The notes under the pieces: model-generated
What the model was told of the DNA's origin: nothing
Databases searched by the model: none
The model's input: the letters and a program-made list of their open reading frames with translations, nothing else
Assembly (NCBI GenBank): GCA_030648835.1
Contig: JAUSGT010000001.1
Coordinates: forward strand, 69,010-133,009
Reading direction: 5' to 3'
Source of the DNA: Candidatus Moraniibacteriota bacterium
Lineage (GTDB): Bacteria > Patescibacteriota > Minisyncoccia > Moranbacterales > UBA1568
Length of the DNA: 64,000 nucleotides
In this document: in pieces, positions 1 through 64,000 of the stretch
Layout of the letters: each line of letters starts with the position of its first letter
Position numbering within the stretch: the first letter of the stretch is position 1
Position numbers and translations under genes: made by a program

Positions 1-397
1 GGCGGCGCGCAATGTGGCTGGACGAGTGGTCTTGTACGCGGAGCGTGTGACCGGTTCGATGCAATATGCCTTGAACGAAACCAATCGCCGCAGGAAATTG
101 CAGATGGCTTACAACGAAAAGCATGGCATTACTCCTCAGACAATCAAAAAAACCATTCATGATATCACCGAGCACTTGGAAAGTGAACATGACAAGGCGG
201 TGCGGGCCAATGTGGTCTTGGACCGGGAAATCTTCGCGAAGAATCCGGAGAAACTTATCAAGCTGAAAGAAAAAGAGATGCAGGCCGCAGTGAAGATTCT
301 GGATTTTGAGACGGCAGCTATTCTCCGTGATGAAATCCGCGCGCTTGAAACGCCTTTGGGTAAAAATGGGAAACAAAAAAAAACACGCAGGAACTGA
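1..397 (+). CDS. uvrB: Excinuclease ABC subunit B, C-terminal fragment (gene starts upstream of window)
   Basis: Frame is open from nt 2. Translation ...AERVTGSMQYALNETNRRRKLQMAYNEKHGITPQ... and the terminal UVR motif (ETAAILRDEIRALE) match the UvrB C-terminus. Confidence 0.85.
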   Translation, partial: AARNVAGRVVLYAERVTGSMQYALNETNRRRKLQMAYNEKHGITPQTIKKTIHDITEHLESEHDKAVRANVVLDREIFAKNPEKLIKLKEKEMQAAVKILDFETAAILRDEIRALETPLGKNGKQKKTRRN

Positions 398-627
398 AAT
401 CATTCTGTTATAAATAGTTTTCACTCAAGAGCAAGCTCTTGCCACTGATTCGCTTCGCTCATCCGTTCCGACAGCAAGCTGCCGAGTTTTACTCTTTGAT
501 GTCTTCACTCGCTCGAAAATGAAAATGAATTTTCATTTCGCTCGCTTCGTTTGACAATAAAAAATTCACGACCCTGACTTTCTTGGCAATCGCAAGAAAA
601 GTCAGTATGAGAAGAATAAAAAAACCG

Positions 628-658
628 CCTCCCTGGAAGTTCTCCGGGGAGGGTTTTT
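628..658. terminator. Bidirectional rho-independent terminator between convergent uvrB and the 681..1289 gene
   Basis: GC hairpin CCTCCC...GGGAGG followed by TTTTT on +, and preceded by an A-run (a T-run on the minus strand). Confidence 0.55.
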
Positions 659-680
659 GTTGTGGGTGAGTACGGATTTC

Positions 681-1289
681 TTAGTGACGTTGTGTCGTGT
701 GGAATGCACCCGGATAAGATCGATAGATTCCTTGTTCATTGGAAAAGTCTCTCAATTCAGGGAAATTTTCCAACGTGACGTGTCTCACTTGAGCTATCCC
801 TGCCATCCAGCGCCGACCTCTGAGTAATTTCTTGGTTACTTTTTCTTTGAAGCGGGAGTAGGCATCTTGTTCATTTCCTGCCGAAAGGGCTCCGCTGGCG
901 AGGCAGTAGTTTGCCGGGTTTTTGCTATCGTATCCGAGCCCCATAACGCTGATAATGAAGAACTTGAGATAACCATCGTTGAAGTGATTCCCTCTGATAT
1001 GCTTTTCCCATTTTTTTGATATGTCGCAGTAGGTTCCTTGTTGGTAAGCCCACCCGTCTGTCGGAGAACAGAACCCCATGAAAAGATCCCGAGTTTTTTC
1101 ATCAGCTTCATTTATGTCTTTAACAATGATGATCTGGGGTGGAAACAGCACCATGCGGTGAATAGCAAATTGTTCCAATAGAAGACGCCCGGTATCGTTC
1201 TCAAAGTCTCTTATTCGCTCTTTCTCGGCCGGAATATCCTGATCTTCCGGTATTTTCGCCGCCAGCAGTATGGAAAAGATTTTAGGCAT
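681..1289 (-). CDS. Hypothetical conserved protein (202 aa)
   Basis: Clean ORF on the minus strand, convergent with uvrB, with a terminator 20 nt downstream. No family recognised with confidence. Confidence 0.55.
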   Translation of the reverse strand: MPKIFSILLAAKIPEDQDIPAEKERIRDFENDTGRLLLEQFAIHRMVLFPPQIIIVKDINEADEKTRDLFMGFCSPTDGWAYQQGTYCDISKKWEKHIRGNHFNDGYLKFFIISVMGLGYDSKNPANYCLASGALSAGNEQDAYSRFKEKVTKKLLRGRRWMAGIAQVRHVTLENFPELRDFSNEQGIYRSYPGAFHTTQRH

Positions 1290-1463
1290 TTTTGCCTCCC
1301 AGATTGTTAACGAAGGGTTGTTTGGTTTCTTGACGGTATACTATCAGAGTTTTTCCATAAAAGGAAAATTTGCTTTATATGGACTTTTTTGGGAAAATGA
1401 CAAGTATTGCGCCGTGAAGGCAAACCTCGCGGTGAGATATTTGGTATTGACGTATTTCTTGCG

Positions 1464-2162
1464 ATGACAAAAAGTATTCGTGAAAGTTTTGTGGTGGCAG
1501 CAGACGACTACGGTATCCGCCAGACGGCGGAGCCGATTTTGCGTTTGGTACATGAGGGGAAAGTGGATCGCGTCGCGGTGCTCATTCATTATGTTTCTGC
1601 CGAACAGGCAGCGGCGCTCCTTGCGACGGGGGTAAAAATCGATTTGCATTTGGAGCTTATCCGTCTTTTGAAAAGCGGTGAGAAAGTGAGGGACAACATC
1701 TTGGCGAGGGGCATCCGTTTTGTTTTTCGTTATTTTTCCGGGCAAGTGACCCAGAGGAAGGTTGAGCGGGAGTGGCGAGAGCAAGTTGAGCGTTTTCGGG
1801 AATTGTTTGGCCGGCTGCCTGACGGGCTGAACTCGCATGAGCACGTGCACTCTTTTCCTGTATTTTTTAGAACGTTTCTTAAACTGGCAGAGGAGTACAA
1901 TATAGCGCATATCCGCTTTGGTAAACGAGGGACGTTGATTCCTCTTCATGGAGCTTTCATTGGCAGAGTGCTTTCTTTTTTTTGGAAGCAAACATATGCT
2001 TTGTATGCCAAGACACATTTGGTTACCTCTGATTATCTTGTGAGTCTGGACTGGCTTCCGGATTTCAAGGTTTTCAGTGAACACCTGCCGGAGGGGAGTA
2101 TCGAACTTGTGGTTCATCTGGAACGCGAAGAGGAATACCGTACCGTATTGGAATATTTCTAA
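1464..2162 (+). CDS. ChbG/YdjC-family carbohydrate deacetylase
   Basis: MTKSIRESFVVAADDYG ... LNSHEHVH ... ELVVHLE motifs are typical of the YdjC/ChbG family. Start chosen at an internal ATG inside the 1407 ORF. Confidence 0.7.
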   Translation: MTKSIRESFVVAADDYGIRQTAEPILRLVHEGKVDRVAVLIHYVSAEQAAALLATGVKIDLHLELIRLLKSGEKVRDNILARGIRFVFRYFSGQVTQRKVEREWREQVERFRELFGRLPDGLNSHEHVHSFPVFFRTFLKLAEEYNIAHIRFGKRGTLIPLHGAFIGRVLSFFWKQTYALYAKTHLVTSDYLVSLDWLPDFKVFSEHLPEGSIELVVHLEREEEYRTVLEYF

Positions 2163-2206
2163 ATTTTTCCAAAAATTCCGATGCGTTATATCTGACTATT
2201 CAAAAC

Positions 2207-2352
2207 TTTTTCCACAAGCAACCTTTCCGGGAGCCGTTCGCTTGTCCAGCGACGAACTCCACTTATGAACTTTTTTTGATCCATCCCGTAAGAACGGGAT
2301 GGCACCGTGCTCAAAAAAACTTCAACTCTCCCGGAAAGATTCTTGTGAAAAA
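2207..2352 (+). repeat. Family-A ~145-bp structured intergenic element, copy 1 (MITE-like or ncRNA)
   Basis: Terminal inverted repeats CACAAG...CTTGTG and CTTTCCGGGAG...CTCCCGGAAAG. Conserved core GAACTTTTTTTGATCC-hairpin-CACCGTGCTCAAAAAAACTTCAA. Similar elements at 12623, 15729 and 24605. Confidence 0.7.
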
Positions 2353-2417
2353 CGTAAAATTTTTATCTTCGTCTTGATACTATCGCTTTTTACTGTTATA
2401 CTACCTCTTCTCTGTTT

Positions 2418-5045
2418 TTGCTTATGCCAAAAAATATTGTACGGAAAAATGCCACCGACAAATTTGGTCCATCGGAGTGGATCATTGTCAAAGGCGCCCG
2501 CACTCATAATCTGAAAAATATCACCGTCGAGATGCCTCGCAATAAAATGGTGGTGTTTACGGGACTGTCCGGTTCGGGAAAATCATCATTGGCTTTTGAC
2601 ACGATTTTTGCCGAAGGACAACGGCGCTATGTCGAATCTCTTTCCGCTTACGCGCGGCAGTTTTTGAACACCATGCAGAAGCCGGATGTGGATGAAATCG
2701 TCGGTCTCTCACCGGCCATTTCCATCGATCAGAAGTCCGCCAGCCGCAACCCGCGTTCGACCGTGGCGACGGTGACGGAAATATATGATTATTTGCGTGT
2801 GTTGTACGCGCGTCTCGGCCGGCCACACTGTCTCGTCTGCAAGAGAGAAATAGAGAAGCTTTCAACGGAAGAAATGTTGGAAGTCGTTTCCGAGAAAGTA
2901 CAGCAGATTCTGGTAGAGAGTAAAAAAAGTCCCATAAAATCCCGTAAGACGGGATCACGGGGTAAACAGCGTCTTATGATTACGGCACCTCTGGTGCGTG
3001 GACGCAAAGGAGAATACTATCAGTTGCTCTATAATGCGCTCGGTCGTGGTTTCGCGGAGATCTTGCTTGATGGAGAGCGCAAGAGTCTGCGTGAACGGAT
3101 TCTGCTTTCCAAAAACAAAGCCCATGATATCGATCTCGTCGTGGATGAATTGCCACTTCTGGAATTTGAGAAGTTTCCGGAGACATCCGAGGAGCGTCTT
3201 TCGGAGGCGGTACAGCGCGCGCTCGAAGAAAGCGACGGGCTGGTGAACATCCATATCGGATCGGAAAATTTTGTTCTCTCATCGAAGTTCGCTTGTCCGT
3301 ATGACGGATTCTCATATCCGGAAGTGGAACCGCGATTATTTTCTTTCAACTCCCCCTACGGTGCGTGCGAGGCTTGCCATGGTCTGGGGACGAAACATTT
3401 TTTTGGCGACGATCCTTGTGAAGTCTGCCATGGGTCGCGTTTGCGCGAAGAAGCACTCCATATTTTTATCGGTGGGAAAAATATCGTGGAAGTGACGGCG
3501 CTTATGATCGGGGACGCGAAGAAGTTTTTCGATGGTTTGAAATTGACTACGCGTGAGAAACAGATTGCCGCGGTGGTATTTCGGGAAATCGGCGCGCGGT
3601 TGCAATTTCTTCTCAATGTCGGTTTGAATTATCTTTCTTTGGATCGACGTTCCAACACGCTTTCCGGTGGTGAGGCTCAACGTATCCGACTGGCGTCGCA
3701 ATTGGGTTCGCAATTGGTCGGGGCACTCTATGTGCTTGATGAGCCGACGATTGGCTTGCATCGACGTGACAATGATCGTCTCATTGAAACGTTGAAAGCG
3801 CTACGCGATTTGGGGAATACGATTATCATCGTCGAGCATGATGAGGATACGATTTTCGCTTCCGACTATATCGTCGATATCGGTCCGGGAGCGGGGGTGC
3901 ACGGCGGAGAAATCGTGGCATCCGGTTATCTGGACGACCTGCTTCTTGCCGATGCTTCAGAAACCCAGTCGCTCACTCTGCGCTATTTGCGTGGTGAAGA
4001 AAAAATCGCCATCCCCGAAAAAAGGCGGAGCAAAGAAAAGGGTCAGCTCAAAATTCGTGGCGGTGAACTTTTCAATATCAAGAATATGAATGTGGAGATT
4101 CCATTGGGGCGTTTGAGCGTCGTCACGGGAGTTTCCGGTTCCGGGAAATCCACATTTCTCTACGAGATCGTTCACAAGAATCTTCAGGCGCGTTTTGATC
4201 GGCGTTACAAGTTGAATGAGGTGTTCCATTGCCAATCGTTTAGCGGAAGCGAATATTTGTCTCGGGTGGTGCTTATCGATCAGAGTCCGATCGGGCGTAC
4301 CCCGCGTTCCAACCCGGCGACGTATACCGGAGCCTGGACGCATGTGCGCGATCTTTTCGCCGCGGCAGAAGAGGCGCGCGTGCGTGGATGGAAGGCCGGA
4401 CGTTTTTCCTTCAATCGCCCCGGCGGACGCTGTGAAACCTGCGAGGGCAACGGGTTTATCGCGGTGGAGATGCATTTTTTGCCGACGGTCTACGTGCCGT
4501 GCGATGTCTGTGACGGCAAGCGTTTCACCAAAGAAACACTTGAGGTGAAATACAAACACAAAAATATCTATCAGATACTCCAGATGACGATCGAAGAAGC
4601 TTTTTCATTCTTCACGGATATTCCGGCGATTGCCGATCGTCTGAAAACACTGAATGAAGTCGGCCTGGGGTACTTGAAACTGGGCCAATCGGCCACGACT
4701 CTTTCCGGTGGTGAGGCTCAGCGAGTGAAGATTTCCTCGGAACTCTATCGGCCACACGTGGGACGTACGATCTATCTTCTCGACGAGCCGACGATCGGAC
4801 TGCATTATGAAGATGTGAGGAAACTTTTGGAAATTCTCGAAACACTCGTGGTCAAAGGCAATACAGTCTTGGTCATCGAACACAATATGGATTTTATCAA
4901 ATCGGCCGATTATGTCATCGATATCGGGCCGGAAGGCGGGGCCGGAGGCGGAAAAATCGTGGCGGTCGGTACGCCCGAAGAAGTGGCACAGGTGTCGCAT
5001 TCTCACACAGGTCAATATTTGAAGAGAATCTTGAAGAAAGGTTAA
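2418..5045 (+). CDS. uvrA2: UvrA paralog (class-II-like, lacks UvrB-binding domain)
   Basis: Two ABC ATPase modules and Zn-finger Cys pairs, with the UvrA N-terminus [11 protein letters not shown]...[14 protein letters not shown]. Only about 9 aa lie between ACEACHGLG and [11 protein letters not shown], where the canonical UvrA at 12922 carries a ~115-aa UvrB-binding domain. Begins with TTG at 2418; the first ATG is at 2424. Confidence 0.85.
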
Positions 5046-6233
5046 TTACTTTTTCTTCGCTGCTATCACTTCTTTGTACAGCGCGCTCCAGTCGGAGGCG
5101 ATTTTGGCACGAGAAAATTGTTTGACAGTGTGGAGCCCTCCTTGACCCAAACGGATACGTTCCTCGGGGTGGGTGTAAAGAAAGAGAATGTGCTCCGCGA
5201 GTGTTTTCACGTCGCCCGGTTCGATGAAGAAGCCATTTGCCTCTGTAATATATTCTGCCAAACCTCTGGCTTTGGCTCCGATGACGGGGAGACTCGTTGC
5301 CATAGCTTTCATAAGGCTCAGACTTTGCGTTTCCGCCGTACTGGCGATAGCAAAAACATCCGCAGCTTTGTAGATCAAGGCGTGTTTCTCGGTGGAAAGT
5401 GTTCCGAAGAATTTTACTTGTTCGTTTACTCCGAGTTCTTCCGCCAGTTTTTTGAGTGAGACTTCTCCTTCGCCATGGCCGGTGACGGCAAAGTTGATTT
5501 CCGGTATTTTCTCCTTGACCATTGCTATGGCGCGGATGATGATATCAATGTGTTTTTCCGGCGCCAAGCGACCCGTGTAGAGGACAGTGAAGGGAGAAAG
5601 CCGGAAAAATGTTTTGGCGGCGTGGGCTTCTTCTTGCGTTGGTGGGGAAAAGCTGTCGAGATCTATGGGATTGGAAATGACTCGGCAGGGTTTGTGAAAT
5701 CCATGTCGTTTCATTTCGTCTAAGATGCCCTGTGATGGCGCGGTGACGAAATCACAATGGTTGTAGTACCACGAGACGAAATTGAGAGCCAGTTTTTCGA
5801 GTAGGGGGCTTTGGACAGGACCGTAGCGCATGAATTCTGTGATAGGTGTATGACTGGTGCCGACGAGCGGTACGCGCAAGAAAAAGCTGGCTGCCAACCC
5901 TTCCATACCGCAACCGAAAAAAAGATGGGTGTGGATGATATCGGGCTTATTCTTGATAAAAAACGAGCGGAGAAAAGTTGGGATGACCATGCGCCCCTGT
6001 TTGGTTGGGGCAGGGTACGGAAAAGAAAAATACCGATGAATCTTGACTCCTTCGCTGATGTTTGGTTCGCTGGGCGGGACATTAGAGGTAGCGAAATCCT
6101 TTTTGGAATAGTGAGGGACATAAAAATCGATGTCGTGTCCCAAGCCGGAGAGTTCGCGGGCAGATTCGATGAGCGAATCCGATATGCCGGAAAGTTCCGG
6201 ATAAAAATTTTCCGAAAACATGGCTATTCTCAT
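5046..6233 (-). CDS. Glycosyltransferase family 4 (GT-B)
   Basis: N-terminal MRIAMFSENFYPELSGISD and a C-terminal GT4 core (EGFGLP-like region). Confidence 0.8.
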   Translation of the reverse strand: MRIAMFSENFYPELSGISDSLIESARELSGLGHDIDFYVPHYSKKDFATSNVPPSEPNISEGVKIHRYFSFPYPAPTKQGRMVIPTFLRSFFIKNKPDIIHTHLFFGCGMEGLAASFFLRVPLVGTSHTPITEFMRYGPVQSPLLEKLALNFVSWYYNHCDFVTAPSQGILDEMKRHGFHKPCRVISNPIDLDSFSPPTQEEAHAAKTFFRLSPFTVLYTGRLAPEKHIDIIIRAIAMVKEKIPEINFAVTGHGEGEVSLKKLAEELGVNEQVKFFGTLSTEKHALIYKAADVFAIASTAETQSLSLMKAMATSLPVIGAKARGLAEYITEANGFFIEPGDVKTLAEHILFLYTHPEERIRLGQGGLHTVKQFSRAKIASDWSALYKEVIAAKKK

Positions 6234-6338
6234 AAGAGAAAATGGCAGATTATTGTTTATACTGTCCGAGACTCTGTCTCGAAGGATAGAAGAGAACGTA
6301 GTTTTTGTCTACATACGTTTGTGGTAGAATAGGGCTGT

Positions 6339-7079
6339 ATGAAGCTCTCTATTATCGTTCCGGCCTACAATGAAGAGGCCTATATCGGAAAGTGTCTCGC
6401 ATCGATAGCGGCTGAGCAGGCACGCGGTCGTTTTGAAGTGGAAACGATTGTTGTCAACAATGCGAGTACCGATCGGACTGCCGATGTCGCTCGGACTTTT
6501 CCATTTGCTCGGGTGATTGATGAACCAAAAAAAGGTCTGGTACGTGCCCGCCAAACGGGTTATCAAGCATCCAGTGGTGAATTGGTCGCAAACGTGGATG
6601 CGGATACGCTCATGCCGGAAGGCTGGATTGCGCAGGTGTTCAAAGAGTTTTCCGTTCATCCGGAACTGGTAGCGCTTTCCGGTCCCTATATTTATTATGA
6701 TTTGTCGTCGGTGACAAACTGGTTTGTGAGTTTCTGGTATCGGATGGGACAAGGAGTGAGTTTTCTCGATAGTTTGGTTATGGGGCGGACCGGTACCATG
6801 CTCCAGGGTGGAAATTTCATTTTGCGGCGGAGCGCTTTGGAGAAGGCTGGCGGATTTGATCTCAACTTCGATTTCTATGGTGAAGATACCGCTATCGCGA
6901 AAGAAATGGGTCGTCAGGGCAAGGTAAAATTTACGTTCTGTCTTCCGATGTATACCTCCGGTCGCCGGTTGCGGGGAGAAGGGATTTTTACGATGGCTGG
7001 GAAGTATGGGATAAATTTTTTCTGGACAATAATTTTTGGTAGAGCCTACTCAAAGGAGTATAAGGATATTCGGTTATGA
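6339..7079 (+). CDS. Glycosyltransferase family 2
   Basis: MKLSIIVPAYNEE...VVNNASTD...DADT are GT2 signature motifs. Confidence 0.85.
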   Translation: MKLSIIVPAYNEEAYIGKCLASIAAEQARGRFEVETIVVNNASTDRTADVARTFPFARVIDEPKKGLVRARQTGYQASSGELVANVDADTLMPEGWIAQVFKEFSVHPELVALSGPYIYYDLSSVTNWFVSFWYRMGQGVSFLDSLVMGRTGTMLQGGNFILRRSALEKAGGFDLNFDFYGEDTAIAKEMGRQGKVKFTFCLPMYTSGRRLRGEGIFTMAGKYGINFFWTIIFGRAYSKEYKDIRL

Positions 7080-9472
7080 AAGAACAGTCTTGGCTGGAGA
7101 ATTTTCTGAAAAAGTATCAAGATCTCGGCTACATCATTGCGCGCAATGTTTTTTTGTTCACCAATGGTGTCATCGCGCTCGTGGTTGCACTTCTTATTGT
7201 TTTCGGAGACATTCAAGCGGGGATTTTTTTGGGGCTGGTGCTTTTCATCAATATGACCTTGGGGCTGGGGCAGGATATCCGGGCTTGGTATGCTTTGAAA
7301 AAGCTCCAGCTTTTGACGGCTCCCCGTTCGCTCTGTGTCCGTTCTGATGGGGCAGAGGAGTCGGTGCTGACGGAAGAGATAGAGAAAGGAGATAGGCTCA
7401 AAATCAAGACGGGCGATGAAATTCCGTGTGACGGAACATTGATGGAAGGACATTCATTGGAACTCAATGAAGGATTGCTCACCGGTGAGGCAGCTTCATT
7501 CTCGCGGAAGAAGGGGGATCATATTTTGGCCGGAAGCATTATTACCGCCGGAAGCGGTCTTTTGTCCGTGGATACTGTTTTTAAAAACAGTCGTATTGCC
7601 CGTATGACAGAGGGGATCAAGACGTATCAAGTAAACGAGAGTCCGATTCAGAGAGCGGTCAATCAAGTCATTCAATATTCGGGATATATTTTGGTTTTGG
7701 TTATGGGGTTTATTGTGTGGCGCGGCGTGTTCACGCATACGTCGCAATTGACTATCATCAAAAACATCGGAGCGCTCGCCAGCACTATCGTTCCGCAAGG
7801 ATTGGCCTTCGCGATGACACTCCTTTTCGCTTATGGAGCGGCACATCTCTATCGGCGCAATGTCTTGCTCCAAGAGGTCAACGCGACGGAAAAACTGGGG
7901 CGGATAAAGAATTTGTGCATGGACAAGACGGGGACACTGACGGAGAACAAACCGACAGTGGAAAAAATGATGATTCCCCGAGGGATGAGTGACGCGGATG
8001 CGAGGACAGCGATAGCGCTCTATATCGGTGGATCCGGTGATTCTTCGCAGACTCTTTTGGCGCTGCGCGAATATGTCGGTGATGTGAAAACCACCGGGCA
8101 AGTCATCGATACGACTTCTTTCTCTTCCTGGCATCCCTATGGAGCGCTCGAGACGGTCGTTATGGGAGCGACGCATATTCTCATACTGGGGGCAGGAGAG
8201 TCGCTCTTGCCGCATGTGGCGGACGAGACGGAAAGGGCGTGGTTTGCAAACATTGAAAAACAGGAGGCAGAGCAGGGCAAGCGTATCGTGTGTTTGGCGC
8301 GGGCGCAAGCGGAACACTTACCCAAAGATTTATCTCAGGTGAAACTTTCCCTTCTCGCCGTCTTTGTCTTATCGAGTCGTTTGCGTCCGGGGATCAGGGA
8401 GGCCATCCAGTTTTTCCAAGACCGCAAAGTGCATATTCGCATTATTTCCGGTGATCATCCTGAGACCGTGCGCGCTGTCGCGCTTGGGGCAGGGGTGAAA
8501 TATTGCGATCAGATAGTGACCGGTAAAGAAATGCAGAGCTGGACAGCGGAAGATTTTTTCAAGCGAGCCGGCCGGTATTCGATTTTTGCCCGCACTCTAC
8601 CGGAACAAAAAGAAAAAATCATTGAAGCTTTGAAAAAAGACGGATTCACGGCGATGGTGGGGGATGGCGCCAATGACGCTTTGGCTATCAAGAAAGCCGA
8701 TCTGGGTATTGCTATGTTCGAGGGCGCGCCCGCTACTCGACAGCTGGCCTCCGTCGTACTTATGAACAACAGTTTCACGGCTCTGCCGGGTGGCGTGGAA
8801 CTGGCCGACAGTATCATCAAAAATGCGGAAATTTTTGCCAGTTTGTTTTTTGGCGTCGCTTTGACCGGCTTCTTGCTTTTTATTGGAGTGAGCGCACTCG
8901 GTTATCCATTTCCGCTTACCCCACTCAATATCACGCTCATCAATTATTTTACGGTTGGTTTTCCCGGCATATTGGTTTCCTACTGGACGATCCGTCCGGC
9001 AGAAAAAGTGAAGACCCCAAGCACCGGAGCATTCCTCAATATCATCTCCCCCTTCATTATTTGGTCGGCTGTCCTCCAGGTTGTGACGATCCTCACCGTT
9101 TTTATCCTGAGTCCGGAAAGTATGAAGGTGGCGGCATCCAATCTTTTCGTCATTTTTGCTTCTATTATTGTCGGGTATGTTTTTTTCCTGTTTGCTCCCG
9201 GTATCTATCGGGGTACGCTTCTCGCCACTCAAAGGAGGGATCTCATTATCCTTACCGTCGTGGAAATTCTTTTTCTCACGCTTGTTTTTCACATTCCTTT
9301 TTTTCTGCGATTTTTTGAGATTATGGGAAGTCTCTCCGGTTCCCGTATTCTTGTCCTGGCGGCCGTCTCTTTGGGAATATATGGACTACTTCAATATGGG
9401 GTTGCCCGTTTGTTCCGAAAGTTTTCGCCCGTGTCTTCCGGAATCGGACAGAATTCTTTCTTGGACACCTGA
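7076..9472 (+). CDS. P-type cation-transporting ATPase
   Basis: DKTGTLT phosphorylation motif (CMDKTGTLTEN), the GDGANDALA hinge motif and multiple TM segments. ATGA overlap with the upstream GT2 gene. Confidence 0.85.
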   Translation: MKEQSWLENFLKKYQDLGYIIARNVFLFTNGVIALVVALLIVFGDIQAGIFLGLVLFINMTLGLGQDIRAWYALKKLQLLTAPRSLCVRSDGAEESVLTEEIEKGDRLKIKTGDEIPCDGTLMEGHSLELNEGLLTGEAASFSRKKGDHILAGSIITAGSGLLSVDTVFKNSRIARMTEGIKTYQVNESPIQRAVNQVIQYSGYILVLVMGFIVWRGVFTHTSQLTIIKNIGALASTIVPQGLAFAMTLLFAYGAAHLYRRNVLLQEVNATEKLGRIKNLCMDKTGTLTENKPTVEKMMIPRGMSDADARTAIALYIGGSGDSSQTLLALREYVGDVKTTGQVIDTTSFSSWHPYGALETVVMGATHILILGAGESLLPHVADETERAWFANIEKQEAEQGKRIVCLARAQAEHLPKDLSQVKLSLLAVFVLSSRLRPGIREAIQFFQDRKVHIRIISGDHPETVRAVALGAGVKYCDQIVTGKEMQSWTAEDFFKRAGRYSIFARTLPEQKEKIIEALKKDGFTAMVGDGANDALAIKKADLGIAMFEGAPATRQLASVVLMNNSFTALPGGVELADSIIKNAEIFASLFFGVALTGFLLFIGVSALGYPFPLTPLNITLINYFTVGFPGILVSYWTIRPAEKVKTPSTGAFLNIISPFIIWSAVLQVVTILTVFILSPESMKVAASNLFVIFASIIVGYVFFLFAPGIYRGTLLATQRRDLIILTVVEILFLTLVFHIPFFLRFFEIMGSLSGSRILVLAAVSLGIYGLLQYGVARLFRKFSPVSSGIGQNSFLDT

Positions 9473-9516
9473 TGGGGGTGATTTCACGAAAAGTGCCCTT
9501 GGTGGTATACTTTTAT

Positions 9517-9613
9517 CCAGCACCTTCCAGAATACCCCGTGATCTTGCCACGGGGATGAATGGAAATATAAATCCTTTCCATATGGCTTAATACCCCGTG
9601 GTGAAGGTGCTGG
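9517..9613 (+). promoter_or_regulatory. Candidate cis-regulatory structured RNA (riboswitch/attenuator-like) upstream of 9653 gene
   Basis: Outer stem CCAGCACCTTC/GAAGGTGCTGG encloses the element. Inside, CACGGGG can pair with either of two CCCCGTG copies, giving mutually exclusive hairpins, and there is an ATGGAAA/TTTCCAT hairpin. No known riboswitch class recognised. Confidence 0.3.
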
Positions 9614-9652
9614 ATTTACCAGAGTCAAATAACCTATTCTTAATTTAATACT

Positions 9653-10225
9653 ATGGAAAACTTTCCTACGGAGGCTCCCTTGGTGCCTCAAAAGAAAAAA
9701 TCCAGCATTATCAAGTGGGCGCTCATCATCGGTATCGCGATCGTAGTGAATCTTTTCATCACGTACCTCGTCGATGTTATTTACCACGCGCCGGAATTCA
9801 CGACGTTTTGTCCGGATCGCCAGGTGAATCGGGCTATCGAGTCCGAGGCGGCTTGTTTGGAAGTCGGTGGGCAATGGAATGAAAACATCAATATGAAAGA
9901 CATCGTTCCTCAGACGGCCCCGGCAGCGCCCGGCTATTGCGATGTCAACTACACCTGCAACAAGTTGTTCGGAGACGTTCTGAATGTCTATAACCGTAAT
10001 GTCTTCGTGGTCTTCGTGGTGGCAGGCATCCTGCTTTTGATCGGCAGTGCCTATTTGGCCGGATCCGAAGCGGTCTCTCTGGGACTCTCATTCGGTGGTG
10101 TGTTGGCTCTCGTTATCGGCTCGATACGCTATTGGTCGGATATGAATGATATCTTGCGGGTTATCATTCTCGGTATCGCGCTCGCGGGACTGATATACGT
10201 CGCGTGGAAGCAGTTCAAAGACTAA
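9653..10225 (+). CDS. Hypothetical membrane protein with Cys-rich extracytoplasmic segment
   Basis: N-terminal TM helix, a Cys-containing loop (FCPDRQ, CLEVGG, GYCDVNYTCNK) and C-terminal TM helices. Confidence 0.55.
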   Translation: MENFPTEAPLVPQKKKSSIIKWALIIGIAIVVNLFITYLVDVIYHAPEFTTFCPDRQVNRAIESEAACLEVGGQWNENINMKDIVPQTAPAAPGYCDVNYTCNKLFGDVLNVYNRNVFVVFVVAGILLLIGSAYLAGSEAVSLGLSFGGVLALVIGSIRYWSDMNDILRVIILGIALAGLIYVAWKQFKD

Positions 10226-10271
10226 AAAATACAGCAGTCCGACCGCTGTAAGTACACGTTTATAATTTCGT

Positions 10272-10315
10272 AAAAGCCGCCCTAAGTTTATCGAAGGACG
10301 GCTTTTAATTTTTCT
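10272..10315. terminator. Bidirectional rho-independent terminator
   Basis: AAAAGCCGCCCT...AGGACGGCTTTTAATTTTT: a hairpin flanked by an A-run and a T-run. Confidence 0.5.
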
Positions 10316-10359
10316 CGAGAGGGGTAATGAAGAGACAGACGGGGATGAGTAACGAAAAG

Positions 10360-10590
10360 TTACCTTCGTTTTGGCTGAAACGGAAGATTGGTGTTTGGCT
10401 CTTTCAATTCTTCCAGGCGGAGACGGGTTACCTCATCATCTGGTTTTTTAATAGCAGTATGGAGAGCCTCGTCGGTGAGGCCGAAGGGAGGGATGACGCC
10501 AACAGCCGTTTTGTATTCAGCTTCCAATTTGCGGCGGGCTTCTTTCGGATCGGGGGAAGTTTCAAGATTCAAATCCAATTGTTGCGGCAT
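10360..10590 (-). CDS. Small hypothetical protein (76 aa), tentative
   Basis: Internal ATG of the 10360..10899 minus ORF, giving a charged, non-repetitive peptide (MPQQLDLNLETSPDPKEARRKLEAEYK...). A plausible -35/-10 (TTGTCT ... TATACT) lies upstream on the minus strand, but the RBS is weak. Confidence 0.3.
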   Translation of the reverse strand: MPQQLDLNLETSPDPKEARRKLEAEYKTAVGVIPPFGLTDEALHTAIKKPDDEVTRLRLEELKEPNTNLPFQPKRR

Positions 10591-10644
10591 AGGATTGATA
10601 TAGAGGATTATTTGTGTCTCAAGTATAGCATTTTTCAAAGTTGA

Positions 10645-10698
10645 GACAAAAAAAGAGGGGATACCACGCGCGTGTTGCTGTTTGCGTGTGGTATCCCC
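10645..10698 (-). terminator. Rho-independent terminator for the minus-strand gene 10767..11093
   Basis: Hairpin GGGGATACCACGCG...CGTGTGGTATCCCC; on the minus strand it is followed by a U-run (the A-run on +). Confidence 0.5.
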
Positions 10699-10766
10699 CA
10701 AAGGCTGGCTCCGCCTAACTGCCCCAGCAGGGAGGTGACTGGAATAGGGGAGCCAACAGAGAGAGG

Positions 10767-11093
10767 TTAGAACAGACGAAGCTGTTGTCCGGGCGTTGAA
10801 GTGACACCTTTCTTTGTTCGCCGACACTCTTGCTTGGCTTTTTTTGTCAGGTATTTTGCACGGCGATTGATACGAAATATAACATGTGCTTTTACCCACC
10901 TTAAAAGGTCATTGTAATAGGTGTTTTCGGGTGTTTTGTATTCAGGTTGCTTATTTTTGTGGATACCACGGGTACCCGCTTCTTTGGCAAATGCAGATAC
11001 AAACACTGTTTCGTTGAATTCTGATGGGGAGCCGATGGCATTAAATATGGATGCTCCCATTTCTGCAATCCTCGGATCTTTTCTTGAACTCAT
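10767..11093 (-). CDS. Hypothetical basic small protein (108 aa)
   Basis: Strong SD (GGAGGAGCC before ATG on the minus strand) and a lysine/arginine-rich C-terminus. No family recognised. Confidence 0.55.
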   Translation of the reverse strand: MSSRKDPRIAEMGASIFNAIGSPSEFNETVFVSAFAKEAGTRGIHKNKQPEYKTPENTYYNDLLRWVKAHVIFRINRRAKYLTKKAKQECRRTKKGVTSTPGQQLRLF

Positions 11094-11185
11094 GGCTCCT
11101 CCCTGGAAGTTGTCAAAATAACTACATTTCGTATATTATACACCTTTTTTGCATTTTTGTAAAGGGTCGTGTATGATAGGAAACT

Positions 11186-12604
11186 ATGCCAAAGTTATGG
11201 GAGAAAATTCAAACGTTTGAGGCGTTTCGGAAAAAAAATAGCCTACCGGAAGTCCCGGGAGTGTATTTCTTCTTGGACGAGAAGAAAAAACTGCTCTATA
11301 TCGGCAAGGCGACGTCACTGCGTGATCGGGTAAAGAGCTATTTTTCGTCAGATATCGGCAGAACACGGGGACTCAAGATCGAGCGCATGCTTGAAAAAGT
11401 GGGTTTTGTGGCGCACCGGAAAACGGACTCGGTATTGGAGGCGCTCATTCTGGAAGCCAGTCTTATCAAGGTTCACCAACCTTCATATAATACCGACGCG
11501 AAGGATGATAAGAGTTACAATCACGTCGTCATTACCAAGGAGTTATTTCCCCGAGTACTTATTGTGCGCGGCCGCGACCTTGGGAGGCAAGAACCAATAA
11601 CCAATAACCAAAGACCAAAGACTGACAATCAACAGCAGAAAATGCGATATAAATATGTATTCGGACCGTTTCCGGCTGGGGGAGCGCTGCGTGAAGCGAT
11701 GAAGATCGTTCGCAAGTTGTTTCCTTTCCGAGACAGATGTATTCCGTTTGAAGAAAAAAGTATTAGTCATCTTGAACGTAGTCGAAGCCTGCCTGCCGGC
11801 GGGCAGGGATCTCGAGGGAGGAGAAGGAAGAACAGCAGCGAGATTCTTCGCGTTGCTCAGAATGACAAACCTCCCGCGTGTTTCAACAGACAAATCGGTT
11901 TGTGTCCCGGCGTGTGTACGGGAGAAATAACGGCGAGGGAGTATGCGCGCACCATCAACCATATCCGTTTGTTTTTCGAAGGGCACAAGGGAATGCTCAT
12001 AAAAAAATTGGAACGCGAGATGAAAACGGCGGCAAAAAATCTGGAATTCGAGTCAGCTGGGGGGATCAAAAAAACGCTTTTCGGATTGCGACATATTCAG
12101 GATATGGCGCTTATCAAGAATGACCAACAGCCAATAACCAATGACCAACAAGAAAAGATGCGGATTGAGGCGTATGATGTGGCTCATTTGGGCGGTAGTG
12201 CTAGCGTGGGAGTGATGGTCGTTTTGCAAAATGGCAGGTCAGCGAAAGAATTCTACAGAAAGTTCACATTACGTGGTGGGCACGAAGGCAACGACTTGAC
12301 GGCTTTGGAAGAAATCTTGAAGCGGCGCTTGAAACATCTTGAGTGGCCTCTGCCGGAAATTATCGTGGTGGACGGGGCACTCCTCCAACTTGGCGTGGCG
12401 GAGCAAGTGTCGCTCTCTTTGGGAATTACTATTCCTATTGTCGGGGTGGTGAAGAATACCAAACATCAGCCGGAACGTTTGATTGGTCCGGAAACATTGA
12501 CCAGGCGTTTCAAAAAAGAAATTCTTCTGGCCAATAGCGAAGCCCACCGCTTTGCTATTACATTCCACCGTGTGCGTCGGGGAAAGGAGTTTTTGAACAA
12601 GTAG
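11186..12604 (+). CDS. uvrC: UvrC-like excinuclease subunit (no C-terminal HhH domain; contains inserted repeats)
   Basis: GIY-YIG domain (PGVYFFLDEKKKLLYIGKATSLRDRVKSYF), Cys-rich region, UVR-like helix and RNase-H-like endonuclease domain (IEAYDVAHLGGSASVGVMVV...EAHRFAITFHR). The protein ends about 100 aa short of a canonical UvrC. It carries a ~35-aa in-frame insertion around 11780-11830 and two QPITN(D/N)Q short repeats. Confidence 0.8.
   Translation: MPKLWEKIQTFEAFRKKNSLPEVPGVYFFLDEKKKLLYIGKATSLRDRVKSYFSSDIGRTRGLKIERMLEKVGFVAHRKTDSVLEALILEASLIKVHQPSYNTDAKDDKSYNHVVITKELFPRVLIVRGRDLGRQEPITNNQRPKTDNQQQKMRYKYVFGPFPAGGALREAMKIVRKLFPFRDRCIPFEEKSISHLERSRSLPAGGQGSRGRRRKNSSEILRVAQNDKPPACFNRQIGLCPGVCTGEITAREYARTINHIRLFFEGHKGMLIKKLEREMKTAAKNLEFESAGGIKKTLFGLRHIQDMALIKNDQQPITNDQQEKMRIEAYDVAHLGGSASVGVMVVLQNGRSAKEFYRKFTLRGGHEGNDLTALEEILKRRLKHLEWPLPEIIVVDGALLQLGVAEQVSLSLGITIPIVGVVKNTKHQPERLIGPETLTRRFKKEILLANSEAHRFAITFHRVRRGKEFLNK
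11786..11806. repeat. Family-B GC-rich palindrome copy inside uvrC (in-frame)
   Basis: CCTGCCTGCCGGCGGGCAGGG, followed by AAGAACAGCAGCGAG. It matches the intergenic copies at 12877 and 57630. Confidence 0.5.
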
Positions 12605-12622
12605 AGTTTCAAAACAGCTTTC

Positions 12623-12770
12623 TGCCACAAGAATCTTTCCGGGAGGCTTGAAGTTTTTTTGAGCATGGTTCCGGCGTTTCGACGGATCAAAAAAAGTTCA
12701 CGCAAAGAGTTTGTCCGCTGGGGCAAACGAATGGCTACCCGGAGAGGTTGCTTGTGGTCGGAAAGCTCAA
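12623..12770 (-). repeat. Family-A structured element, copy 4 (inverted orientation)
   Basis: The reverse complement aligns along the full length with copies 1-3 (CCACAAG...CCGGGAG...TTTTTTTGAGCATGGTTCC-hairpin-GGATCAAAAAAAGTTC...CTTGTGG). Confidence 0.65.
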
Positions 12771-12876
12771 CGACAGAGAGGTGTGAGGAAATAAGTTTTT
12801 GTCCACAGAGGGGTAGTCTTGCCAGCACGCGAAAAAGAGAGTATCCTAAGAAACGACCATATCTTTTTTCGGACAT

Positions 12877-12898
12877 ACCTGCCTGCCGGCAGGCAGGT
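12877..12898. promoter_or_regulatory. Perfect 22-bp palindrome ACCTGCCTGCCGGCAGGCAGGT upstream of uvrA (Family B; operator candidate)
   Basis: Perfect dyad symmetry, 24 nt upstream of the uvrA start. Confidence 0.45.
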
Positions 12899-12921
12899 CT
12901 CAAGAATAGCAGACGCTCTTT

Positions 12922-15720
12922 ATGCCAGGAAAAAAATCGGTGATTGAAATTCGCGGCGCACGAGTCAATAATTTGAAGAACGTGGATGTTGATATTCCGC
13001 GTAACGCGCTCGTTGTCGTGACGGGACTTTCCGGTTCGGGGAAATCTTCTTTGGCTTTTGATACTCTTTTTGCGGAAGCGAATCGGCGTTATGTCGAATC
13101 GCTTTCTTCGTATGCGCGCAATTTTCTTGATGGCTTCGACAAACCCGATGTGGATGCTATTCACAACCTCAGTCCGGCAATTTCCATCGATCAGAAGAGC
13201 GTGTCACGCAGTCCACGCTCCACGGTCGGTACCATGACGGAAGTCTACGATTACTTGCGTATTTTGTTTGCCAAACTCGGGGTACCGCATTGTCCCACAT
13301 GCGGGAAGCGGCTCATGCGAAAGAGTGTACGGGAAATTTTGGAAGAGATTCTCAATTTGCCCGATCAGACACCTTTGGTCTTCATTTCCTACAGCAAGGC
13401 GCTGAAGGAAAAAACCGAAGCGTCCGCGCTCGCGCAGATCGGTGTGTGGGGGTATGTGCGGGTATTGTTTCATGGAGAAGTCTTACCGATCGGAGACGCG
13501 CAGGCTGTGGCTTCGGCCACGGAGATTTCCGATATAGCGGTCGTCGTGGATCGGCTGACAATCAATCTGACTCGGCCCGACAAAGAGCGTATCCTCGATT
13601 CTCTCCAGACGGCCTTTCGCGTGGGACAGGGAACGCTCACGCTACGTATCAATGGGACCGGCGAGGAGCGTTTGTACAATGAGGAATACCGCTGTGAAGA
13701 ATGCGGCATCGGTCTGCCTCAGTGTACGCCGAGTCATTTTTCTTTCAATAGTCCCGAGGGGGCGTGCGAGAAGTGTGCGGGGCTCGGCGTGACACTCGAA
13801 TTCGATCCGGAGCTGGTTATTCCCAACAAAAATCTTTCCTTGGCCGAAGGAGCAATTCGTCCGTGGAGCAAGATGAACGGGGATCGGCATACCGGACAAG
13901 GACCGATGCATTGGTTGCGCGATTTGAGTCGGCAGATGAAGTTTTCATTCGATGTGCCGGTGAAGAAACTTTCCGCCAAATATTTTTCTTTCATACTGTA
14001 TGGCGATGGGAGGAAAGAGGAAGACGCTTTCCCCGGGGTGATCGCGCTCCTCGAGAAAAAATACCGTGAGACAAAATCGGATCATCTGCGGGCCGATATT
14101 GAGGCGTATATGTTGACCAAACTCTGTCCCGTCTGTCTCGGGAAACGTCTGAAAAAGAGTTCGCTTGCCGTGAAGATAGAAGGGTTGTCCATTAATGACT
14201 TGGTATCCGAGAGTGTGGAGAGATTTTTGGTACTCGAAAAATCATTGCGTGAGAAGCTTTTGAAAACCGGGGAAAAAGAGTTGATCAATCCTCTGTTTCG
14301 CGAAATGGAAACCCGTCTCATGGCGGTGGAAAAAGTGGGCCTCGGTTATCTGGAATTGTCCCGTGGCGCCGATACGCTTTCCGGTGGAGAGGCCCAGCGC
14401 GTCCGTTTGTCGGTGCAGATGAAATCGGGGCTTTCTGGCATCATCTATGTCCTCGATGAGCCATCGGTAGGCTTGCACAGCCGCGATACGGAAAGGCTCA
14501 TTCGCGCGTTGGAAGACCTGCGTACCGCCAACAATTCGCTCGTGATCGTCGAACACGACGTGGCGATTATGCGCAAGGCGGACTATATCATCGACTTGGG
14601 TCCGGGCGCCGGGAGCGAAGGTGGGGAAATTATTTTTTCCGGTACGCCGGAGAAACTGATGCATTCGAAACTTCTCACCGGTCAGTATCTTTCCGGTAAG
14701 CGCAAGATATCCGACAAAAAGAAAGCGCGGCCAATAAGCGCGGAAGCCATTACCATTTTTGGCGCGACGGAACACAATTTGAAAAATGTGGATGTCAAAA
14801 TCCCTCTCGGAATGCTCGTCGCCGTTTCCGGAGTTTCCGGGTCGGGTAAATCAAGTCTGGTGCATGATATTTTGTCGCGGGCGCTCTCCAAATATTTCTA
14901 TCATGCCAAGGCCGAGCCGGGCGCCCACAAGAAGATAGAGGGACTTTCCCACATCGACAAGGTGATTGCCGTGACACAGGATCCTATCGGTCGTACACCG
15001 CGTTCCAACGCGGCGACGTATACCGGTGTGTTCAGTCTGATCCGTGATTTGTTTGCGGCGACGGTAGAGGCAGGACGGGAAAAATATTCCGCCAGTCATT
15101 TCAGCTTCAATATGCGGGGTGGGCGCTGTGAATCCTGTCAGGGTGGCGGATTGAAAAAAATCGAGATGTATCTTTTGCCCGATGTCTACGTGCCGTGCGA
15201 AATCTGTCAGGGGACACGCTACAATGCGAAGACGTTATCTATCGAATACCGCGGAACGAATATCGCGTCAGTGCTCAAGATGACCGTCACGGAAGCGCGG
15301 CGTTTTTTCTTGGACCAGCCGATGATCGAAGAAAAGTTGCGCGTGTTGGAAGAAGTTGGTTTGGGTTACCTGGTTTTGGGACAGAGCGCCACCAATCTTT
15401 CCGGCGGAGAAGCCCAGCGGATCAAATTGGCGACGGAGTTGGCGCGCAAATCAACCGGTAAGACGCTCTATATTCTCGATGAACCGACCATTGGGCTCCA
15501 TTTCGAGGATGTGCGGCGTCTTTTGGAAGTGCTCGAAGTGTTGGTGGACAAGGGCAACAGCGTCCTGGTTGTGGAGCACAACCTCGATGTTATTGCCTCG
15601 GCTGATTGGGTGTTGGAGTTAGGCCCGGATGGGGGAGCCAAGGGCGGAGAGCTTATTTTCTCCGGACCACCGGAAAAATTGAAGAGCTGCAAGCGCTCTT
15701 TCACTGCAAAGTATCTGTAG
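12922..15720 (+). CDS. uvrA: Excinuclease ABC subunit A (canonical, with UvrB-binding domain)
   Basis: [40 protein letters not shown] ~115-aa insertion between AGLG and CPVCLGKR is the UvrB-binding domain. Two ABC signature motifs (LSGGEAQR) are present. Confidence 0.95.
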
Positions 15721-15728
15721 TTTTTTTG

Positions 15729-15876
15729 GGTCTTTTCTCGCAAGCAACCTTTCCTGAGGTCGTTCGTTCACCCAGCGGTGAACTTCTCTTATGAGATTTT
15801 TTTGATCCGTCAGAACGACGGCACCGTGCTCAAAAAAATCTCAACTCCTCCGGCAAGATTCTTGCGAGAAAAGACC
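15729..15876 (+). repeat. Family-A structured element, copy 2
   Basis: Perfect 16-bp terminal inverted repeat GGTCTTTTCTCGCAAG / CTTGCGAGAAAAGACC. Conserved core with a covarying central hairpin (CCGTC/GACGG). Confidence 0.7.
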
Positions 15877-15921
15877 AACGTGGATTTTATTAGAAATTAG
15901 GTATTAGAAATTAGATACTTT

Positions 15922-16851
15922 TTGCTTATGTCCTATCGTTTGGGGAAAAATATTGTGGTGACGGTGACGTATTATGATGTGCTCGATATGCCGCTTTCGG
16001 CGTTCGAGATATGGAAACACCTTATTTCCCAGAAGGATGACGATGTTTCTCATAACCAGCCATGTACTTTGGGAGACATCTATAAATTTCTTGCGTCGGG
16101 GCAATTGGATGCGAAAATCGAGGAGAAAAACGGTATGTATTTTTTGCGCGGACGCGAGGAACTTGTCGCCAGGCGCATCCAGGCGGAGAAAACCTCTGTT
16201 TCAAAATTGAAACGGATGCGGCGTTTAGTCTTTTTGCTTGATTATATTCCTTATATTCGGATGATTGGCGCGACGGGGAGTCTGGCGATGAAACAGGGTA
16301 CTCGGAAAAGCGATTGGGATATGTTTGTCGTTTTGCGTTCCGGAAAAATTTGGACCGGTCGTACCTTGCTCACGGGGTTTCTCCATCTGATAGGTAAGAG
16401 GCGACATGGAAGAAAAATTCAGGATCGCGCCTGTCTTAATTATTTTGTGACGGACGATAATTTAAAAATTTGCAATAGGGATTTGTTTACTGCCCACATA
16501 TTCCATTTTTTTATTCCTTTACTCCATTTTCCGCTGTTTCAGAAATTTGAATTAAAAAATCACTGGATACGGGAATATCGTCCGAATTTCATACCTGCAG
16601 AATTGCCAAGCCGATGGACTGTAAAAGAGAATATTCGTACACGATATATTAAAAACAAAATAGAGCGTTTTTTTGATTTTTTTAATCTAGAAAAATGGCT
16701 TGCTTCCTGGCAAAAAGAAAAAATTCGTCGTAATCCGAAGACGTATTTGGAAGGGGGATTGATTGAGGCACATGACCACGCTTTAATTTTCTTGCCTTCT
16801 CCGCCAGGACCGCGCGTTTTTGAGAAGTTCAAGGAACGCTTGAGCGCGTAA
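15922..16851 (+). CDS. Hypothetical protein (309 aa)
   Basis: Long clean ORF directly upstream of pilC. No family recognised. Confidence 0.55.
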   Translation: MLMSYRLGKNIVVTVTYYDVLDMPLSAFEIWKHLISQKDDDVSHNQPCTLGDIYKFLASGQLDAKIEEKNGMYFLRGREELVARRIQAEKTSVSKLKRMRRLVFLLDYIPYIRMIGATGSLAMKQGTRKSDWDMFVVLRSGKIWTGRTLLTGFLHLIGKRRHGRKIQDRACLNYFVTDDNLKICNRDLFTAHIFHFFIPLLHFPLFQKFELKNHWIREYRPNFIPAELPSRWTVKENIRTRYIKNKIERFFDFFNLEKWLASWQKEKIRRNPKTYLEGGLIEAHDHALIFLPSPPGPRVFEKFKERLSA

Positions 16852-16863
16852 AGTGTGCTATAA

Positions 16864-18117
16864 TTGATGAACAAAACACAAACAAAGCATTTGGATATGC
16901 CGAAATTTTTATATACCGCAAAAAATATCACTACCGGGGAGAGTTCCGGTGGTGAGATGGACGTCAAGGATGAGAAGACACTGGCTCAGGACCTGCGAGA
17001 GCGGGGGTTGTTGCTGACTTCACATAAGGAAATCGAGACGACCAAATCCATCAACATCAAATTTTTTGATCGTTTTACCTCCATTCCGCTGAAAGAAAAA
17101 ATGGTGTTTATGCGGAATTTGGCGGTGATGGTATCGTCCGGATTGACGGTTTCCCGATCGATCCACAATTTGAGCGTTCAGACAAAAAACAAAAGATTTA
17201 ACAAAATCCTTTTGAGTGTCTACGATGATGTGCAGAGCGGGAAGACGCTCTCGGACGGTCTGGCTCGCTACCCGAGTGTTTTTGATGAGCTTTTCGTCAG
17301 TATGATCGGTGTCGGCGAAGTGAGCGGCAATCTCGAAGAGGTGCTCGAAATTCTGGCGCTCCAATTGGAAAAAGAGAGTGATTTGAGAAGCAAGGTGCTG
17401 GGAGCCCTTATTTATCCGGCGGTGATTGTGGTGGCGATGATCGCTATCGCTATCCTGATGCTTACATACATTCTTCCGAAAATCACCGGTGTCTTTCAGG
17501 ATATGGATGTGAAATTGCCGGCCACGACGCTGTTTATTATGGGCATGAGTGATTTTCTTCGCAACCACGCCATACTGAGCGTGGTGGTTTCCATAACAGT
17601 GGTGTTCGCGGTAAAGATCTTTTCCGGAACAAAACCCGGCAAACGTTTTTTCAGTCTGGTCTTCGTTTCTCTCCCGATTGTCGGCAATATTGTTATCAAG
17701 GTGAATTGCGCGCGGTTTGCCCGTATCTATAGTTCTCTTCTGAAAAGCGGTATCTCGGTGGTGAGCGGCCTGGCTATTGTATCCAAGACATTGGGAAACG
17801 TGTACTACAAGGAGGCTTTGGCGGAGAGCATAGCGGAAGTCCAAAAGGGCGTTGACTTGAGTAAAGTCATTTATCGGTATCCGCGGATATTTCCGGTTCT
17901 TGTACCACAGATTCTCGAAGTGGGTGAGGAAACCGGGAAAACAGAATCGGTGTTGCGACGTTTGGCGGAATTCTATGAAGAGGAAGTGTCGCAGATTACC
18001 AAGAATATGTCGTCGATTATTGAACCGATTCTCATGCTTCTTATCGGCACGTCGGTGGGATTTTTCGCGGTCGCGATGTTACAGCCGATGTATAGTGTCC
18101 TCGAAAACATCAAGTAG
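16864..18117 (+). CDS. pilC: Type IV pilus assembly platform protein PilC/GspF family
   Basis: Two GspF-type repeats (...SMIGVGEVSGNLEEVL... and ...ILEVGEETGKTESVL...) and three TM segments. Confidence 0.85.
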   Translation: MMNKTQTKHLDMPKFLYTAKNITTGESSGGEMDVKDEKTLAQDLRERGLLLTSHKEIETTKSINIKFFDRFTSIPLKEKMVFMRNLAVMVSSGLTVSRSIHNLSVQTKNKRFNKILLSVYDDVQSGKTLSDGLARYPSVFDELFVSMIGVGEVSGNLEEVLEILALQLEKESDLRSKVLGALIYPAVIVVAMIAIAILMLTYILPKITGVFQDMDVKLPATTLFIMGMSDFLRNHAILSVVVSITVVFAVKIFSGTKPGKRFFSLVFVSLPIVGNIVIKVNCARFARIYSSLLKSGISVVSGLAIVSKTLGNVYYKEALAESIAEVQKGVDLSKVIYRYPRIFPVLVPQILEVGEETGKTESVLRRLAEFYEEEVSQITKNMSSIIEPILMLLIGTSVGFFAVAMLQPMYSVLENIK

Positions 18118-18261
18118 GTTCGAAATATTTTTTTAGAAAATTTCTTTGTTGCAGCTTCCAGTGCTCGACGCTGTATGCGACATACAGCTTACTTCGCGCT
18201 TCAGCTGTGCCGCGAACTTTTCTCAAAAAAATACTTCGAAAGTATTAGAAAGTTTTTTCTT

Positions 18262-19659
18262 ATGCAGACTAGTAGTTATCGGTTACCGGTTATTAGCTAC
18301 AAAGGTTTCACGCTTATTGAATCCTTGGTTTTTTTGTTTATTTTTGCCATTGTGTCGATGGTTTTTCTTCAGACGTACGCCGTTGGAACGCGCCTCATCA
18401 TCGAATCCAAGAATCGTCTCGGCGCGACCGCGCTGGCAAACCAGAAAATGGAAATTGTTCGGAGTATTGATTATACGACTATCGGGACCAAACACTGGAA
18501 TGGCACCGCGTGGGTGTATGGCATTCCGGCGGGGGATATTCTGGAAAACGAGACAATCAATGTGAATACGGTGCACTACAGCGTCGATACGGACGTTCGC
18601 TATGTGGATGACGCGTTTGACGGGAAATCAGGCGACAGTCCCAACGATACGATACCCAACGACTACAAGCGTGTGAAAATTTCCGTCTCATGGGGGGCTC
18701 AAGGCGCGGATCAAACCGTGATACTGACGAGCGATGTCGCTCCGGATGGTCTGGAAACGGCGGGGAGCGGCGGAGTGCTTTCCATCAATATATTGGATAT
18801 GCCGGGGGCGGGTGTATCGGATGCGACCGTGCGTATTGTCAATACATCCGCGGGCGTGGACACGACGACACAGACCGACGCGGCAGGCAATATCACTTTG
18901 CCGGGTGCGGCCGTCGGTGATCAGGAATACGCCCTGACAATTTCCAAGAACGATTATTACGGGGCGGTGACCTATCCGCCGTATCCGACTTCATCTTTCA
19001 ATCCGGTGGATATTCATGCTTCCGTCGTCGCCAACGCGCTCAATCCGGATGTCGTCAGGATAGATCGGGCGGCGGATATCGAGATCGATACGAAAGATCC
19101 TTTTGGTACAGCTGTTTCGAATATCAACTTTTCAATCACGGGAGGGAGAGTTATCGGAAATGTGCCAAATACCAATCCGGTTCAGCCGGTGTACGATTTT
19201 ACCCAGGATACGAGTACGGATGTTTCCGGGCAGAAGACATTTGCGAATCAGAGTTTTGGTACATACACGGTGGCTGTCTCGGGTTCCGGGTATACTTTTT
19301 ACAAGATCAGTCCGGAGAGTTCTCTCGTGAACGGCTTGGATGTTTCACCCGGCGAGGATTTTGTGGGGCAGGTGATTCTTCTTGATAACGCTCTTGGCTC
19401 GGTTTTTGTCAAAGTGACCAATGCGGCTGACGGAAGCGCCATAGAGGGGGCAGCGGCGCATCTGACCAATGCTATCGCCGGATATGATACGACACAAACT
19501 ACCGACAAGTTTGGCTTCGCCTATTTTCCGACAGCCCTTCCGGGGCTTGTGGCCGGAACATACACTTTGGAAGTCAGCAAGTCCGGTTTTCAGACGGATA
19601 ACGGGACATTTAGTGTCGGCAGCGCGCTTGTCACACGGACTATTCAGTTAGCACTTTAG
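18262..19659 (+). CDS. Large prepilin-type N-terminal domain protein (pilin-like) with Ig/carboxypeptidase-regulatory-like repeats
   Basis: Short leader then KGFTLIESLVFLFIFAIV (class III signal). Repeated beta-rich modules follow (TVRIVNTSAGVDTT..., TYTLEVSKSGFQTD). Confidence 0.65.
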   Translation: MQTSSYRLPVISYKGFTLIESLVFLFIFAIVSMVFLQTYAVGTRLIIESKNRLGATALANQKMEIVRSIDYTTIGTKHWNGTAWVYGIPAGDILENETINVNTVHYSVDTDVRYVDDAFDGKSGDSPNDTIPNDYKRVKISVSWGAQGADQTVILTSDVAPDGLETAGSGGVLSINILDMPGAGVSDATVRIVNTSAGVDTTTQTDAAGNITLPGAAVGDQEYALTISKNDYYGAVTYPPYPTSSFNPVDIHASVVANALNPDVVRIDRAADIEIDTKDPFGTAVSNINFSITGGRVIGNVPNTNPVQPVYDFTQDTSTDVSGQKTFANQSFGTYTVAVSGSGYTFYKISPESSLVNGLDVSPGEDFVGQVILLDNALGSVFVKVTNAADGSAIEGAAAHLTNAIAGYDTTQTTDKFGFAYFPTALPGLVAGTYTLEVSKSGFQTDNGTFSVGSALVTRTIQLAL

Positions 19660-19663
19660 GCAT

Positions 19664-20299
19664 ATGGTATCAATGAAAAAAAATCCGAAGGCGATGACAC
19701 TCATAGAATTGTTGATGGCTATCGCAGTTATGTTGATCGTTATGGAAGGGTTCACCCTGTTGCTTGTTCGCAGCTGGGATACAAACAAGTTTATTCTGGA
19801 AGAGGGAATGGCTTCCGCGGCTGCTTCACGCGCGAGTAATAAGATTATCAGCGAACTGCGACGCGCCCGGCAGGGAGACGATGGTGATTTTCCGGTAGAG
19901 TCCGGTTCGTCTTTCGATTTGAAAGTATATCTTGATGTCGATAATGACGGTGTGACGGAACGGGTACATTATTATCTGGACAAAGATGCCGACGAATTGA
20001 AGAAGGGAATCGCCAACCCGCTTGGTACGACACCGATTACCTATCCGGAAAACGACGACAGCGTGTCGACGATGACGACGTACGTGGTCAATGCCGACAG
20101 TGACCCGGTGTTTTACTACTACAACCGGGATTATCCGGGTGACACGGTGAACAATCCGCTTGCGGTACCGCTCGGTAGTGGAGTCTCCGAGGTGAGGTTG
20201 GTCAGGGTGCATCTTTTGGTGAATATCGATCCGGTCCACGCGCCGAACAATGTTAACATTGAATCCTTCGCTGATTTGCGTAATCTGAATTCGTTATGA
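19664..20299 (+). CDS. Prepilin-type N-terminal domain protein (minor pilin/pseudopilin)
   Basis: N-terminal KKNPKAMTLIELLMAIAVMLIV. Confidence 0.65.
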   Translation: MVSMKKNPKAMTLIELLMAIAVMLIVMEGFTLLLVRSWDTNKFILEEGMASAAASRASNKIISELRRARQGDDGDFPVESGSSFDLKVYLDVDNDGVTERVHYYLDKDADELKKGIANPLGTTPITYPENDDSVSTMTTYVVNADSDPVFYYYNRDYPGDTVNNPLAVPLGSGVSEVRLVRVHLLVNIDPVHAPNNVNIESFADLRNLNSL

Positions 20300-21717
20300 A
20301 AATACGAGAAAACAAAAGTGGGGTCAGAGGGTCGGCGCTGGTATACGGTCTTGTTATTTTGACGGTGGTTTCGATTGTCCTGACATCGATTATCGGTTTT
20401 GTGGCATCGCAGACCAAATATTCATTGCAGGTTCATTCTCGCGAAGAGGCGTTTCAGGTTGCCGAAACAGGCGTTCATTTCTATCGCTGGTATCTGGCGC
20501 ATACCGTGGATGGTCGGACGACGCAGCAGGTGAAAACTTTTTGGGCAACGGGCAACCCATACGGTGTCGCGACGCCCTATGAAGTGGAATACAAAGACCA
20601 ATCGGGAGTAGCCATCGGCAAGTATCGTCTGGAAGTCACTCCGCCGAGTGGTGGATCGACTATCGTCACGGTCAAGTCGACCGGGTGGCTGTACAAATAC
20701 CCGGAGGCTACCCGTGTTTTGGAAGTGCGTTTCAGACGGCCATCGTGGAGCGAGTACGTCGTATTGTCGAACAATAATATCCGCTTCGGGTCCGGCACGG
20801 ACGTACAGGGAAAAATCTTTTCCAATGGCGGTGTCCATTTCGACGGGGTTACGAACAATATCGTGTATAGCGCCGTGGGTACGTACTATGATTCGGATAA
20901 CGATGTACACGCCACCAAGCCTGGTGTCTGGACATCCTGGGCCAACGAATACAATACCACCATGGGAAGCGACGTTTTTTTGGCCGGGAAACGTTACCCG
21001 CCGGACTATTCGATCGCGACTATCCCGTTCAGCTCGGTGTATGGAGATCTCAATCTGATGAAAGCGGATGCGACAACGGGCGGGACATATTTCGACAATA
21101 GCGGGCAGGGGAGACATATTATTCTGAAAACGAACGGCACATTCGATATCCGTATTGTGCAGAGCACCAACAGCAGCACCAACAACATCAATAATTATTC
21201 CGGGGCGTGGCAAAATCGTTCCATTCCGCAAGACGGGATTATCTTTGTTGAGGACAATGTCTGGTTGGAAGGGCAGGTCGATGGCCAGCGGGTGACAATC
21301 GCCGCCGCGAACCTCACTTCTTCAGCTTTGAAAAGTGTCTATATCAATGGAAATATCCGTTATACCAACTATGATGGGACGGATGGTATCGGCATCGTGG
21401 CTCAGAATGATATCGAAATCCCCAAGAACTCCCCGACCGATCTACGTATCGATGGAGCAGTGCTTTCACAGGAAGGCCGTGTTGGTCGCCAGCATTACAC
21501 GAATTCCAATTGTCATTCCTGGGCCTGTGAGGACCACAAGAACAGCATCACTATCTTTGGCGCGATGGCGAGCAATCAGCGCTACGGCTTCGCGTGGACG
21601 GACGGTACCGGCTATACGACGCGCAATCTCTACTATGACAATAATCTGTTTTATTTCCCACCGCCATATTTTCCGACCGGTACGCAGTACCAGATGGATT
21701 TGTGGGAGGAGAAATAG
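20296..21717 (+). CDS. Pilus-associated membrane-anchored protein (hypothetical)
   Basis: N-terminal hydrophobic anchor (ALVYGLVILTVVSIVLTSIIGFV). Translationally coupled (ATGA overlap) to the preceding pseudopilin gene. Confidence 0.5.
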   Translation: MKIRENKSGVRGSALVYGLVILTVVSIVLTSIIGFVASQTKYSLQVHSREEAFQVAETGVHFYRWYLAHTVDGRTTQQVKTFWATGNPYGVATPYEVEYKDQSGVAIGKYRLEVTPPSGGSTIVTVKSTGWLYKYPEATRVLEVRFRRPSWSEYVVLSNNNIRFGSGTDVQGKIFSNGGVHFDGVTNNIVYSAVGTYYDSDNDVHATKPGVWTSWANEYNTTMGSDVFLAGKRYPPDYSIATIPFSSVYGDLNLMKADATTGGTYFDNSGQGRHIILKTNGTFDIRIVQSTNSSTNNINNYSGAWQNRSIPQDGIIFVEDNVWLEGQVDGQRVTIAAANLTSSALKSVYINGNIRYTNYDGTDGIGIVAQNDIEIPKNSPTDLRIDGAVLSQEGRVGRQHYTNSNCHSWACEDHKNSITIFGAMASNQRYGFAWTDGTGYTTRNLYYDNNLFYFPPPYFPTGTQYQMDLWEEK

Positions 21718-21720
21718 TGA

Positions 21721-21816
21721 GAGCTTTTTAGCTGATTAGCTTCTTAGCTGGTAGGTCACGGAGAATCTGGTTTTATGAATTATTTACAAGCTAAAAAGCT
21801 ACCAGCTACCAGCTAG
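21721..21816. repeat. AGCT-containing direct/inverted repeat cluster between pilin genes and pilM
   Basis: TTAGCTG/TTAGCTT/TTAGCTGG triplet on one side and AGCTACC x3 on the other, mutually complementary. Possible attenuator or protein-binding iterons. Confidence 0.35.
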
Positions 21817-21859
21817 AAATGTGATACAATGAGTAAGAGAAAAATACATATCAAAAGCA

Positions 21860-22954
21860 ATGAGTATATTGCAGAAAAAAATTTTTGATCTTTTCCCGAG
21901 CGCCTTCGGACTGGACTTGAGCGATCTTTCGATGAAAGCGGTGTGGCTCAATCGGACCAGACAGAACGACTCTATTGCCAGTTTTGGGACGGTGCCACTT
22001 CCCGCGGGTAGCGTGATTGACGGTGAAATTATGAATAGCGAGGCGGTGGAGAGCGCCATTGCCACCTTGCTGGAAATATCCGGTCCCCAGAAAATAAAAA
22101 CTCGCCAAGTGGTGTGTTCATTGCCGGAAACGAAAGCTTTTCTGCGGATTATCTCTCTCCCCGCGATGGAAAAGGACGAGGTCAAAGAAGCCATCAAATG
22201 GGAGATCGAGGCGAACATCCCTCTGACACTTGATCAGGTGTACTATGATTGGCAGATTCTGGATCTCAACCTGACTCAGGAAAAAGGCAAGATAAGCGTG
22301 CTCGTGGTGGCGGTGGCGCGGAGTGTGGTGGATCAGTTCCAGACGGTACTGGCGACAGCCGGCTTGGAAGTGGTCGGTCTCGAAACGGAGTCTATTGCTC
22401 AGGCTCGGAGTCTTTTGGCCGAAAAAAACGAGAAACGCACGACGCTTATCATCGATATCGGCGATCGTCGGACGAGCTTTCTCATCGCTATCGGAAGTAC
22501 GCCGTGCTTCACCTCGAGCGTACCGCTTTCTTCACAGATGGTGACGGATGCCATTTCCAAGTCGCTGCATATTTCTTTCGATGAAGCGGAAGCGATCAAA
22601 ATTAGCCAGGGTTTGGGGTCACTCGCGCTCAAGAGCCCGGTTTTGAAAGCGGTCCTCCCGGTGCTCGAGAATATAGCCGTGGAAATCGAGAAGTCCATCG
22701 ATTTTTATCTGAGCAACCTCCACTATTCGGAAAATATCGACTCCATTGTGCTGTGTGGGGGAGGATCGAATATGCAGGGACTCTTGCCATTCCTCTCGCG
22801 CCGTTTGGGGAGACCGATCGAATTCGGCAATCCTTGGGTGAATGTGCGGCTTGGGGAACAGCTGCCGCTTATCGATCGCAAACATTCCGTACAGTATTCA
22901 ACCGCTATTGGCCTGGCGCTTCGAGGCCTCGATGAATATGAAGACTTTGCTTAA
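21860..22954 (+). CDS. pilM: Type IV pilus assembly protein PilM (actin-like ATPase fold)
   Basis: PilM-like N-terminus (GLDLSDLSMKAV...) and the length match. It is followed by overlapping pilN- and pilO-like genes. Confidence 0.75.
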   Translation: MSILQKKIFDLFPSAFGLDLSDLSMKAVWLNRTRQNDSIASFGTVPLPAGSVIDGEIMNSEAVESAIATLLEISGPQKIKTRQVVCSLPETKAFLRIISLPAMEKDEVKEAIKWEIEANIPLTLDQVYYDWQILDLNLTQEKGKISVLVVAVARSVVDQFQTVLATAGLEVVGLETESIAQARSLLAEKNEKRTTLIIDIGDRRTSFLIAIGSTPCFTSSVPLSSQMVTDAISKSLHISFDEAEAIKISQGLGSLALKSPVLKAVLPVLENIAVEIEKSIDFYLSNLHYSENIDSIVLCGGGSNMQGLLPFLSRRLGRPIEFGNPWVNVRLGEQLPLIDRKHSVQYSTAIGLALRGLDEYEDFA

Positions 22955-23501
22955 CCTCCTGCCGGAGGAAAACAAGAAAAATATCCAGCGCAAGCTCCAC
23001 TTCCGCTTTTTTCTGTGGCAACTTTTTCTTATGTGTACTCTGGGAGTATTCTATCTGAGTATGCTCATGAGCATATATGTCATTCTCGATTTTCAGCTGG
23101 GGAGCCTGCAGGTGGCTGGAGAACAATATGATGTGACATACACGGAACAGGGGACGCTCAGCGTGTATCAGAAAAAATTCAAAGACACGAACGCGACCGT
23201 CGAGGTGATCGGAAAAATCGAAAAAAATCATTTCTCTTTTACGCAGGTATTTTTGATTCTTGATACACTGCTTCCGGAAGGGGTTGCTCTGGATCGTCTG
23301 ACCACCAAGAATTACACAGTTATGTTGGCCGGGCGCGCGGCTACACGGGACGATATTCTGACTCTGGAATCCCGTCTCGAGGAAACAGTCTGTGTAAAGA
23401 ACGTCAATGTGCCACTCTCCAACCTTTTTTCGCAGGAAAATATTGATTTTCAGATTGATTTTGAGATGCAAAAAGAGTGTTTGCAAAAAAGTACCTTATG
23501 A
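22932..23501 (+). CDS. pilN: PilN-like bitopic membrane protein
   Basis: MNMKTLLNLLPEENKK... then a single TM helix. Overlaps the pilM 3' end. Confidence 0.55.
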   Translation: MNMKTLLNLLPEENKKNIQRKLHFRFFLWQLFLMCTLGVFYLSMLMSIYVILDFQLGSLQVAGEQYDVTYTEQGTLSVYQKKFKDTNATVEVIGKIEKNHFSFTQVFLILDTLLPEGVALDRLTTKNYTVMLAGRAATRDDILTLESRLEETVCVKNVNVPLSNLFSQENIDFQIDFEMQKECLQKSTL

Positions 23502-24238
23502 TATTTACTCCATACAAAAAATATACCACGCGCATTATTCTCTTCGTCCTGCTTTTAGGCATGGTGGGCATTATTTGGTATGGTATAGTGCCTCTCAAAC
23601 AGGCCATATACGAAAAAATGAGGAGCATTCAGGAATTTTATGCCATGCGGGAGAATCGACAGAAACAAGTAGTGAGACTGCCGGAGCTCAAGGCACAATA
23701 TGACGTGATTCTTCAGAATGAAAAACTGCTTGACGTTCTCATTTCGGAAAACGAAATAGTGAATTCCGTGAAAACATTTGAAGGGATCGCCGATGAAACT
23801 CATGTCGAAATGAGCATTACTGCGAAAGAGAATGGGCAGATTACCGAATCGAAGAAGATCGTTGCCAAAGCGGATCAACCGGTCAAAGGAGACGCCGATG
23901 TTTCTTCAAAAAACAGCGCGGGCAAAGAGAAGTCCACGGATATCTTGAGTGACATCCCATTCGATTGGTACCTGTATCTGAATGTCAGAGTCCGGGGGCG
24001 CTACGAGGATGTTGTCGTATTTTTGCACAAGATGGAAACGCTTCCCATGGGACTCGACGTTATTCGCCTTGAGATGAGGAGGGGAGAGGCAGCGGATGCA
24101 GTTGGAAGCGTTTCCGGAAGCGGTATCAATCCTTTCCTGCTGTCGAGTGGCGATACACAAGCGGAACCTTCGGTTGCACAAAAGGATGTTTTTGAAGCGG
24201 TGTTCGATGTTTTGATATATGTGGATAAAAAAAATTAA
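23498..24238 (+). CDS. pilO: PilO-like bitopic membrane protein
   Basis: ATGA overlap with pilN, an N-terminal TM helix and a coiled-coil segment. Confidence 0.5.
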   Translation: MIFTPYKKYTTRIILFVLLLGMVGIIWYGIVPLKQAIYEKMRSIQEFYAMRENRQKQVVRLPELKAQYDVILQNEKLLDVLISENEIVNSVKTFEGIADETHVEMSITAKENGQITESKKIVAKADQPVKGDADVSSKNSAGKEKSTDILSDIPFDWYLYLNVRVRGRYEDVVVFLHKMETLPMGLDVIRLEMRRGEAADAVGSVSGSGINPFLLSSGDTQAEPSVAQKDVFEAVFDVLIYVDKKN

Positions 24239-24241
24239 TGT

Positions 24242-24586
24242 ATGACTATCCCATTCCCTCCCATTTTTAAAAAGTTATTGGGGAACTCTTCCTTGAGAGG
24301 CGCCATATTTTTCTGGTATCGGCGTTATAAAGTGGTTTTCTTTTTTGGTTTTCTTATTGTACTTTCGATCGGCGGATGGAATTGGTATCAGAGTCTCTAT
24401 CAATATCATTTCAGCGATGATGAGAAAAAACAATACATAGACTCATACTTCAGAGAAACAACTTTCAAGGAAACACAATTTCGCGAAACAATAGGCGATC
24501 TCAAGGCACGTGCTCTTCTGCACGAAAAGTGGCTTCCCCTGACACGCAATATCTTCGAGGGAAAAGGGATCCAGCCGAGAAAGTAG
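24242..24586 (+). CDS. Small membrane protein (114 aa), last gene of pilus operon
   Basis: Single TM helix (VVFFFGFLIVLSIGGW). No family recognised. Confidence 0.45.
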   Translation: MTIPFPPIFKKLLGNSSLRGAIFFWYRRYKVVFFFGFLIVLSIGGWNWYQSLYQYHFSDDEKKQYIDSYFRETTFKETQFRETIGDLKARALLHEKWLPLTRNIFEGKGIQPRK

Positions 24587-24604
24587 TTTTCTCTCTGTTT
24601 TGAT

Positions 24605-24753
24605 TCTCCTCATCACAAGTAACCTCCCCGGGCAGACACTCATTTCCCCCAGCGGGGAAACTCGTTGCGTGAACTTTTTTTGATCCGCCTGAGACGGCGG
24701 AACCGTGCTCAAAAAAACTTCAAGCCTCCCGGGAAGATTCTTGTGAGAGGAGG
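24605..24753 (+). repeat. Family-A structured element, copy 3
   Basis: TIRs CCTCATCACAAG/CTTGTGAGAGGAGG, conserved core and a covarying hairpin (CCGCC/GGCGG). Confidence 0.7.
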
Positions 24754-24832
24754 GTATTTTGAGGCTCTCTCCATTGAATTTTTTGCGGGTTGAGATTGAC
24801 CCTATAGTTTTTTTTGGCTATACTGTCTGACT

Positions 24833-25879
24833 ATGATGCCAATTGCCAGAAAAGAACAATTTTTTTCACTCTTCCCCGAAGCGCCGGCATTCCGCTTTCG
24901 GCAGTTTGAAACGGCCCTTTTCGACCCGACTCTTCGGGATTTTTCCGGCATTTCCAATATGCCGCTTCCGATGCGTGAGACACTTGATAAACAGATGGCA
25001 TGGCTCAGTCTTCATCCGGCGCATGTTTTGGAGAGCGTAAAAAAAGATACGTATAAGGCCATTGTAGAGCTCGGGGATAAAACACGCGTGGAGACGGTGC
25101 TTATGCATAATGCCCGGGGACAATGGACCGTATGCGTTTCGGCTCAGGTGGGCTGCGCTATGGGCTGTACTTTTTGCGCTACGGGGAAAATGGGTTTCAC
25201 GCGCAATCTTCTTTCGGATGAGATCGTCGATCAGTATCGTTTTTGGAAAATATTCCTCCATAAGCAATCTGAAGCTTCCGGACGGATCAGCAATATTGTT
25301 TTTATGGGTATGGGAGAGCCTCTCGCCAACTATGACCATGTCAAAGAGTCCATCGGGCAGTTGCTGAGAGAGACGGACCTCGGGCCGACCCATATCACGG
25401 TCTCTACCGTCGGTCTGCTGCCCATGCTCCGGAAAATTGTCAAAGACCCCGAGTGGCCAGCCGTGCGATTGGCGGTGTCACTCCACAGCGCCGACTCCGA
25501 TACGAGAAAAGCTATGATGCCGAGCTCTTTCGATACGTTTTTGGAGGAGCTTCTGGAGTGGGCGAAAAGTTATTTCGAGAAGAACGAGAGCCGGCGCCGT
25601 CACCTCACTTTCGAGTATGTGATGCTCTCTAAAATCAATGACACAGAAAAACATGCGGAGGCGCTTATCCGTTTCGCACGCCGGGTCGGCAAAGTGCGTA
25701 TCAATCTGATTCCCTATAACTTTACCGGAAGCGTTTATCGGGACAGTCTGCCGGCTGATTTCGCGCGTTTCGAAACATTGCTCAAGGATGCCGGAGTGAC
25801 AGTGATGCGGAGGCGTACGATGGGCGATGATATTGCCGCCGCCTGCGGTCAACTGATCGTGGAAAAAGAAAAACAGTAA
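24833..25879 (+). CDS. rlmN: 23S rRNA m2A2503 / tRNA m2A37 methyltransferase (radical SAM)
   Basis: The CAMGCTFCATG radical-SAM cluster within an RlmN-like framework. Confidence 0.85.
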   Translation: MMPIARKEQFFSLFPEAPAFRFRQFETALFDPTLRDFSGISNMPLPMRETLDKQMAWLSLHPAHVLESVKKDTYKAIVELGDKTRVETVLMHNARGQWTVCVSAQVGCAMGCTFCATGKMGFTRNLLSDEIVDQYRFWKIFLHKQSEASGRISNIVFMGMGEPLANYDHVKESIGQLLRETDLGPTHITVSTVGLLPMLRKIVKDPEWPAVRLAVSLHSADSDTRKAMMPSSFDTFLEELLEWAKSYFEKNESRRRHLTFEYVMLSKINDTEKHAEALIRFARRVGKVRINLIPYNFTGSVYRDSLPADFARFETLLKDAGVTVMRRRTMGDDIAAACGQLIVEKEKQ

Positions 25880-25892
25880 ACGAGGAGAAATT

Positions 25893-27041
25893 ATGGCAGA
25901 AACATATTTTATCAAAACTTTCGGGTGCCAGCAGAATGTGGCCGATTCCGAGCGCCTCGAGAGCTATTATACATCGCGAGGTTTCACGCGAGCGTCAGTG
26001 ATGGAAGAAGCGGATGTGCTTGTTTTGAATACCTGTGTCATTCGTGATCGGGCCGAGGAAAAAGTGTACGGGATGATCAAGAGTCTGCGTTTGCGATTGA
26101 AGGAAAAGTCGCCGCGTATCGTGGTGACCGGTTGTCTCATCGGCGCGGCCGCGCGGGTGCCGGGGGGAAAAATGATGAAACGACTGACCGGTCGTCTGCC
26201 GGATGTGGAGTTCCTGCCGCTGGAAGACGTGGGATTCGAATACGCCCCGGAGCGCGCCCCAGGCAAGATGGCGTCCATCGTCATTTCCAACGGCTGCAAC
26301 AATTACTGCGCTTTCTGTATCGTACCGTTTTCCCGGGGGCCTGAACGCTCGCGTCCGCTGGAGGATATTGTGGGTGAAGTACAGCACGCGGCAGCGGCAG
26401 GGTATAGCGAGGTGATGCTTTTGGGTCAGAACGTGAATTCTTATGGCGCTGATTTTTTGACCGAGACGATGAAGAAGAAAGAAAAGTATCGGCTGCCGAG
26501 TGGCGAGGAAGTCGTTCCTGTCATGGTCAAGCATCTCAACCGCCATCGCATCCCGACCCTCTTTCCGCATCTCTTGGAGCGGGTGGCGCAGATTCCGGGA
26601 ATCAAGGAAGTCTCTTTCATCTCTGCCAATCCGTGGGATTTTTCCGATGAGCTGATTGATGTGATTGCTCGTAATGAAAATATTGATCGTGTACTCCATC
26701 TGCCGGTGCAGGCGGGGAGCGATGCCGTATTGAAAAGTATGAATCGTTGGTACACCCGCGCCGAATATTTGGCATTGATCGACAAGATTCGCGCTCGCGT
26801 TCCGGGAGTGGAGTTCACGACGGATATCATCGTGGGGTTCCCGGGAGAAACGTTGGAACAATTTCAAGAGACGATCGATCTGGCCAAACAAGTCAATTTC
26901 GCAAAAACGTATATTGCCTGGTATTCGCCCCGGCCCGGGACAGCCGCCACCAAAGGAATGCGAGATGATGTGCCAATTATGGAGAAAAAGAGACGTTATA
27001 CCGAGCTAGATACCGTTACTTTCAAAGGAAAAAAGGCTTAG
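25893..27041 (+). CDS. MiaB/RimO-family radical-SAM methylthiotransferase (no TRAM domain)
   Basis: UPF0004 N-terminal domain (FGCQQN...LNTCVIRD) and radical SAM CNNYCAFC. Confidence 0.8.
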   Translation: MAETYFIKTFGCQQNVADSERLESYYTSRGFTRASVMEEADVLVLNTCVIRDRAEEKVYGMIKSLRLRLKEKSPRIVVTGCLIGAAARVPGGKMMKRLTGRLPDVEFLPLEDVGFEYAPERAPGKMASIVISNGCNNYCAFCIVPFSRGPERSRPLEDIVGEVQHAAAAGYSEVMLLGQNVNSYGADFLTETMKKKEKYRLPSGEEVVPVMVKHLNRHRIPTLFPHLLERVAQIPGIKEVSFISANPWDFSDELIDVIARNENIDRVLHLPVQAGSDAVLKSMNRWYTRAEYLALIDKIRARVPGVEFTTDIIVGFPGETLEQFQETIDLAKQVNFAKTYIAWYSPRPGTAATKGMRDDVPIMEKKRRYTELDTVTFKGKKA

Positions 27042-27148
27042 AAAAGCCACTATCTGTCAACCATATTTGACAGATAGTATTTTTTAGAGTATAATGTGAA
27101 ATCAGTACCTAAATTTTTTTAATGTCATGCCTACTTGAGGAGAGATCT

Positions 27149-27253
27149 ATGGATTGGGTATTCTGGATCAAAATGCTCCTGGTCATCGCATGTGTGGGGT
27201 TGGCAGCTGACATGCTTTACAATCCTTCAAAGAGAAAGGAGGGAGAAGAATGA
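27149..27253 (+). CDS. Small hydrophobic peptide (34 aa), tentative
   Basis: Strong SD GAGGAGAG 5 nt before the ATG. MDWVFWIKMLLVIACVGLAADMLY... reads as a single TM helix. A terminator follows immediately. Not in the ORF track (too short). Confidence 0.4.
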   Translation: MDWVFWIKMLLVIACVGLAADMLYNPSKRKEGEE

Positions 27254-27261
27254 AAACGACG

Positions 27262-27307
27262 AAGCCGCCAAGGGTATCAATCCGAGGCGGCTTTAAATTT
27301 TTTCTTG
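27262..27307 (+). terminator. Rho-independent terminator
   Basis: AAGCCGCC...GGCGGCTT hairpin, then a T-rich tract. Confidence 0.5.
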
Positions 27308-27340
27308 TCGTTATGAAAGGGGAGGTGGTAGTATGGGTGT

Positions 27341-28153
27341 ATGCCAAAAAAACCACTCACCATCATCTCCTGGAATGTGAACGGCATCCGGGCAGTACAT
27401 AAGAAAGGCCTGTTTTTGCCGTTCATAGAAAAATACCGGCCGGATATTTTGTGTTTGCAGGAAACCAAAGCCCTCGAGGGTCAGGCGGAGATCGATTTGC
27501 CGGACTACGAAGAGTGTTGGAACTCGGCTGAGAGGAAGGGTTACTCCGGTACGGCCATATTCACTAAAGAAAAACCGTTAACTATTATCAATGGATTGCC
27601 TCAGGATATAATTAAAAAATTCCGTTTGGCACACGACGGCTATGGAGACCCGACGACGGAGGGGCGAGTTATTGCGGCTGAGTATCCGGATTTTTTTGTG
27701 GTGACGGTCTATACGCCCAATGCCAAAGAAGACTTGAGCCGTCTCAAGCTTCGCCACAAAGAGTGGGATCCGGCCTTTTTGGCATTTTGCAAAGAGTTGG
27801 AAAAAAAGAAGCCGGTCATATTTTGTGGAGACCTCAACGTCGCCCATACGGAAGATGATCTTGCCAATCCGAAACAAAATGTCGGCGAGCATGGTTTCAC
27901 GGACGAGGAACGGGGAGGTTTCGAGAATTTTATCAGTGCGGGATTTGTGGACACGTTTCGTCTGTTCCATCAGGGGAAAGGATTTTATTCGTGGTGGTCG
28001 CACTTCGCCAATGCGCGAGCCCGCAATGTGGGATGGCGCATCGATTATTTTTTGGTGAGTAGCGCACTCCAGTCGCGTGTGAAAGACTCTTTCATCCTTC
28101 CGGAAGTATTGGGGTCTGATCATTGCCCGGTAGGCATTACTCTAAAAATATGA
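27341..28153 (+). CDS. xth: Exodeoxyribonuclease III (AP endonuclease)
   Basis: LTIISWNVNGIRA...LCLQETK...SDHCPV are canonical ExoIII motifs. Confidence 0.9.
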   Translation: MPKKPLTIISWNVNGIRAVHKKGLFLPFIEKYRPDILCLQETKALEGQAEIDLPDYEECWNSAERKGYSGTAIFTKEKPLTIINGLPQDIIKKFRLAHDGYGDPTTEGRVIAAEYPDFFVVTVYTPNAKEDLSRLKLRHKEWDPAFLAFCKELEKKKPVIFCGDLNVAHTEDDLANPKQNVGEHGFTDEERGGFENFISAGFVDTFRLFHQGKGFYSWWSHFANARARNVGWRIDYFLVSSALQSRVKDSFILPEVLGSDHCPVGITLKI

Positions 28154-29376
28154 ATCCAAGTAAAAATACACCGCTCGCGGAGCGACTCAGACCGCAGACG
28201 ATAGAAGAATTTCTCGGGCAAGAGAAAGTTTTTGGCGAGGGGTCGTTTCTTCGCGATGCTATCAAGAATAACCGAGTTCCCTCGCTCGTCTTGTGGGGGC
28301 CGCCGGGGAGCGGCAAGACGACTTTGGCGAGGATCCTGTCAAATGCTCTCCAAGCGGAATTCATCCAGCTTTCTGCCGTCAGCAGCGGCAAAAAAGATCT
28401 ACAGGCGGTGCTCATTTGCGCTGAGGAGAATCATGAAAAAAATAAACAGACGATTTTGTTTCTCGACGAAATCCATCGTTGGAACAAGGCCCAGCAGGAC
28501 GCTCTCTTGCCGTTTGTCGAGTCAGGAAGATTGACCTTGATCGGCGCGACGACGGAGAATCCCAGTTTTGAAATAAACGCCGCTCTCCTTTCTCGGACAC
28601 GGGTGCTCGTTTTGGAAAAGCATACCAAGGATACGCTTGTCATTCTCCTGAAGCGGGCAGTAGCTGATGATCCGGAACTGAAGAAGAAAAAAATTACGGC
28701 ATCGGATGATACGCTGGCTTTCATCGCGGAAGTGGCGGGTGGTGATGCCAGGCAAGCGCTCAATATTCTCGAGGCTTGTGTCTCGCAGGAAAAAAATATC
28801 ACCCCGGAGTTGGTGGAGAAAATTGTGGCGCGTTCGCACATCCTCTACGACAAGGGCGGGGAACAGCATTACAATATCATTTCGGCGCTTCATAAATCCC
28901 TGCGGGGTAACGATGCCAACGCGGCACTCTACTGGCTCGGGCGGATGCTTGAGGCGGGGGAAGACCCGCTTTATGTGGCAAGGCGGCTGGTGCGTTTCGC
29001 CTCGGAAGATGTGGGGCTGGCGAATTCCTTTGCCCTGCCCCAGGCCGTGGCGGCTTTTCAGGCCTGTCAGATGCTCGGGATGCCGGAGTGCGAGATTCAT
29101 CTGGCACAGGCAGTCGTCTATCTGGCAGAGGCCAAGAAATCAAACGCCCTCTACATCGCCTACGGCAAGGTCAAGGAAGATGTGAGGAACTTCCCCAACG
29201 AGCCGGTGCCCTTGCATTTGCGCAATGCCAAGACATTGCTCATGAAAGAACTCGATTACGGCAAGGATTACAAGTATACGCCGGAGTACAAAACCAAAGA
29301 AGCCGCACAGCAGGAATATTTCCCCGACAAATTGAAAGGCAGGAAATACCTCGCTATCAAGTCGACAGAGAAATAA
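28123..29376 (+). CDS. rarA: Replication-associated recombination protein A (AAA+ ATPase)
   Basis: Walker A ([16 protein letters not shown]) and the MgsA/RarA C-terminal domain ([16 protein letters not shown]). Confidence 0.9.
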
Positions 29377-29434
29377 CGGGGCTTGACGCTTGGGTTACTT
29401 TCCGTTACTCTTCAGCTGCGTTGCATCGGACTAC

Positions 29435-29516
29435 CCCTGGCACTGAGCCGTCAAAGCTGCCTGGGAACCTCCTCCTCCCTTGCGCCGAGATCTCTCAGTG
29501 CTGGGGACCTTTTTTA
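29435..29516 (+). terminator. Long-stem hairpin + U-run in 455-nt intergenic region (terminator or 3' end of a structured RNA)
   Basis: CCCCTGGCACTGAG ... CTCAGTGCTGGGG (a 13-bp stem around a 45-nt loop), followed by ACCTTTTTTATT. Confidence 0.4.
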
Positions 29517-29832
29517 TTCATCAAGATTTTTGAGATGGGGCGGGTCCGCCCGCTTGACGGAAGAACAAAACTTTGCTATCCTTCTTTGGCTCAGAATATG
29601 GGCGAAGGAGCTCTATCGGGCATAATAACGACCCCCACGAATTGTTTCGGGCCGTTTTAATTTTTCTGGTTCTTTTGACAGGGAGTAGTGATGCATCCGC
29701 AACAGCAGATTATACAAGAACAAGGTTCTCTTGAACCGCATTTTATCGCGCGATTCTTACACCACGCGAAAACGTATCTGGGTACGGAAGGTATCCGGAC
29801 CTGGCCGGAAGACAAGACAGAGGAGGAAAACA

Positions 29833-30048
29833 ATGGCGGAAGATGAATGGAGAAAAATGACGATAGCCGCGGAAGCTGCCATCAGGGAGAAGAATATCGC
29901 GCGGGCGCTTGAAATCAGGAGTGAACTCTCGCAAGTCGCTGATCGCAGTCCGAAGATCAATCAATATTACCGGACTTTTTACGATCTCGTTTTGGCCATT
30001 CATTTTGGCCAGCCTGTACAGATTGAAAGGCTCTCCGCTTTGGCCTAG
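29833..30048 (+). CDS. Small hypothetical helical protein (71 aa), tentative
   Basis: Good SD (AGGAGGAAAACA ATG) and a charged helical sequence. Internal start of the 29731 ORF. Confidence 0.4.
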   Translation: MAEDEWRKMTIAAEAAIREKNIARALEIRSELSQVADRSPKINQYYRTFYDLVLAIHFGQPVQIERLSALA

Positions 30049-30191
30049 AGCCAGCCGGAAATCGGACGGAACGTCGGCATGTACATTCGGGGTTAGGAGA
30101 ACGTTTCCTGGCCCCGAGTTTTTGTTTTCTGGCGGGAACGAGCGGCAATGTGCTAGAATAATACATTCCTCATTCATTAAGGTTTTATACT

Positions 30192-31586
30192 ATGGATATA
30201 CGGATTGCTCGGGAAAATATGGGGTATTTTACAAAAAAGGGAGCACTGGCATTTCGCTTTGACGCGACCGGCAAGGATGGCATGGTTGTCTCGCAGGGGA
30301 ACAAACACACCTGTGTGCTGAAGATTGATGAGTCGGAGAAAGTAACGAGACGAAAGCTTATTCTTCTCGTTCGGCGGGTGGTGTACGAGGCGCTGGCTAA
30401 AAAATACACTACCGTCGTTCTCGATTTCAAACAATTTCGTTTTCCCAAAATAGTCATTACCGATGAAGAACTGGCGGAACTCATGGCTACGAATTTTCTC
30501 ATGGCTCACTTTGCTTTCCGTGATTTTCTTACCAAACCCAAAGAAGGCTGGCCGGAAATCAAGACTATTGTTCTGACAAACGCCGGTACAAAAGAAGTGA
30601 AGGCAGGTATTGAGCGAGGAAAGATAATCGGTGAGGAAGTCAACCGTTCGCGGCATATCGCGACCATGCCGGGCGGACATATGACGCCGGAAATCCTAGC
30701 CAAGCATGCAGAAGTGTCTGTCAAAGGCTTGCCGGTCAAAGTACGGGTGCTGGGTGTCCCGGAAATGACTCGTTTGAAAATGGGAGGGGTGCTCGGCGTC
30801 GGCAAAGGATCGGATGCCAAACCGTGTTTTATTATTTTGGAATATTTTGGCGGTAAGAAAAATGAGAAGCCGGTGGTGCTGGTGGGTAAAGGTGTGACGT
30901 TCGACACCGGAGGAATCAATCTCAAGCCCAGCGACTATATTCTCGGTATGAATATGGATATGTCCGGCGGGGCAGCTGTGATTCATTCGCTAGCTGCTGC
31001 GGCACGTTTGAAACTGAAGAAAAATGTTGTGGCCCTTATTCCGGCGGTGGAAAATATGCCCTCCGGATCGAGTTATCGTCCCGGAGACATTTTGCATTCT
31101 ATGTCGGGAAAAACCATTGAAGTATTGAATACCGACGCGGAAGGGAGAATTATTTTGGCGGACGCTCTTATCTATGCGAAGCGTTATCATCCGGCACTTG
31201 TCGTGGACGTAGCGACGCTGACAGGCGCGGCCATGGGGGCGCTTGGAGAGCGTGCCTCGGCGCTCTTTACTCAGGATGAAAAATTGGAACTCCAGATACG
31301 TCATCTCGGCGAAGCCACGGGCGACTATGTGTGGCCCATGCCGCTCTGGGATGAGTATGACGATGAAGTGAAGGGGACGTTTGGTGATGTAGCCAACCTC
31401 GGCAAGACTCGTTACGGAGGGGCTGTGACGGCGGCCGTGTTTCTCAAACAATTCGTGGATAATAGCTATCCCTGGGTGCATCTTGATATCGCGCCGCGCA
31501 TGACGACCTTGCCCGATGAATTTCTCGCCAAAGGTTCTGCCGGCGCCCCGGTGAGACTCCTGGTGAAGATTCTTGAGAAATTGTAA
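30192..31586 (+). CDS. pepA: Leucyl aminopeptidase (M17 family)
   Basis: NTDAEGRIILADAL signature and M17 metal-binding residues. Confidence 0.9.
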   Translation: MDIRIARENMGYFTKKGALAFRFDATGKDGMVVSQGNKHTCVLKIDESEKVTRRKLILLVRRVVYEALAKKYTTVVLDFKQFRFPKIVITDEELAELMATNFLMAHFAFRDFLTKPKEGWPEIKTIVLTNAGTKEVKAGIERGKIIGEEVNRSRHIATMPGGHMTPEILAKHAEVSVKGLPVKVRVLGVPEMTRLKMGGVLGVGKGSDAKPCFIILEYFGGKKNEKPVVLVGKGVTFDTGGINLKPSDYILGMNMDMSGGAAVIHSLAAAARLKLKKNVVALIPAVENMPSGSSYRPGDILHSMSGKTIEVLNTDAEGRIILADALIYAKRYHPALVVDVATLTGAAMGALGERASALFTQDEKLELQIRHLGEATGDYVWPMPLWDEYDDEVKGTFGDVANLGKTRYGGAVTAAVFLKQFVDNSYPWVHLDIAPRMTTLPDEFLAKGSAGAPVRLLVKILEKL

Positions 31587-31603
31587 AGTAAAAAAGAAAA
31601 ATA

Positions 31604-31632
31604 AAGCCCCGGAGGATTTCCGGGGTTTTTTA
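31604..31632. terminator. Bidirectional rho-independent terminator
   Basis: AAAGCCCCGGA ggattt CCGGGGTTTTTT. Confidence 0.6.
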
Positions 31633-31660
31633 AAAGAGACAAGACAGGGTGTTTTTCCGG

Positions 31661-32110
31661 CTATCCTTTTTTGAAAACACGGCTATTTTTTAATTGCTCC
31701 AGAGCTGCACTTTCGCCTTTCATGCGCAGAACCTCAGTGAGGAGTTGCGGATCGCCCATAACAGCTAGCTTGTCCGGAATCTCCGGCGTATGATAATGAT
31801 CCCGTAATATGGCGTAGAGCCGCAAGACATCGTTTGATAATTTTATTTCAGCCACACCCGCGTACACCTGGGCATTGGCCATGTATATTTCACTGACGGA
31901 TGCCCCCGCTTTTTCGTCTATTATTTTCTTGACGATTTCATATTCCGGCAGAGCCAGGCATCCTTCGAGCGTGTGATAAGCATCATATTCCCTATTGATA
32001 TAGGTAACATTGGAATCTTTCTTTTCTTGTGGTACCGCGGGGGTCTGCGGTTCCTTCTTATCTTCGGGAAGTTCGGAGGGGAGTTCAAAAGCTTTGGCGG
32101 GGGTTGCCAT
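31661..32110 (-). CDS. Hypothetical protein (149 aa)
   Basis: Clean ORF convergent with pepA. No family recognised. Confidence 0.5.
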   Translation of the reverse strand: MATPAKAFELPSELPEDKKEPQTPAVPQEKKDSNVTYINREYDAYHTLEGCLALPEYEIVKKIIDEKAGASVSEIYMANAQVYAGVAEIKLSNDVLRLYAILRDHYHTPEIPDKLAVMGDPQLLTEVLRMKGESAALEQLKNSRVFKKG

Positions 32111-32256
32111 AGGATTTTGTATTAATGGATTGTCTTGTATTATAGCATGGACAAAAATCCTATAAGTTGTGGGTATTTGGCGTGGGCGTGGTAGGATGGG
32201 GGTATCAGAGGGGGAGATGGCGAGATATGGGTATTAAATAATTAATATTTAAAGTT

Positions 32257-32655
32257 ATGAAAGGATTCCACGCAAACATAGAAAAAGACACGCTCGAGAA
32301 CACCGACTTCCGTCGCGTGCTCTACACAGGCAAACACAGCCAGCTGGTACTGATGAGCTTGAAACCCAAAGAGGAGATCGGTCTCGAAACACATACCGAA
32401 AACGACCAGTTTTTTCGGATAGAAAAAGGCCACGGTATGTGCATCCTCGATGGCCATGAATACGCACTCGCCGACGGTTCAGCCATTGTGGTCCCGTCCG
32501 GCGCCAAGCACAATATCATCAATACGTCGGAGACAGAAGACCTCAAGCTCTATACCGTCTACTCTCCGGCACACCATAAGGACGGCATTGTCAGGGCTAC
32601 CAAAGAAGAAGCCGAAGCCAACGAAGCGGAGTTCGACGGCACAACTACCGAATAA
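32257..32655 (+). CDS. Cupin-domain protein, copy 1
   Basis: Small cupin barrel (GLETHTENDQFFRIEKGHGMCILDGHEYAL...VVPSGAKHNIIN). About 95% identical to the 37045 copy. Confidence 0.75.
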   Translation: MKGFHANIEKDTLENTDFRRVLYTGKHSQLVLMSLKPKEEIGLETHTENDQFFRIEKGHGMCILDGHEYALADGSAIVVPSGAKHNIINTSETEDLKLYTVYSPAHHKDGIVRATKEEAEANEAEFDGTTTE

Positions 32656-32677
32656 ATATTGGCCATTGCCAAAAATG

Positions 32678-32717
32678 AAAGCCAGGGGCAGGCATAATAA
32701 ATATACTGAGCTGTGAA
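32678..32717 (+). repeat. Family-R 40-bp repeat, copy 1
   Basis: AAAGCCAGGGGCAGGCATAATAAATATACTGAGCTGTGAA. Five copies, all coding-capable for (K)AK(G/S)R(H/Q)(D/N/S)KYTE(Q/L)*. Confidence 0.6.
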
Positions 32718-32739
32718 TCGATAGAATAGTATTGATGAT

Positions 32740-32767
32740 ATTCTCACATTCTGCAGAATGTGAGAAT
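32740..32767. promoter_or_regulatory. 28-bp perfect palindrome P1 (ATTCTCACATTCTGCAGAATGTGAGAAT), candidate ArsR operator
   Basis: Perfect dyad 11 nt upstream of the arsR-family gene start. Two more copies at 33051 and 36936. Confidence 0.55.
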
Positions 32768-32778
32768 GTTGAAAAGGT

Positions 32779-33057
32779 ATGAAGAAGGTATTGAAGACAG
32801 CCAAACAATTGGAACGGCATTTCAAGGGAGCGGCCAATCATCGCCGCATCGAGATTTTGCTTTTGCTCGCTGATGATGAGGGTATGAGTTTGGACGGGAT
32901 TGCCGAGCGGTTAGATTGCAACATCAAAACCATTTCAGAACACACACGCAAGCTGGTGCAAGCCGGCTTGGTAAACAAGGCATACAAGGGGAGATCGGTC
33001 GAACACACGCTTTCTCCGTACGGAAAATCATTCTGCCGTTTTATAAGAACATTCTGA
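32779..33057 (+). CDS. ArsR/SmtB-family winged-helix transcriptional regulator
   Basis: HRRIEILLLLADDEGMSLDGIAERLDCNIKTISEHTRKLVQAGLV is a typical HTH_5 fold. Confidence 0.8.
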   Translation: MKKVLKTAKQLERHFKGAANHRRIEILLLLADDEGMSLDGIAERLDCNIKTISEHTRKLVQAGLVNKAYKGRSVEHTLSPYGKSFCRFIRTF

Positions 33058-33078
33058 CATTCTGCAGAATGTCAGAAT
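33051..33078. promoter_or_regulatory. 28-bp perfect palindrome P2 (ATTCTGACATTCTGCAGAATGTCAGAAT)
   Basis: Overlaps the arsR stop codon and lies ~70 nt upstream of the kinase-like gene. Confidence 0.55.
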
Positions 33079-33147
33079 GTCTGGGGTGGGTGGTTTTCGG
33101 GTGGGGGAGGTGGTAGGATGGACGTAACGAGTTAGGTAACAGGAATT

Positions 33148-34023
33148 ATGTCGGAATTCTCTCCAATTGAAGCGCTCAAAGTGCCCGTGAAGAAAGTGGC
33201 CAGGGCGGCGGAAAACGCGTTTTTTAATTATGAAAGGAATCAAAGTACTGAGGCGTCATGGGACACTCTTTTTGACAACAAAGCGGGAAAATTCCTGCGC
33301 ACCCAAGCGCTCTTCACGGTGATTCGCGATATGGTGCCGGACAGCCTCTTCGAAAAATTGACCGGGAGATTTTACAAATATCAGAAAGGTGGTCTGCCGA
33401 TTGATCCGGAGAAATATACTTTTGACGAAAAAAGGGTTGGTGGCGGTGGCGAATGCAATGTTTACAGGCTCAACTCGCTTGATTCGGATCTTCCGTCACT
33501 CGTGATCAAAATTGATCAATTCATTTCCCGCAGTACCGATAAAATGCTCACTCGGGCCAAGGCGGTAAAAAGTGAGTATGAAGAGAAAAAAGAATTATAT
33601 CGGGATCTGCCGGAATTGATTCCGGACGAGTTCCACTTTATCGGAAAAAGTCCGCGTGGGGGAAAGCCGGCCCTTCTGACGATCCAGGAGTTTCTCGGTA
33701 ATGAGAATGAAATGAGAGATCTCTTCCGAGGTATCAGTAAAGAAGAATTATTGGAAATCTTGCGGCAGAACTCTCGATTGCAGGCAGACTTTCGGAAATT
33801 TGCAGGAATTACGCTTGAGCGTGCTCGTGAAAAGGATGAGATGATCGATACTTTGGGAGACAAAAACCTGGTGCTTATACAGAGAGAAGGGAATACCTCT
33901 CTCATCTTTCTTGACCCGCATGTTACCAAGCATCCCGTTGCCGATGTGAAAGAGAGCGCGAGGATCCGGGCGGATCTCGATTATCTGGAGGGTATCGTCG
34001 CGACGCTCGATAATGGCGAGTAA
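33148..34023 (+). CDS. Protein-kinase-like fold protein (atypical kinase), tentative
   Basis: Gly-rich loop VGGGGECNVY, a VIKI (VAIK-like) lysine, and catalytic-loop-like GDKNLVL...IFLD. Not a P-loop kinase. Confidence 0.4.
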   Translation: MSEFSPIEALKVPVKKVARAAENAFFNYERNQSTEASWDTLFDNKAGKFLRTQALFTVIRDMVPDSLFEKLTGRFYKYQKGGLPIDPEKYTFDEKRVGGGGECNVYRLNSLDSDLPSLVIKIDQFISRSTDKMLTRAKAVKSEYEEKKELYRDLPELIPDEFHFIGKSPRGGKPALLTIQEFLGNENEMRDLFRGISKEELLEILRQNSRLQADFRKFAGITLERAREKDEMIDTLGDKNLVLIQREGNTSLIFLDPHVTKHPVADVKESARIRADLDYLEGIVATLDNGE

Positions 34024-34051
34024 TCGTCCGGGATGATAGGATGGACGTACT

Positions 34052-34669
34052 ATGAATTACAAACGCTACGATATTGTCGTCATCCCGCCAAAAGATATTA
34101 CCGAACAAGCCATCGAGATGAGCCGGGCATTGGAGCGGTTTGATTCTTTTTTCGTTCTCGATGATGAGACATTCCATCCGCACATTTCGCTCTACCATGC
34201 GCCCTTCGACGAGTCAGCGCTCGAAACCGTGATTGCTGTAGTGGGAGACATCGCGGCCGCTACGCAGTCATTTTTGTTACAGCAGGAAACGTATTATCCG
34301 GATCAAGGAGTATGGGTCGGAGTGCGCTATGTCGTCGACAAAGCCATTCTCGATCTGCATACCGCTGTCATCGAAGCGACGAAAGGCTATCGTGTGATAG
34401 AGGATGACGCCCGCTACAAGGCGCGCTGGGCGGATCTCGGCCCGCAGCAACGAAAAAACATAGAGGATTGCGGCTGGCCGGATGCCTTTACCGCTTATTT
34501 TCCGCATATCAGCTTTACGAAACTGAAGCAACCGAAAGCGGATGTCCTCGCCCATCTCCCGCAACACGACTTCTCATTTCTTGCCGACCATATCGGTTTG
34601 TATGAACTGGGGGCAGACGGGACATGCGCCAAGCTCGTGGCGGACTTCCGGCTTGAAAAGAGGGACTGA
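34052..34669 (+). CDS. 2H phosphoesterase superfamily protein (LigT/CPDase-like)
   Basis: Two H-x-S motifs (HPHISLY and FPHISFTK) spaced as in the 2H fold. Confidence 0.65.
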   Translation: MNYKRYDIVVIPPKDITEQAIEMSRALERFDSFFVLDDETFHPHISLYHAPFDESALETVIAVVGDIAAATQSFLLQQETYYPDQGVWVGVRYVVDKAILDLHTAVIEATKGYRVIEDDARYKARWADLGPQQRKNIEDCGWPDAFTAYFPHISFTKLKQPKADVLAHLPQHDFSFLADHIGLYELGADGTCAKLVADFRLEKRD

Positions 34670-34784
34670 AGGGGAGTTATAGTTCCTATATATAGTTATT
34701 GGCAATAAATGTGTAGGTTACTGTATATTTAGGTAGATTTACATACTACTTGTGTAGATTTAGATCGTATGATAGTATCATTAT

Positions 34785-35504
34785 ATGGAAGAAGAATTAC
34801 TTACAATCGGTCAAGCTGCTGAATATCTTGGGGTCGCTCTGAACACGTTACGTCGTTGGGACGAAAGTGGTAAATTGGTTGCGATCAAAAAGGATGGTGG
34901 CACTCATCGATATTATCGTGAGAAAGACTTGGAAATTTTTGCCAGTGATTTGATGATGTTTGCTTCTGGGTGGATCGAGAGCGGAGTTGAGTTTCCAGGG
35001 ACATTCTATTGTTCGACCAGCTCGATTTTCAATGCCAGACTGACGAAAATGGAGTACGTGCTCATGCAGAAGCCGGGATTTGAAAAATTATATTCCTTGA
35101 TTGTTCTCGTTACCGGAGAGATTGGTGACAATTCGTTTGCTCACAACTTGGGGAAGTGGCCGGATACAGCAGGAATTTTTTTCGGTTACGACCTAGAGAA
35201 GCGGATCATTGTCCTGGCTGATCGAGGACTGGGTGTATTGGAGACGTTGTGCCAGGTGCGTCCAGACCTTCCGAGTCATGTGGCGGCGGTGGAAGTTGCC
35301 TTTACCGAATTTATTTCTGGCCGGGCACCGGAAAAGCGAGGTAACGGACTGAAACTCGTTCGCGAGGTCGTCACGGATCAGCCAATTGATTTATTTTATA
35401 CCAGCGGGGATGCCGAGGTGCGCATGCAAGGCGCGGATAAAGTGTTTCGTGTTACGCGCGGGCAACATATCTTGAGGGGATGTTTAGCAAAGATAGAATT
35501 TTAA
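34785..35504 (+). CDS. MerR/excisionase-type HTH fused to GHKL (histidine-kinase-like) ATPase domain
   Basis: N-terminal LTIGQAAEYLGVALNTLRRWDESGKL. ATPase N box (GEIGDNSFAHNLG), G1 (DRGLGV) and G2 (RGNGLKLV). Confidence 0.6.
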   Translation: MEEELLTIGQAAEYLGVALNTLRRWDESGKLVAIKKDGGTHRYYREKDLEIFASDLMMFASGWIESGVEFPGTFYCSTSSIFNARLTKMEYVLMQKPGFEKLYSLIVLVTGEIGDNSFAHNLGKWPDTAGIFFGYDLEKRIIVLADRGLGVLETLCQVRPDLPSHVAAVEVAFTEFISGRAPEKRGNGLKLVREVVTDQPIDLFYTSGDAEVRMQGADKVFRVTRGQHILRGCLAKIEF

Positions 35505-35812
35505 TCCATTGTAAAAAGCATATGAAATTACAGCTAGAAAAATTTGGCACGACGCTCATATCGCGGGAATTGGGGAGCGAGGCCTTCAAGGCATTCCAGT
35601 CGACTCTGCGCGAGCTTTCTCCTGATGAAGAGCTAGAAATAGATTTTTCTGGTGTACTGACATTGTCACCGTCATGGGCTGATGAATTTTTAAGTCCATT
35701 GCTGAATCAATTGGGTGACAGATTAATTCTTTTACCGAGTGACAATCTTTCAGTACACGCAACGCTCCGAATTCTTCAAGAGGCTAATAAGCAGAGTTTT
35801 ACGATGAAGTAA
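35480..35812 (+). CDS. STAS-like DUF4325-family protein (putative partner-switching antagonist)
   Basis: LEIDFSGVLTLSPSWADEFLSPLL resembles DUF4325. 25-nt overlap with the GHKL gene. Confidence 0.5.
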   Translation: MFSKDRILIHCKKHMKLQLEKFGTTLISRELGSEAFKAFQSTLRELSPDEELEIDFSGVLTLSPSWADEFLSPLLNQLGDRLILLPSDNLSVHATLRILQEANKQSFTMK

Positions 35813-35882
35813 TGTACCCCGCCCGCCGTGCTTGCTCTGTGAAATTGCAAAGCACCGACGGAGTCGGATTCCGCTTCGGAAA

Positions 35883-35922
35883 AAAGCCAAGAGCAGACAG
35901 AGTAAATATACTGAGCAGTGAA
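35883..35922 (+). repeat. Family-R repeat, copy 2 (variant AGCAGACAGAG)
   Basis: AAAGCCAAGAGCAGACAGAGTAAATATACTGAGCAGTGAA, followed by the conserved leader GTATTAAGGACTGGAAGAAATAAGAAT ATG. Confidence 0.6.
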
Positions 35923-35949
35923 GTATTAAGGACTGGAAGAAATAAGAAT

Positions 35950-36591
35950 ATGGCGTATATCTTTCTTGATGAAAGTGGTGATTTGGGGTTTGACTTCAAA
36001 AAGAAGGGCACTTCCAAGTTTTTTATTGTTACCATTCTCTTTACCGAAGACTCCAGAGGAGGGATTGAAAAGGTGGTGAAGAAAACACATTCAGAACTTG
36101 CGAAGAAATTCAAAAGACGTGTTGGTACATTGCATGCGGTTCAAGAAAAGCCCATTACCCGTACCCGTTTTCTGAAACGGATTGCCGAGAAGGAATGTGG
36201 TGTTATGGCTATTTATCTCAACAAGAAGAAGGTACATACGCATCTCCAGGACGAAAAACAAGTGCTTTACAATTACGTGACCAATATTCTCTTAGATAGA
36301 ATCTATACGAAAAAAATTCTTTCCCCGGATCTTGTCATAGAGCTCATCGCATCTCGGCGCGAAACCAACAAGTTTCTTAATGAAAACTTCAAAGATTACT
36401 TGAGCCGGCAAATAAAGAATAACCACAAAGGTCTTATGAAAATTTCCATTAAAACACCGGCTGAAGAGAAGTGTCTTCAGGCAGTAGACTTTCTGAGTTG
36501 GGCAATTTTTCGTAAATATGAGCGCGGAGATGAAAGTTACTACAATCTTTTCAAGAGAAAAATCATCGAGGAGAATCCTTTATTTCCGTAA
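35950..36591 (+). CDS. DUF3800-family protein
   Basis: N-terminal MAYIFLDESGD and C-terminal LQAVDFLSWAIFRKYE are DUF3800 hallmarks. Internal start of the 35812 ORF. Confidence 0.65.
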   Translation: MAYIFLDESGDLGFDFKKKGTSKFFIVTILFTEDSRGGIEKVVKKTHSELAKKFKRRVGTLHAVQEKPITRTRFLKRIAEKECGVMAIYLNKKKVHTHLQDEKQVLYNYVTNILLDRIYTKKILSPDLVIELIASRRETNKFLNENFKDYLSRQIKNNHKGLMKISIKTPAEEKCLQAVDFLSWAIFRKYERGDESYYNLFKRKIIEENPLFP

Positions 36592-36873
36592 AAACAAAAC
36601 CTCGTACGCTGTCTAGAGCAACCATCCGGAAGCCCACGTACGAGGATTTACTTGTATGCCTGTATTGTAGTAAATAAAACAAGACTTGTCAAGGGAAGGG
36701 GGCTGACGTATTTTTGCGTAAAAAATGGAATATTTTGGCTTGTTTTCTTTACGGAAGGGGGCATTTGGAGTAGATTGGTGATAGGTTTATCCCGCTTGCC
36801 GCGTTGCTGTACGAGATAGTCATGAATTTTCGGATTATACGGTAAAAGTATTGAGTTTATTCATTTTCCGTAA

Positions 36874-36913
36874 AAAGCCAAGAGCAGACAGAGTAAATAT
36901 ACTGAGCAGTGAA
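36874..36913 (+). repeat. Family-R repeat, copy 3
   Basis: Identical to the copy-2 variant. Immediately preceded by a stop codon in the peptide frame, so not part of an intact gene. Confidence 0.6.
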
Positions 36914-36935
36914 TCCATAGAATAGTATTGATGAT

Positions 36936-36963
36936 ATTCTCACATTCTGCAGAATGTCAGAAT
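36936..36963. promoter_or_regulatory. 28-bp palindrome P3 (hybrid of P1/P2, one mismatch) upstream of cupin copy 2
   Basis: ATTCTCACATTCTGCAGAATGTCAGAAT, about 80 nt upstream of the 37045 start. Confidence 0.5.
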
Positions 36964-37044
36964 GATTGGGTGGGTGGGGGGAGGTGGTATGATGGGTGTA
37001 CCAGAGGGGAAGATTCGTGTATTAAATAATAATATTTCAATACT

Positions 37045-37443
37045 ATGAAAGGATTCAACACACACATAGAAAAAGATACGCTCGAGAACACCGACTTCCG
37101 TCGCGTGCTTTACACAGGCTCGCACAGCCAGCTGGTATTGATGAGTTTGAAACCCAAAGAGGAGATCGGCCTCGAAACACATACCGGAAACGACCAGTTT
37201 TTTCGGATAGAAAAAGGCCACGGCATGTGCATCATCGACGGCCATGAGTATGCACTCGCCGATGGTTCGGCTATCGTGGTCCCGTCCGGCGCCAAACACA
37301 ATATCATCAACACGTCGGAGACAGAAGACCTCAAGCTCTATACCGTCTACTCTCCGGCGCACCATAAGGACGGCATTGTCAGGGCTACCAAAGAAGAAGC
37401 CGAAGCCAACGAAGCGGAGTTCGACGGCACAACAACCGAATAA
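37045..37443 (+). CDS. Cupin-domain protein, copy 2 (duplicate)
   Basis: Near-identical to 32257..32655, including ~80 bp of upstream leader and ~60 bp downstream. Confidence 0.75.
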   Translation: MKGFNTHIEKDTLENTDFRRVLYTGSHSQLVLMSLKPKEEIGLETHTGNDQFFRIEKGHGMCIIDGHEYALADGSAIVVPSGAKHNIINTSETEDLKLYTVYSPAHHKDGIVRATKEEAEANEAEFDGTTTE

Positions 37444-37465
37444 ATATTGGCCACTGCCAAAAATG

Positions 37466-37505
37466 AAAGCCAAGGGCAGGCATGATAAATATACTGAGCT
37501 GTGAA
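37466..37505 (+). repeat. Family-R repeat, copy 4
   Basis: AAAGCCAAGGGCAGGCATGATAAATATACTGAGCTGTGAA, then the leader GTATTAAGGATTGGAAGAAATAAAATT ATG. Confidence 0.6.
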
Positions 37506-37532
37506 GTATTAAGGATTGGAAGAAATAAAATT

Positions 37533-38018
37533 ATGAAAAAAACTAGTAGCAAGGGGATTGTTGGCGTATCTGGTGAATATTTTGTGGCTGCGGAACTTTC
37601 TCAGCGAGGCATTGTGGCTACCTTGACTCTCAAAAACACTCCCTATATCGACATACTTGCCACAAACTTAGAAAAGGGCACAACCGCCAACATTCAGGTG
37701 AAAACTATGTCTGTCGATAACAATGCTGGTTGGAGATTGGGGGAAAAAGATGGATTGCCTTCAAATATAAAGAATCACTTTTATGTGCTCGTTGATTTAC
37801 ATGGACCTGGTAAATTGCCCGAATATATAATCATACCCAAGAAAGTATTAGCAGATTTTATAAATAAGGGTCATGCTGAATGGCTTTTAGGAAAAAAGAA
37901 GGATGGCTCCTCTAGAAAAAATACTGGCGTTAGAGTTTTTGATCCAAACAGAAAAGTGTCTACTCGAAAATTTGCCGAAAAATACGTAAATAATTGGAGC
38001 ATATTAGATTTGTGGTAG
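37533..38018 (+). CDS. PD-(D/E)xK nuclease-fold protein (putative)
   Basis: GVSGEYFVAAEL...IDILATN...ANIQVKT matches an E...D...(Q/E)xK arrangement. Internal start of the 37482 ORF. Confidence 0.45.
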   Translation: MKKTSSKGIVGVSGEYFVAAELSQRGIVATLTLKNTPYIDILATNLEKGTTANIQVKTMSVDNNAGWRLGEKDGLPSNIKNHFYVLVDLHGPGKLPEYIIIPKKVLADFINKGHAEWLLGKKKDGSSRKNTGVRVFDPNRKVSTRKFAEKYVNNWSILDLW

Positions 38019-38026
38019 TAAAAGTT

Positions 38027-38374
38027 ATGGATAAGATAAAAGATTTGACTAAAAGAATACTAGCTTTCCGCAATGCTCGGGACTGGAAGCAATTTCACAA
38101 TCCGAAAGACGTGGCGCTCTCGCTGGTTTTGGAAGCGGCGGAGGTTATGGAACATTTCCAGTGGAAGAACCCGGCGGAAATTGAAGAGTATGTAAAAAAG
38201 CATAAGAAAGATATAGGCGAAGAATTGGCTGATGTTTTCAATTGGGTGTTGCTGCTGAGTCATGATTTGGGGATAGATATTGTAGAAGCGGCCAAAAAGA
38301 AAGTTAAAAAGAACGAAAAAAAGTACCCCGTAGAAAAAGCCAAAGGCAGGCATGATAAATATACTGAGCAGTGA
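38027..38374 (+). CDS. MazG-like nucleoside triphosphate pyrophosphohydrolase (small all-alpha NTP-PPase)
   Basis: ILAFRNARDWKQFHNPKDVALSLVLEAAEVMEHFQWK...ELADVFNWVLLLSHDLGIDI. The C-terminal tail is encoded by Family-R copy 5. Confidence 0.75.
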   Translation: MDKIKDLTKRILAFRNARDWKQFHNPKDVALSLVLEAAEVMEHFQWKNPAEIEEYVKKHKKDIGEELADVFNWVLLLSHDLGIDIVEAAKKKVKKNEKKYPVEKAKGRHDKYTEQ

Positions 38375-38375
38375 A
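38336..38375 (+). repeat. Family-R repeat, copy 5 (forms C-terminus of MazG-like gene)
   Basis: AAAGCCAAAGGCAGGCATGATAAATATACTGAGCAGTGAA. Confidence 0.6.
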
Positions 38376-38420
38376 TTGATTACCTCGCTGAGCAGGATTT
38401 CGCTAGGAATGTTAGGATAT

Positions 38421-38436
38421 ACGTAACGAGTTACGT
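38421..38436. promoter_or_regulatory. Palindrome ACGTAACGAGTTACGT upstream of AbrB-like gene (autoregulatory operator candidate)
   Basis: A 7-2-7 dyad. A related leader (GGTAGGATGGACGTAACGAGTTAGGTAACAGG) precedes the kinase-like gene. Confidence 0.4.
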
Positions 38437-38456
38437 AACAGGTTACATAACAAACT

Positions 38457-38615
38457 ATGAACAAAGAAATTAGAAAACTCACTAAGTTAGGGGGAAAATC
38501 CATCGGGCTGACCTTGCCGATTGAATTAGTTCGGGAGTTGGGGTGGAGGGAAAAACAGAAAGTGACCGTCAAGCGTGTTCGTGGGGGTGTGATGATTAAA
38601 GATTGGAAGAAATAG
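38457..38615 (+). CDS. AbrB/MazE/SpoVT-family small DNA-binding protein (antitoxin- or controller-like), 52 aa
   Basis: LTKLGGKSIGLTLPIELVRELGWREKQKVTVK fits the swapped-hairpin beta-barrel family. Not in the ORF track (under 60 aa). Confidence 0.45.
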   Translation: MNKEIRKLTKLGGKSIGLTLPIELVRELGWREKQKVTVKRVRGGVMIKDWKK

Positions 38616-38658
38616 GACTAATCTTGCAATAATATTAATGACGTGTTATTATTAGTGT

Positions 38659-39621
38659 ATGTCTGGTAAACAAGAAATAAAAATAATTCAAGAAACTTTC
38701 GACATAAACGCTATTTATGCAAGACGTGTTTTTGCTTCGGTGAATATTTCAAACTTTTTAGAGGAAGCGAGACAAATTATAACGAGCAAACCAAAGCCAT
38801 TTGTGAAATGGGTTGGGGGGAAGCGACAATTACTCAAGCAGTTTCGACTCCTTGATCTTTATCCACCGGACGAGTTTGATCCTGAGAAGGCAAGATATTT
38901 TGAGCCGTTTGTAGGGGGAGGCGCAGTGTTCTTTGATTTACTTCCGAGAAAGGCTTATTTGTCTGATCTTAATTTTGAGCTTGTCACAACTTATAATGTT
39001 ATTAAAAATGATGTTGAAAAGTTGATTACATCGTTAAAAAAACAAAAATATAATAAAGAGTATTATCTGAAAATCCGTTCAAAAAATCCTGAAAGGTTGT
39101 CTGATCTACAAATTGCTACTCGTTTTATATTTTTGAATCGCGCCGGCTTCAATGGGATGTATCGTGTAAATAGTAAAGGAGGGTTTAATGTTCCTTTCGG
39201 TAAATACGAGAATCCGCTTATTTGTGATGAAAAAAATCTTCGGAAAGTTTCGAAGGCGTTGCAGAATGTTGAAATAAAACACCAAGACTATAAGTTCGTT
39301 TTGAAGAAAGCAAAGAAAAGAGACTTTATATATTTTGATCCGCCATATCATCCAGTAAGTAAAACGGCAGCGTTTACTTCATATACCTCACAAGGTTTTG
39401 GGGAAAAAGAACAAATAGAATTACGTGATACATTTTTGAAACTTCACAAGAGAGGTTGTTTTGTGATGCTTTCAAATTCTGATGCGCCTTTTATTAATAA
39501 AATTTATTCTGAAATTAAAAAATATGGTGTCAGAATTAATAAGGTTGAAGCAGGGCGCGCAATAAATTCAAAGGCTTCTGGAAGGGGTAAGATCACAGAA
39601 ATATTGGTAACTAACTATTAA
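38659..39621 (+). CDS. Dam-family N6-adenine DNA methyltransferase (alpha class)
   Basis: FVKWVGGKRQLL, EPFVGGGAVFF, FLNRAGFNGMYRVN, IYFDPPYHP and LSNSD align with Dam motifs. Confidence 0.9.
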   Translation: MSGKQEIKIIQETFDINAIYARRVFASVNISNFLEEARQIITSKPKPFVKWVGGKRQLLKQFRLLDLYPPDEFDPEKARYFEPFVGGGAVFFDLLPRKAYLSDLNFELVTTYNVIKNDVEKLITSLKKQKYNKEYYLKIRSKNPERLSDLQIATRFIFLNRAGFNGMYRVNSKGGFNVPFGKYENPLICDEKNLRKVSKALQNVEIKHQDYKFVLKKAKKRDFIYFDPPYHPVSKTAAFTSYTSQGFGEKEQIELRDTFLKLHKRGCFVMLSNSDAPFINKIYSEIKKYGVRINKVEAGRAINSKASGRGKITEILVTNY

Positions 39622-39625
39622 TCTT

Positions 39626-40384
39626 ATGGCAAATAATAATTCGTGGAATAAAATTTTCGAAGATAATAATATTTTAGAGCACGATTTTTCTAAAAGCCCT
39701 TTTTATTTGTCTGCAGAAATGATAAAAAAATCAGTACAAGAGTTTAAGAAAACTAATGAGAAAGAGGTGCGTTGCTTATGTAAGATGGATACGCGAGAAA
39801 GCGTTCCAGAAATAATGAGAAGAAATGGATTGGTTTTGTTGCCAGTCAAAAATAAATATTATGTGATAGTAAACGGCGAAGGATATGTCGATATACCTGA
39901 AATCAATAGTGAAGCCGAAATCTACAACACTAAATTGGATTTTGATTTAGACACAGCGAAAATTGGAAACTCAGAAATGCAGCATCTTGATTTTGCTTAT
40001 GCTTCAAGCCTTATTAGAACATTCATGAGCGATCCTTCGCTAGTTCTAACAATTAGAGGGAGGAAATATACACCAGAGTTTAGTTATAAAATTGGTAACA
40101 ATATAATTGATACGAAGGGTGTTCAAACTGAAGTTGATGCCGGTTATGAAGGAAAGGACAAGATTGTTTTGATAGAAGCAAAGAACTCATCTACTAAAAA
40201 TACAATCATTAGACAATTGTATTATCCATATAGACAATGGGCAGAACACACAAAAAAGGAAGTCTTCTTATTATTTTTCGAGAAGAGGATTGATGAATAT
40301 TTGATATGGCAATACAGGTTTGCTGATAAAGACAGCTACGATTCTATTAAATTAGTTAGATCTAAAAAATATAAAATTGTTTAA
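39626..40384 (+). CDS. Putative type II restriction endonuclease (between two MTases; MboI/DpnII-like gene order)
   Basis: Sits between two DNA MTases in an M-R-M arrangement and has a PD-(D/E)xK-like VDAGYEGKDKIVLIEAK. Family not verified. Confidence 0.5.
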   Translation: MANNNSWNKIFEDNNILEHDFSKSPFYLSAEMIKKSVQEFKKTNEKEVRCLCKMDTRESVPEIMRRNGLVLLPVKNKYYVIVNGEGYVDIPEINSEAEIYNTKLDFDLDTAKIGNSEMQHLDFAYASSLIRTFMSDPSLVLTIRGRKYTPEFSYKIGNNIIDTKGVQTEVDAGYEGKDKIVLIEAKNSSTKNTIIRQLYYPYRQWAEHTKKEVFLLFFEKRIDEYLIWQYRFADKDSYDSIKLVRSKKYKIV

Positions 40385-41137
40385 GTGTCTGAAAAAGAGA
40401 TAAAACTGCATCCGGATGAGTTTGAAATGGAGTGCACTACAGTATGGGCATTTCCTCGTCGTGGTAATTGGGCTACACACAAGTCGGATTGGCGTGGTAA
40501 TTGGGCGCCAGAAGTTGCTCGAAATTTGATATTGCGTTATTCAAAGGAGGGTGATCATCTACTAGATTGCATGATCGGTGGTGGAACAACGGCAATAGAG
40601 GCAAAAATATTGAATCGTCATATTACTTGCGTTGATGTTAATGAAGAAGCTCTCAAACGGACAAGAGACGCTTTGAAATTTGATGTTGATAACAAAGCAA
40701 AACAACGAATAATAAAGTGCGATGCTCGAAACATGAGTTTTATCAAGGACGGAGAAATAGATTTTGTTCTCACTCATCCACCATACGCGGATATTATAAA
40801 ATATAGTGATGGAAAATTAGAGGATGACTTATCAGGTATACATAATATAGATGCCTTTGTAGATGAGATGGAGAAAGTTATCAAAGAAATGTTTCGAGTA
40901 CTAAAGAAAGGAAAATATTGTGCGATTTTGATGGGGGATACAAGACGGAATAAAATGTATCAGCCTCTCGCATTTAAGGTAATGGGTAGATGTCTGAGCG
41001 CAGGATTTGTCTTGAAAGAAGATATTATTAAAAGGCAGTTTAACTGTAAAGCAACTGGTTTTTGGGTGAATAGGTCAAAAGAGAGCAACTTTCTTTTAAT
41101 TATGCATGAACACTTATTTATTTTTCAGAAAATTTGA
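40385..41137 (+). CDS. DNA methyltransferase, N4/N6 family (second MTase of R-M module)
   Basis: AdoMet motif LLDCMIGGGTT and catalytic LTHPPYADI. Confidence 0.8.
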   Translation: MSEKEIKLHPDEFEMECTTVWAFPRRGNWATHKSDWRGNWAPEVARNLILRYSKEGDHLLDCMIGGGTTAIEAKILNRHITCVDVNEEALKRTRDALKFDVDNKAKQRIIKCDARNMSFIKDGEIDFVLTHPPYADIIKYSDGKLEDDLSGIHNIDAFVDEMEKVIKEMFRVLKKGKYCAILMGDTRRNKMYQPLAFKVMGRCLSAGFVLKEDIIKRQFNCKATGFWVNRSKESNFLLIMHEHLFIFQKI

Positions 41138-41250
41138 GATGCCAAAAAAGATACCATGAAAGATGTGAAAGATAAAGTAAAAAGATTTATTAATTGCATA
41201 GGTGAAAAACGTGGTGACGTTAATGAAATATTGATCATAAATTATTAAAT

Positions 41251-42924
41251 ATGCTTAACCTATTTAAAACTAAAAAAATACTTCAAGGCCCAGACTGGTC
41301 TTTTCAAGACGAAGCCGTAAAAAAAGTAGTTTCTGATTTTTTAAAGGAGCCACAAAGCAAAAAATTATTAGTCATCCCAACTGGAGGGGGGAAAACTATT
41401 GTTGGTTTTAAGGTCATTAACGAACTAATCGAAAAAGGCTTTCTTAAAAATGGCAAAAAAGCAGTTTGGATAGTTCATACAAAATGGTTAAAAAAACAAA
41501 CTGAACTAAAGCTAGTTTCAGCAATTGAAAAATTTCATTTTAATAAAGAAATACTCAGTATTCTTGAAATAAGAATGAAGTCAGATGCGCGTAATAATAT
41601 TTTTTTAACTCAAAAATCAAAAGAATATAAGATGGTAGTTATTGATGAGGCTCACCATTCAGCTGCAAATACTTACAAAGATTTTTTTAGACCTGATGTA
41701 AATGTACTTGGTCTAACAGCTACGCCCACAAGAACTGATGATCTCACGCTTGATTTTAAGGATATATCGTATGCAATTACTTTTAACGAACTTGTAAAAA
41801 GAAAAGTTATACTTTTACCAAAATTTATTACTGTAGAAACTGGGTTAACTATTGACGCCAGATCATTAAATTACTATTCGGAAAATGATTTTATTAAATT
41901 CGATATTGATGAAAGAAATAATATTATTGCCGAGAAAATATTCTTACTTAAAAGAAATAATAAAAGATCTTTTAATAAAATAATAATTTTCGTTGGATCT
42001 AATGCACATGTTAAGGAATTGTATGAAATACTGAAGAGAAAAAATAAGTTTTATGGAAACTTGTTCAAGTATGTTGGATACATATATAGTGGTGATAATA
42101 ATGATTTAAATATAGATAATGACTCATATTTAGAGAAACAACAGGGAATCAGCTCGTCAATATTAGTTAATTGTATGATTTTAAATGAAGGATACGACGA
42201 TCCTTCTATTGACACGGTAATAATGGCTACACCAAGTAACTCTATACTTTACTATATGCAATGCGTCGGGCGCGTGGTGCGTAATCCGGGTGGGTATAGC
42301 TCGAATGCAAATGTGGTGGAGATGGTAGATAAATTACCAAACATAAATTATAGGATTGATAACCGCTGGCTTTTTGCTGAAATTTCAGATCTCCTAGAGC
42401 CCGAGGTCATTGACGTTAGTTATGACTTTAACAACAAGGCCTCAGTTATTAGGAAGATTCTTTTGGAACACAAGGTCAAAGCTAAATATATTGATTTATT
42501 TGATGAGAAACAAAGCTTAGAGGATTTCACCTTACTCCTATTTGCAGACGCGCCAAATTATGAAGCTTCGACATGGAAGCCAATATATTTATTTGAAAAA
42601 AATCGTTCCAAATATATAGATGCTTTTAATAAAATCTCTGCTAATGTTTCTGAATATTCACGCTATAATGATGAATTTGTTTTTTTCCAGACTCTCAATT
42701 TTTCTAAAGACAATTATTATTTTAGGTATCCAGAAATGCGAATATCTCTCATACTAGCCCTTGAAAGAGCTAATAATTTAAAAAATTTAAAACAAAAGGT
42801 TGATTGTATTAAATACTATACTTTTCATGAAACACAATATAAAGCTTGGTGGAAAATTATTATTTCTTTGCTATTTAAATCATTAACTAAAATTTATGCA
42901 AACCTTAAAGGAAGTAGAGCTTAA
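41251..42924 (+). CDS. SF2 DEAH-box helicase (ResIII-like)
   Basis: Motif I VIPTGGGKT, II VIDEAHH, III LGLTATP and VI QCVGRVVR. Confidence 0.8.
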   Translation: MLNLFKTKKILQGPDWSFQDEAVKKVVSDFLKEPQSKKLLVIPTGGGKTIVGFKVINELIEKGFLKNGKKAVWIVHTKWLKKQTELKLVSAIEKFHFNKEILSILEIRMKSDARNNIFLTQKSKEYKMVVIDEAHHSAANTYKDFFRPDVNVLGLTATPTRTDDLTLDFKDISYAITFNELVKRKVILLPKFITVETGLTIDARSLNYYSENDFIKFDIDERNNIIAEKIFLLKRNNKRSFNKIIIFVGSNAHVKELYEILKRKNKFYGNLFKYVGYIYSGDNNDLNIDNDSYLEKQQGISSSILVNCMILNEGYDDPSIDTVIMATPSNSILYYMQCVGRVVRNPGGYSSNANVVEMVDKLPNINYRIDNRWLFAEISDLLEPEVIDVSYDFNNKASVIRKILLEHKVKAKYIDLFDEKQSLEDFTLLLFADAPNYEASTWKPIYLFEKNRSKYIDAFNKISANVSEYSRYNDEFVFFQTLNFSKDNYYFRYPEMRISLILALERANNLKNLKQKVDCIKYYTFHETQYKAWWKIIISLLFKSLTKIYANLKGSRA

Positions 42925-44044
42925 GTTTGATCAACTTTTACTTGACCCAAATAATCCTCGTTTTGCTAAGCATAGCGATGAGCTTGTTGCTGAAGATGAC
43001 TATGAGGAAATGCAGTCCGAGACCTTTTCAAAGATGATTCAGAGGGAAAACAACTTTGAAATTGCGGAGCTTGCAAAAAATATTAGCAAAAATGGGTACC
43101 TAGGTTTTGACAGGATGTTTGTTAAAAAATTAAAAGGATCTAAGTTTCTAGTTATTGAAGGCAATAGAAGGTTAGCTGCCATTTATTTTCTTCTAAAGCA
43201 GGAAGAATCACACCGCACAAGAGGAGCTCTCGCCCCAGAAATTAAAAAAACATTTTTAAAGATACCCTGTGTTGATCTTACAAATTGGGAAACGGAAGAT
43301 ATAAAGAGGTTGCTTGGCCTCAGACACTATGATTCTGTAAAAGATTGGAGGCCCCTGCCAGGTTCATTCAATCTTTTCTTAACGTATATGGCGGAATATG
43401 CAAAAGTGAACAATATTGAAATCTTGAATAGCGACCACGCAAAGCATTTTATTTATGATCAAAATATTAGTAGAAAGATAGCAGATATCTATGCAATGAA
43501 GGAAGCGAGGGTTAAGTCAATGATCTTAACTTACAGAGTATATCTTCAAGTTTTGGAATATCACAACGATATCAACTTTGAAACAACGAATCTTTTTTCC
43601 ATAATTGAAGAGACTATAAGTAAGGAAATTTTGAGGAAAAGATTTGAGTTTGATCCATCCGCGGGCCAGTTTTCTGAAAATGGACTAGAATTGTTTATTG
43701 ACTTATGTATTGGAAAAGATGGAAGTGCCCCAGTTATAACTGAAGTGTCACGCGGCGAATCTACTCTAAGAGACTATGCTTATGTTCTACAGGAAGGGAG
43801 TGACTACGATCGTGAACGAATAGAGCTGAACAAAGAAAAAAGTGGTGATGTGAAAGCAGATGTTAAATCAAGTCAAAATCAAAGAAATTTAATAAATACT
43901 CTGAAGCAAATTAAATTAGAATTAGGAAAAATTAATCTTGACCAGATAAAGATTGATGATATTACAGACCGTGAAAAAGAAATTATCGATGATCTACAGG
44001 AAACACTGAACAAGCTAAAAGGGGCATCAGGGGGAAAACTTTAA
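42896..44044 (+). CDS. ParB/Srx-fold nuclease-like domain protein
   Basis: LLLDPNNPRF (ParB box I-like) and VIEGNRRLAAIYFL (GxRR motif). 29-nt overlap with the helicase gene. Confidence 0.7.
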   Translation: MQTLKEVELKFDQLLLDPNNPRFAKHSDELVAEDDYEEMQSETFSKMIQRENNFEIAELAKNISKNGYLGFDRMFVKKLKGSKFLVIEGNRRLAAIYFLLKQEESHRTRGALAPEIKKTFLKIPCVDLTNWETEDIKRLLGLRHYDSVKDWRPLPGSFNLFLTYMAEYAKVNNIEILNSDHAKHFIYDQNISRKIADIYAMKEARVKSMILTYRVYLQVLEYHNDINFETTNLFSIIEETISKEILRKRFEFDPSAGQFSENGLELFIDLCIGKDGSAPVITEVSRGESTLRDYAYVLQEGSDYDRERIELNKEKSGDVKADVKSSQNQRNLINTLKQIKLELGKINLDQIKIDDITDREKEIIDDLQETLNKLKGASGGKL

Positions 44045-44049
44045 ATAGT

Positions 44050-44991
44050 ATGAGTGATCTTTACTTTCGAAAAACTTACAGTGAATTCGTTGAGTTTGTT
44101 TCCAACACTAATGATGAACTTATTATCTTATGTCCGTATATAAAACTAGAACCATTAAAATTGCTATTAGAAAAAGTTAAACCAGGAATAAAGGTAATAG
44201 TTGTAGCAAGATGGAAAATTAGTGATTTGGTATTTGGGAGTTCTGATATTGAGGTTTTTGAATATTTGAAAAGTCTTAATCATAGTTTTTACATTAACAA
44301 TAAAATACACCTTAAGGTCATTATTAAAGATAAAAGGAATATATTAATTGGAAGTGCAAATATAACAGGATCTGGGCTTGGGCTGTTTGATAGTTCAAAT
44401 ATTGAGGCTATTGCCATCGAGAGCTTAGATGAGAAGTATTTACCATCAGTATATTCAATACTAAGAGAATCAATAGAAGTCGATGATGTTTTGGTTAATA
44501 CAATATCTGAAAAGTTAGAAGGGTTTCAAAATGTTAGAGAAGAAAAAGACAAAATTACTGCTGAATTGGGGGAATTAGAAAAACAGATATTTATAAAAAA
44601 GAAAAAAGGGATTTTGGTTTATGATTTTCCTTTTACAGGATCGCCGGCAGTACTCCTTAAAGCTATAAATGAAAAAGATATTAATGATACTGTCCAACAT
44701 GATCTTCAGGTATTAAAATTAACTACTAGAGAGATTAATCTTAGTTTATTGAGGGAGGCATTTTTAACGTCAGACGCCTATATTTGGCAAGAACAAAATA
44801 TCCCAGAAGAAGCTCTCTTTGGAAAGTATTCGGAGTTACTTCATAATGCTCTAATTGATGATCCTAAGCCTTATCGAAAACAGGTAAAGGAGTTAGTAGT
44901 AAATATGTTTGTTTGGACATCAGAACTTTCAGACGATTATGTTATAAAAAAATATAATCATACCCAATCTCTAGTCAGGAGACAAAATTAA
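44050..44991 (+). CDS. PLD-family (HKD) nuclease-like protein
   Basis: A single HKD motif HLKVIIKDKRNILIGSAN (H-x-K-x4-D-x6-GSxN). Confidence 0.75.
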   Translation: MSDLYFRKTYSEFVEFVSNTNDELIILCPYIKLEPLKLLLEKVKPGIKVIVVARWKISDLVFGSSDIEVFEYLKSLNHSFYINNKIHLKVIIKDKRNILIGSANITGSGLGLFDSSNIEAIAIESLDEKYLPSVYSILRESIEVDDVLVNTISEKLEGFQNVREEKDKITAELGELEKQIFIKKKKGILVYDFPFTGSPAVLLKAINEKDINDTVQHDLQVLKLTTREINLSLLREAFLTSDAYIWQEQNIPEEALFGKYSELLHNALIDDPKPYRKQVKELVVNMFVWTSELSDDYVIKKYNHTQSLVRRQN

Positions 44992-44999
44992 TATACGGA

Positions 45000-45467
45000 A
45001 TGAAGAAAAGTATTACTGATATCAATTGGATGAGGTTCAAAACGACTAAAGGTCAAGAGTTTGTTGTGGGTGTAGATTTTACCGCAGAAGACGCATTCAT
45101 TAAAGCTAAAGAATTGCGACAAGAAGGAAAAGCAATAGATGCTCTAGGTGTAATCGATGTATCACTTTATTTAGATTGGAATAGGCCTGCTGCACATAAT
45201 ATTAAGGCAAGCATTTTACTTACTTTAAAGCGATTTGGTGAAGCAATTAGTTCGTGTGATGAAGCAATTCGACTGAATCCGAATTTGGCGGAGTCTTTTA
45301 ATAATAAAGCAGTAATATTAAAGGCATCTGAGAATTATGAGGATGCACTTACCTTGATTGAGAAAGCCCTTGATTTAAATCCAGATAATCCCGCACTTAT
45401 TTATAATAAGGAGAGTATTTTAGAAGCTCTGCGAAATCAAAATGGTCTAAATAGGAAAATGGGCTAG
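45000..45467 (+). CDS. TPR-repeat protein
   Basis: Three or more TPR-like repeats (AISSCDEAIRLNPNLAESFNNKAVIL...ALDLNPDNPALIYNK). Confidence 0.7.
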   Translation: MKKSITDINWMRFKTTKGQEFVVGVDFTAEDAFIKAKELRQEGKAIDALGVIDVSLYLDWNRPAAHNIKASILLTLKRFGEAISSCDEAIRLNPNLAESFNNKAVILKASENYEDALTLIEKALDLNPDNPALIYNKESILEALRNQNGLNRKMG

Positions 45468-45543
45468 GTACTTTTTTCTTGCAAAAGGAGTACAAAGGCG
45501 GCACAACTGAATAGCGAACTATCGAGAGAGTGGCGGTGGGGGG

Positions 45544-45572
45544 CTTGCTATTTTCATAAAAGTATGCTATAA
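45544..45572 (+). promoter_or_regulatory. Sigma70-like promoter (TTGCTA-17-TATAAT)
   Basis: Near-consensus -35 and a perfect -10 with 17-nt spacing, about 125 nt upstream of the AbiEii-like gene. Confidence 0.5.
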
Positions 45573-45654
45573 TGGGTGTGTAAAAGAAGAAAAAAATAAA
45601 AACCATCCAAAATATTAAAAGAAGTTAGGAAAGAGCCATATTCACAAGATATTC

Positions 45655-45687
45655 CACACCCCAGTCTTCTGGGGTGTTTTTATTTAT
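45655..45687 (+). terminator. Rho-independent terminator-like hairpin between promoter and AbiEii-like gene
   Basis: ACACCCCAG tctt CTGGGGTGT followed by TTTTTATTTATT, 12 nt before the start codon. Confidence 0.5.
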
Positions 45688-45699
45688 TAACCCACTAGT

Positions 45700-46908
45700 A
45701 TGTTAGGTAAAGAAGAAATTGATCAGAAAGCGGCGGAATTTGGTTTAAATCCTGTAGATGTAGAAAAGGATTATGTTTATGGATGGCTTTTAAATTCCAT
45801 TTACTCGGACTCTTCTTTGGGGGACCTGCTTGTGTTAAAAGGTGGAAATGCTTTAAGAAAAGGTTATCTGCTAGGGACACGGTTTTCTAAAGACCTAGAT
45901 TTTTCTCTAGAAAAAGGAATACAAATAGATTTTCTTCACGAAGAATTAGATAAAGTTTGTTCAGTAGTCAATGCTCAAACTCAAGTAAAATTTGAACTAG
46001 ATCGGACTAGGGTTGAACCTAAGAATCTGCCGATTGCTAACCTTGATGTGTTGGAGGCAAGACTCTATTTTAAGGGTTTTTATGGGGAAGAGACTATTTC
46101 TCTTAAAACGCAACTAGATATCACCCAGTTTGATAAGATCTACCTCCCAGTTCAGTCAAGGAAAATTCTGCATCCTTATTCAGACGCAGAAGCTTGTAGT
46201 GGAAATATCAAATGTCAAAAAGCTGAAGAAATTGTTGCTTCTAAACTTAATAGTCTTCTCCATAGAAGGAAAGTCTGTGATTTATTTGATCTTCTTAAGT
46301 CTACGATGTTTACCAACGATGTTTTGTTGGATAGATCAGAGGTAGTTAAAACTTTTCTGAAGAAGACTATTTATGAGGCTACTCCAGATACACCAAAACA
46401 ACAGCTTCTTAGCACTCCTTTGGAAGAGTTCCGTCCATTTTGGGGAAGTCTGGTGACTCCAAATGCTAGTATCATCCAATTTGATGATGTGGTGGCAAAC
46501 TTCGGAGTTTTAATTAGTAGTTTTTTTGACTTGGTAGCTCCTTTATCTCCACAATTTGTTCCAGCTGGAGCTTTTGGTGGCTCCAGAAGATATGGGTCGT
46601 CTATGATGCGGTATGGGAGTGTGCCTAGTTTTTTCTCAGCTGGTATACGAAATATCATTATTAATGCCGGAAGAACTCAGAAGCTTATTCAGCTTACCTA
46701 TGACAACTATACAAGGTTAGTAGAACCGTATTCAATGGAGTATTATGTTCGAAAATCAGACGGGGTAGGATTGGAATATTTTTGGGGATATGATACAACT
46801 GGTGGAAAATCAGGAGAACAGTCGATAAAGAGGTTCATTTGTGACAAAATACAATTTGCCAAAGAAACAGATAGGGGCTTTAATCCAAGGTTTGCGGTTG
46901 AATTTTAA
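45700..46908 (+). CDS. AbiEii/DUF1814-family nucleotidyltransferase (abortive-infection toxin-like) with ~100-aa C-terminal extension
   Basis: EKDYVYGWLL...LVLKGGNALRKGYLLGTRFSKDLDFS is the AbiEii signature. No AbiEi-like gene is adjacent. Confidence 0.8.
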   Translation: MLGKEEIDQKAAEFGLNPVDVEKDYVYGWLLNSIYSDSSLGDLLVLKGGNALRKGYLLGTRFSKDLDFSLEKGIQIDFLHEELDKVCSVVNAQTQVKFELDRTRVEPKNLPIANLDVLEARLYFKGFYGEETISLKTQLDITQFDKIYLPVQSRKILHPYSDAEACSGNIKCQKAEEIVASKLNSLLHRRKVCDLFDLLKSTMFTNDVLLDRSEVVKTFLKKTIYEATPDTPKQQLLSTPLEEFRPFWGSLVTPNASIIQFDDVVANFGVLISSFFDLVAPLSPQFVPAGAFGGSRRYGSSMMRYGSVPSFFSAGIRNIIINAGRTQKLIQLTYDNYTRLVEPYSMEYYVRKSDGVGLEYFWGYDTTGGKSGEQSIKRFICDKIQFAKETDRGFNPRFAVEF

Positions 46909-46922
46909 TTAGATAGGAAAGT

Positions 46923-47528
46923 ATGAATAATGCCTTTGATGAAATTTTAGAGAAATCGAAACGAGATATGAAAGAAATCTCGGATGAATTTAATGTCAAA
47001 TTTAGAGAATTCGATACTAAGTTGGAATCATCACGGAAACTAAGTATTTCAGCAATATATCAAATAGTTATTCTGTCATCTAGTATCGTTGGATTTTCAG
47101 TGTCCCTTTTTTCGATCCCTGTCTTGCAGTCTAGATTAAATTTGGATAACCTCCGTTTTTCTTGGTATTTTTTTATGTCGGTTATTATGTTAGGATTCTT
47201 TATTCTAATTTTTGAGGGAAGAGCAAAATATGCAAAAACATGGAAAAATTTTCAAGTGAGTAGATTTCCAGATGCGGGTGATTATAATTACACGATTAAA
47301 GAAAAAATTATTGCAACATCTATTGTTATATTAACTATCTTTTATCCTGCGAATTTAATATTCAACAGGGTTTACAAGGAGGAAAGTGAAAAAGCTTTTA
47401 AGCAAAGAATAAACGGATTTGTAGTACACAAATTAGCGAGTATAGAAAACGCATTAATTTTTCTAGAAAACATCCTTTTTATATTATTTATATGTGGATT
47501 AATTATACTAGTTTCAAGTTTTTCATAG
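46923..47528 (+). CDS. Hypothetical membrane protein (201 aa)
   Basis: Four predicted TM segments, AT-rich codon usage like the island. Confidence 0.45.
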   Translation: MNNAFDEILEKSKRDMKEISDEFNVKFREFDTKLESSRKLSISAIYQIVILSSSIVGFSVSLFSIPVLQSRLNLDNLRFSWYFFMSVIMLGFFILIFEGRAKYAKTWKNFQVSRFPDAGDYNYTIKEKIIATSIVILTIFYPANLIFNRVYKEESEKAFKQRINGFVVHKLASIENALIFLENILFILFICGLIILVSSFS

Positions 47529-47669
47529 ATGAAGAAAAGAGAGTCAGATACCTTTTTGATACGAATTTCTCAGTCTCTGGGCTTCCTCCATAGGCGGACA
47601 GGGGGTTTTTGTTTGGGTGTATACTGAACAAATGCAGATGTCATTCAATAATTAAGGCAATAAAAGAAT

Positions 47670-47924
47670 ATGGATGAGCACGTTGAGAAGGAAGGACTCA
47701 AACATCTTGAGAACATAGAGCAGGACCTCGACGAGATAAAAGAACGCACGCCGACGCCGCGGCGTGCTTTTACCTATGGTCTGTGGCAAGGGGCAGGGGC
47801 ACTCATCGGAGGCATTCTGGCGCTGACTCTCTTGGGCTGGGCATTATCGTTCTTCGGGATCATTCCCGGCTTTGCCGATGTTGCCAAGTACTTCCAAGAT
47901 ATTGTGAGCAACTTTCGCCGCTAG
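47670..47924 (+). CDS. Small membrane protein (84 aa)
   Basis: Charged N-terminus plus a double TM hairpin (GLWQGAGALIGGILALTLLGWALSFFGII). Confidence 0.45.
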   Translation: MDEHVEKEGLKHLENIEQDLDEIKERTPTPRRAFTYGLWQGAGALIGGILALTLLGWALSFFGIIPGFADVAKYFQDIVSNFRR

Positions 47925-47952
47925 CCAATCCAACAAAAACTCAAGAAAAAAA

Positions 47953-48213
47953 ATGAGCTATTATCTCTATATTCTCAAATGTGCGGATGGGACGTTGTAT
48001 ACGGGAATCACCGTTGATTTGAAGAGAAGAATTATCGAACACAATAGTTCGGCGCTCGGAGCGAAGTACACGCGGGGTCGTCGGCCGGTCACACTTATTT
48101 TTTCCAAAAAATTTCGCACGCGTTCCACTGCATCCGTTGCCGAATCCCGTATCAAGAAACTTTCTCGCGAAGAAAAACTCGATGTAGTAAAAAAATATGC
48201 AGATCGAATATGA
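47953..48213 (+). CDS. GIY-YIG nuclease superfamily protein (UPF0213-like)
   Basis: YYLYILKCADGTLYTGITVDLKRRIIEHN. Confidence 0.75.
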   Translation: MSYYLYILKCADGTLYTGITVDLKRRIIEHNSSALGAKYTRGRRPVTLIFSKKFRTRSTASVAESRIKKLSREEKLDVVKKYADRI

Positions 48214-48775
48214 GGCGACGTTTCCAGATGTAGAGAAGGAAGTCGTGCGCGAAAAATTGAAACAAGCCGGAGCGGTTTTGGTGCGGCCGGAATTCTTGCA
48301 GAAGCGGGTGGTATTCGATATGCCTCTCGGGCATGAGCTTGCCGGCGGCTGGGTGCGGGTACGCGATGAGGGAGACAGAGTGACTATGAGCATCAAGATC
48401 GTGAGCGGCGATAAGATAGACGATCAGAAAGAAATGTGTCTCACAGTGGATAGTTTCGAACAAGGGGAAGCATTTCTCACGACGCTCGGATGCCGGAAAA
48501 AATCGTACCAGGAAACCAAGCGTGAACTGTGGACGCTCGATGGTACGGAGATCACCATTGATGAGTGGCCGTTTCTCAATCCATTTGTCGAAGTGGAAGG
48601 TAAGTCCGAAGCAATGGTGAAACGAGTGGCGGAGCGCATCGGTTTCGATTATCGGCAAGCGCTTTTCGGAGCGGTGGATGTACTCTATATAAGGCAGTAT
48701 CCGCATCTGACTTTCAAGCGTATCAACAAAACGCCGCGCATCGTTTTCGCTGGTGAAAATTCTTTTCTCAATTAG
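48197..48775 (+). CDS. CYTH-domain (triphosphate tunnel metalloenzyme) protein
   Basis: N-terminal MQIEYEATF (EXEXK-like), RVR...ExK pattern and the length. 17-nt overlap with the GIY-YIG gene. Confidence 0.65.
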   Translation: MQIEYEATFPDVEKEVVREKLKQAGAVLVRPEFLQKRVVFDMPLGHELAGGWVRVRDEGDRVTMSIKIVSGDKIDDQKEMCLTVDSFEQGEAFLTTLGCRKKSYQETKRELWTLDGTEITIDEWPFLNPFVEVEGKSEAMVKRVAERIGFDYRQALFGAVDVLYIRQYPHLTFKRINKTPRIVFAGENSFLN

Positions 48776-48961
48776 AGAATTTTTGTTTTACATGTCAACG
48801 GCTCAAGGGAGCTGTTTTTTGGTGCACAAAGAGTGCATAACTTTTTGGCTTGTTCCACTCACATTGGCAGAAAATATTGCTATTTACGCTTCATATAAGC
48901 CTTCAAACGCCTGTTTATCAGGCGTTTTCTTTGCGTGTGATTTTGGGCATTTTCGGCGAGG

Positions 48962-49035
48962 TTGACGCTTTCCCAGAGAGTGGCGTAGAATGGGGACATA
49001 TTGAACTAAAGTGGGTTGAAGTGGGGAAAGCCATA
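48962..49035 (+). promoter_or_regulatory. Putative dcw promoter (TTGACG-18-TAGAAT) with TGGGN direct repeats (MraZ-box-like)
   Basis: TGGGG / TGGGT / TGGGG repeats, the last two exactly 10 bp apart, immediately downstream of the -10. Confidence 0.4.
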
Positions 49036-49135
49036 AAAACTTACGGCACACAACTTGTGACTCACAACGCAGTCATGTTGTGCATTTCAAGAATATAAGG
49101 ATTTGTTTCCGATTGTTGGTCGTCAGTAAAAAATT

Positions 49136-49570
49136 ATGTTCATCGGAGAATACTCACACACGATCGATCCCAAAAAGCGCCTGGCGCTTCCTTCAAAGTT
49201 CCGAGGCGAATTGGGAAACAAAGTGGTGGTGACGCGCGGACTGGATTCCTGTCTCTTCGTCTATCCGATGAAAGTGTGGGAAGAACTGGCGGCGAAGATC
49301 GGTACTCTGCCGGTGGGTGGAGCGGGGACACGCAGTTTCACTCGGCTGATGCTCGCCGGCGCCACGGATGTGGAACTGGATAGTCAGGGGCGGGTACTCC
49401 TTCCGGAATATCTGAAGCAAGACGGCGGACTGAAAAAAGATGTTACCATCGTGGGGCTCTACAACCGTTTGGAAATCTGGGATACGAACAAATGGAATAA
49501 GTATAAATCGCAAGCGGAAAAGAATACCGGAAAGATTGCCGAAGAGTTGGGCAAGTTGGGAGTGTACTGA
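49136..49570 (+). CDS. mraZ: Transcriptional regulator MraZ
   Basis: MFIGEYSHTIDPKKRLALPSKFR... with the duplicated DXXXR motif. Confidence 0.9.
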   Translation: MFIGEYSHTIDPKKRLALPSKFRGELGNKVVVTRGLDSCLFVYPMKVWEELAAKIGTLPVGGAGTRSFTRLMLAGATDVELDSQGRVLLPEYLKQDGGLKKDVTIVGLYNRLEIWDTNKWNKYKSQAEKNTGKIAEELGKLGVY

Positions 49571-49692
49571 CATTTAATACCTAATATCTAATACCTAATA
49601 AAAATCAAACATCAAAATTCAAAATGAGAAGGGCGATTCAAAAATCAAACATCAAAGTTTAGCAAGAATAAATTTTTAAGTTTGAGGGTTGG

Positions 49693-50691
49693 ATGAAGAG
49701 TATGAAGGAAACGTTGCATGTGCCAGTTCTTTTGCAAGCAGCAGTTGCCGGGCTCGAGGTACTGCCGGGGTCTGTTGTCGTTGACGCGACGCTCGGCGGC
49801 GGGGGACATACGCGCGAAATCCTCAGGCGTGTGTCTCCCGGAGGCTCGGTCATCGCATTGGATACTGATGCCGATGCTCTCGATCATTTTCGCAAAGCGG
49901 CTCGGTCCGATGAGTTTCTTGCCAAGGCGCTCGCGAAGCGCTCGCTCATACTCGTGCACAAGAATTATTCTTTATTGGGAGGGGTGCTCGAGGATGAGGG
50001 AATCGAGACGGTAGATGCCATTTTGGCCGATCTGGGATTTTCTTCGGATCAAATCGAGGATGGCGAACGGGGGTTCAGTTTTCAGAAGAGTGGCCCACTC
50101 GATATGCGGCTCGACCAGGAAACAGAGCTCACGGCAGGGACGATAGTGAACACGTTTTCACAAGGAGAGATTGAAAAGATTCTCCGTGAGTACGGAGATG
50201 AGAGTGAGAGCCGGCGTATCGCGAGAGCCATCGTCGTAGCGCGGGAAAAGAAACCCTTCGTGATGACTAGCGAGCTTTCGGAGATAATCGAGAGCGCGTA
50301 TCCGAAAGGCAAACGTTATCGATCCGTTCGACCAGGCTCACGGCAAGGAAGCATTCACCCGGCGACCAAGACTTTTCAGGCGCTCCGCATCGCGGTCAAT
50401 CGGGAATTCGAGCATTTGGAGCAGTTCCTTTCGGAAGCGGTGAAACATTTGCGCCCAGGCGGACGGTTGGCGGTTATCACGTTTCATTCCGGCGAAGATC
50501 GCATTGTGCAGCAATTTTTCAAGAAACAGATTCAAGGTTGCATTTGTCCTCCGGGGTTTCCCCTCTGTCGTTGCGGAAAGAAATCCATTCTCAAGATACT
50601 GACGAAGAAGCCAATTGCACCGGATGATCAGGAAGTGAAAGACAATCCGCGCTCGCGCAGTGCCAAGCTCCGCATCGCGGAAAAACTCTGA
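49693..50691 (+). CDS. rsmH: 16S rRNA m4C1402 methyltransferase
   Basis: HVPVLLQ...VDATLGGGGH are RsmH/MraW motifs. Confidence 0.9.
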   Translation: MKSMKETLHVPVLLQAAVAGLEVLPGSVVVDATLGGGGHTREILRRVSPGGSVIALDTDADALDHFRKAARSDEFLAKALAKRSLILVHKNYSLLGGVLEDEGIETVDAILADLGFSSDQIEDGERGFSFQKSGPLDMRLDQETELTAGTIVNTFSQGEIEKILREYGDESESRRIARAIVVAREKKPFVMTSELSEIIESAYPKGKRYRSVRPGSRQGSIHPATKTFQALRIAVNREFEHLEQFLSEAVKHLRPGGRLAVITFHSGEDRIVQQFFKKQIQGCICPPGFPLCRCGKKSILKILTKKPIAPDDQEVKDNPRSRSAKLRIAEKL

Positions 50692-50744
50692 GGAGCGATC
50701 GGAAAAGAGCAATTTCTCTCAAAAAACCCTCCTTCGCTAAAGCT

Positions 50745-51185
50745 ATGGACGGGCAGGCAAAAATAAATATACAATTTATGCGCGCGTACTCTCGTCAAAC
50801 GAGTGACGTCTCATTCACGAGACAGAAAAAAGGGCTTCCCTCGGAACTCGCGGGTTCGGTGCATATGCCGCTCTTGGGAGTACTTATGGCAGTCTTTGTC
50901 ATCGGCGGGTGTTACCTGTATTACGTCAATCGGAGCGCGGTGCAAGGCTACCATTTGCGGACTTTGGAAAAAGAGATAAGCACGTTGAAACAAGAGAACG
51001 CGGAATTGAAGATTTCGGAAGCCGATCTCAGGTCACTCTATCGGATCGAAGCCTCGGGAGAGGAACTTCACATGCAGAAATTCGATACGGTGACATATCT
51101 TGAAGAGCGCACTCCGGCCTCACTGGCTACCTCGGATCGACCGAGTCAAGATCAGAGTCTGGGCGGGCCGGTGGCTCTGAAGTAG
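50745..51185 (+). CDS. FtsL-like cell division protein (tentative)
   Basis: Its position between rsmH and ftsI, a single TM helix and a coiled-coil (LEKEISTLKQENAELK). Confidence 0.5.
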   Translation: MDGQAKINIQFMRAYSRQTSDVSFTRQKKGLPSELAGSVHMPLLGVLMAVFVIGGCYLYYVNRSAVQGYHLRTLEKEISTLKQENAELKISEADLRSLYRIEASGEELHMQKFDTVTYLEERTPASLATSDRPSQDQSLGGPVALK

Positions 51186-51304
51186 ATGAAGAGTCTGTTC
51201 AAAATCTCCATATTCTGCCGCGAATCATAAATTTCGGTTATCGGTTTCGGTAGCGAGACGGGTAAGCTCCGGATAGGGATTTTTTAAAGAGACTCTGAAG
51301 GAAT

Positions 51305-53080
51305 ATGCGCATTTCCGGAAATCTACGATCAAAAACAGGGAAAAAAGAGAACGGCGTCCGGAGCGGGCAAGGGCGGATGTGGATACTCCAGGCCGCTATT
51401 TTTTTTGTTGGTTTGGTTTTGATTTTTCGTTTGTATTTTATCCAGGTTGTAAGTCACGACAAGTGGGTGGCGATGGCAGAGGGGCAGTACAATGCTTTTC
51501 AAGAGTTGGCGGCTGATCGGGGGGAGATCTATATGCACGACGGAGAGGAGCGGTATCCTCTGGCGGTGAATCGCGAATATCAGATGGTGTATGTCTCGCC
51601 CAAAGATGTCGTGGAAAAAGATCGGGCAGCAGTGGAACTCTCCCGTATTCTGGGGGTAGATGCCTTGATGATTCGGGACAAGTTGGCCCTCGTGGATGAT
51701 CCTTTTGAAATCATCAAGAAGCGTTTGAGTGATGATGAAGTGGCACAGGTCAAAGAGCTCCGTCTGAAAGGTGTGGCGCTCATTCCGGAAAAATATCGGT
51801 ACTATCCGGCTGGAGAACTGGCTTCGCAGGTTATCGGTTTCGCGAGTCTGGGAGAACGGGGCGGCGCAGGCGGGTATGGGATAGAATCGTCCCAGGATGA
51901 TCGCTTGCGCGGCGCCGGAGGAACGGTATCGCAGGAAAAAGATGCCGCTGGGCGGTGGATCCCGCTTTCCGATCGCAACATCATTTTCCCCAGGAATGGC
52001 GACAGCTTGGTCCTGACGATCGATCGGGTCATTCAGTATGAGACGGAGAAGATATTGAAAGATTCCATGGAGAAATACGAGGCGGATAGCGCGTCGGCGA
52101 TTGTTATGGATCCCGCTAGCGGAGACATTCTTTCCATGGCGTCGGTTCCGCAGTTCGATCCCAACAACTATTCTCAGGTAGAAGATTATTCGGTGTTTAT
52201 GAATCAGACTGTCAGTATGACGTACGAGCCGGGGTCGGTGATGAAACCACTGGTGATGGCGATGGGTATCGAAGAAGGGAAAGTGACGCCGCAGTCGGAA
52301 TTTGTCGATACCGGTTCGGTGAGCGAAGCCGGCTATACCATCCACAATTCGGATAACAAAGTGTATGGCCGGAGCACCATGACCGAAGTTTTGAATCAGT
52401 CGATCAATACGGGGGTGATTTATGTGGAAAAGCTTTTGGGCAACAAGACGTTCGGCGAGTATTTCACGCGTTTCGGTTTTGGTGAACGGACGGGGATCGC
52501 TCTGCCGGCAGAACTGGCGGGGAATATAAAGAATCTCGACAATACGCGATCAACAATCAGTTTTTTTACCGCCGCGTTCGGTCAGGGTGTGACAACCACC
52601 CCGCTTCAGATGACCGCTGCCTATGCCGCGCTAGCCAACGGAGGCACGCTTTTCAAACCGCATATCATCGATACGGTCATTCACTCGGATGGGAGTGAGG
52701 AAAAAATCCAGCCGGAAATAGTTCGCCAAGTCGTGAGTGAGGAAACGAGCAAGACCATGGGGACTATGCTTCGGGACGTGGTGGTGAACGGTCACGGGAA
52801 ACGAGCCAATGTTCCGGGCTATCTGGTCGGTGGCAAGACCGGTACGGCGCAGGTGGCCAAAAACGATGCCAAGGGATATGAGGAGGGTATGAGTATCGGA
52901 TCGTTTATTGGGTACGCGCCAATCGATGATCCGCGTTTCGTCATATTGGTGAAGTTGGATAATCCGAAAAATGTGGAATGGGCCGAATCGAGCGCCGCTC
53001 CGACGTTTGGCGAGATTATGAAGTTTCTCTTGAGCTATGCCAAGATCAAGCCGACAGAAGTCACTGCCCCTATAAAGTAA
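51305..53080 (+). CDS. ftsI: Peptidoglycan D,D-transpeptidase FtsI / PBP2-type
   Basis: SVMKP (SxxK), SxN and KTGTA motifs. N-terminal TM anchor. Confidence 0.85.
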   Translation: MRISGNLRSKTGKKENGVRSGQGRMWILQAAIFFVGLVLIFRLYFIQVVSHDKWVAMAEGQYNAFQELAADRGEIYMHDGEERYPLAVNREYQMVYVSPKDVVEKDRAAVELSRILGVDALMIRDKLALVDDPFEIIKKRLSDDEVAQVKELRLKGVALIPEKYRYYPAGELASQVIGFASLGERGGAGGYGIESSQDDRLRGAGGTVSQEKDAAGRWIPLSDRNIIFPRNGDSLVLTIDRVIQYETEKILKDSMEKYEADSASAIVMDPASGDILSMASVPQFDPNNYSQVEDYSVFMNQTVSMTYEPGSVMKPLVMAMGIEEGKVTPQSEFVDTGSVSEAGYTIHNSDNKVYGRSTMTEVLNQSINTGVIYVEKLLGNKTFGEYFTRFGFGERTGIALPAELAGNIKNLDNTRSTISFFTAAFGQGVTTTPLQMTAAYAALANGGTLFKPHIIDTVIHSDGSEEKIQPEIVRQVVSEETSKTMGTMLRDVVVNGHGKRANVPGYLVGGKTGTAQVAKNDAKGYEEGMSIGSFIGYAPIDDPRFVILVKLDNPKNVEWAESSAAPTFGEIMKFLLSYAKIKPTEVTAPIK

Positions 53081-53095
53081 CTCCGGGTATGAAAT

Positions 53096-54409
53096 ATGAG
53101 TAAGAAAAAACTGCTTGAAAAAATGTTGCGTTTTATGGCGCGGATGGTCCTTCGAAAGTATCACCCGCTCATTATCGGTGTGACGGGTTCGGTAGGCAAG
53201 AGTCTGACCAAAGAGGCGGTGGCGCTCGTTGTTTCGCGGGCGTATGTCACGCGCAAAACGGAAGGCAATGACAACAATGAAATCGGCGTGCCTCTCACGA
53301 TTATCGGCGTCTCAAGCGTTGACGGATCATTGTTTCGTTTGGCTTTGATATTTTTTAGGTGGCTTTGGATGATGATGTATCCTACACGTTATCCGGAAGT
53401 CTTGGTGCTCGAAATGGGTATTGATCGTCCGGGAGATATGGACTATCTTCTGGAGTTCGTACCGGTAAAAATCGGCGTAGTGACCGGTGTGTCGGCCAGT
53501 CATTTGGCATTTTTCGGGACAATTGCAAACATCGCCAAGGAAAAAGGAAAGCTCGTAGCGTCTTTGCCGGAAGACGGTTATGCCATCCTCTCTGCCGATG
53601 ACAAACGAGTGGAAAAAATGCGAGAGAAAGCATCGGCCAAAACGATCACCTACGGTTTCGATACGGAGGCGATGATTCGCGTGGACCATCTGCTTTTTCA
53701 TCGTGATGCGAAACGTGTGGAAGGTTTCAGTTTCAAACTCAATTATAACGGGAAGACAATCCCGGTGCGTTTGCCAAAACTCGTGGCGCGTCATCACATC
53801 GCGGCGGCCTTGGCGGGAGCGGGAGTGGCGGTGGCGCTCAAGATGAATCTGGTGGAAATCGCGGAGGCGCTTGAGAATTTCGAGCCGCTTTCGGGACGTC
53901 TACGTTTACTTCCGGGGAAAGAGGGGATTATCCTTCTCGATGACACCTATAACGCATCGCCGGTGTCGGTTGTCGCCGCCCTGGATGTGGTGAAAGATCT
54001 GGTGGCGCCCCGCAAAGTATTGATTGTCGGCGATATGTTGGAATTGGGAGCCAATACGAAGCAGGAACATATGGCGCTCGCGACGGCGGTTCTGGAAGCG
54101 GGCGCGCATATTGTGGTGACTGTCGGAGAACATATGCGTTCACTTTTTGATGAGCTCTCCACCCTCGGTTTCTCGCACAAGCAGATGTTCTGGTTTCCCG
54201 ATCCGCTCTCGGTTCTTCAGAATCTGGAAAATATCGTCCGAGCAGAAGACCTCATTCTCATCAAAGGGTCGCAAAGCATGCGGATGGAAAAAATTACTGA
54301 AGCGCTGTTGGTCGATCCGCGGGAAGCAAAGACACTCCTCTGTCGGCAGTCGCGTGTATGGCAGGACAGACCGTTTGTGCCGCCGGCAGAGTGGACGAGC
54401 GAGGTATAG
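53096..54409 (+). CDS. murF: UDP-MurNAc-tripeptide--D-Ala-D-Ala ligase
   Basis: Mur ligase P-loop IGVTGSVGKS. DDTYNASP matches MurF (DDSYNANP) rather than MurE (DYAHTP). Confidence 0.7.
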   Translation: MSKKKLLEKMLRFMARMVLRKYHPLIIGVTGSVGKSLTKEAVALVVSRAYVTRKTEGNDNNEIGVPLTIIGVSSVDGSLFRLALIFFRWLWMMMYPTRYPEVLVLEMGIDRPGDMDYLLEFVPVKIGVVTGVSASHLAFFGTIANIAKEKGKLVASLPEDGYAILSADDKRVEKMREKASAKTITYGFDTEAMIRVDHLLFHRDAKRVEGFSFKLNYNGKTIPVRLPKLVARHHIAAALAGAGVAVALKMNLVEIAEALENFEPLSGRLRLLPGKEGIILLDDTYNASPVSVVAALDVVKDLVAPRKVLIVGDMLELGANTKQEHMALATAVLEAGAHIVVTVGEHMRSLFDELSTLGFSHKQMFWFPDPLSVLQNLENIVRAEDLILIKGSQSMRMEKITEALLVDPREAKTLLCRQSRVWQDRPFVPPAEWTSEV

Positions 54410-54519
54410 TACTGTTGACAGGCGCTTCTTGCGCGCCTCGAGAAAAAACGTTATTATATTTGTGAGGGAGCAGGTCAATCTCCTTTACAGTAAATGCTTA
54501 ATCCGTACAATCAAGTCTT

Positions 54520-54897
54520 ATGACAGACAATGTGAAGGACAAGGATTTTATCGAGTATGCGGTCAAGATGCTCGTGGATAATCCGGACGATGTGAAGGTG
54601 GAAAGGAAGATAGATGAGATGGGGGTGCTCATAACGCTCGATGTGAATCCCAAGGATATGGGAATGGTCATCGGTCGCGAGGGGATGACTGCCAAGGCGC
54701 TCCGCACGCTCCTGCGTGTCATCGGAGCTCGCAACAACGCGCGTGTCAATTTGAAAATCAATGAGCCGGAAGGTTCCGAGCGTCCGCCCCGCGAACCGCG
54801 TGAATTTCGCGGCGCAGTGCGCGAAGAGCGAGTAGCTCCAGCCGCGCCGGAAGAGAAGAAGACCCTCGATGATGTGATGAACGACATCCAGATCTAG
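54520..54897 (+). CDS. KH-domain RNA-binding protein (KhpA-like) with C-terminal extension
   Basis: VKMLVDNPDDVKV...DMGMVIGREGMTAKALRTLL is a KH fold. Confidence 0.7.
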   Translation: MTDNVKDKDFIEYAVKMLVDNPDDVKVERKIDEMGVLITLDVNPKDMGMVIGREGMTAKALRTLLRVIGARNNARVNLKINEPEGSERPPREPREFRGAVREERVAPAAPEEKKTLDDVMNDIQI

Positions 54898-54917
54898 CTA
54901 TTTTTGTGAAATAAAAA

Positions 54918-54948
54918 AGCCGCTCCAGAAAGAGCGGCTTTTGCTTTT
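54918..54948 (+). terminator. Rho-independent terminator
   Basis: AGCCGCTC cagaaa GAGCGGCT then TTTGCTTTT. Confidence 0.6.
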
Positions 54949-55537
54949 CTTGAGAGGGTATCTTACAATGGAGAGTATGCATACAGAAAAAACGGCATTA
55001 GAGGGGGTAGTGATCATCGAACCGGATGTCTTCGCGGATGAACGGGGGTATTTTTTTGAGATGGCAGAGGAAAAAAGATATCAAGAGATCTTGGGAGTGG
55101 GGGTCACATTCGTTCAGGACAATCTTTCCGTATCCAATAAAAATGTTTTGCGGGGACTGCATTACCAGGTGCCACCGTTCGCTCAGGGAAAACTGGTGCA
55201 GGTCTTGCGAGGCAAAGTACTCGATGTGGTTCTGGATGTGCGTTTTGGTTCACCGACCTTTGGCAAACATATCACGATGGAACTTTCCGATGAAAATCAC
55301 CGCCAGTTATTTATTCCCGTTGGTTTCGCTCACGGATTCTTGGCGCAAACCGATAGTGTCATTTTTTCTTACAAGTGTACGAATTTTTATTCCAAAGAGC
55401 ATGAGCGCGGCATTCTGTGGAATGACCCGGCTCTCGGTATAGAATGGGGTATTGATAATCCTCTGGTCTCTGATAAGGATAAGGTTTTGCCGTTGTTAAA
55501 AGATATTGCGAAGGAATTTGTTTTTAAGACCAATTAA
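54941..55537 (+). CDS. rfbC: dTDP-4-dehydrorhamnose 3,5-epimerase
   Basis: RmlC cupin motifs (GVVIIEPDVFADERGYFFE...RGLHYQ). The start could be the internal ATG at 54968. Confidence 0.9.
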   Translation: MLFLRGYLTMESMHTEKTALEGVVIIEPDVFADERGYFFEMAEEKRYQEILGVGVTFVQDNLSVSNKNVLRGLHYQVPPFAQGKLVQVLRGKVLDVVLDVRFGSPTFGKHITMELSDENHRQLFIPVGFAHGFLAQTDSVIFSYKCTNFYSKEHERGILWNDPALGIEWGIDNPLVSDKDKVLPLLKDIAKEFVFKTN

Positions 55538-55633
55538 TTTTCTTGTCATCCTCGGGCTTGACCCGGGGATCCAGAATATGTTTGTGTAACCTGGATTCCC
55601 GCTTGCGCGGGAATGACAAAAGAAAAATCTTTT

Positions 55634-56635
55634 ATGAAATTACTTATCACCGGTGGAGCCGGCTTTATTGGTTCCAATTTCATTCATTACATTTTGAAAA
55701 AGTATCCCGATTATCAAGTGGTCAATCTGGATGCTTTGACATACGCCGGAAATTTGGAGAATCTCAAAGTTTGGGAAGGTGACGAGCGTTACCGCTTTGT
55801 CAAAGGCGACATCACTGATATGACAGCGGTCGGACCGCTGATGGAAGAGTGCGACGTTGTCGTCCACTTTGCGGCGGAGTCGCACGTAGATCGCTCCATT
55901 ATGGATCCGGGTGTTTTTATCGAGACGAATGTCCGCGGAACCCTCGTCCTCTTGGAAGCCGCCAGGAAATACGACAAGCGTTTCCATCATATTTCGACCG
56001 ATGAGGTCTTCGGCGCCTTGGAACCTGGCGACAAGCCGTTCAATGAAGAGACGCCGTATGACCCACGCAGTCCCTACAGCGCTTCCAAGGCCAGTGCCGA
56101 TCATTTGGTACGCGCCTATTTTCATACCTATGGCTTGCCTATCACTATTTCCAACTGTTCCAATAATTATGGACCGTATCATTTTCCGGAAAAATTGATC
56201 CCGCTGGCTGTTACCAATTTGCTCGAAGGAAAAAAAGTTCCGGTGTACGGTGATGGCCTGCAAGTGCGCGATTGGCTCTTCGTGGAAGATCATTGTAAAG
56301 CCATAGATGTGATTCTTCATCAAGGAAAAATTGGCGAGACCTACTGTATTGGCGGAGGAAGTGAGCGGGAAAACATTTGGATCGTAAAAAAACTGATTGA
56401 GATGCTCAGCAAAGACGAGAGCTCCATAGAATACGTAGAAGATAGGCCGGGACACGACCGGCGCTACGCGATGAATTATTCCAAAATCGAGCGCGAGCTC
56501 GGTTGGCGACCGGAAACAAATTTGGAAGTTGGACTTCCAAAAACTGTGGAGTGGTTTCGAGAGAATGAATCTTGGTGGAAAGGCGTTAAATCGGGTGATT
56601 ATCAAAAATACTACGAAAAACAGTATGGCAAGTAA
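55634..56635 (+). CDS. rfbB: dTDP-glucose 4,6-dehydratase
   Basis: MKLLITGGAGFIGSNF Rossmann motif and YSASKASADH catalytic motif. Internal ATG of the 55613 ORF. Confidence 0.9.
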   Translation: MKLLITGGAGFIGSNFIHYILKKYPDYQVVNLDALTYAGNLENLKVWEGDERYRFVKGDITDMTAVGPLMEECDVVVHFAAESHVDRSIMDPGVFIETNVRGTLVLLEAARKYDKRFHHISTDEVFGALEPGDKPFNEETPYDPRSPYSASKASADHLVRAYFHTYGLPITISNCSNNYGPYHFPEKLIPLAVTNLLEGKKVPVYGDGLQVRDWLFVEDHCKAIDVILHQGKIGETYCIGGGSERENIWIVKKLIEMLSKDESSIEYVEDRPGHDRRYAMNYSKIERELGWRPETNLEVGLPKTVEWFRENESWWKGVKSGDYQKYYEKQYGK

Positions 56636-57596
56636 AAAGGTCTTGATTTTGGGGGCAAGAGGAATGTTGGGACAGGAGCTCGTAAGAGTTTTTTCTTTAG
56701 ACGAGCAATATGAAGTAGCGGGGTGGGATCGGGAAGATATTGATATCACGGACTTTGCAGCGGCGGAAGAAAAGGTTCGAGCGTATAAGCCGGAGATTAT
56801 TGTGAATGCTGTCGCGTACAATGCGGTAGATGTCTGTGAAGAAAATGATGAGGAATATAAGAAGGCTCTTCTTCTCAACGTCGAAGTGCCGAAGTTTCTG
56901 GCGCGCGTGACGAAAGAGATAGGGGCGACACTGATACACTACTCGACGGATTATGTTTTTGATGGCGCTTTGGAAGGAACAAAAAAAGAAGCGGGCGGTT
57001 GCGCGACAGGAAGTTGTTGCGGTGGCAATTGTCACGGTAAGGTGGAGGCAGGCTATGATGAGGCCGCTTTGCCAAACCCACTTTCGCGTTATGGGATGAG
57101 CAAATACTTGGGTGAGCGGGAGGTACAAAAAGAAGCGGAGAAATACTATTTGATTCGTCTCTCCAAACTTTTTGGTAAAGCAGCGGCTAGCGCAATCGCC
57201 AAAAAGAGTTTTTTTGAGAAAATGTTTAACATTGCCCGCCTTGCCGAAGAGGGCAAGTCGAGGCAGGCGCAAGAGAAGTCAGAAGTAACCGTCGTAAATG
57301 ACGAGAAGAGTTGTTTTACCTATGCGCCTGACTTGGCTGTGGCTACGAAGGAGCTTGTCGAATCGGGGGACAGTTTCGGCATATATCACCTGGCAAATAG
57401 CGGAGCCGCTACCTGGTATGAAGGTGCTCGAGAGCTCTATGCACAGGCTCATATTGGGGTTACAATACAGCCTGTAGGGAGTGATGCTTTTCCGAGCAAA
57501 GCTCTCCGTCCGAAGTGTTCCGTTTTGCTCAATACTAAACGTCCGCCTCTTCGGCCGTACCAGGAAGCATTAGGTGAATACTTAAAAAATATCTGA
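56625..57596 (+). CDS. rfbD: dTDP-4-dehydrorhamnose reductase (with Cys/Gly-rich insertion)
   Basis: MASKKVLILGARGMLGQ and the RmlD framework. Unusual insert GGCATGSCCGGNCHGKVEAG around nt 57000-57060. Confidence 0.8.
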   Translation: MASKKVLILGARGMLGQELVRVFSLDEQYEVAGWDREDIDITDFAAAEEKVRAYKPEIIVNAVAYNAVDVCEENDEEYKKALLLNVEVPKFLARVTKEIGATLIHYSTDYVFDGALEGTKKEAGGCATGSCCGGNCHGKVEAGYDEAALPNPLSRYGMSKYLGEREVQKEAEKYYLIRLSKLFGKAAASAIAKKSFFEKMFNIARLAEEGKSRQAQEKSEVTVVNDEKSCFTYAPDLAVATKELVESGDSFGIYHLANSGAATWYEGARELYAQAHIGVTIQPVGSDAFPSKALRPKCSVLLNTKRPPLRPYQEALGEYLKNI

Positions 57597-57629
57597 GTAT
57601 GGTGTAGAATGTCAAAATCCAAATTTTAA

Positions 57630-57649
57630 ATGCCAAGTCCCTGCCTGTC
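57630..57649. repeat. Family-B GC-rich palindrome copy (CCTGCCTGTCGGCAGACAGG) inside a ~140-bp AT-rich inverted-repeat element
   Basis: An imperfect dyad related to 12877..12898, flanked by GTCAAAATCCAAAT / ATTTGGATTTTGA inverted repeats (57609-57750). Confidence 0.45.
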
Positions 57650-57778
57650 GGCAGACAGGAAATTCGAAGAACAAATGTTCAAAAAGTTGGTTTTGGGATT
57701 CTGAAATTTAGTCATTGATTTGATATTTGGATTTTGAGTTTTGACATTTTCTTTATATTTACAGTTTAATTTTGTCTT

Positions 57779-59020
57779 ATGAAATATACACATTTGAAAA
57801 AGCAGGATAGTGCTGTGTATAAGGCGCTTCTCGGTGAACAAAAGCGTCAGGAGGAAGGAGTGGAAATGATCGCATCGGAGAATTATGTTTCTGTGGCCGT
57901 GTTGGAAACGTTGGGAACCGTCTTTACGAACAAATACTCCGAAGGGTACCCAGGACGACGGTATTACGGTGGGCAGGAATTTACCGATGTGGTGGAGACG
58001 CTGGCAATTGAACGGGCGAAAAAACTTTTTGGAGCGGAACATGTCAATGTCCAATCGCATGCCGGCGCGCCGGCCAATTTGGCGGCCTACGCGGCCATCC
58101 TTAAACCGGGAGACACGGTGCTTGGGATGAATCTCTCGCATGGCGGACACCTGACGCATGGGCATCCGCTGACGCTTCCCGCTCAAATATATCGCTTTGT
58201 GGGCTACAAGACAGAAGCGGACGGAACGATTGATTACAAGAAATTGGAAGCGCTGGCAAAAAAAGAAAAGCCGAAGCTGGTCTTAGCGGGATTTTCGTCC
58301 TACACGCGGCAACTGGATTATGCCAAAATTTCCGCTATCGCCAAAAAAGTGGGAGCCTACTCCATGATGGATATGGCGCATATCGCCGGTCTGATAGCCG
58401 GGAAGGCCGTGCCGAATCCGGTGCCATATTTTGATATTGTGACGACGACAACTCACAAGACGCTCAGAGGTCCGCGAGGCGGGATGATTCTCTGTCGGGC
58501 AGAGTTAGCCAAGGCGATAGATAGAGCGGTATTTCCGGGGGTGCAAGGGGGGCCGCTCATGAATACTATCGCGGCCAAAGCGGTCGCTTTCGGTGAGGCA
58601 CTCCGGCCGGAGTTTAAGAAGTATGCCAGGCAAATTTTGAAGAACGCCAAAACACTGCAAAAAGAAATGGAAAAGTATGGGGCTCAAGTGCTTTTTGGCG
58701 GGACAGAAAATCATATGATTATGCTCGATGTCGTGAAGAGTTATGATGTATCGGGGAAAGAAGCGGAAAAGTATCTGGACGCGGTGGGTATCACTATCAA
58801 CAAAAATGTGGTTCCGGATGATCCGCGGGGTCCGATGGACCCGAGCGGCATACGTATCGGCGTGCCGGCAGTGACGACGCGGGGTTTCAAAGAAAAAGAA
58901 ATCAAACTGATAGCGAAATACATTCACCGAGCGCTGTCTTCCAAGGGAGAGGTGAAATTGTTGAACAACATCCACAAAGAAGTGAAGCAATTGTGTAAAA
59001 AATTTCCGGTATATCTATGA
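57779..59020 (+). CDS. glyA: Serine hydroxymethyltransferase
   Basis: MIASENYVS..., the PLP lysine region TTTTHKTLRGPRGG. Confidence 0.95.
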   Translation: MKYTHLKKQDSAVYKALLGEQKRQEEGVEMIASENYVSVAVLETLGTVFTNKYSEGYPGRRYYGGQEFTDVVETLAIERAKKLFGAEHVNVQSHAGAPANLAAYAAILKPGDTVLGMNLSHGGHLTHGHPLTLPAQIYRFVGYKTEADGTIDYKKLEALAKKEKPKLVLAGFSSYTRQLDYAKISAIAKKVGAYSMMDMAHIAGLIAGKAVPNPVPYFDIVTTTTHKTLRGPRGGMILCRAELAKAIDRAVFPGVQGGPLMNTIAAKAVAFGEALRPEFKKYARQILKNAKTLQKEMEKYGAQVLFGGTENHMIMLDVVKSYDVSGKEAEKYLDAVGITINKNVVPDDPRGPMDPSGIRIGVPAVTTRGFKEKEIKLIAKYIHRALSSKGEVKLLNNIHKEVKQLCKKFPVYL

Positions 59021-59811
59021 AAGGAATTATTTTGGCAGGCGGGACAGGAACGCGACTGTTACCGCTGACGGCGGTCACTTCTAAGCAACTGTTGCCGGTA
59101 TACGATCGGCCGATGATATTCTATCCCTTGAATACTCTTATCAAGGCGGGGATCAAAGACATCCTTGTTATTGTCGCCCCTGATCATTCGGGACACTTTT
59201 TGAATTTGCTGGGTTCGATGTTTGAAAAACTCGGTGTGCACATTTCCTTTATGGTGCAGAAACAGCCGCGTGGGTTAGCAGAAGCTTTCATTTTGGCCGA
59301 AGATTTCATCGATGGTGATGAGACAACGCTTGTTTTGGGGGATAATATTTTTGAAGATGATTTTACCGAAGCCATCCGGACATTCGCCGGTGGTGGGCGC
59401 ATTTTTGCCAAGGAAGTCACCGATCCGGAGCGTTTCGGCGTGGTGGAATTCGGTAGCGATCATCAGGTGCTGTCCATCGAAGAAAAACCGACTCATCCGA
59501 AAAGTAGTTTTGCCATTCCCGGTATTTATATTTTTGACGCTCTTGTGGTCGAGGCAGCCAAGGGGTTGACGGCCTCCGCTCGTGGCGAGTTGGAAATCAC
59601 CGATTTGCACAAGTATTATTTAGGTAAACAGGCGCTCGATGTTCGTATGATAGAAGGGGCATGGTTCGATACAGGGACGCCTGACTCCCTCTTGGCGGCG
59701 AGTGTTTTTGCCAAGGAACATAATTTTTCCGAGCGTTTTCATGCAATGGTCAATGAGGCTATTGTGGCGTTTAATGGCGAGTATAAGAAGATGGTTTCTC
59801 TCAAGAAGTAA
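59017..59811 (+). CDS. rfbA: Glucose-1-phosphate thymidylyltransferase
   Basis: MKGIILAGGTGTRLLPLTAVTSKQLLPVYDRPMIFYPL. Confidence 0.85.
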   Translation: MKGIILAGGTGTRLLPLTAVTSKQLLPVYDRPMIFYPLNTLIKAGIKDILVIVAPDHSGHFLNLLGSMFEKLGVHISFMVQKQPRGLAEAFILAEDFIDGDETTLVLGDNIFEDDFTEAIRTFAGGGRIFAKEVTDPERFGVVEFGSDHQVLSIEEKPTHPKSSFAIPGIYIFDALVVEAAKGLTASARGELEITDLHKYYLGKQALDVRMIEGAWFDTGTPDSLLAASVFAKEHNFSERFHAMVNEAIVAFNGEYKKMVSLKK

Positions 59812-59833
59812 TTCTTTTAAAAAATGTAGGCGT

Positions 59834-60721
59834 ATGCAAAATGAAGGACATCAAAAGGTAAAAAAAGCCATTATTCCGGTCGCTGGTTTCGGGACGCGCT
59901 TCTTGCCGGCCACCAAGGCTCAGCCGAAAGAGATGCTGCCAGTAGTGGACAAACCGGTAGTGCAGTATCTGGTTGAGGAGGCGGTAGCTTCCGGTATCGA
60001 AGAGATTATCTTCGTGACAGGGCGGGGCAAGCGGGCTATTGAAGACCATTTTGATGTTTCTTATGAATTGGAGGATACGCTGGTGGAAAAGAATAAGCAC
60101 GATCTCCTTGAGGTAGTCCAAAAAATATCGACACTGGCGAAGTTTTCTTATGTGCGTCAACCGGTGCCACTCGGTGACGGGCACGCCATACTGCAAGCGG
60201 CACATCTGGTGGATGACGATGAGTCGGTGCTTATTATTTTCGGTGACTGCATCTATGACAGTGTTGTACCGGCATCTCGCCAGTTGATCGAAGCGTATGA
60301 GAAATATCGGGCACCGATTATCGGTCTTTCGGAGGTGGCGGAGGAAGATGTGTCAAAATTTGGCGTGATTGACGGTGAGAAAGTAAGCGAATGCGATTGG
60401 AAGGTGACGCACATAGTGGAGAAACCAAATCCGGGAGAAGCGCCGAGTCGCGCAGTCGCGGTGGGAAAGTATATCATTACCAACGCGGTGTTCGATGTGT
60501 TGGCGAAAATGGAATCCGGAAAATCAGGCGAGATCCGTCTGGCGGATGCTTTTGATATTATGCTTGAGAGAGGGATGCCTCTGTATGGCCGGAAACTCGA
60601 AGGGGAGTGGCTCGACACCGGGGACAAGTTCAATTTTTTGAAGACGACCATCCATCTTGGGCTCAAGCATCCGGAAATTGGGGGAAAGTTACGTAGTTAT
60701 TTGAAAGGTCTCACATTGTAG
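59834..60721 (+). CDS. galU: UTP--glucose-1-phosphate uridylyltransferase
   Basis: KAIIPVAGFGTRFLPATKAQPKEMLPVVDKP. Internal ATG of the 59702 ORF. Confidence 0.85.
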   Translation: MQNEGHQKVKKAIIPVAGFGTRFLPATKAQPKEMLPVVDKPVVQYLVEEAVASGIEEIIFVTGRGKRAIEDHFDVSYELEDTLVEKNKHDLLEVVQKISTLAKFSYVRQPVPLGDGHAILQAAHLVDDDESVLIIFGDCIYDSVVPASRQLIEAYEKYRAPIIGLSEVAEEDVSKFGVIDGEKVSECDWKVTHIVEKPNPGEAPSRAVAVGKYIITNAVFDVLAKMESGKSGEIRLADAFDIMLERGMPLYGRKLEGEWLDTGDKFNFLKTTIHLGLKHPEIGGKLRSYLKGLTL

Positions 60722-60775
60722 TTTTGGTTCGGACATAACGAGAGAGATATTTTTTCAGGTGTCTCACAACACAGT

Positions 60776-61489
60776 ATGTACTGGATATACCTCACCCTCT
60801 TCATTCTCGTCGTTCTCACTCCGAAAATCATTCAGGAAGGAGCTCTTTTCCTTCGTGAGGAAGACGTGGAGTCGCTCATCATATTTTGTTTTGGGCTTTT
60901 CGGTTTTGTCCTCTATCTGGCGAAAGAAAAGGCGCTCCTTCGGGTTTTTCGGGAAAAGCTACATCTGCAGAAACGCGCCAATCTTATCACGAAGGACCTG
61001 TCCGATTCTTACTCATATATTGGTGGACTGAATCGGAAGTTCGATATCGTGAAAGACCTCATCTTCTATTTACCGAAAGACACGGCGGAAGTGCTTTCCA
61101 AAAGAGAACCGGAGACATACCAGCCGATTATTCAGGCCGTGAAGCTTCTGGCCAAAACGAAGACCGTATCGCTCCGTTTCGTCAACACGAAAACAAAAGA
61201 AGTCGAAAAAGTGGTGGAAGACGACTCGGAGAATGTTTTTTCCTCCTTTGACGCGAAAACGCTTGTGGCATCCAAAAAAACATTTTGGGAAGAGGGTAGC
61301 TCTGTCGTTGTGCGTTCACCGCGTCAGGCGAAGAGTATGGCGGCGTATATTATTTTCTCCAAAGCGACAAATCGTGTGGATGATATAGAAATTTTCAAAA
61401 TTCTTGCGTCACAGGCGTTGCTCTTATTCTGTGTCGATTGGTATAGTACGGGAGAAAGAAGAAACAAATCTCTTTCTGACCAGAAATAA
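60776..61489 (+). CDS. Hypothetical membrane protein (237 aa)
   Basis: Two N-terminal TM helices and a charged C-terminal domain. Confidence 0.5.
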   Translation: MYWIYLTLFILVVLTPKIIQEGALFLREEDVESLIIFCFGLFGFVLYLAKEKALLRVFREKLHLQKRANLITKDLSDSYSYIGGLNRKFDIVKDLIFYLPKDTAEVLSKREPETYQPIIQAVKLLAKTKTVSLRFVNTKTKEVEKVVEDDSENVFSSFDAKTLVASKKTFWEEGSSVVVRSPRQAKSMAAYIIFSKATNRVDDIEIFKILASQALLLFCVDWYSTGERRNKSLSDQK

Positions 61490-61494
61490 AATAT

Positions 61495-62670
61495 ATGCGT
61501 ATAGGTATTGATGCCCGTTTTTACGGTTCGGTCGGGAAGGGACTCGGTCGGTATACCGAGAAACTCATCGAACATCTGGAGAGTTTGGATACGGACAACG
61601 ATTACGTTGTTTTTTTACGCCGAGAGAACTTTGACGAGTATGTTCCGAAGCATGCGCGTTTTAGAAAAGCGTTGGCGCAGTATGCCTGGTACGGTTTTTC
61701 CGAGCAGTTGTTTTTCCCCTTTCGTTTGCTTTCTTTTCGTTTGGATCTCGTTCATTTTCCGCACTTCAATGTTCCTTTCCTCTACCCGAAAAGATTCATA
61801 GTGACTATTCATGACCTCATCCTTCTTCATTATCCGACATTTCAAAATACGACGAGAACGAAGTTTTTTTATTGGTTGAAGTTTGCGGCATATCGTTTTG
61901 TTATTGCTGCCGCCATCCGGCGCGCCCTGCATGTCATTGTTGTTTCGCATTTTACCGAGAGGGATATCCTGGATCGGTATCCGCGCGCGCGTGGCAAAGT
62001 GTCGGTAACGTATGAGGCTGCCGATGCGTCGTGTCAGATTCTTCCTACACAAAAGAGAGGACCTCTTTTTGACCGGCTCGGGTTGCTGCGAGGGGCTCCG
62101 GTGGATGCTCGTGGGGTCGTTACCCGTGATATACTGAAGCCATATCTTCTGTATGTAGGGAATGCTTACCCGCATAAAAATCTCGAGGCGCTTCTGCGGG
62201 TGGCCCCTCTTTTTCCGGCATATCAATTCGTGCTTGTCGGTAAGGAAGATTATTTTTATCGGCGTCTCAAAAAAACAGTCGAGGAACAAGCACTGCGCAA
62301 CGTCATTTTTGCGGGGTTTCTCGGTGATCAAGAACTGAGTACCTTGTATCGTTTCGCCCTTTGCTATGTTTTTCCGTCGCTCTACGAAGGCTTTGGGCTG
62401 CCGCCGCTCGAAGCGATGGCGCATGGGCTCCCAGTCCTCTCTTCTCGCTGTGGTTCGCTTCCGGAAATTTTGGGTGATGCGGCACGTTATTTCGACCCTC
62501 ATATGTCCGGTTCATTCGAGACTGAACTTTCGGAAATGCTGCGTTCGGAAGCCGTGCGGCAGGAACTCTCTCTTCGCGGTTATCGTCAAGTAGCTCGCTA
62601 CAGTTGGGATCGGATGGCTCTCGAGACGCTCCGACTCTATCGTCAAACTCGACCTGCCGGTGGGGCGTGA
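61495..62670 (+). CDS. Glycosyltransferase family 4
   Basis: MRIGIDARFYGSVGKGLGRY and a C-terminal EGFGLPPLEAMAHGLPV. Confidence 0.85.
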   Translation: MRIGIDARFYGSVGKGLGRYTEKLIEHLESLDTDNDYVVFLRRENFDEYVPKHARFRKALAQYAWYGFSEQLFFPFRLLSFRLDLVHFPHFNVPFLYPKRFIVTIHDLILLHYPTFQNTTRTKFFYWLKFAAYRFVIAAAIRRALHVIVVSHFTERDILDRYPRARGKVSVTYEAADASCQILPTQKRGPLFDRLGLLRGAPVDARGVVTRDILKPYLLYVGNAYPHKNLEALLRVAPLFPAYQFVLVGKEDYFYRRLKKTVEEQALRNVIFAGFLGDQELSTLYRFALCYVFPSLYEGFGLPPLEAMAHGLPVLSSRCGSLPEILGDAARYFDPHMSGSFETELSEMLRSEAVRQELSLRGYRQVARYSWDRMALETLRLYRQTRPAGGA

Positions 62671-63008
62671 AGATATCAAAAACAAAGATTAAAGAGATCA
62701 CAGTGGTTACTCCATATCGGCGACAACCTTCCCATATTTCCGATATCCAGTTGCCCAAGCGGCCGCCGGTTTCTTCGTGGCCGGAAGCAGAGCTCGGAAA
62801 AATAGACGAATGGTACATTTCTTCGCCGTCCGAACTTCCGTCTCGATCCGATTTACCCGAGGTGGAATCGTCTCGATTTGATCCGGCCCCGATTCGTTTT
62901 GATGAAGTGAACGAAACAGACAGTGAAGCTGTCCCGCCACGAGAGGCCCCCTTCTTGTCTCTCCTGTCGCAATATATTTCCGGTAGCGTTTCCTCTATCG
63001 GGAAAACG

Positions 63009-64000
63009 ATGTCTTTTTTCAGACGATTACGATATCCCGGTTTGATGGTCTTTTTGGCCTTTCTCATAGCCAGTGGGATATTTTTTGGGATGCGCAAGGT
63101 GACAGATGTGAGAAGTACCGTACTCCAAGATGGGGAAAACGGGTATGAAAATCTGTCCAAGGCCATGGAAAGTATGCAATCCGAACGTTTTGGTGTGTCA
63201 CTCAATCGTTTCAACGATGCGCATGAAGCATTTTCTCATGGAGTGGACAGTCTTTCTTTGTGGGGAGGATCGCTTCTCGATCTCACTCGTTTTGTCCCGG
63301 GGCTTTCCAAAGTAGCTTCAGGAAAATATATGTTGGAAGCCGGAAAGCATTTTGCCGCCGCCGGTATTCCGCTTGCCCGAATAACCGAAGAACTCGCGCT
63401 TTCCAAAGGAGCTTACACACAAGGGGAAAAAATTTCGCTTCTCAATCTTTTCAGGCGTATCAAGATACCGCTTGGTGGGGCTCTTGCCGAACTGGAAGCG
63501 GGAAATCAAGCGCTGAGAGAGGTGGATATCGAAGATATCCCCAAAGAGAAGCAGGCTCAATTCTCACTGGTGAAACAGAGCTTGCCGACATTTATCGGTC
63601 TGGTCAAAAGTTTTGATCAGCACGAGATGCTCTTTGAGGAGCTCCTGGGAGGCAATGGTCCGCGCAAGTATCTTTTTCTTCTTCAAAATAATCAGGAAAT
63701 GCGCGCCACCGGCGGTTTTATCGGAAGCTACGCGCTTATGGATATGGAAGACGGTGTCATGCGGCGTTTTTTTGTGGATGGCATTTTCAATCCCGATGGT
63801 CAGCTGAAAGAAAATATTGTGCCGCCGAAAGCCATACAGAAGGTGAGTGCCGCGTGGAGTCTCCATGACAGTAATTGGTTTCCGGATTTTCCCGTATCGG
63901 CAGAGAAGGCGATGTTTTTTTATGAAAAAACCGGTGGGCCGACGGTGGACGGTGTCATCACGCTGACGCCGACCGTTATGCAGAAACTGCTTTCCGTCAC
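63009..64000 (+). CDS. DUF4012-like membrane-anchored protein (3'-partial; not in ORF track because it has no in-window stop)
   Basis: Hand translation MSFFRRLRYPGLMVFLAFLIASGIFFG...YLFLLQNNQEMRATGGFIGSYALMDMEDG... runs open to the window end. The frame is also open upstream, with a possible GTG start at 62703. Confidence 0.55.
   Translation, partial: MSFFRRLRYPGLMVFLAFLIASGIFFGMRKVTDVRSTVLQDGENGYENLSKAMESMQSERFGVSLNRFNDAHEAFSHGVDSLSLWGGSLLDLTRFVPGLSKVASGKYMLEAGKHFAAAGIPLARITEELALSKGAYTQGEKISLLNLFRRIKIPLGGALAELEAGNQALREVDIEDIPKEKQAQFSLVKQSLPTFIGLVKSFDQHEMLFEELLGGNGPRKYLFLLQNNQEMRATGGFIGSYALMDMEDGVMRRFFVDGIFNPDGQLKENIVPPKAIQKVSAAWSLHDSNWFPDFPVSAEKAMFFYEKTGGPTVDGVITLTPTVMQKLLSV

Follow-up and report, generated by a model that had tools for sequence, protein, structure and literature searches.

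What are the short folded repeats that recur between the genes of a Candidatus Moranbacteria genome, two of them bracketing uvrA in inverted orientation, and what do they do there? Bacteria of the candidate phyla radiation (CPR) have tiny genomes, and repeats or mobile DNA are not a known trait of theirs. In the window, by which we mean the whole 64-kb stretch of DNA analysed, the first-pass annotation had described four copies of one such element, here called family A. These copies are real, at the positions and on the strands claimed: an nhmmer profile (E-values of 6e-50 to 7e-54) and a covariance model (R1, 144-162 bits) both recovered them, and a 19-nt core probe matched exactly these four sites, against 0.09 matches expected by chance. 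No fifth copy was found in the 64 kb with the profile or with the covariance model. All four copies are intergenic, as had been stated, copy 2 being inserted into the former last codons of uvrC (Table 1). The length first given, about 145 bp, was too short by about 20 nt, as a copy-specific complementary extension prolongs the outer stem; family A measures about 150-170 nt, below the limit of about 500 bp for a prokaryotic MITE, and has no open reading frame conserved across copies. Within this genome the copies are mutually only 75-86% alike, and there has therefore been no recent burst.

Table 1. Coordinates of family-A copies, neighbouring promoters and traces of the copy 2 insertion in the window.
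Feature	Position	Strand	Score or sequence	Surroundings and orientation
Family-A copy 1	2201-2359	+	R1, 146 bits	Between ydjC-like gene (1407-2162, +; YdjC Pfam match) and UvrA-like gene (2418-5045, +); sense
Family-A copy 2	12614-12768	-	R1, 155 bits	Between uvrC-like gene (11186-12604, +) and uvrA promoter; antisense to both genes
Family-A copy 3	15727-15878	+	R1, 162 bits	Begins 7 nt past uvrA stop (15720); followed by 309-aa gene opening type IV pilus cluster
Family-A copy 4	24602-24757	+	R1, 144 bits	Between last pilus-cluster ORF (24242-24586) and promoter of radical-SAM gene (24833-25879); Pfam matches
UvrA-like gene promoter	2374-2402	+	sigma-70-like, TTGATA-17-(TG)TATACT	Downstream of copy 1
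uvrA promoter	12819-12847	+	TTGCCA-17-TATCCT	Downstream of copy 2
Radical-SAM promoter-like sequence	24796-24824	+	TTGACC-17-TATACT, read from sequence	Between copy 4 and gene
Left copy of duplicated target	12579-12595	+	GGGGAAAGGAGTTTTTG	Still within uvrC coding sequence
Inserted segment, 206 nt	12596-12801	+		New uvrC codons and stop, copy 2, right target copy
Right copy of duplicated target	12785-12801	+	GAGGAAATAAGTTTTTG	Inside the 206-nt segment
Remnant of ancestral uvrC end	12802-12810	+	TCCACAGAG	TCC ACA TAG (Ser-Thr-stop) in L096

Every copy, as a single strand, adopts a three-way-junction fold. Terminal inverted repeats are present, since a long outer stem joins both ends in every copy, and its outermost 6-10 pairs vary in sequence between copies yet remain complementary. 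Hairpin 1 carries the conserved loop CCAGC(G/C), and a nearly invariant helix, U7GA/UCA7, encloses both a length-variable hairpin 2 and the conserved 8-nt bulge (C/A)ACC(G/A)UGC. Across 28 copies, 96% of the pair cells are paired and changes on both sides occur at 35 of 40 pairs, values that none of 500 shuffles matched; sliding the 3' partners along lowered pairing to 32-59%. RNAalifold, run on 21 copies, found 23/40 compensatory pairs. Folding z-scores lie between -6 and -9 in three window copies (copy 1 folds at -56 kcal/mol, with a z of -7.7) and at -2.5 in copy 2. The pair counts and RNAalifold thus support the conserved secondary structure that had been proposed from compensatory changes. 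The original description also holds for the nested inverted repeats and for the central hairpin, variable yet complementary, except that in copy 2 this hairpin contains one mismatch. The CGCAAG/CTTGCG variant with its perfect 16-bp terminal repeat (GGTCTTTTCTCGCAAG / CTTGCGAGAAAAGACC) does exist, but in the third copy, at 15729, and not in copy 2.

The search for more copies beyond the window that had been suggested yielded 24 further full ones, all in Candidatus Moranbacteria assemblies and from at least 10 species, with up to five copies per genome recovered from the sampled stretches. With further copies and covariation both found, the feature stands as a real one. The repeats of family A are non-coding, dispersed and low in copy number; they form an undescribed folded family, encountered here in Candidatus Moranbacteria alone. 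Rfam 15 gave no match at gathering score anywhere in the window, and copy 3 drew only chance microRNA-type matches (E>1) and no known ribozyme or sRNA; a full-text literature search found no description of the family, and a 2024 review of MITEs does not mention CPR bacteria. Family-A repeats also break short-read assemblies, which matters for genome binning.

Family A lies in the gap that separates the stop codon of a transcription unit from the promoter of the following one. It starts 6-60 nt past the upstream stop codon, and of about 15 independent single-copy sites, 12-13 have it in sense orientation. The window copies, 3-10 kb apart and between housekeeping genes, mark the junctions ydjC/uvrA2, uvrC/uvrA, uvrA/pilus cluster and pilus cluster/radical-SAM. 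Family A also occupies the ydjC/uvrA2 junction in the relatives L010 and L089, the latter with the same promoter layout; copy 1, which precedes the promoter of the UvrA-like gene, is therefore outside that gene's 5' UTR. A reversed copy orthologous to copy 2 is found in L098/L129 and none in L096 and L110, and the uvrA promoter is conserved in relatives without family A. The orthologs of copy 3 in L085, L110, L114 and L125 are 95% identical. Several relatives have a canonical terminator (A-run, hairpin, T-run) between the upstream gene and the element, and elements behind such terminators may be poorly transcribed in sense. At four loci (L006, L063, L073 and L064), an A element is followed by an inverted B element, with 10-30 nt between the partners. 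Judged by eye, the outer stem runs directly into a U-rich tract in only some copies, about a third to half of them, and a U-rich tail is carried by all B copies and about a third of A copies, an automated count being confounded by pairing between A/U flanks. Hairpin 1 of copy 3 has a terminator-like score, and bidirectional terminators lie at the far end of the element in some loci.

Among relatives with UvrA 80-94% identical, family A is present or absent at the orthologous uvrC/uvrA and uvrA/downstream sites. Alignment of the filled window site with the empty sites of L096 and L110 indicates that 206 nt, including copy 2, were cleanly inserted into the end of uvrC, with an imperfect target duplication of ~17 nt whose exact part is the 8-nt AGTTTTTG (12588-12595 and 12794-12801); the insertion gave uvrC three new codons plus a new stop (AAC AAG TAG, 12596-12604). 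Copy 4 has TTTTGA on both sides. Across 29 copies, no consistent adjacent direct repeat or target duplication was found, and no TA duplication; no transposase domain was detected among about 50 flanking proteins scanned. At the same sites, close relatives have either palindromic elements unrelated to family A or next to nothing, and at least five element families, some themselves dispersed, use the site downstream of uvrA. New copies are gained rarely, by insertion into the short stretch from stop codon to promoter, a hot spot shared with several unrelated palindromic elements. The first-pass assignment to a MITE-like or structured RNA family was therefore in the right neighbourhood, given the site polymorphism and the target-duplicated insertion of copy 2.

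After arrival, sequence and pairing are kept by purifying selection. In three of four orthologous pairs, the element is 93-97% identical, against 62-75% at four-fold sites: 95.4% versus 63.7% between window copy 3 and L110, 92.8% versus 62.3% between L063 and L064, and 96.7% between L010 and L089 versus 75% in ydjC, or versus 90.7% for uvrA2 on the other flank. Between L024 and L007, the element is 96.8% identical, against 67-79% for flanking DNA.

The explanation that we favour, and that we hold to be about evenly poised between right and wrong, is that family A is a structured intergenic repeat of mobile origin, of the ERIC, BOX, Correia or REP kind, kept as a cis module at the 3' boundary of operons. 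The cis function that we infer from this analysis would begin with a rare insertion that places the element, usually in sense, between an upstream stop codon and the next promoter. There it would form the large terminal hairpin of a read-through transcript, which it may stabilise, end or insulate, and it may carry a putative binding site for an unnamed protein. Such a mode of action has been proposed for ERIC, BOX/SPRITE, Correia and REP elements. Besides the wobble bias described below, points against this explanation are the terminators ahead of the element in several relatives, the U-rich tract seen in only part of the copies, and the failure to find a transposase partner or a consistent target duplication.

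ERIC (or IRU) elements are enterobacterial imperfect palindromes of about 127 bp (reviewed in PMC10969869). They resemble family A in size, in their intergenic position in or beside transcribed 3' regions and in either orientation, in the long hairpin through which, as RNA, they are proposed to act, and in a sequence conserved across species at locations that differ between genomes. Family A differs by its unrelated sequence, its three-way junction with two conserved internal hairpins, its lack of a TA target duplication, its far fewer copies and its restriction to one CPR lineage. Correia elements, which are Neisseria MITEs of 100-155 bp with inverted termini, share with it the insertion/empty-site polymorphism, the gene-boundary position, repair genes being among the neighbours, and a presumed hairpin effect on transcripts (PMC10969869, PMC2229807). 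Unlike family A, they have conserved terminal repeats of 26 bp and a TA duplication, contain an IHF site and bear promoter elements at their ends; the ends of family A are its least conserved part, promoters lie outside the element and the TA duplication is absent. The uvrB gene is an example of a repair gene with a Correia element beside it. The pneumococcal BOX, RUP and SPRITE families, the last of them terminator-like, are unrelated structured repeats that cluster at common intergenic spots (PMC10969869, PMC3049150), as the families downstream of uvrA do here; BOX, however, is modular (boxA/B/C) and of high copy number, and there is no match to family A in sequence or structure. REP, BIME and REPIN elements are likewise extragenic palindromes after genes, frequently in inverted pairs, and the A-then-inverted-B pairs recall REPIN doublets. 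Nevertheless, a REP is a simple hairpin of 20-40 nt that recurs hundreds of times and has a linked RAYT gene, whereas the family-A unit is branched, measures 150 nt and recurs few times; no flank examined encodes a RAYT/Y1 transposase. A REP/REPIN-RAYT system was thus rejected on unit size, copy number and RAYT, the inverted A/B doublets being the only common trait.

It is unlikely that family A is purely selfish, that is, a non-autonomous MITE served by a transposase encoded elsewhere, its stems being terminal inverted repeats with no host role. Such an element would account for the presence or absence of copies at orthologous sites, for copy 2 and its target duplication, for the inverted termini, small size and missing open reading frame, and for the other dispersed palindromic families at the same sites. 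Selfish copies decay in place, however, and orthologous copies of family A are far more alike than the neighbouring four-fold sites. Moreover, transposase binding does not need internal hairpins and a copy-specific outer stem that co-vary, and, unlike transposase-binding ends, the outermost 6-10 bp of family A differ in sequence between copies. The inconsistency of the target duplication, the absence of a transposase from all flanks examined and the low copy number also count against it.

A different line of evidence comes from the strands. Wobble pairs favour the antisense strand by about 4:1: on the sense-type strand, consensus pairs include 44 A.C against 11 G.U, and of the G.U pairs in the MFE structures, 81 belong to the reverse strand and 19 to the forward one. 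The reverse strand folds better in 26/26 copies tested, the wobble asymmetry is also seen in old copies lying in the opposite orientation, and the strand asymmetry persists under DNA energy parameters (4.5-10 kcal/mol in the four window copies). For an RNA acting in the sense transcript, the wobble bias should be the opposite. Family A might then be a new functional class of structured nucleic acid in CPR bacteria, with its active strand antisense to the neighbouring genes; we regard this as doubtful, but it would account for the 4:1 bias, for junction, loop and bulge sequences that hardly vary, and for a rate of change about a tenth of that at synonymous sites. Candidates would be a small RNA encoded in multiple copies, the RNA component of a ribonucleoprotein, a ribozyme that cleaves itself, or a single-stranded DNA that folds into a site for an undescribed recombination or replication machine.

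Taken by itself, a free-standing structured RNA from the reverse strand, be it a multi-copy small RNA, a protein-bound RNA or a self-cleaving ribozyme, is rather improbable. The wobble bias, also present in the old reversed copies, the better reverse-strand folding of all copies tested, the strongly conserved junctions, loops and bulge, and the bidirectional terminators at some far ends point towards it. On the other hand, the reverse strand of 21 copies has no -10-like hexamer at a fixed distance, no consistent U-tract comes after the reverse-strand structure, the close spacing of A/B partners leaves divergent promoters no room, and Rfam gave no ribozyme or sRNA match.

Folded single-stranded DNA sites are known in integron attC sites, IS200/IS605 ends and REP/RAYT. 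That family A is a site of this type, used by a recombinase, an HUH-type transposase or the replication machinery and oriented by replication, appears very unlikely. The persistence of the asymmetry with DNA parameters fits it, as does the likeness to attC sites, which are imperfect palindromes directly after ORFs whose bottom (antisense) strand folds with bulged bases. In addition, GC skew is positive throughout the window and most genes lie on the + strand, so that gene direction and replication direction are inseparable there. Against it, the better-folding strand would be on the leading-strand template, the less exposed one; no integrase, RAYT or TnpA gene occurs in the flanks examined; and core housekeeping genes, rather than cassettes, surround the element. 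attC sites are conserved mainly in structure, whereas family-A sequence is strongly conserved, and an integron attC site proper was rejected: the ends read CRCAAGCAAC...GATTCTTGYG and lack the RYYYAAC/GTTRRRY cores, and there is no integrase and no cassette array.

The setting that first drew attention, uvrA, offers the weakest explanation. Three of the four window copies do adjoin uvrA genes, as noted at the outset (copy 1 upstream of a UvrA-like gene of 875 aa, copies 2 and 3 on either side of uvrA). Across genomes, uvrA or uvrA2 junctions make up 3 of about 16 independent sites, and several further sites are next to genes of repair or replication (HhH-GPD glycosylase, RNase HII, NrdD, ComM). 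A functional link is nonetheless unsupported, as 43 metagenome uvrA loci, about 35 of them from relatives with UvrA identity of at least 66%, held five family-A copies and one weak cousin; L096, with a UvrA 94% identical, has none at its uvrA locus. Nor did the suggested inversion of uvrA find support: its arms are 81% complementary over 73 nt, with a longest exact common run of 15 nt, no recombinase gene lies nearby, and no relative carries both copy 2 and copy 3. In every relative whose flanks were read, uvrA is co-directional with the following gene, mostly with uvrC directly upstream, and an invertible DNA switch was rejected on these arms, the missing recombinase and the single orientation. 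That family A regulates uvrA-family genes upon DNA damage, or flips uvrA as a pair of repeats, is scarcely credible and largely refuted, because most close relatives have no element on either side of uvrA and an unchanged promoter and leader, promoters fall between element and gene, and many copies adjoin unrelated housekeeping genes (BipA, GatB/MiaA, ArgRS, TrpRS, ABC-F, MurD).

One CPR lineage thus carries several structured intergenic families that compete for the same gene-boundary sites, and at least one such family is under strong purifying selection. Family A supplies candidates for 3'-end modules or insulators, and perhaps for a new RNA, in organisms whose transcription signals are almost unstudied, and its covariance model is applicable to any CPR genome.

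Four stretches of the window carry one common element, here called family A. The first-pass annotation had proposed these four copies, and alignment, an nhmmer-type profile, a 19-nt core probe and R1, the covariance model of the family, all recover them. Mean column identity is 75% in the alignment with flanks counted, the profile built on the four copies matches each of them with an E-value of 6e-50 to 7e-54 and gives no fifth match within 64 kb, and the core probe matches exactly four times, always in a known copy, against 0.09 matches expected. On the strand first annotated, the copies fold much better than shuffled sequence, with z-scores of -6.3 to -8.7 in three of them and -2.5 in copy 2. 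The CGCAAG/CTTGCG variant and the perfect 16-bp terminal repeat, both attributed earlier to copy 2, are real but belong to the copy at 15729.

Coordinates of family-A copies (delimited with R1), associated sites and other palindromic elements; positions refer to the window unless a locus from another assembly or metagenome contig (L-number) is given
Feature	Coordinates	Strand	Boundary or remark
Family-A copy 1	2201-2359	+	ydjC / UvrA-like gene
Family-A copy 2	12614-12768	-	uvrC-like / uvrA
Family-A copy 3	15727-15878	+	uvrA / type IV pilus cluster (PilC, PilX-like protein, PilM, PilN)
Family-A copy 4	24602-24757	+	pilus cluster / radical-SAM gene
Promoter-like site of downstream gene	2374-2402		beyond copy 1
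Promoter-like site of uvrA	12819-12847		beyond copy 2
Promoter-like site	24796-24824		beyond copy 4; read from sequence
Frame NTG-NNN-TTT-TTT-TGA	2267-2281, 15786-15800, 24671-24685		equivalent position in copy 2 and other copies
A/B pairs	L006:7253-7582, L063:2935-3267, L073:7445-7783, L064:2451-2685		
uvrA-downstream element, L098/L129	L098:6809-7060		~250-nt three-way junction; in L098, two hairpins inside a long stem, folding at -74 kcal/mol (z -4.3)
uvrA-downstream AT-rich hairpins	L096:5923-6052, L097:6872-7012		
uvrA-downstream ~220-nt elements	L100:6800-7045, L120:6800-7045		
uvrA-downstream element, L105	L105:4336-4760		type recurs in L071, L089, L047
CCTGCCTGCCGGCAGGCAGG palindrome	12878-12897		uvrA leader; absent there in L096, L110
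CCTGCCTGCCGGCAGGCAGG palindrome	11788-11807		within uvrC-like ORF
CCTGCCTGCCGGCAGGCAGG palindrome	57640-57659		within AT-rich palindromic element

The consensus fold given by RNAalifold for 21 copies is a three-way junction, formed by a long outer stem, a hairpin 1 whose loop, CCAGC(G/C), is conserved, and a near-invariant U7GA/UCA7 helix that surrounds both hairpin 2, variable in sequence and length, and a conserved 8-nt bulge, (C/A)ACC(G/A)UGC. The compensatory changes noted earlier hold up in a larger sample: across 28 copies, in an alignment fitted to the model and thus biased toward the structure, standard pairs fill 96% of pair cells and both sides change at 35 of 40 pairs. The covariation score of 0.486 in these copies (0.179 in shuffles) was reached by none of 500 shuffles, and pairing falls to 32-59% when the 3' partners are shifted by 1-3 columns. 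A MAFFT-based alignment of 21 copies already contains 23 compensatory pairs out of 40. Outside the conserved CRCAAG/CTTGYG, each copy extends its stem by 6-10 bp of copy-specific complementary sequence, in which a change is compensated between orthologs (GGTC/GACC in the window, GATC/GATC in L110). The 5' half of the U7 helix also conserves a four-codon frame, NTG-NNN-TTT-TTT-TGA (Met/Val-x-Phe-Phe-stop), with no Shine-Dalgarno sequence upstream; this mini-ORF is probably a by-product of the stem sequence.

Further copies, sought outside the window, were found in Moranbacteria assemblies and metagenome contigs. A pattern scan of one genome per species (TTTTTTGATCC-N(12-40)-GCTCAAAAAA) yielded 95 stretches, among which true relatives are confined to Candidatus Moranbacteria/Moraniibacteriota assemblies and at least 10 species carry the family. 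The apparent exceptions are three contigs of a 'Patescibacteria group' bin and a contig of 2.6 kb from a Bdellovibrionales bin, the latter probably misassigned. R1 recognized 22 full copies in the pattern-scan loci, five of which form a diverged subfamily, B, and additional copies on metagenome contigs. Searches of Rfam 15 gave no match in the window at the gathering score and none for copy 3 at E<=10, no tRNA or tmRNA was found in the window, and the element was not found described in literature on structured RNAs, RNA motifs or MITEs of Moranbacteria, Patescibacteria or CPR. Viral carriage was discarded, as the covariance model accepted none of four pattern matches on viral contigs; so were ribozymes of the hammerhead or another known type (inspection by eye showed no core motif, and Rfam gave no match) and the template/variable repeat pair of a DGR, every copy being intergenic and structured.

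The MITE-like mobility first suggested is borne out by copy 2, whose insertion is visible against empty orthologous sites. We fetched 80 metagenome loci with relatives of the window UvrA and searched 43 with R1, about 35 of these at 66% UvrA identity or more. Among the 43, family A lies 3' of uvrA only in L110, L114 and L125, where DNA at the site is near-identical, and in reverse orientation 5' of uvrA only in L098 and L129; L105 has a weak reversed cousin. Both sides of uvrA lack the element in L096 (UvrA 94% identical), L097 (89%) and many others. The gene after uvrA is the same or related in every relative with a downstream flank read, and uvrC lies directly upstream in most (exceptions L111, L113 and L121). 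Empty sites at the uvrC end read ...GGGGAAAGAGTTTTTG/TCCACATAG, TAG being the uvrC stop; the filled site reads ...GGGGAAAGGAGTTTTTG/AACAAGTAG, with a new stop, followed by the element and by GAGGAAATAAGTTTTTG/TCCACAGAG. Copy 2 is thus a 206-nt insertion with an imperfect direct duplication of about 17 nt (8 nt exact). Beside 29 copies, no target duplication of fixed length was found, only scattered 6-8-mers in AT-rich flanks. By comparison of orthologous loci, the copies arrived by insertion, with boundary sites acting as hot spots. The sole public contig found with an identical UvrA, L180 (Logan contig SRR13727527_104688), begins 195 nt 5' of uvrA, inside copy 2 (window ~12727); the repeat apparently breaks short-read assembly.

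The uvrA-downstream spacer of relatives, just 9-50 nt in L101, L104, L106 and L108, elsewhere holds at least five unrelated structured palindromic elements. Some of these families are themselves dispersed: the AT-rich palindromic element at ~57605-57755 of the window (near 57.6 kb), between ORFs 56529-57596 and 57779-59020, is related to the post-uvrA element of L096 and therefore represents a second dispersed repeat family. The window also contains a perfect 20-bp G+C-rich palindrome, CCTGCCTGCCGGCAGGCAGG, three times against 0 expected, which looks like a small REP-like insert, and short CCAATAACCAA-type repeats in the uvrC-like ORF, between the GIY-YIG and RNase H-like domains (11588-11621 and 12111-12158). 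Separate from family A are repeats at 32215-38442 and 36000-48000, comprising a 300-nt pair with 88% identity, AAAGCCAAGAGCAGACAGAGTAAATATACTGAGC... five times and the palindrome ATTCTCACATTCTGCAGAATGTGAGAAT three times; they adjoin a low-G+C stretch (0.33-0.39 vs ~0.48 elsewhere) that may be an island.

Inversion of uvrA through copies 2 and 3, raised in the first-pass annotation, is improbable: complementarity between the arms is 81% over 73 nt, with a longest identical run of 15, no recombinase lies near uvrA, and all relatives examined show a single uvrA orientation, none having both flanking copies. A functional link to uvrA fares no better, since most relatives lack the element yet retain the same promoter and leader; judged from these loci, uvrA does not need it. 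The uvrA and uvrA2 (UvrA-like gene) junctions make up three of about 16 independent sites, and the mild excess of repair/replication neighbours, a category defined after the data were seen, is treated as a lead only. At every Moranbacteria uvrA locus examined (window 12819-12876; L096-L121), the promoter is conserved together with a leader motif, GAAAAAGAGAGTATCCT..GAAACGACCATATCTTTTTTCGGACA, in which an inverted pair, GAAAAAGA/TCTTTTTTC, brackets the -10; the arrangement may serve as an operator or form a hairpin in the leader.

A riboswitch or other 5' leader of uvrA-type genes was likewise rejected: the neighbour genes are diverse, and promoter-like sites of downstream genes lie beyond the element, which is therefore not a 5' leader. 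Elements start 6-60 nt 3' of the upstream stop. Of about 15 independent single-copy sites, 12-13 have the strand first called plus in sense with the neighbours; copy 2 with its L098 ortholog and the L014 copy are reversed. Housekeeping neighbours in other genomes include ComM, BipA, GatB/MiaA, an HhH-GPD glycosylase, ABC-F, RNase HII, TrpRS, ArgRS, NrdD, a P-type ATPase and MurD. A and B copies also lie in pairs, tail to tail across a 10-30-nt gap with the conserved centre GTGACATCGTGTGA, and the ~320-nt super-palindrome that they form persists in three genomes; the A half of the L064 pair has shrunk to a 55-nt hairpin.

Judged by wobble pairs, the favoured strand is the one antisense to neighbour genes. 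Consensus pairs on the forward strand include 44 A.C against 11 G.U, two columns giving 18 of the 44 A.C, and G.U pairs in minimum free energy structures number 81 for the reverse strand and 19 for the forward. The reverse strand folds better in 26 of 26 copies tested, by 9.9 kcal/mol on average, and also with DNA parameters (four window copies). Copies in opposite orientation show the same bias, so it does not come from local mutation bias. A search of 21 copies for a -10-like hexamer at constant spacing on the reverse strand found none, no terminator was found on that strand, and the A/B pairs leave only 10-30 nt between their elements. Forward U-rich tails follow the outer stem in all B and some A copies, as judged by eye, an automated count being confounded by flanking A/U pairing. 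A canonical terminator lies 5' of the element in L042, L025, L006 and L064. We therefore rank first, though only at about even confidence, a sense-strand structural module at the 3' boundary of operons.

Once resident, copies diverge little. Window copy 3 and its L110 counterpart are 95.4% identical (four-fold sites of the adjacent uvrA, 63.7%), L024 and L007 96.8% (flanking DNA, 67-79%), and the B copies of L063 and L064 92.8% (four-fold sites, 62.3%). For L010 and L089, at 96.7%, the excess is small against the uvrA2 flank (four-fold sites 90.7%; ydjC 75%) and clear in the other three pairs. Copy 2 and its L098 ortholog share 68% identity, with four-fold sites saturated at 39%, and the latter still scores 117 bits against R1. 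Window copies are mutually only 75-86% alike, and the similarity between species therefore does not stem from a recent burst. Resident copies are thus under purifying selection, which a purely selfish MITE does not predict.

Family A behaves like the ERIC, Correia, BOX/SPRITE and REP elements (PMC10969869, PMC2229807, PMC3049150), with which it has no sequence in common. Its fold is branched and its internal loops are conserved, and the ends and target duplications that define those elements are absent from it. The most fitting classification is a new family among such repeats, the first that we have found described for a CPR lineage.

Follow-up and report, generated by a model that had tools for sequence, protein, structure and literature searches.

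The uvrC gene of a Candidatus Moranbacteria genome is best read as a functional gene of minimal form, the loops of whose product have been invaded by heptanucleotide arrays and by a mobile-like 20-nt palindrome; we put the probability of this reading at roughly three in four. The gene lies in the window, by which we mean the whole 64,000-nucleotide stretch of DNA that was analysed, and its recognizable parts are:

11186-12604, plus strand: uvrC, minimal form, 472 aa, with GIY-YIG, Cys-rich motif, UVR and RNase H-like nuclease
11258-11491, plus strand: GIY-YIG 3'-incision nuclease domain, aa 25-102 (Pfam PF01541, E = 8e-9)
11738-11917, plus strand: Cys-rich motif (FeS, by motif), C185-X46-C232-X3-Q236-X3-C240-X3-C244
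11996-12070, plus strand: UVR (UvrB-binding) motif, aa 271-295 (PF02151, E = 2e-6, above the gathering score)
12149-12559, plus strand: C-terminal RNase H-like 5'-incision domain, aa 322-458 (PF08459, UvrC_RNaseH_dom, E = 3e-30)

An earlier note on this DNA had recognized the GIY-YIG, Cys, UVR and RNase H-like regions, and both the Pfam scan and the inspection of individual residues agree with it. The best PDB matches to the protein are UvrC fragments (3c65, 1yd6, 2nrt and 8b0q), with 1yd6 matching the GIY-YIG part at E = 7e-18 and 3c65 and 2nrt matching the RNase H-like domain. Y27, Y38, R48, E85 and N102 of the GIY-YIG domain are invariant in 62 homologs, as are the D-D-H triad of the RNase H-like domain (D331, D396, H454) in the family alignment and the four cysteines and the glutamine of the Cys-rich motif in the homologs. 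In the AlphaFold model the nuclease domains mostly have pLDDT values of 76-97, and the Cys-rich segment outside the insert has values of about 50-72. The gene is followed by a repeat element and then by its conserved partner:

12922-15720, plus strand: uvrA, 932 aa, conserved downstream partner of uvrC

The uvrC-uvrA synteny is conserved in relatives, with uvrB close by as well in the syntenic locus L002; a second uvrA-like gene is present in the window at 2418-5045. In its GIY-YIG domain, FeS-motif residues, UVR motif, D-D-H nuclease and adjacent uvrA, the gene thus resembles the canonical uvrC of Escherichia coli, Thermotoga maritima and Deinococcus radiodurans. It is an orthologous and probably functional uvrC, whose product we infer to be active.

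In contrast to the canonical enzymes, the window protein has neither the platform domain PF22920 (about 140 aa) nor the (HhH)2 domain, and the first spacer of its Cys-rich motif is 46 aa long as against 6-14. The Pfam scan of the window UvrC found no HhH family and no PF22920 match at E <= 0.1; E. coli UvrC (b1913) has PF22920 at residues 251-368 and HhH at 557-608. BLASTP aligns query residues 11-322 with E. coli 5-250 and 323-467 with E. coli 391-551, such that E. coli 251-390 are without a counterpart in the window protein. The (HhH)2 domain is therefore absent, as had been claimed, but the shortfall at the C-terminus is only about 59 aa (E. coli 552-610) and not about 100 aa; the remainder is internal, comprising E. 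coli 251-390 with PF22920, which the first reading of the sequence had missed.

The truncation had also been presented as a special feature of this gene, whereas it turns out to be general. The best 120 homologs are all 413-495 aa long, none of them with an HhH Pfam domain, and the best 150 representatives of 50%-identity clusters, the most distant at 37% identity, measure about 400-480 aa almost without exception, with the complete ones aligning through to the end of the query. The window ORF ends in RRGKEFLNK before its stop codon, and the aligned homologs all terminate in FHRxRRGKEFL. An identical protein (P0001) comes from a Moranbacteria MAG, and PF22920 and HhH are absent also from four distant short members of the family (P0094, P0190, P0220 and P0231). 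The lack of (HhH)2 is thus ancestral to a large clade and not a peculiarity of one gene or genome.

The region behind the gene raises the question of whether the ORF might instead be damaged:

12606-12765, no strand: long-hairpin repeat, about 150 nt, starting right behind the uvrC stop codon

It is very improbable that this uvrC has lost its function through being cut short by a frameshift or sequencing error or by the repeat behind the stop codon. The ORF is indeed shorter than the canonical one, the repeat of about 150 nt does begin at the stop codon, and the score against the NCBIfam equivalog TIGR00194 (280.3 bits) is just under the cutoff of 285.45. However, the short form and its end point are common to the 120 homologs and 150 representatives, the catalytic residues are invariant, and L002 stops at the same codon with the repeat missing altogether, so that the repeat is not part of uvrC. 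No +1 or -1 shift near position 12600 gives an HhH-bearing extension, the ORFs downstream of uvrC have neither HhH nor any other Pfam match, and the orthologs all stop at the same codon; hence the frameshift that the earlier note had considered as a route to a longer C-terminus was not found. With the E. coli domains as queries, the 64-kb window yielded no match below E = 0.2 that would point to a separate protein with HhH or RNase H1; the top match overlaps a RarA/MgsA gene on the opposite strand.

We accordingly return to a gene that is short but intact. In the ancestry of the clade two domains were lost long ago, the RNase H1-like platform in the centre (PF22920) and (HhH)2 at the C-terminus, leaving a minimal UvrC that consists of a GIY-YIG nuclease for the 3' incision, a Cys-rich motif of FeS type with four cysteines, UvrB-binding UVR helices and a single RNase H-like 5' nuclease whose D-D-H triad is intact. 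In model organisms both missing domains are considered important for structure or for kinetics, with (HhH)2 normally stabilizing DNA binding for 5' incision, and D. radiodurans UvrC without (HhH)2 still makes both incisions, the 5' one being only partly impaired (PMC10085695). A clade that performs nucleotide excision repair with a UvrC devoid of platform and (HhH)2 would be a natural probe of the need for those domains. A literature search on UvrC in Patescibacteria returned nothing relevant.

While the short C-terminus is clade-wide, alignment with the orthologs shows the insertion within the Cys-rich motif to be lineage-specific:

11741-11878, plus strand: variable loop 2, between Cys1 and Cys2, 46 aa, with about 90 nt lineage-specific (pLDDT <50 at aa 196-199 and 201-225)
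11788-11807, no strand: palindrome copy CCTGCCTGCCGGCGGGCAGG, with one A-to-G change, in frame as LPAGGQ

The published UvrC consensus is CX6-14CX3(H/Q)X3CX3C (PMC10085695), and the Cys1-Cys2 spacer has modes of 7 and 16 aa in the family; with its 46 aa here, the description of about 47 residues in place of about 12 between RDRC and CFNRQIGLC was therefore right. The insertion was likewise correctly said to hold a palindrome, although this spans 11788-11807 rather than 11786-11806. Of the approximately 90 extra nucleotides the palindrome explains no more than 20; the other 70 or so are unique, no source for them was found, and when the 141-nt insert region was compared by blastn with the window and with all loci, the 20-nt core alone recurred. 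The loop 2 segment is absent from every ortholog aligned, its place being taken by other palindromes or heptamer arrays, and no ortholog shares it as conserved protein sequence; many phmmer matches are interrupted at this segment. At 80%, the identity of the closest ortholog is too low for loop 2 to be traced back to its ancestral state. On RNA folding the palindrome hairpin is the only robust structure in the insert (z = -1.27), and we therefore see no larger structure there. The Cys1-Cys2 loop in this genome contains one copy of CCTGCCTGCCGGCAGGCAGG, with one A-to-G change, embedded in about 90 nt of lineage-specific sequence.

Loop 2 of the window protein includes, beside the FeS motif, the Arg/Lys-rich stretch GSRGRRRKNSS, and the insert might have been co-opted for non-specific DNA binding, partly replacing (HhH)2 with its normal role in stabilizing DNA binding for 5' incision (PMC10085695). 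The loop is basic in many homologs, e.g. KQKEKAKP, NNKRSKTKDKKP and SKKSKAKNKEPR. We nevertheless regard co-option as unlikely: the sequence, length and origin of the loop differ in almost every lineage, it is a mere 7 aa in 30 of 119 homologs, AlphaFold predicts it to be disordered, and the palindrome-coded LPAGGQ is not basic. The inserts are more readily understood as probable neutral passengers.

Two further loops of the same protein are variable:

11576-11650, plus strand: variable loop 1, aa 131-155, LGRQEPITNNQRPKTDNQQQKMRYK
12119-12160, plus strand: variable loop 3, aa 312-325, NDQQPITNDQQEKM, which is a heptamer array

Tandem Repeats Finder (TRF) resolves the loop 1 array (11588-11622) into CAATAAC in 3.4 copies followed by ACCAAAG in 2.3 copies, encoding the peptide EPITNNQ, and the loop 3 array (12119-12148) into AATAACC in 4.3 copies with period 7, encoding QPITNDQ. 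As the unit is a heptamer, the period is 7 and the array is not a codon repeat; three units would make 21 nt and hence 7 aa, giving QPITN(D/N)Q peptides. Loop 1 is longer in the window than in L001 and L002 by exactly 21 nt, i.e. three units, and close relatives have related arrays at the same position as loop 3. The motif CCAATAACCAATRACCAA is confined to these two places in the window, with five overlapping matches as against 0.11 expected. Thus, the Q-rich tandem-repeat segments noticed earlier at 11590-11640 and 12120-12160 are real, but they are period-7 DNA arrays and not a feature of the protein as such; they are a second DNA-level invader, statistically tied to the palindrome. Across the homologs loops 1, 2 and 3 range over 11-43, 7-57 and 9-25 aa, respectively, and are filled by unrelated palindrome-derived peptides and heptamer arrays, with pLDDT falling below 50 inside all three in the window protein (aa 136-151, 196-225 and 307-322). 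These surface linkers would be soft spots that have repeatedly absorbed repeats at the DNA level, both heptamer arrays and short GC-rich palindromes, with selection passing only those loop insertions that are in frame and free of stop codons.

The palindrome itself occurs twice more in the window:

12878-12897, no strand: perfect 20-nt palindrome in the uvrC-uvrA spacer
57640-57659, no strand: third palindrome copy, decayed, with 2 mismatches, intergenic

The perfect form CCTGCCTGCCGGCAGGCAGG, from which the uvrC copy CCTGCCTGCCGGCGGGCAGG differs by one mismatch, has a 10-bp stem and a stop codon in none of its six frames. Three copies are observed where none is expected in the shuffled window, and the sequence that they share is limited to the 20-nt core. 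The third copy lies a short way upstream of a glyA-like ORF (57779-59020). No T-run follows the hairpin of the window copies, and Rfam gave no match at gathering thresholds over the whole window.

Beyond the window the 20-mer is present in at least 120 genome stretches of about 12 phyla with unrelated flanks, and in 35 viral contigs, though some MAG taxon labels are unreliable (L107 is labelled Gammaproteobacteria and has Shapirobacteria-like content). Its hosts include CPR bacteria, Bacteroidota, Planctomycetota and Omnitrophota, with none of the 120 genome loci labelled cyanobacterial. Three control palindromes, of swapped-arm and composition-matched kinds, had no matches. Nothing relevant to the 20-mer, to either half of it or to the peptides LPAGRQ, PACRQAG and IPAKAGIQ came up in the literature. 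Most carriers are metagenome assemblies, and chimeric reads can create palindromes, yet it is hardly credible that we are dealing with an assembly or library artefact of MAGs. Cultured organisms, including the bacteria Winogradskyella echinorum, Flagellimonas yonaguniensis, Longitalea luteola and Aquiflexum lacus, carry the 20-mer too; the carriers come from many projects and assemblers, as judged by contig names; and a constant sequence recurs in variable contexts, with decayed copies in existence and the coding frame, preferentially that of LPAGRQ, being kept.

At orthologous sites, namely the uvrC-uvrA spacer, GatB and a viral tRNA-Met gene, the palindrome is a discrete indel. L002 has an exact empty site for the copy at 12878-12897, which lies 1 kb downstream of the uvrC copy. 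The viral tRNA-Met gene is 92 nt long with the 20-mer and 72 nt, the length of a normal tRNA, after its excision. GatB of L107 has the 20-mer and a 95%-identical ortholog is without it (comparison with L162 and L163); there the two differ by a net +12 nt and the surrounding sequence is rewritten locally, and the event is therefore not always a clean cut-and-paste. Copies in frame are found inside FtsK, GatB_N and RfbB-like domains, and because 20 nt is not a multiple of three, extra changes are needed for the frame to be retained. In L021, L024 and L045 one 20-mer is nested within another. Excision of the 20-mer restores a tRNA only in L149 and weakly in L033. We considered whether the palindrome might commonly split tRNA genes in the D-loop and rejected this idea, as excision restored no tRNA in L018, L040, L088, L102 and L109.

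Clustering of the ORFs over the 120 loci, each of about 8 kb, revealed no recurrent gene, no transposase and no RAYT-like gene near the copies, and the evidence for mobility is therefore comparative. This, together with the perfect 10-bp stem and the mostly intergenic placement (23% of copies in open frames of at least 200 aa, as against 70% of random positions), would fit a 20-mer that does not move: a functional hairpin under selection, such as a protein-binding site, an RNA-stability element or a terminator, or else the convergent product of (CCTG)n/(CAGG)n slippage, which in either case would be in uvrC by coincidence. Such an origin is improbable in view of 20/20 identity over about 12 phyla and viruses in unrelated flanks, of the nested copies and those in conserved protein domains and a tRNA, and of the missing T-run in the window. 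Moreover, the variants, among which a GCCGGC centre defines the dominant class (40 of 128), derive from one master sequence by single-base changes and are not covarying stems, and the control palindromes had no matches.

The 20-mer behaves as a discrete unit, gained as a block and mostly with no duplication of the target, much as a non-autonomous micro-element would be, and it may be mobilized in trans by an enzyme. Its sites are mostly intergenic, often between heptamer units, in hairpin centres or in its own copies, and at times in genes and tRNAs. Flank preferences are weak (A^T in 33 and G^G or C^C in 33 of 123 copies). Phased flanks of the same 7-mer were seen at 13 of 161 copies, whereas the controls had them at 0.39% (p = 6e-12), and at k = 7 only. 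For this association and for that with hairpins the controls were random genomic positions, such that intergenic location may supply part of the enrichment. This phased test replaced a stricter one that required perfect lag-7 runs of at least 10, by which 2.5% of copies are positive.

Several known systems invite comparison. The earlier note had likened the in-frame palindrome, tolerated by its host gene, to the Rickettsia RPEs, and the likeness is borne out by the orthologs without the segment, the pLDDT below 50 and the indel behaviour of the 20-mer elsewhere. The RPEs, as Delihas 2011 (PMC3184786) reports with reference to Ogata et al. 2000, are found in frame in protein genes, are about 105-146 nt long and are known from Rickettsia only. 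Common to both are a palindromic repeat that is intergenic as well as in frame in conserved genes, absent from orthologs, placed in loops and tolerated; unlike them, the window unit is of 20 nt, is unrelated in sequence, extends to many phyla and viral contigs, and resides here in a host that is not Rickettsia. With REP/REPIN sequences the 20-mer shares the form of short, GC-rich, repeated palindromes of 20-40 nt that are mainly extragenic. It differs from them in that the 123 copies inspected have no GTAG/CGTC tetranucleotide tag or other conserved flank beside the palindrome, in that the loci of about 8 kb have no RAYT-like (IS200/IS605-like) gene, and in being identical across phyla, REP families being typically confined to one or a few species.

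Closer in several respects are the SDRs of heterocystous cyanobacteria, which Elhai and colleagues are said to have described in 2008 as several hairpin families of about 20-27 nt with no encoded enzyme. They reportedly show precise presence and absence, and insert in tandem heptameric repeats and in each other. For SDR5, a paper citing that work confirms precise insertion at a fixed site. The 20-mer is SDR-like in its tiny size, presence and absence at orthologous sites, heptamer embedding and nesting; it differs in its hosts and in its in-frame copies in housekeeping genes, and probably belongs to a sequence family distinct from SDR1-8. The heptanucleotide tandem arrays of cyanobacteria are called STRRs, and the origin of heptamer arrays, to which the 20-mer is now tied, is a long-standing puzzle. 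The arrays seen here resemble the STRR and TAACTGA repeats in their period of 7, variable units, mostly intergenic location, occasional presence in ORFs as 7-aa repeats and patchy distribution, and differ in that a conserved repair enzyme has them, clade-wide, in three of its loops and in being statistically phased with a 20-nt palindrome. TAACTGA repeats are known from Beggiatoaceae, Cyanobacteria and Bacteroidetes (MacGregor 2015, PMC4679880).

Tentatively, and at somewhat less than even odds, we propose that CCTGCCTGCCGGCAGGCAGG is an undescribed mobile unit of exactly 20 nt that travels among CPR bacteria, Bacteroidota, Planctomycetota, Omnitrophota and their viruses and is written by some enzyme or templating process; the uvrC insert and the Q-rich heptamer segments would then both stem from one invasion system, related to the SDRs and far wider in distribution. 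If so, it would rank among the smallest known mobile DNA units, with LPAGRQ as its coding signature. The same 20-base spelling in a dozen phyla as well as viral contigs, gained as a block at orthologous sites and tolerated in FtsK, GatB, RfbB, UvrC and a tRNA, points to mobilization or templating without an element-encoded protein across very large phylogenetic distances. At the protein level, LPAGRQ-, VIPAKAGIQ- and QxTxNxQ-type segments in CPR proteins are footprints of DNA repeats and not protein motifs. Length heterogeneity and sub-threshold family scores in these proteins are due to such footprints, and the label 'GIY-YIG nuclease family protein', under which the window uvrC is presently annotated, is an example of such a score.

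The gene under study, its domains and its three variable loops are as follows:

11186-12604, + strand: uvrC ORF, 472 aa, C-terminus ...RRGKEFLNK*
aa 25-102: GIY-YIG domain (Pfam)
aa 131-155: loop 1, after RGRD
aa 186-231: loop 2, between Cys1 and Cys2 of the FeS motif
aa 271-295: UVR (Pfam)
aa 312-325: loop 3, before RIEAYD
aa 322-458: UvrC RNase H endonuclease domain, PF08459 (Pfam)
12922-15720: uvrA (932 aa), downstream of uvrC

The closest solved structures to the encoded protein are UvrC fragments (3c65, 1yd6, 2nrt and 8b0q), and the residues invariant in 62 homologs comprise Y27, Y38, R48, E85 and N102 along with D331, D396 and H454, which are catalytic residues of both nucleases, and the four cysteines. 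In the AlphaFold2 model (62 homologs) the mean pLDDT is 75.5, with values mostly of 76-97 in the nuclease domains and of about 50-72 in the Cys-rich segment, its insert excluded. The protein scores 280.3 bits with the NCBIfam UvrC equivalog TIGR00194, slightly below the cutoff of 285.45, which is probably why an identical protein, encoded on a 204-kb contig of a Candidatus Moranbacteria MAG, carries only the label 'GIY-YIG nuclease family protein'. The gene is a normal uvrC of its clade, and its product is likely to be an active enzyme. A syntenic relative (L002) has the gene order uvrB, ydjC, a second uvrA-like gene, a small ORF, uvrC and uvrA. The window likewise has two UvrA paralogs in one neighbourhood, 2418-5045 (875 aa) and 12922-15720 (932 aa), and the pair is kept in L002 (870 and 932 aa). 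The small ORF (10767-11093, - strand; about 100-108 aa), which is divergent from uvrC and has no Pfam family, occupies the same position in five related loci (L001, L002, L003, L160 and L161), making it a candidate for a clade-specific partner or regulator of the repair cluster.

The earlier note had taken this protein for a truncated UvrC lacking the C-terminal (HhH)2 domain. The Pfam scan of the 472-aa ORF indeed finds no helix-hairpin-helix family, but the short form is not specific to this gene: the best 120 homologs are all 413-495 aa long with an HhH domain in none, and 20 of 20 aligned homologs end in ...FHRxRRGKEFL. Likewise, in a full HMMER scan against 1.84 billion cluster representatives, the best 150 matches (identity down to 37%) are nearly all of about 400-480 aa, with the complete ones reaching the query end in the alignment. 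A second domain is also missing. The same Pfam scan of E. coli UvrC recovers PF22920, the central RNase H-like domain (251-368), PF08459 (385-542) and HhH (557-608), whereas the window protein and the distant short members P0094, P0190, P0220 and P0231 have GIY-YIG, UVR and PF08459 only. BLASTP aligns query 11-322 with E. coli 5-250 and query 323-467 with E. coli 391-551, so that neither the central domain (about 140 aa) nor (HhH)2 (about 59 aa) has a counterpart. We accordingly reinterpret the short C-terminus as part of an ancestral minimal architecture of the clade, though the long UvrC encoded at another palindrome-bearing locus (L033) indicates that the short form is not universal in Patescibacteria. 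Truncation by the repeat element that starts directly after the window stop codon is ruled out, as the stop is at an identical position in the window, L001 and L002, and L002 lacks the element. The ORFs downstream of uvrC have no Pfam domains, and a separate HhH protein, another suggestion of the note, was not detectable in the 64-kb window, nor was a stand-alone RNase H1 ORF. D. radiodurans UvrC without (HhH)2 keeps both incisions, with the 5' cut alone partly impaired (PMC10085695), which makes a natural HhH-less enzyme plausible; that UvrC would also act without the platform domain (PF22920) is presumed. The protein would work like a canonical UvrC, but differs from it on three counts: it lacks PF22920, it lacks (HhH)2, and it scores under the equivalog cutoff.

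The basal length of the family is about 413-415 aa, and the window protein reaches 472 aa because its three loops are enlarged. These loops vary over the best 120 homologs from 11-43, 7-57 and 9-25 aa, respectively. The published FeS motif, CX6-14CX3(H/Q)X3CX3C (PMC10085695), becomes C185-X46-C232-X3-Q-X3-C240-X3-C244 in the window protein, and many phmmer matches to distant relatives are split in two at about aa 190/230. Stretches with pLDDT below 50 (aa 136-151, 196-225 and 307-322) fall within the three loops. These loops are hypervariable and of low confidence in the model, and they hold two kinds of DNA-level repeat. The inserts would be passengers that survive by falling in tolerant linkers, being stop-free and ending in frame.

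The first kind is the heptamer array. The Q-rich repeats reported previously are tandem DNA repeats at the places described, with the unit now resolved as a heptanucleotide; comparable arrays are intergenic:

11588-11611: period-7 array (TRF, 3.4 copies, 94% matches)
11607-11622: period-7 array (TRF)
12119-12148: period-7 array (TRF)
15888-15917: intergenic array of TATTAGA, after uvrA
49575-49656: intergenic arrays of TAATACC / AAAAATC / TCAAAAA, between MraZ-like and RsmH-like ORFs (named by visual inspection of translations)

The intergenic arrays indicate that period-7 repeats are general in this genome; the motif of the Q-rich segments itself does not recur in the window. In loop 1 the window exceeds L001 and L002 by exactly 21 nt, i.e. 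three units. A step of three heptamers adds 7 aa and leaves the frame unshifted. Within such an array each frame of the unit is translated in turn, and an unvaried (CCAATAA)3 would include an in-frame TAA, which the uvrC arrays avoid by variant units. The L002 uvrC has arrays of other units at all three loops, and that of L160 has ACAGTCA x13.6 in loop 2 and ACGACTC x3.7 in loop 3. Heptamer arrays are known in cyanobacteria, Beggiatoaceae and Bacteroidetes (PMC4679880).

The second kind is a palindrome, with the following copies in the window, where none is expected by chance:

11788-11807: copy in uvrC, CCTGCCTGCCGGCGGGCAGG, one A-to-G relative to the perfect form
12878-12897: perfect palindrome CCTGCCTGCCGGCAGGCAGG, in the uvrC-uvrA spacer
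57640-57659: copy with two mismatches

The enlarged Cys1-Cys2 region thus does contain the palindrome, as proposed, translated as AGC CTG CCT GCC GGC GGG CAG GGA (S-LPAGGQ-G). The 20 nt alone repeat: the other 70 nt or so that enlarge loop 2 have no match in the window or 160 fetched loci, and unusual folding of the extra sequence was not found. No ortholog shares the palindrome segment, making the loop-2 insertion lineage-specific; in other homologs, loops 1 and 2 instead hold different palindrome-derived peptides. Loop 1 of one such gene (P0004; L161 1918-1983) has an in-frame double palindrome, GTCATTCCCGCGAAAGCGGGAATCCAG...CTGGATCCCGGGTCAAGCCCGGGATGAC, encoding VIPAKAGIQ...WIPGQARDD. Its first hairpin, of the form ATTCCC-N8-GGGAAT, is that of the Neisseria dRS3 repeat, and its sole literature match is a Neisseria paper.

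Gain of the 20-mer as a block at orthologous sites is seen in three independent contexts. In the uvrC-uvrA spacer, L002 reads ...TTCGGACATA|TCTTAAGAA against ...TTCGGACATA[20-mer]TCTCAAGAA in the window, an exact empty site without target duplication. In a Shapirobacteria-like GatB (L107), the 20-mer yields ...ETD[DLPAGRQV]VYT, against ...ETDDGQTVYT in orthologs with 95% and 89% identity; the DNA changes from GATGA[CGGTCAAAC]TGTC to GATGA[20-mer]TGGTT, a net gain of 12 nt, such that local loss or rewriting preserves the frame, showing that an event can rewrite a few adjacent bases. In a viral tRNA-Met gene (L149 2240-2331, contig IMGVR_UViG_3300033148_008720; similar sequence in L126), the 20-mer lies in the variable region; ARAGORN finds 92 nt with it and a normal 72-nt tRNA after its removal, so that it mimics a long extra arm.

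The 20-mer is cosmopolitan. An exact-match scan with one genome per species returned at least 120 stretches, against about 0.5 expected by our arithmetic for a random 20-mer in 596 Gb. Three composition-matched control palindromes, one of them with swapped arms, gave zero matches. Among the matches listed for the 20-mer, carriers include many CPR classes, Omnitrophota, Bacteroidota, Planctomycetota, Bdellovibrionota, Nitrospirota, Thermodesulfobacteriota, Chloroflexota, Verrucomicrobiota, Elusimicrobiota, Ignavibacteria and proteobacterial bins, though this phylum count is to be taken cautiously, as some TPA bin labels are probably wrong: L107 (CAYUUU010000001.1) is labeled 'uncultured Gammaproteobacteria', yet its GatB shares 73-95% identity with proteins of Shapirobacteria (CPR). 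Cultured Bacteroidota with the 20-mer include Winogradskyella, Flagellimonas, Longitalea, Flavivirga, Aquiflexum, Agriterribacter and Aestuariivivens. IMG/VR viral contigs have it in 35 stretches, and a single contig of 29.5 kb can hold as many as six copies. Some GC-rich viral contigs (L125 10596-11753, L145/L152/L153) have dense copies, including tandem pairs one heptamer apart inside GGTGAGA / CCTCTAA arrays. Among matches to CCTGCCT-N6-AGGCAGG, the centre is GCCGGC in 40 of 128, followed by a one-base variant (9), with the others scattered; this sequence pattern favours a single master sequence over a family of covarying hairpins.

Flanks of the copies are mutually unrelated. Copies are rarer in long open frames (23% in frames of at least 200 aa versus 70% of random positions); genuine in-frame ones, most of them read as LPAGRQ, occur among other places in an FtsK motor domain, GatB_N, an RfbB-type dehydratase and a PMT_2 glycosyltransferase, and the 20-mer has zero stop codons in six frames. 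It lies at the centre of local inverted repeats with stems of at least 6 bp in 6.6% of cases versus 1.1% of controls, and its left- and right-adjacent 7-mers agree (at most one mismatch) in 13 of 161 copies versus 0.39% (p = 6e-12), the controls being random rather than solely intergenic positions, so that enrichment may be partly positional. Only k = 7 gives this same-flank signal (15 cases, versus at most 2 for k = 4-6 and 8-10). The palindrome and heptamer repeats of uvrC are linked and part of a much wider phenomenon.

The 20-mer would be mobilised in trans. A recurrent gene family near its copies was not found. Its hairpin and the lack of target duplication would agree with single-stranded DNA-hairpin transposition as in IS200/IS605 or RAYT systems, although no such gene is seen near the copies; alternatively, a templated repair or replication process may write it. 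Nested copies, with the host 20-mer split after nt 11, occur in L021 and L045. The note's comparison with Rickettsia RPEs, as an in-frame palindrome that is tolerated, gains support from the unshared segment, the low-pLDDT loop and the 20-mer indels elsewhere. The uvrC palindrome behaves like RPEs (Ogata 2000, via PMC3184786), but the 20-mer is shorter by a factor of five to seven and is spread beyond a single lineage. Unlike REPs, it is without GTAG/CGTC tags. The cyanobacterial small dispersed repeats of Elhai et al. 2008 reportedly combine small size, precise indels, nesting and heptamer association; the 20-mer shares all four. Searches of an open-access library, in which absence is not proof of novelty, turned up no paper on the 20-mer, nor on its halves or peptide signatures.

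The window has further repeats. A family of about 150 nt (12606-12765, 2204-2350, 15728-15866; 24612-24762 in opposite orientation; L001 2796-2841) flanks uvrC and both uvrA genes and is absent from L002. It forms a single long imperfect hairpin in which 9 of 41 predicted pairs keep pairing via changes on both sides. The family matches nothing in Rfam and may be either a foldback MITE or a structured RNA. A cluster at 32215-38405 contains a 300-nt direct repeat (32215 / 37003), 70-91-nt blocks (32678, 35883, 36874, 37466 and 38336) and a second palindrome family, ATTCTCACATTCTGCAGAATGTGAGAAT (32740, 33051 and 36936).

Follow-up and report, generated by a model that had tools for sequence, protein, structure and literature searches.

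Integron cassette arrays are series of co-oriented single-gene units, each followed by a repeated element. In mosaic phages and in CDI/Rhs orphan toxin modules, short boundary stretches or gene fragments mark, and probably mediate, the exchange of neighbouring genes. The locus described here, from a genome of Candidatus Moranbacteria (CPR), recalls both. As in integron arrays, its co-oriented single-gene units each end in a repeated element, but there is no intI or attI, the repeat R has no attC-like fold and most units carry their own promoter. As in mosaic phages and CDI/Rhs modules, short conserved boundary stretches or gene fragments lie beside exchanged genes, but the locus is not a phage and the fragments kept are 3' ends with their stop codons, with no swap of protein domains. 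An AbrB-fold MazE-like gene and a palindromic operator ahead of MazG also recall the mazE-mazF-mazG operons (mazEFG of E. coli). As in mazEFG and type II toxin-antitoxin loci, AbrB and MazG are adjacent in two homologous loci (L117 and L132), with variable nuclease-like genes between or after them; unlike in mazEFG, there is no MazF here and MazG is of the small MazG-like PF12643 family. As with ArsR/SmtB repressors, a small winged-helix protein goes with a long dyad, its predicted operator, over promoter elements, upstream of its own gene and of neighbours. Unlike in that family, the palindrome P overlaps the gene's own stop codon and an extra copy lies 4 kb off, before a cupin gene.

Core defence hotspots of E. 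coli and P. aeruginosa hold restriction-modification, Abi and nuclease cargo between syntenic core genes, and exchange by homologous recombination via the conserved flanks has been proposed for them (PMC10121019, PMC10250203). Similar cargo lies here between pepA and mraZ, with different cargo at the same spot in relatives and no integrase; the locus differs in its ultra-small CPR host and in gene-by-gene mosaicism inside, with repeated remnants of two genes. The dif (pdif) modules of Acinetobacter plasmids, units shuffled between replicons, are small and carry at their borders 28-bp sites in which 11-bp arms surround a 6-bp centre (PMC6449649, PMC13141974). P shares this geometry, but it goes with a single regulator gene and with promoters, the R and Q boundaries are non-palindromic, and neither a Xer gene nor a plasmid backbone was seen in the window, that is, the whole 64-kb stretch of DNA that was analysed. 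We propose, with a probability of about 0.6, that the repeats of this locus, instead of being a family of recombination sites, represent the ends and control regions of two small gene modules which were copied, truncated and recombined.

An accessory island between pepA and mraZ

The pepA-mraZ spot is a variable junction: the gap between pepA and mraZ-rsmH-ftsL-ftsI measures 0.15-0.9 kb in most relatives, about 35 genomes, and several relatives hold other cargo there. The stretch from 32.2 to 38.6 kb is the native-GC left part of a 17.5-kb island, in which GC falls to 0.29-0.40 across 38.6-48 kb. The features are as follows; L0 to L4 are leaders inside the window, and three-digit labels such as L064 denote contigs or loci elsewhere.

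31587-49135, no strand: accessory/defence island, 17.5 kb, flanked by pepA (30192-31586) and mraZ (49136-49570)
31661-32110, - strand: 149-aa protein, left-most island gene, without Pfam, PADLOC or NCBIfam match
32189-32256, + strand: L0, predicted extended -10 promoter (TGGTAGGAT; hexamer 32192-32197) and cupin 5' leader
32257-32655, + strand: cupin copy 1 (Pfam Cupin_2, E 5e-15)
32678-32717, + strand: R1, orphan MazG 3'-end remnant, peptide KARGRHNKYTEL and stop
32740-32767, no strand: P1, 28-bp perfect palindrome upstream of the ArsR-like gene
32779-33057, + strand: ArsR-family winged-helix repressor, 92 aa (Pfam HTH_20 and HTH_5)
33051-33078, no strand: P2, perfect palindrome across the ArsR stop codon, upstream of promoter L1
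33079-33147, + strand: G-rich spacer and L1, predicted extended -10 (hexamer 33114-33119), then ACGTAAC..GTTAGGTAAC
33148-34023, + strand: 291-aa protein, no family match
34034-34051, + strand: L2, predicted extended -10 (TGATAGGAT), 9 nt upstream of the start codon
34052-34669, + strand: 2H-phosphoesterase-like protein (Pfam 2_5_RNA_ligase2, E 2e-5, weak and under the curated cut-off)
34785-35504, + strand: MerR/excisionase-type HTH protein, C-terminal domain without family match; own extended -10 at 34770
35522-35812, + strand: STAS-like protein (Pfam DUF4325)
35883-35945, + strand: R2 (35883-35922, peptide KAKSRQSKYTEQ and stop) fused to Q1 (35923-35945)
35950-36694, + strand: DUF3800 gene (35950-36591) and conserved 3' region with a hairpin (36600-36656, z-score -3.0)
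36874-36963, + strand: R3 (36874-36913), 22-nt linker and P3 (36936-36963)
36964-37044, + strand: G-rich spacer, L3 (predicted promoter TGGTATGAT; hexamer 36988-36993) and cupin leader
37045-37443, + strand: cupin copy 2 (ORF listing, blastn against copy 1)
37466-37528, + strand: R4 (37466-37505, peptide KAKGRHDKYTEL and stop) fused to Q2 (37506-37528)
37533-38018, + strand: 161-aa protein, PD-(D/E)xK (Hjc-like) fold, weak support
38027-38374, + strand: intact MazG-like gene (Pfam MazG-like PF12643, 64.7 bits, residues 32-114 of 115)
38336-38375, + strand: R5, last 13 codons and stop of the intact MazG-like gene
38410-38456, + strand: L4, predicted extended -10 (TGTTAGGAT) and repeated GTTACGTAAC-type palindromes
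38457-38615, + strand: intact AbrB/MazE-like gene, 52 aa (Pfam MazE_antitoxin, 30.4 bits)
38595-38615, + strand: Q3, last 7 codons and stop of the AbrB-like gene, C-terminus ..KDWKK
38659-41137, + strand: type II restriction-modification unit (D12 adenine methyltransferase, DUF6996/6997 restriction enzyme, N6/N4 methyltransferase)
41251-47528, + strand: other defence-type genes (ResIII helicase, PD-Lambda-5_A-like, PLD (DrmC-like), TPR, AbiEii, 201-aa protein)

Like the 149-aa protein, the 291-aa and 161-aa proteins gave no family match in the Pfam, PADLOC and NCBIfam searches. The 149-aa gene is absent from the pepA-mraZ junction of relatives; a homologue (76%) adjoins a cupin gene in L064, where a 94% homologue of the 291-aa protein is differently placed. 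The MerR/excisionase-type protein has a Nomurabacteria homologue in L043 (87% identity). The DUF3800 label given in the preliminary description agrees with a Pfam match, and homology with L146 and L147 begins near the start codon and breaks off at 36693/36694. The PD-DExK label found no match among sequence families and is weakly backed at the level of fold (AF2 pLDDT 89, Foldseek): the PDB matches listed are almost all PD-(D/E)xK nucleases, including Hjc, I-Ssp6803I, the SPARDA nuclease and EcoRV (E about 4e-3, TM 0.44-0.53), and E15, D40, Q55 and K57 are invariant. No tyrosine or serine recombinase and no HUH transposase is encoded in the 64-kb window, in which the dcw cluster at 49-64 kb was assigned only by synteny and the MraZ N-terminus; a recombinase could be encoded elsewhere in the genome.

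R and Q and the ends of the MazG-like and AbrB-like genes

The four repeat families R, P, Q and L are all real at the coordinates given for them, far above chance. Five copies of R had been claimed and five are present (32678, 35883, 36874, 37466 and 38336), with five matches to the 18-mer AAATATACTGAGCWGTGA against none expected. R is the 3' end, 13 codons and the stop, of the predicted MazG-like gene, in one intact copy and four orphan remnants. Its proposed role as the true C-terminus of this gene is upheld by the PF12643 match, and a shared C-terminal peptide (..KYP.EKAKG.H.KY..L and stop) occurs in 78 of 78 homologous MazG loci with a readable 3' end. Moreover, the orphan variants do keep the peptide reading ascribed to them, outside any gene context. 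Of 78 other MazG loci that were searched, 77 have no orphan R and one does, and a strict R pattern had no match in JGI metagenomes. R was rightly said not to be an attC-type palindrome: it has neither dyad symmetry nor fold, the folding z-scores (+0.25 to +1.1 in four copies, -0.47 in R3) not being significant. The composite of R, 22 nt and P does occur twice, as described (91 nt, 91% identity). R2 matches R3 exactly over 42 nt, and R copies of the same genome have private variants in common.

Some properties of R sit uneasily with the reading we favour. Variable sites number one in its 3' half versus eight in its 5' half, and this near-invariant 3' half hints at a constraint beyond an origin as a coding end. 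The left edge of R is sharp and nearly unchanged across three independent contexts. In addition, the tracts of 25-42 nt offer little length of homology for recombination of the RecA type.

The leader Q (ATTAARGAYTGGAAGAAATAR) had been placed before two unrelated genes, and it lies immediately upstream of both (at 35925 and 37508); the third copy, at 38595, forms the last part of the AbrB-like gene. Q thus corresponds to the final 7 codons and the stop of this predicted AbrB/MazE-like gene; besides this intact copy there are two orphans, both fused to R. AbrB homologues in L117 and L132 end in ..IEDWKK and the stop, 4-14 nt upstream of the MazG start codon, and in L146 an orphan Q immediately precedes MazG. 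Q, too, lacks dyad symmetry and fold.

Palindrome P, the ArsR-like gene and the L leaders

P had been described as three perfect palindromes. There are three copies (none expected), of which P1 and P2 are perfect; P3 has one mismatched pair, its left half coming from P1 and its right half from P2, with matching outer flanks. The P-ArsR-P layout is also found in three other CPR-type contigs (L108, L043 and L148) with ArsR homologues of 64-67% identity, so that an ArsR homologue accompanies P in 4 of 4 genomes. In L043 and L148 the same layout combines a different palindrome with a different recognition helix. L108 contains four identical copies of P, each over a -35 box (ATGACA), with TATAAT after a 17-nt spacer and then the start of a gene, and one of them overlaps the ArsR stop codon exactly like P2. 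No match to P was found in the viral collection. P is a putative operator of the ArsR-family repressor that it flanks, its sequence changing together with the recognition helix, and the repressor would act through it.

Leaders of the L type are confirmed at 32189, 33111, 34034, 36985 and 38410. L also precedes an ExoIII-family gene beyond the region, at 27326, and hence is not island-specific. The GGTAGGATGGACGTAACGAGTTAGGTAACAGG-type leader assigned to three genes is complete before two (33111 and 38410), while at 34034 only its first half is found. L0 is homologous to 36985-37044 and to L064 2299-2370; L1 is homologous to the AbrB leader L4 and conserved in L064 1-66. The -10 element of L2, 9 nt from the start codon, implies a near-leaderless mRNA, and the end of P3 coincides with the -35 position of the cupin copy 2 promoter L3. 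Matches to TGnTA[GT][GAT]AT lie at most 60 nt upstream of a gene start in 11 of 15 cases, against 6% expected, and these include non-island genes. L is predicted to be the usual extended -10 promoter of the genome, with an AbrB-type operator attached to it in L1 and L4. L4 is probably the promoter and operator of the AbrB-like gene, whose product would exert its regulation through this operator.

Recombination at the modules and competing explanations

The cupin gene is duplicated (32170-32717 versus 36967-37505), at 90.2% identity over 549 columns instead of the roughly 95% over 0.6 kb first estimated, and the copy 1 block ends at 32717 and does not run on to 32770 as a single block. The coding parts agree at 93.7% of nucleotides and 95.5% of amino acids, exact runs of up to 74 nt are common to both blocks, and the four alleles (copies 1 and 2, L064 and L065) are equidistant. 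Among thousands of CPR proteins, the cupin family shows 80-84% conservation.

The picture of a variable accessory region shaped by recombination, in which genes swap partners at short conserved sequences, is borne out both within the window and by contigs from other samples. R2 and R3 differ in their right flanks (Q versus linker-P), and both flanks are found again at R4 and R1, which belong to the other R type, so that 4 of 4 combinations of R type and right flank occur inside the window. A comparison with relatives had been suggested for polymorphism in order and presence; the other-sample contigs hold the same genes and modules in other orders, namely o291-2H-h149-cupin-R-Q-DUF4268 in L064, MazG-cupin-half R in L065 and DUF3800-Q-MazG in L146. 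The R4-Q2 junction recurs in L064 (2792-2858), where a frameshifted, drifting Q' and a Q'' bracket DUF4268. These arrangements support recombination at the R, P, Q and L modules. The integron-like logic, in which R, P, Q and L would delimit cassettes or serve as sites for their recombination, is not supported: R and Q are coding ends, P is a putative operator and L a predicted generic promoter.

It is doubtful that the orphan modules persist and spread as portable expression signals, under selection for expression and not as neutral scars. A promoter with a ribosome-binding site would then be made up of Q and the unvarying 3' half of R (TAAATATACTGAGC, containing a -10-like TATACT), Q providing a Shine-Dalgarno-like AAGGA/GGAAG 4-7 nt upstream of ATG, and P-L would be a repressible promoter unit. 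The skew of variable sites in R fits such a role, as do the position of R-Q, just before the start codon in each of three unrelated genes (DUF3800, PD-(D/E)xK-like and, in L064, DUF4268), the duplicated P-promoter units ahead of four genes in L108 and the end of P3 at the -35 position of cupin copy 2. However, a consensus scan called no + strand promoter in R, R lacks the TGn extended -10 motif typical of the genome's promoters, and Q' of L064 is decaying by frameshift and drift.

A dedicated integron-like machine is not supported (R unfolded, no recombinase in 64 kb, orphan R rare elsewhere). We also regard it as unlikely that P and/or R and Q serve as sites for a site-specific recombinase encoded elsewhere, with single-gene units excised as circles and reinserted like Acinetobacter dif modules or integron cassettes. 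The 11-6-11 arms and spacer of the 28-bp P match dif/Xer site geometry, P3 is the exact product expected from a central crossover of P1 and P2, the central hexamer is inverted between the outer sites around ArsR in L043 (CTCCAG versus CTGGAG), R has a sharp left edge, and dif-module shuffling is documented (PMC6449649, PMC13141974). The direct repeats that bracket units (R2/R3, P1/P2, and Q'/Q'' around DUF4268 in L064) are also expected from site-specific or Campbell-type insertion. On the other hand, P keeps company with ArsR homologues, tracks their recognition helix and overlaps the -35 box of four L108 promoters; R and Q, with which the coding sequences of conserved genes end, have neither dyad symmetry nor fold; and the searches of the 64 kb for recombinases and transposases, of other MazG loci for orphan R (1 of 78), of the viral collection for P and of JGI metagenomes for strict R all speak against such a system.

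A k=31 assembly made independently from the same run (SRR13727527) is interrupted precisely at the cupin/R repeats and at P2 and confirms only 28290-32319, 33051-34919 and 37404-48374; the junction stretches 32320-33050 and 34920-37403 are without support from it, and the exact DUF3800, ArsR and STAS proteins have no match in its gene index. Although these data, the 74-nt exact runs and a divergence between the cupin copies equal to that of alleles from other samples would suit an artefact in which strain variants or a separate small molecule were threaded through the repeats, so that the array is not on one chromosome, this is quite improbable, since repeats diverged to 85-94% make mis-threading or collapse unlikely with k above 74 or read pairs, each junction type recurs in independent assemblies of other samples (cupin-R-Q-gene in L064, MazG-cupin-R in L065, P-ArsR-P in L108, the DUF3800 3' unit in L146 and L147), and polymorphism of the 4.8-kb segment that separates the cupin copies would leave module identity unaffected.

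In the reading that we favour, of two gene modules copied, truncated and recombined, module 1 would be an AbrB(MazE-like)-...-MazG operon, with L1/L4 as promoter and operator, Q as the AbrB 3' end and R as the MazG 3' end, and module 2 an ArsR-type repressor with the 28-bp operator P on either side. The accessory genes occupy five successive R-terminated blocks, four of them opening with L or Q, and this cargo (cupin, DUF3800, the PD-(D/E)xK-like nuclease, the 291-aa/2H pair and the HTH/STAS pair) would sit within former AbrB-MazG units that have mostly lost their own gene bodies by deletion. Unequal or allelic homologous recombination and gene conversion between modules of 25-90 nt and conserved genes (cupin, MazG) may have acted together with deletions between short direct repeats, P1 with P2 giving P3 and the MazG stop with the AbrB end giving R-Q. 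The general machinery of the host would carry out this recombination, by a pathway and in an order of events that we infer; no genes for such a pathway were identified in the 64-kb window. Import of DNA from related CPR cells would probably have contributed. Patescibacteria carry many genomic islands, exchange genes mostly with one another and have kept competence and recombination genes (PMC12455944).

The island between pepA and mraZ

The organism is a Candidatus Moranbacteria (CPR); the identity of its PepA to homologues from species-representative genomes rises to 72-83%. In about 35 related genomes, mraZ-rsmH-ftsL-ftsI starts 0.15-0.9 kb after pepA; hence, the stretch from 31.6 to 49.1 kb of the window is a 17.5-kb insertion. 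At this junction, several relatives have unrelated genes over 1.2-2.7 kb (loci L013, L023, L027, L028, L033, L042, and L044). Some of the junction genes in relatives were read by eye as GGDEF-like. The closest representative (locus L019) has another defence set after pepA, which runs on for 6.9 kb or more, up to where its sequence ends, with no mraZ in this stretch. The pepA/dcw-cluster junction is a variable spot in Moranbacteria. The remainder of the window (49-64 kb) was taken as the dcw cell-division cluster, judging from the N-terminal motif of MraZ and from the gene order that tblastn showed to be shared with relatives (to 54.4 kb). The GC content is 0.29-0.40 in the right part of the island and near that of the genome in the left part, which holds the repeats. 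The defence genes are the following.

38659-47528: defence block, two DNA methyltransferases flanking a DUF6996/6997 restriction enzyme (type II restriction-modification unit)
Downstream genes of the defence block: ResIII helicase, PD-Lambda-5_A-like, DrmC-like PLD, TPR, AbiEii, and a 201-aa protein
11469-17879 of L019: post-pepA set, EcoO109I-like restriction enzyme, C5 methyltransferase, and OLD-family nuclease

The methyltransferase/DUF6996/6997 unit is putatively DpnII-like. The 201-aa protein matched no family, and in the left part of the island PADLOC recognised no gene set as a known defence system. The window has no tRNA or tmRNA gene that could serve as an integration site. Moreover, Pfam and PADLOC returned no recombinase among the main ORFs of 0.7-29.4 kb and 20 island ORFs (31.7-47.5 kb), in agreement with the preliminary description, which had seen no integrase.

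The repeat families as gene ends and as probable operators and promoters

The earlier observation largely holds: a low-stringency self-comparison, first of 31.6-39.0 kb and later of the full 64-kb window, recovered the repeat modules previously described. The copy numbers were reproduced, with five copies of the 40-bp repeat R and three of the 28-bp palindrome P (none expected of either in shuffled sequence). Likewise, Q occurs three times, the third copy being the end of an AbrB-like gene, against none expected in shuffled sequence. The duplication of the cupin gene is present, although its extent and identity had been overstated (about 0.6 kb at 95%): we measured 549 columns at 90.2%, and the ORFs alone share 93.7% nucleotide and 95.5% amino acid identity. 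Similarly, P had been called a perfect palindrome, and its third copy, P3, is imperfect. The leader L is also found beyond the 32-39 kb region. Since R, P, and Q have no copies in the 64-kb window outside 32.6-38.6 kb, we rejected dispersed repeats of the REP/MITE type. Exact-pattern scans gave no match for R in JGI metagenome contigs and none for P in viral contigs; at gathering thresholds Rfam gave nothing, and P drew only chance hairpin (miRNA) matches. A further short repeat, TACCCC.TGAAAyTGC..AGCACCGAC, lies between genes at 35813-35882 and occurs twice in contig L064 of another sample (951-973, 2270-2291); it reads MKLRSTD.. and may derive from the beginning of a gene since lost.

The whole window holds one further repeat family, of about 150 nt, which is unrelated to R, P, Q, and L and whose four window copies all lie outside the island.

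2201-2359 (+), 12614-12768 (-), 15727-15878 (+), 24602-24757 (+): copies in the window
8410-8556: copy in L013
9376-9518: copy in L018
18695-18853: copy in L008
8832-8977: copy in L015
9674-9766 and 18424-18580: copies in L009

The copies form a long branched hairpin (RNAalifold on the four window copies, 52 pairs, 18 of them compensatory), with an outer stem that differs in each copy and retains its complementarity. A covariance model matched five other Moranbacteria loci. The matches fall on both strands and would fit an RNA as well as a DNA element, with either strand as the functional one; taken together, they have 91% paired cells and a covariation score of 0.61, as compared with 0.20 in shuffles. 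No Rfam family matches it. In the window, three of the four copies lie beside uvrA/uvrC-like genes. Two paralogous large genes on the same strand, 10 kb apart (2418-5045 and 12922-15720), share about 60% nucleotide identity over 1.3 kb and enclose a uvrC-like gene. The first matches ABC_tran and UvrA_inter in Pfam; the second was called UvrA-like from its similarity to the first alone.

The repeat R coincides with the end of a gene. The domain of the MazG-like protein (PF12643, 64.7 bits against a cut-off of 27) reaches the last residue of the intact gene, and all 78 homologous metagenome loci with a readable 3' end share the C-terminus ..KYP.EKAKG.H.KY..L*; hence, R is the 3' end of the MazG coding sequence, which is conserved. 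The four orphan copies encode the MazG end peptide out of its gene context. None of the five copies folds better than shuffled sequence (z from -0.47 to +1.1), which rules out attC-like folding. Orphan R is not a general feature of MazG loci either, being absent from 77 of 78 others. The sole other orphan remnant of a MazG 3' end (L070, 7766-8067) reads KKYPVEKAKGRHTKYDRL* and lies 5 kb downstream of the intact MazG of that genome, followed by a short Q-like A/G-rich stretch. Beside it is a pseudogene fragment, by its P-loop motif a candidate N-terminal part of a YchF/Obg-type GTPase.

Q is the C-terminus of the AbrB-like gene, which matches MazE_antitoxin in Pfam with 30.4 bits (cut-off 24.7). 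The AbrB homologue of L117 and L132 ends in IEDWKK* 4-14 nt ahead of the MazG start codon, and in L146 an orphan Q stands immediately 5' of MazG; hence, the native setting of Q, a few nucleotides, and an ATG is an AbrB-MazG operon. In the composite R-Q, the MazG end is fused to the AbrB end, without the promoter and gene body of AbrB that lie in 38375-38594. An AbrB/MazE antitoxin gene is shared with type II toxin-antitoxin systems of the mazEF kind, but the adjacent cognate toxin was not found: Pfam and PADLOC gave no match in the region to MazF, PIN, Doc, and similar toxin families, and the gene 3' of AbrB codes for a D12 methyltransferase.

The leaders L contain predicted promoters. On the plus strand of the window, the extended -10 motif TGnTA[GT][GAT]AT was matched 15 times, for instance at 6322, 27326, 30151, 34034, 34770, and 38644, and 11 of the 15 matches stand at most 60 nt upstream of a gene start (6% expected). 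Because the motif often stands only 7-10 nt before the start codon, leaderless mRNAs would seem to be common in this genome. A scan with the sigma-70 consensus was uninformative (14 matches, 12 expected). Leaders L1 and L4 have an extra part, ACGTAAC..GTTACGTAAC, made up of 10-nt palindromes ahead of AbrB, which is probably the AbrB operator.

As for P, its sequence, ATTCTSACATT-CTGCAG-AATGTSAGAAT, comprises 28 bp with 11-bp arms and a 6-bp center, and it stands on both sides of the ArsR-like gene of the window, which exceeds the Pfam cut-offs for HTH_5 (37.2 bits) and HTH_20 (37.8 bits). In L108, which codes for an ArsR homologue with 64% identity, a nearly identical palindrome is found in four identical copies, each overlapping a -35 box (ATGACA) that is followed by a 17-nt spacer, TATAAT, and a gene start; one of them has just the same overlap with the stop codon of ArsR as P2. 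The same P-ArsR-P layout, with a different palindrome of 28-32 nt and a different recognition helix, was found in L043 and in contig L148 from a viral collection. The two operator classes track two recognition-helix variants (KTIS..LV and KTIG..RL(N/Y)), an ArsR homologue accompanies the P-type palindrome in all four genomes examined, and P3 stops at the -35 position of the cupin2 promoter. P behaves as a putative ArsR operator that changes with the protein, and would share with ArsR/SmtB pairs a winged-helix repressor and a co-varying dyad at promoters. In these CPR-type contigs the layout lies at 3606-5953 (L108), 18701-19126 (L043), and 2944-3571 (L148). The gene after ArsR has a shared opening in L108 and L043, M K T/S F S/A E R/K V Y .. 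V V K K I P K G K V L T Y, and presumably codes for an MGMT/Ogt-like protein, a candidate judged by this N-terminal motif.

Order of the units and their relatives in other contigs

The units of the repeat region are ordered as follows (R5 is the end of the intact MazG gene; 2H, 2H-phosphoesterase-like; STAS, DUF4325 protein).

Unit 1: L0-cupin1-R1
Unit 2: linker-P1-ArsR-P2
Unit 3: L1-(291-aa, 2H, HTH protein, STAS)-R2
Unit 4: Q1-DUF3800-R3
Unit 5: linker-P3-L3-cupin2-R4
Unit 6: Q2-nuclease-like gene-MazG(R5)
Unit 7: L4-AbrB(Q3), followed by the restriction-modification genes

Read with the identities of R, Q, and L, this order places cargo genes where the interior of an AbrB-MazG unit would be, with an AbrB piece (L or Q) on one side and the MazG end (R) on the other. 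The same genes, with 90-96% amino acid identity, are found in other arrangements on contigs from other samples.

L064: L1-291aa-L2-2H-149-aa island gene (-)-L0-cupin-R-Q'-DUF4268
L065: Fic-MazG-cupin-half R
L146: DUF3800-258 nt-Q-MazG
L147: DUF3800 adjoining an IS200-like transposase

The last six residues of the L064 DUF4268 protein, past the Pfam domain, come from Q-like sequence. The DUF3800 unit has the same ends in three contexts, from about its start codon to window position 36694, 3' hairpin included. In L147, a DUF3800 gene with 88% identity lies between direct repeats of about 85 nt (700-790, 1640-1725), with an IS200-type Y1 transposase at 1812-2243 that has no counterpart in the window. 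This hints that IS200-type elements can carry or duplicate such small genes in other genomes.

Both cupin and DUF3800 are 70-84% conserved over thousands of CPR proteins. The HTH protein, with a MerR/excisionase-type N-terminus and an uncharacterised C-terminal domain, is 87% identical to a homologue in L043, a Nomurabacteria genome that shares only 57% identity in PepA. The HTH/STAS pair (34785-35812, the partner being a STAS-like DUF4325 protein) and its relative in L043 (17238-18271) are 87% and 80% identical. This indicates a recent transfer of the pair between CPR classes. The cupin, DUF3800, and HTH genes move among CPR lineages and supply long, well-conserved homology.

The nuclease-like protein of unit 6 (161 aa, 37533-38018) is identical to MDO8565654.1 of NCBI, from a 204-kb Moranbacteria MAG contig. 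It has no sequence-family match; the Foldseek matches listed are almost all PD-(D/E)xK enzymes and are weak (E 4e-3, TM 0.44-0.53), and its predicted fold resembles Hjc-type PD-(D/E)xK nucleases. E15, D40, Q55, and K57 are invariant among about 300 proteins retrieved, of CPR type or from unclassified metagenomes. Public records label the family "aspartate ammonia-lyase", which is probably a misannotation.

Routes of exchange

Copies R2 and R3 are identical over 42 nt, yet R2 runs into Q and R3 into linker and P. The other R type behaves alike, R4 running into Q and R1 into linker-P. All four combinations of R type and flank are present, so at least one crossover took place within the invariant 3' half of R. 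P3 matches P1 in its left half and left flank, and P2 in its right half and right flank; it is the product of an exchange between P1 and P2 that removed ArsR, or the reverse. Private R variants are shared within a genome (CCGG in both copies of L065, CAGG in three of the window, CTGG in L064), which hints at gene conversion. Finally, cupin1 and cupin2 are no closer to each other than either is to the L064 and L065 alleles, and we therefore rejected a recent duplication within this genome.

Altogether, the R-flank combinations, the hybrid P3, and the rearranged contigs substantiate the earlier proposal that genes are exchanged at conserved short sequences. The special boundary system envisaged with it did not hold, as R and Q are coding ends and P is tied to ArsR and promoters. 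We favor, with a probability of about 0.6, a combination of tandem and allelic homologous recombination, gene conversion, and deletion at short repeats. Copies of the AbrB-MazG unit and of the ArsR-operator unit would be the substrates, inside a defence hotspot, and the incoming DNA would probably derive from related cells. Patescibacteria are reported to be rich in islands, to exchange genes mostly within the phylum, and to carry genes for competence and recombination (PMC12455944); for core defence hotspots, homologous exchange via the conserved flanks is a published proposal (PMC10250203).

Regulatory co-option, with R-Q serving as a promoter or ribosome-binding unit, would account for the invariant 3' half of R, and we consider it unlikely. 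About as little credit goes to a dedicated site-specific recombination system acting at P, at R/Q, or at both. Several units do lie between direct repeats, and P has the 28-bp length, 11-bp arms, and 6-bp center of Xer/dif modules. This likeness is in geometry only: dif sites are cargo-independent, whereas the P-type palindromes go with an ArsR homologue (four of four genomes) and overlap -35 boxes. The window contains no Xer gene, R and Q are plain coding ends, and an orphan R occurs in only one of 78 other MazG loci (L070). Elements integrated in tandem at a target gene's 3' end likewise share direct repeats of that end that bracket the inserted DNA (R spacings of 991, 592, and 870 nt, the last R being that of the intact MazG); unlike them, the units carry no integrase of their own, none having been found in the scanned window ORFs.

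It is improbable, in our view, that the locus represents an integrase-free cassette exchange in CPR, in which single genes between handles (AbrB-MazG ends, ArsR operator) form an R-delimited, integron-like array. Genes would then be looped out and reinserted, or traded between cells, by general recombination or a recombinase encoded elsewhere, with the invariant 3' half of R as the preferred crossover point. Integrons are expected to have an adjacent intI gene and an attI site, but the scanned window ORFs include no recombinase; attC sites are imperfect palindromes that fold as single strands, whereas R is a coding end and does not. Integron cassettes are promoterless and co-oriented; the units here are co-oriented, but most have their own extended -10 promoter.

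An assembly artefact in two internal stretches is also improbable, because every junction type recurs in other samples, even though an independent k=31 assembly of the same run (SRR13727527) breaks at exact repeats and confirms only 28290-32319, 33051-34919, and 37404-48374, and exact-protein look-ups for the junctions (ArsR, DUF3800 with two alternative starts, STAS, and the 161-aa protein as given by NCBI) found nothing.

Under the favored reading, homologous recombination between copies of the two units, the locus is a well-resolved case of a known kind in an unusual host, and it establishes no new mechanism. It offers a nucleotide-level view of the reshuffling of accessory and defence genes in the ultra-small genome of an uncultured CPR bacterium, where no machinery of mobile elements is visible, the portable homology being apparently supplied by highly conserved small genes and their control regions. 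For annotation, the first question to ask of repeated "boundary" motifs is whether they are gene-end remnants, operators, or promoters. Moreover, the extended -10/leaderless promoter pattern helps to read regulation in Moranbacteria, and the P-ArsR-P unit can be used for the same purpose.
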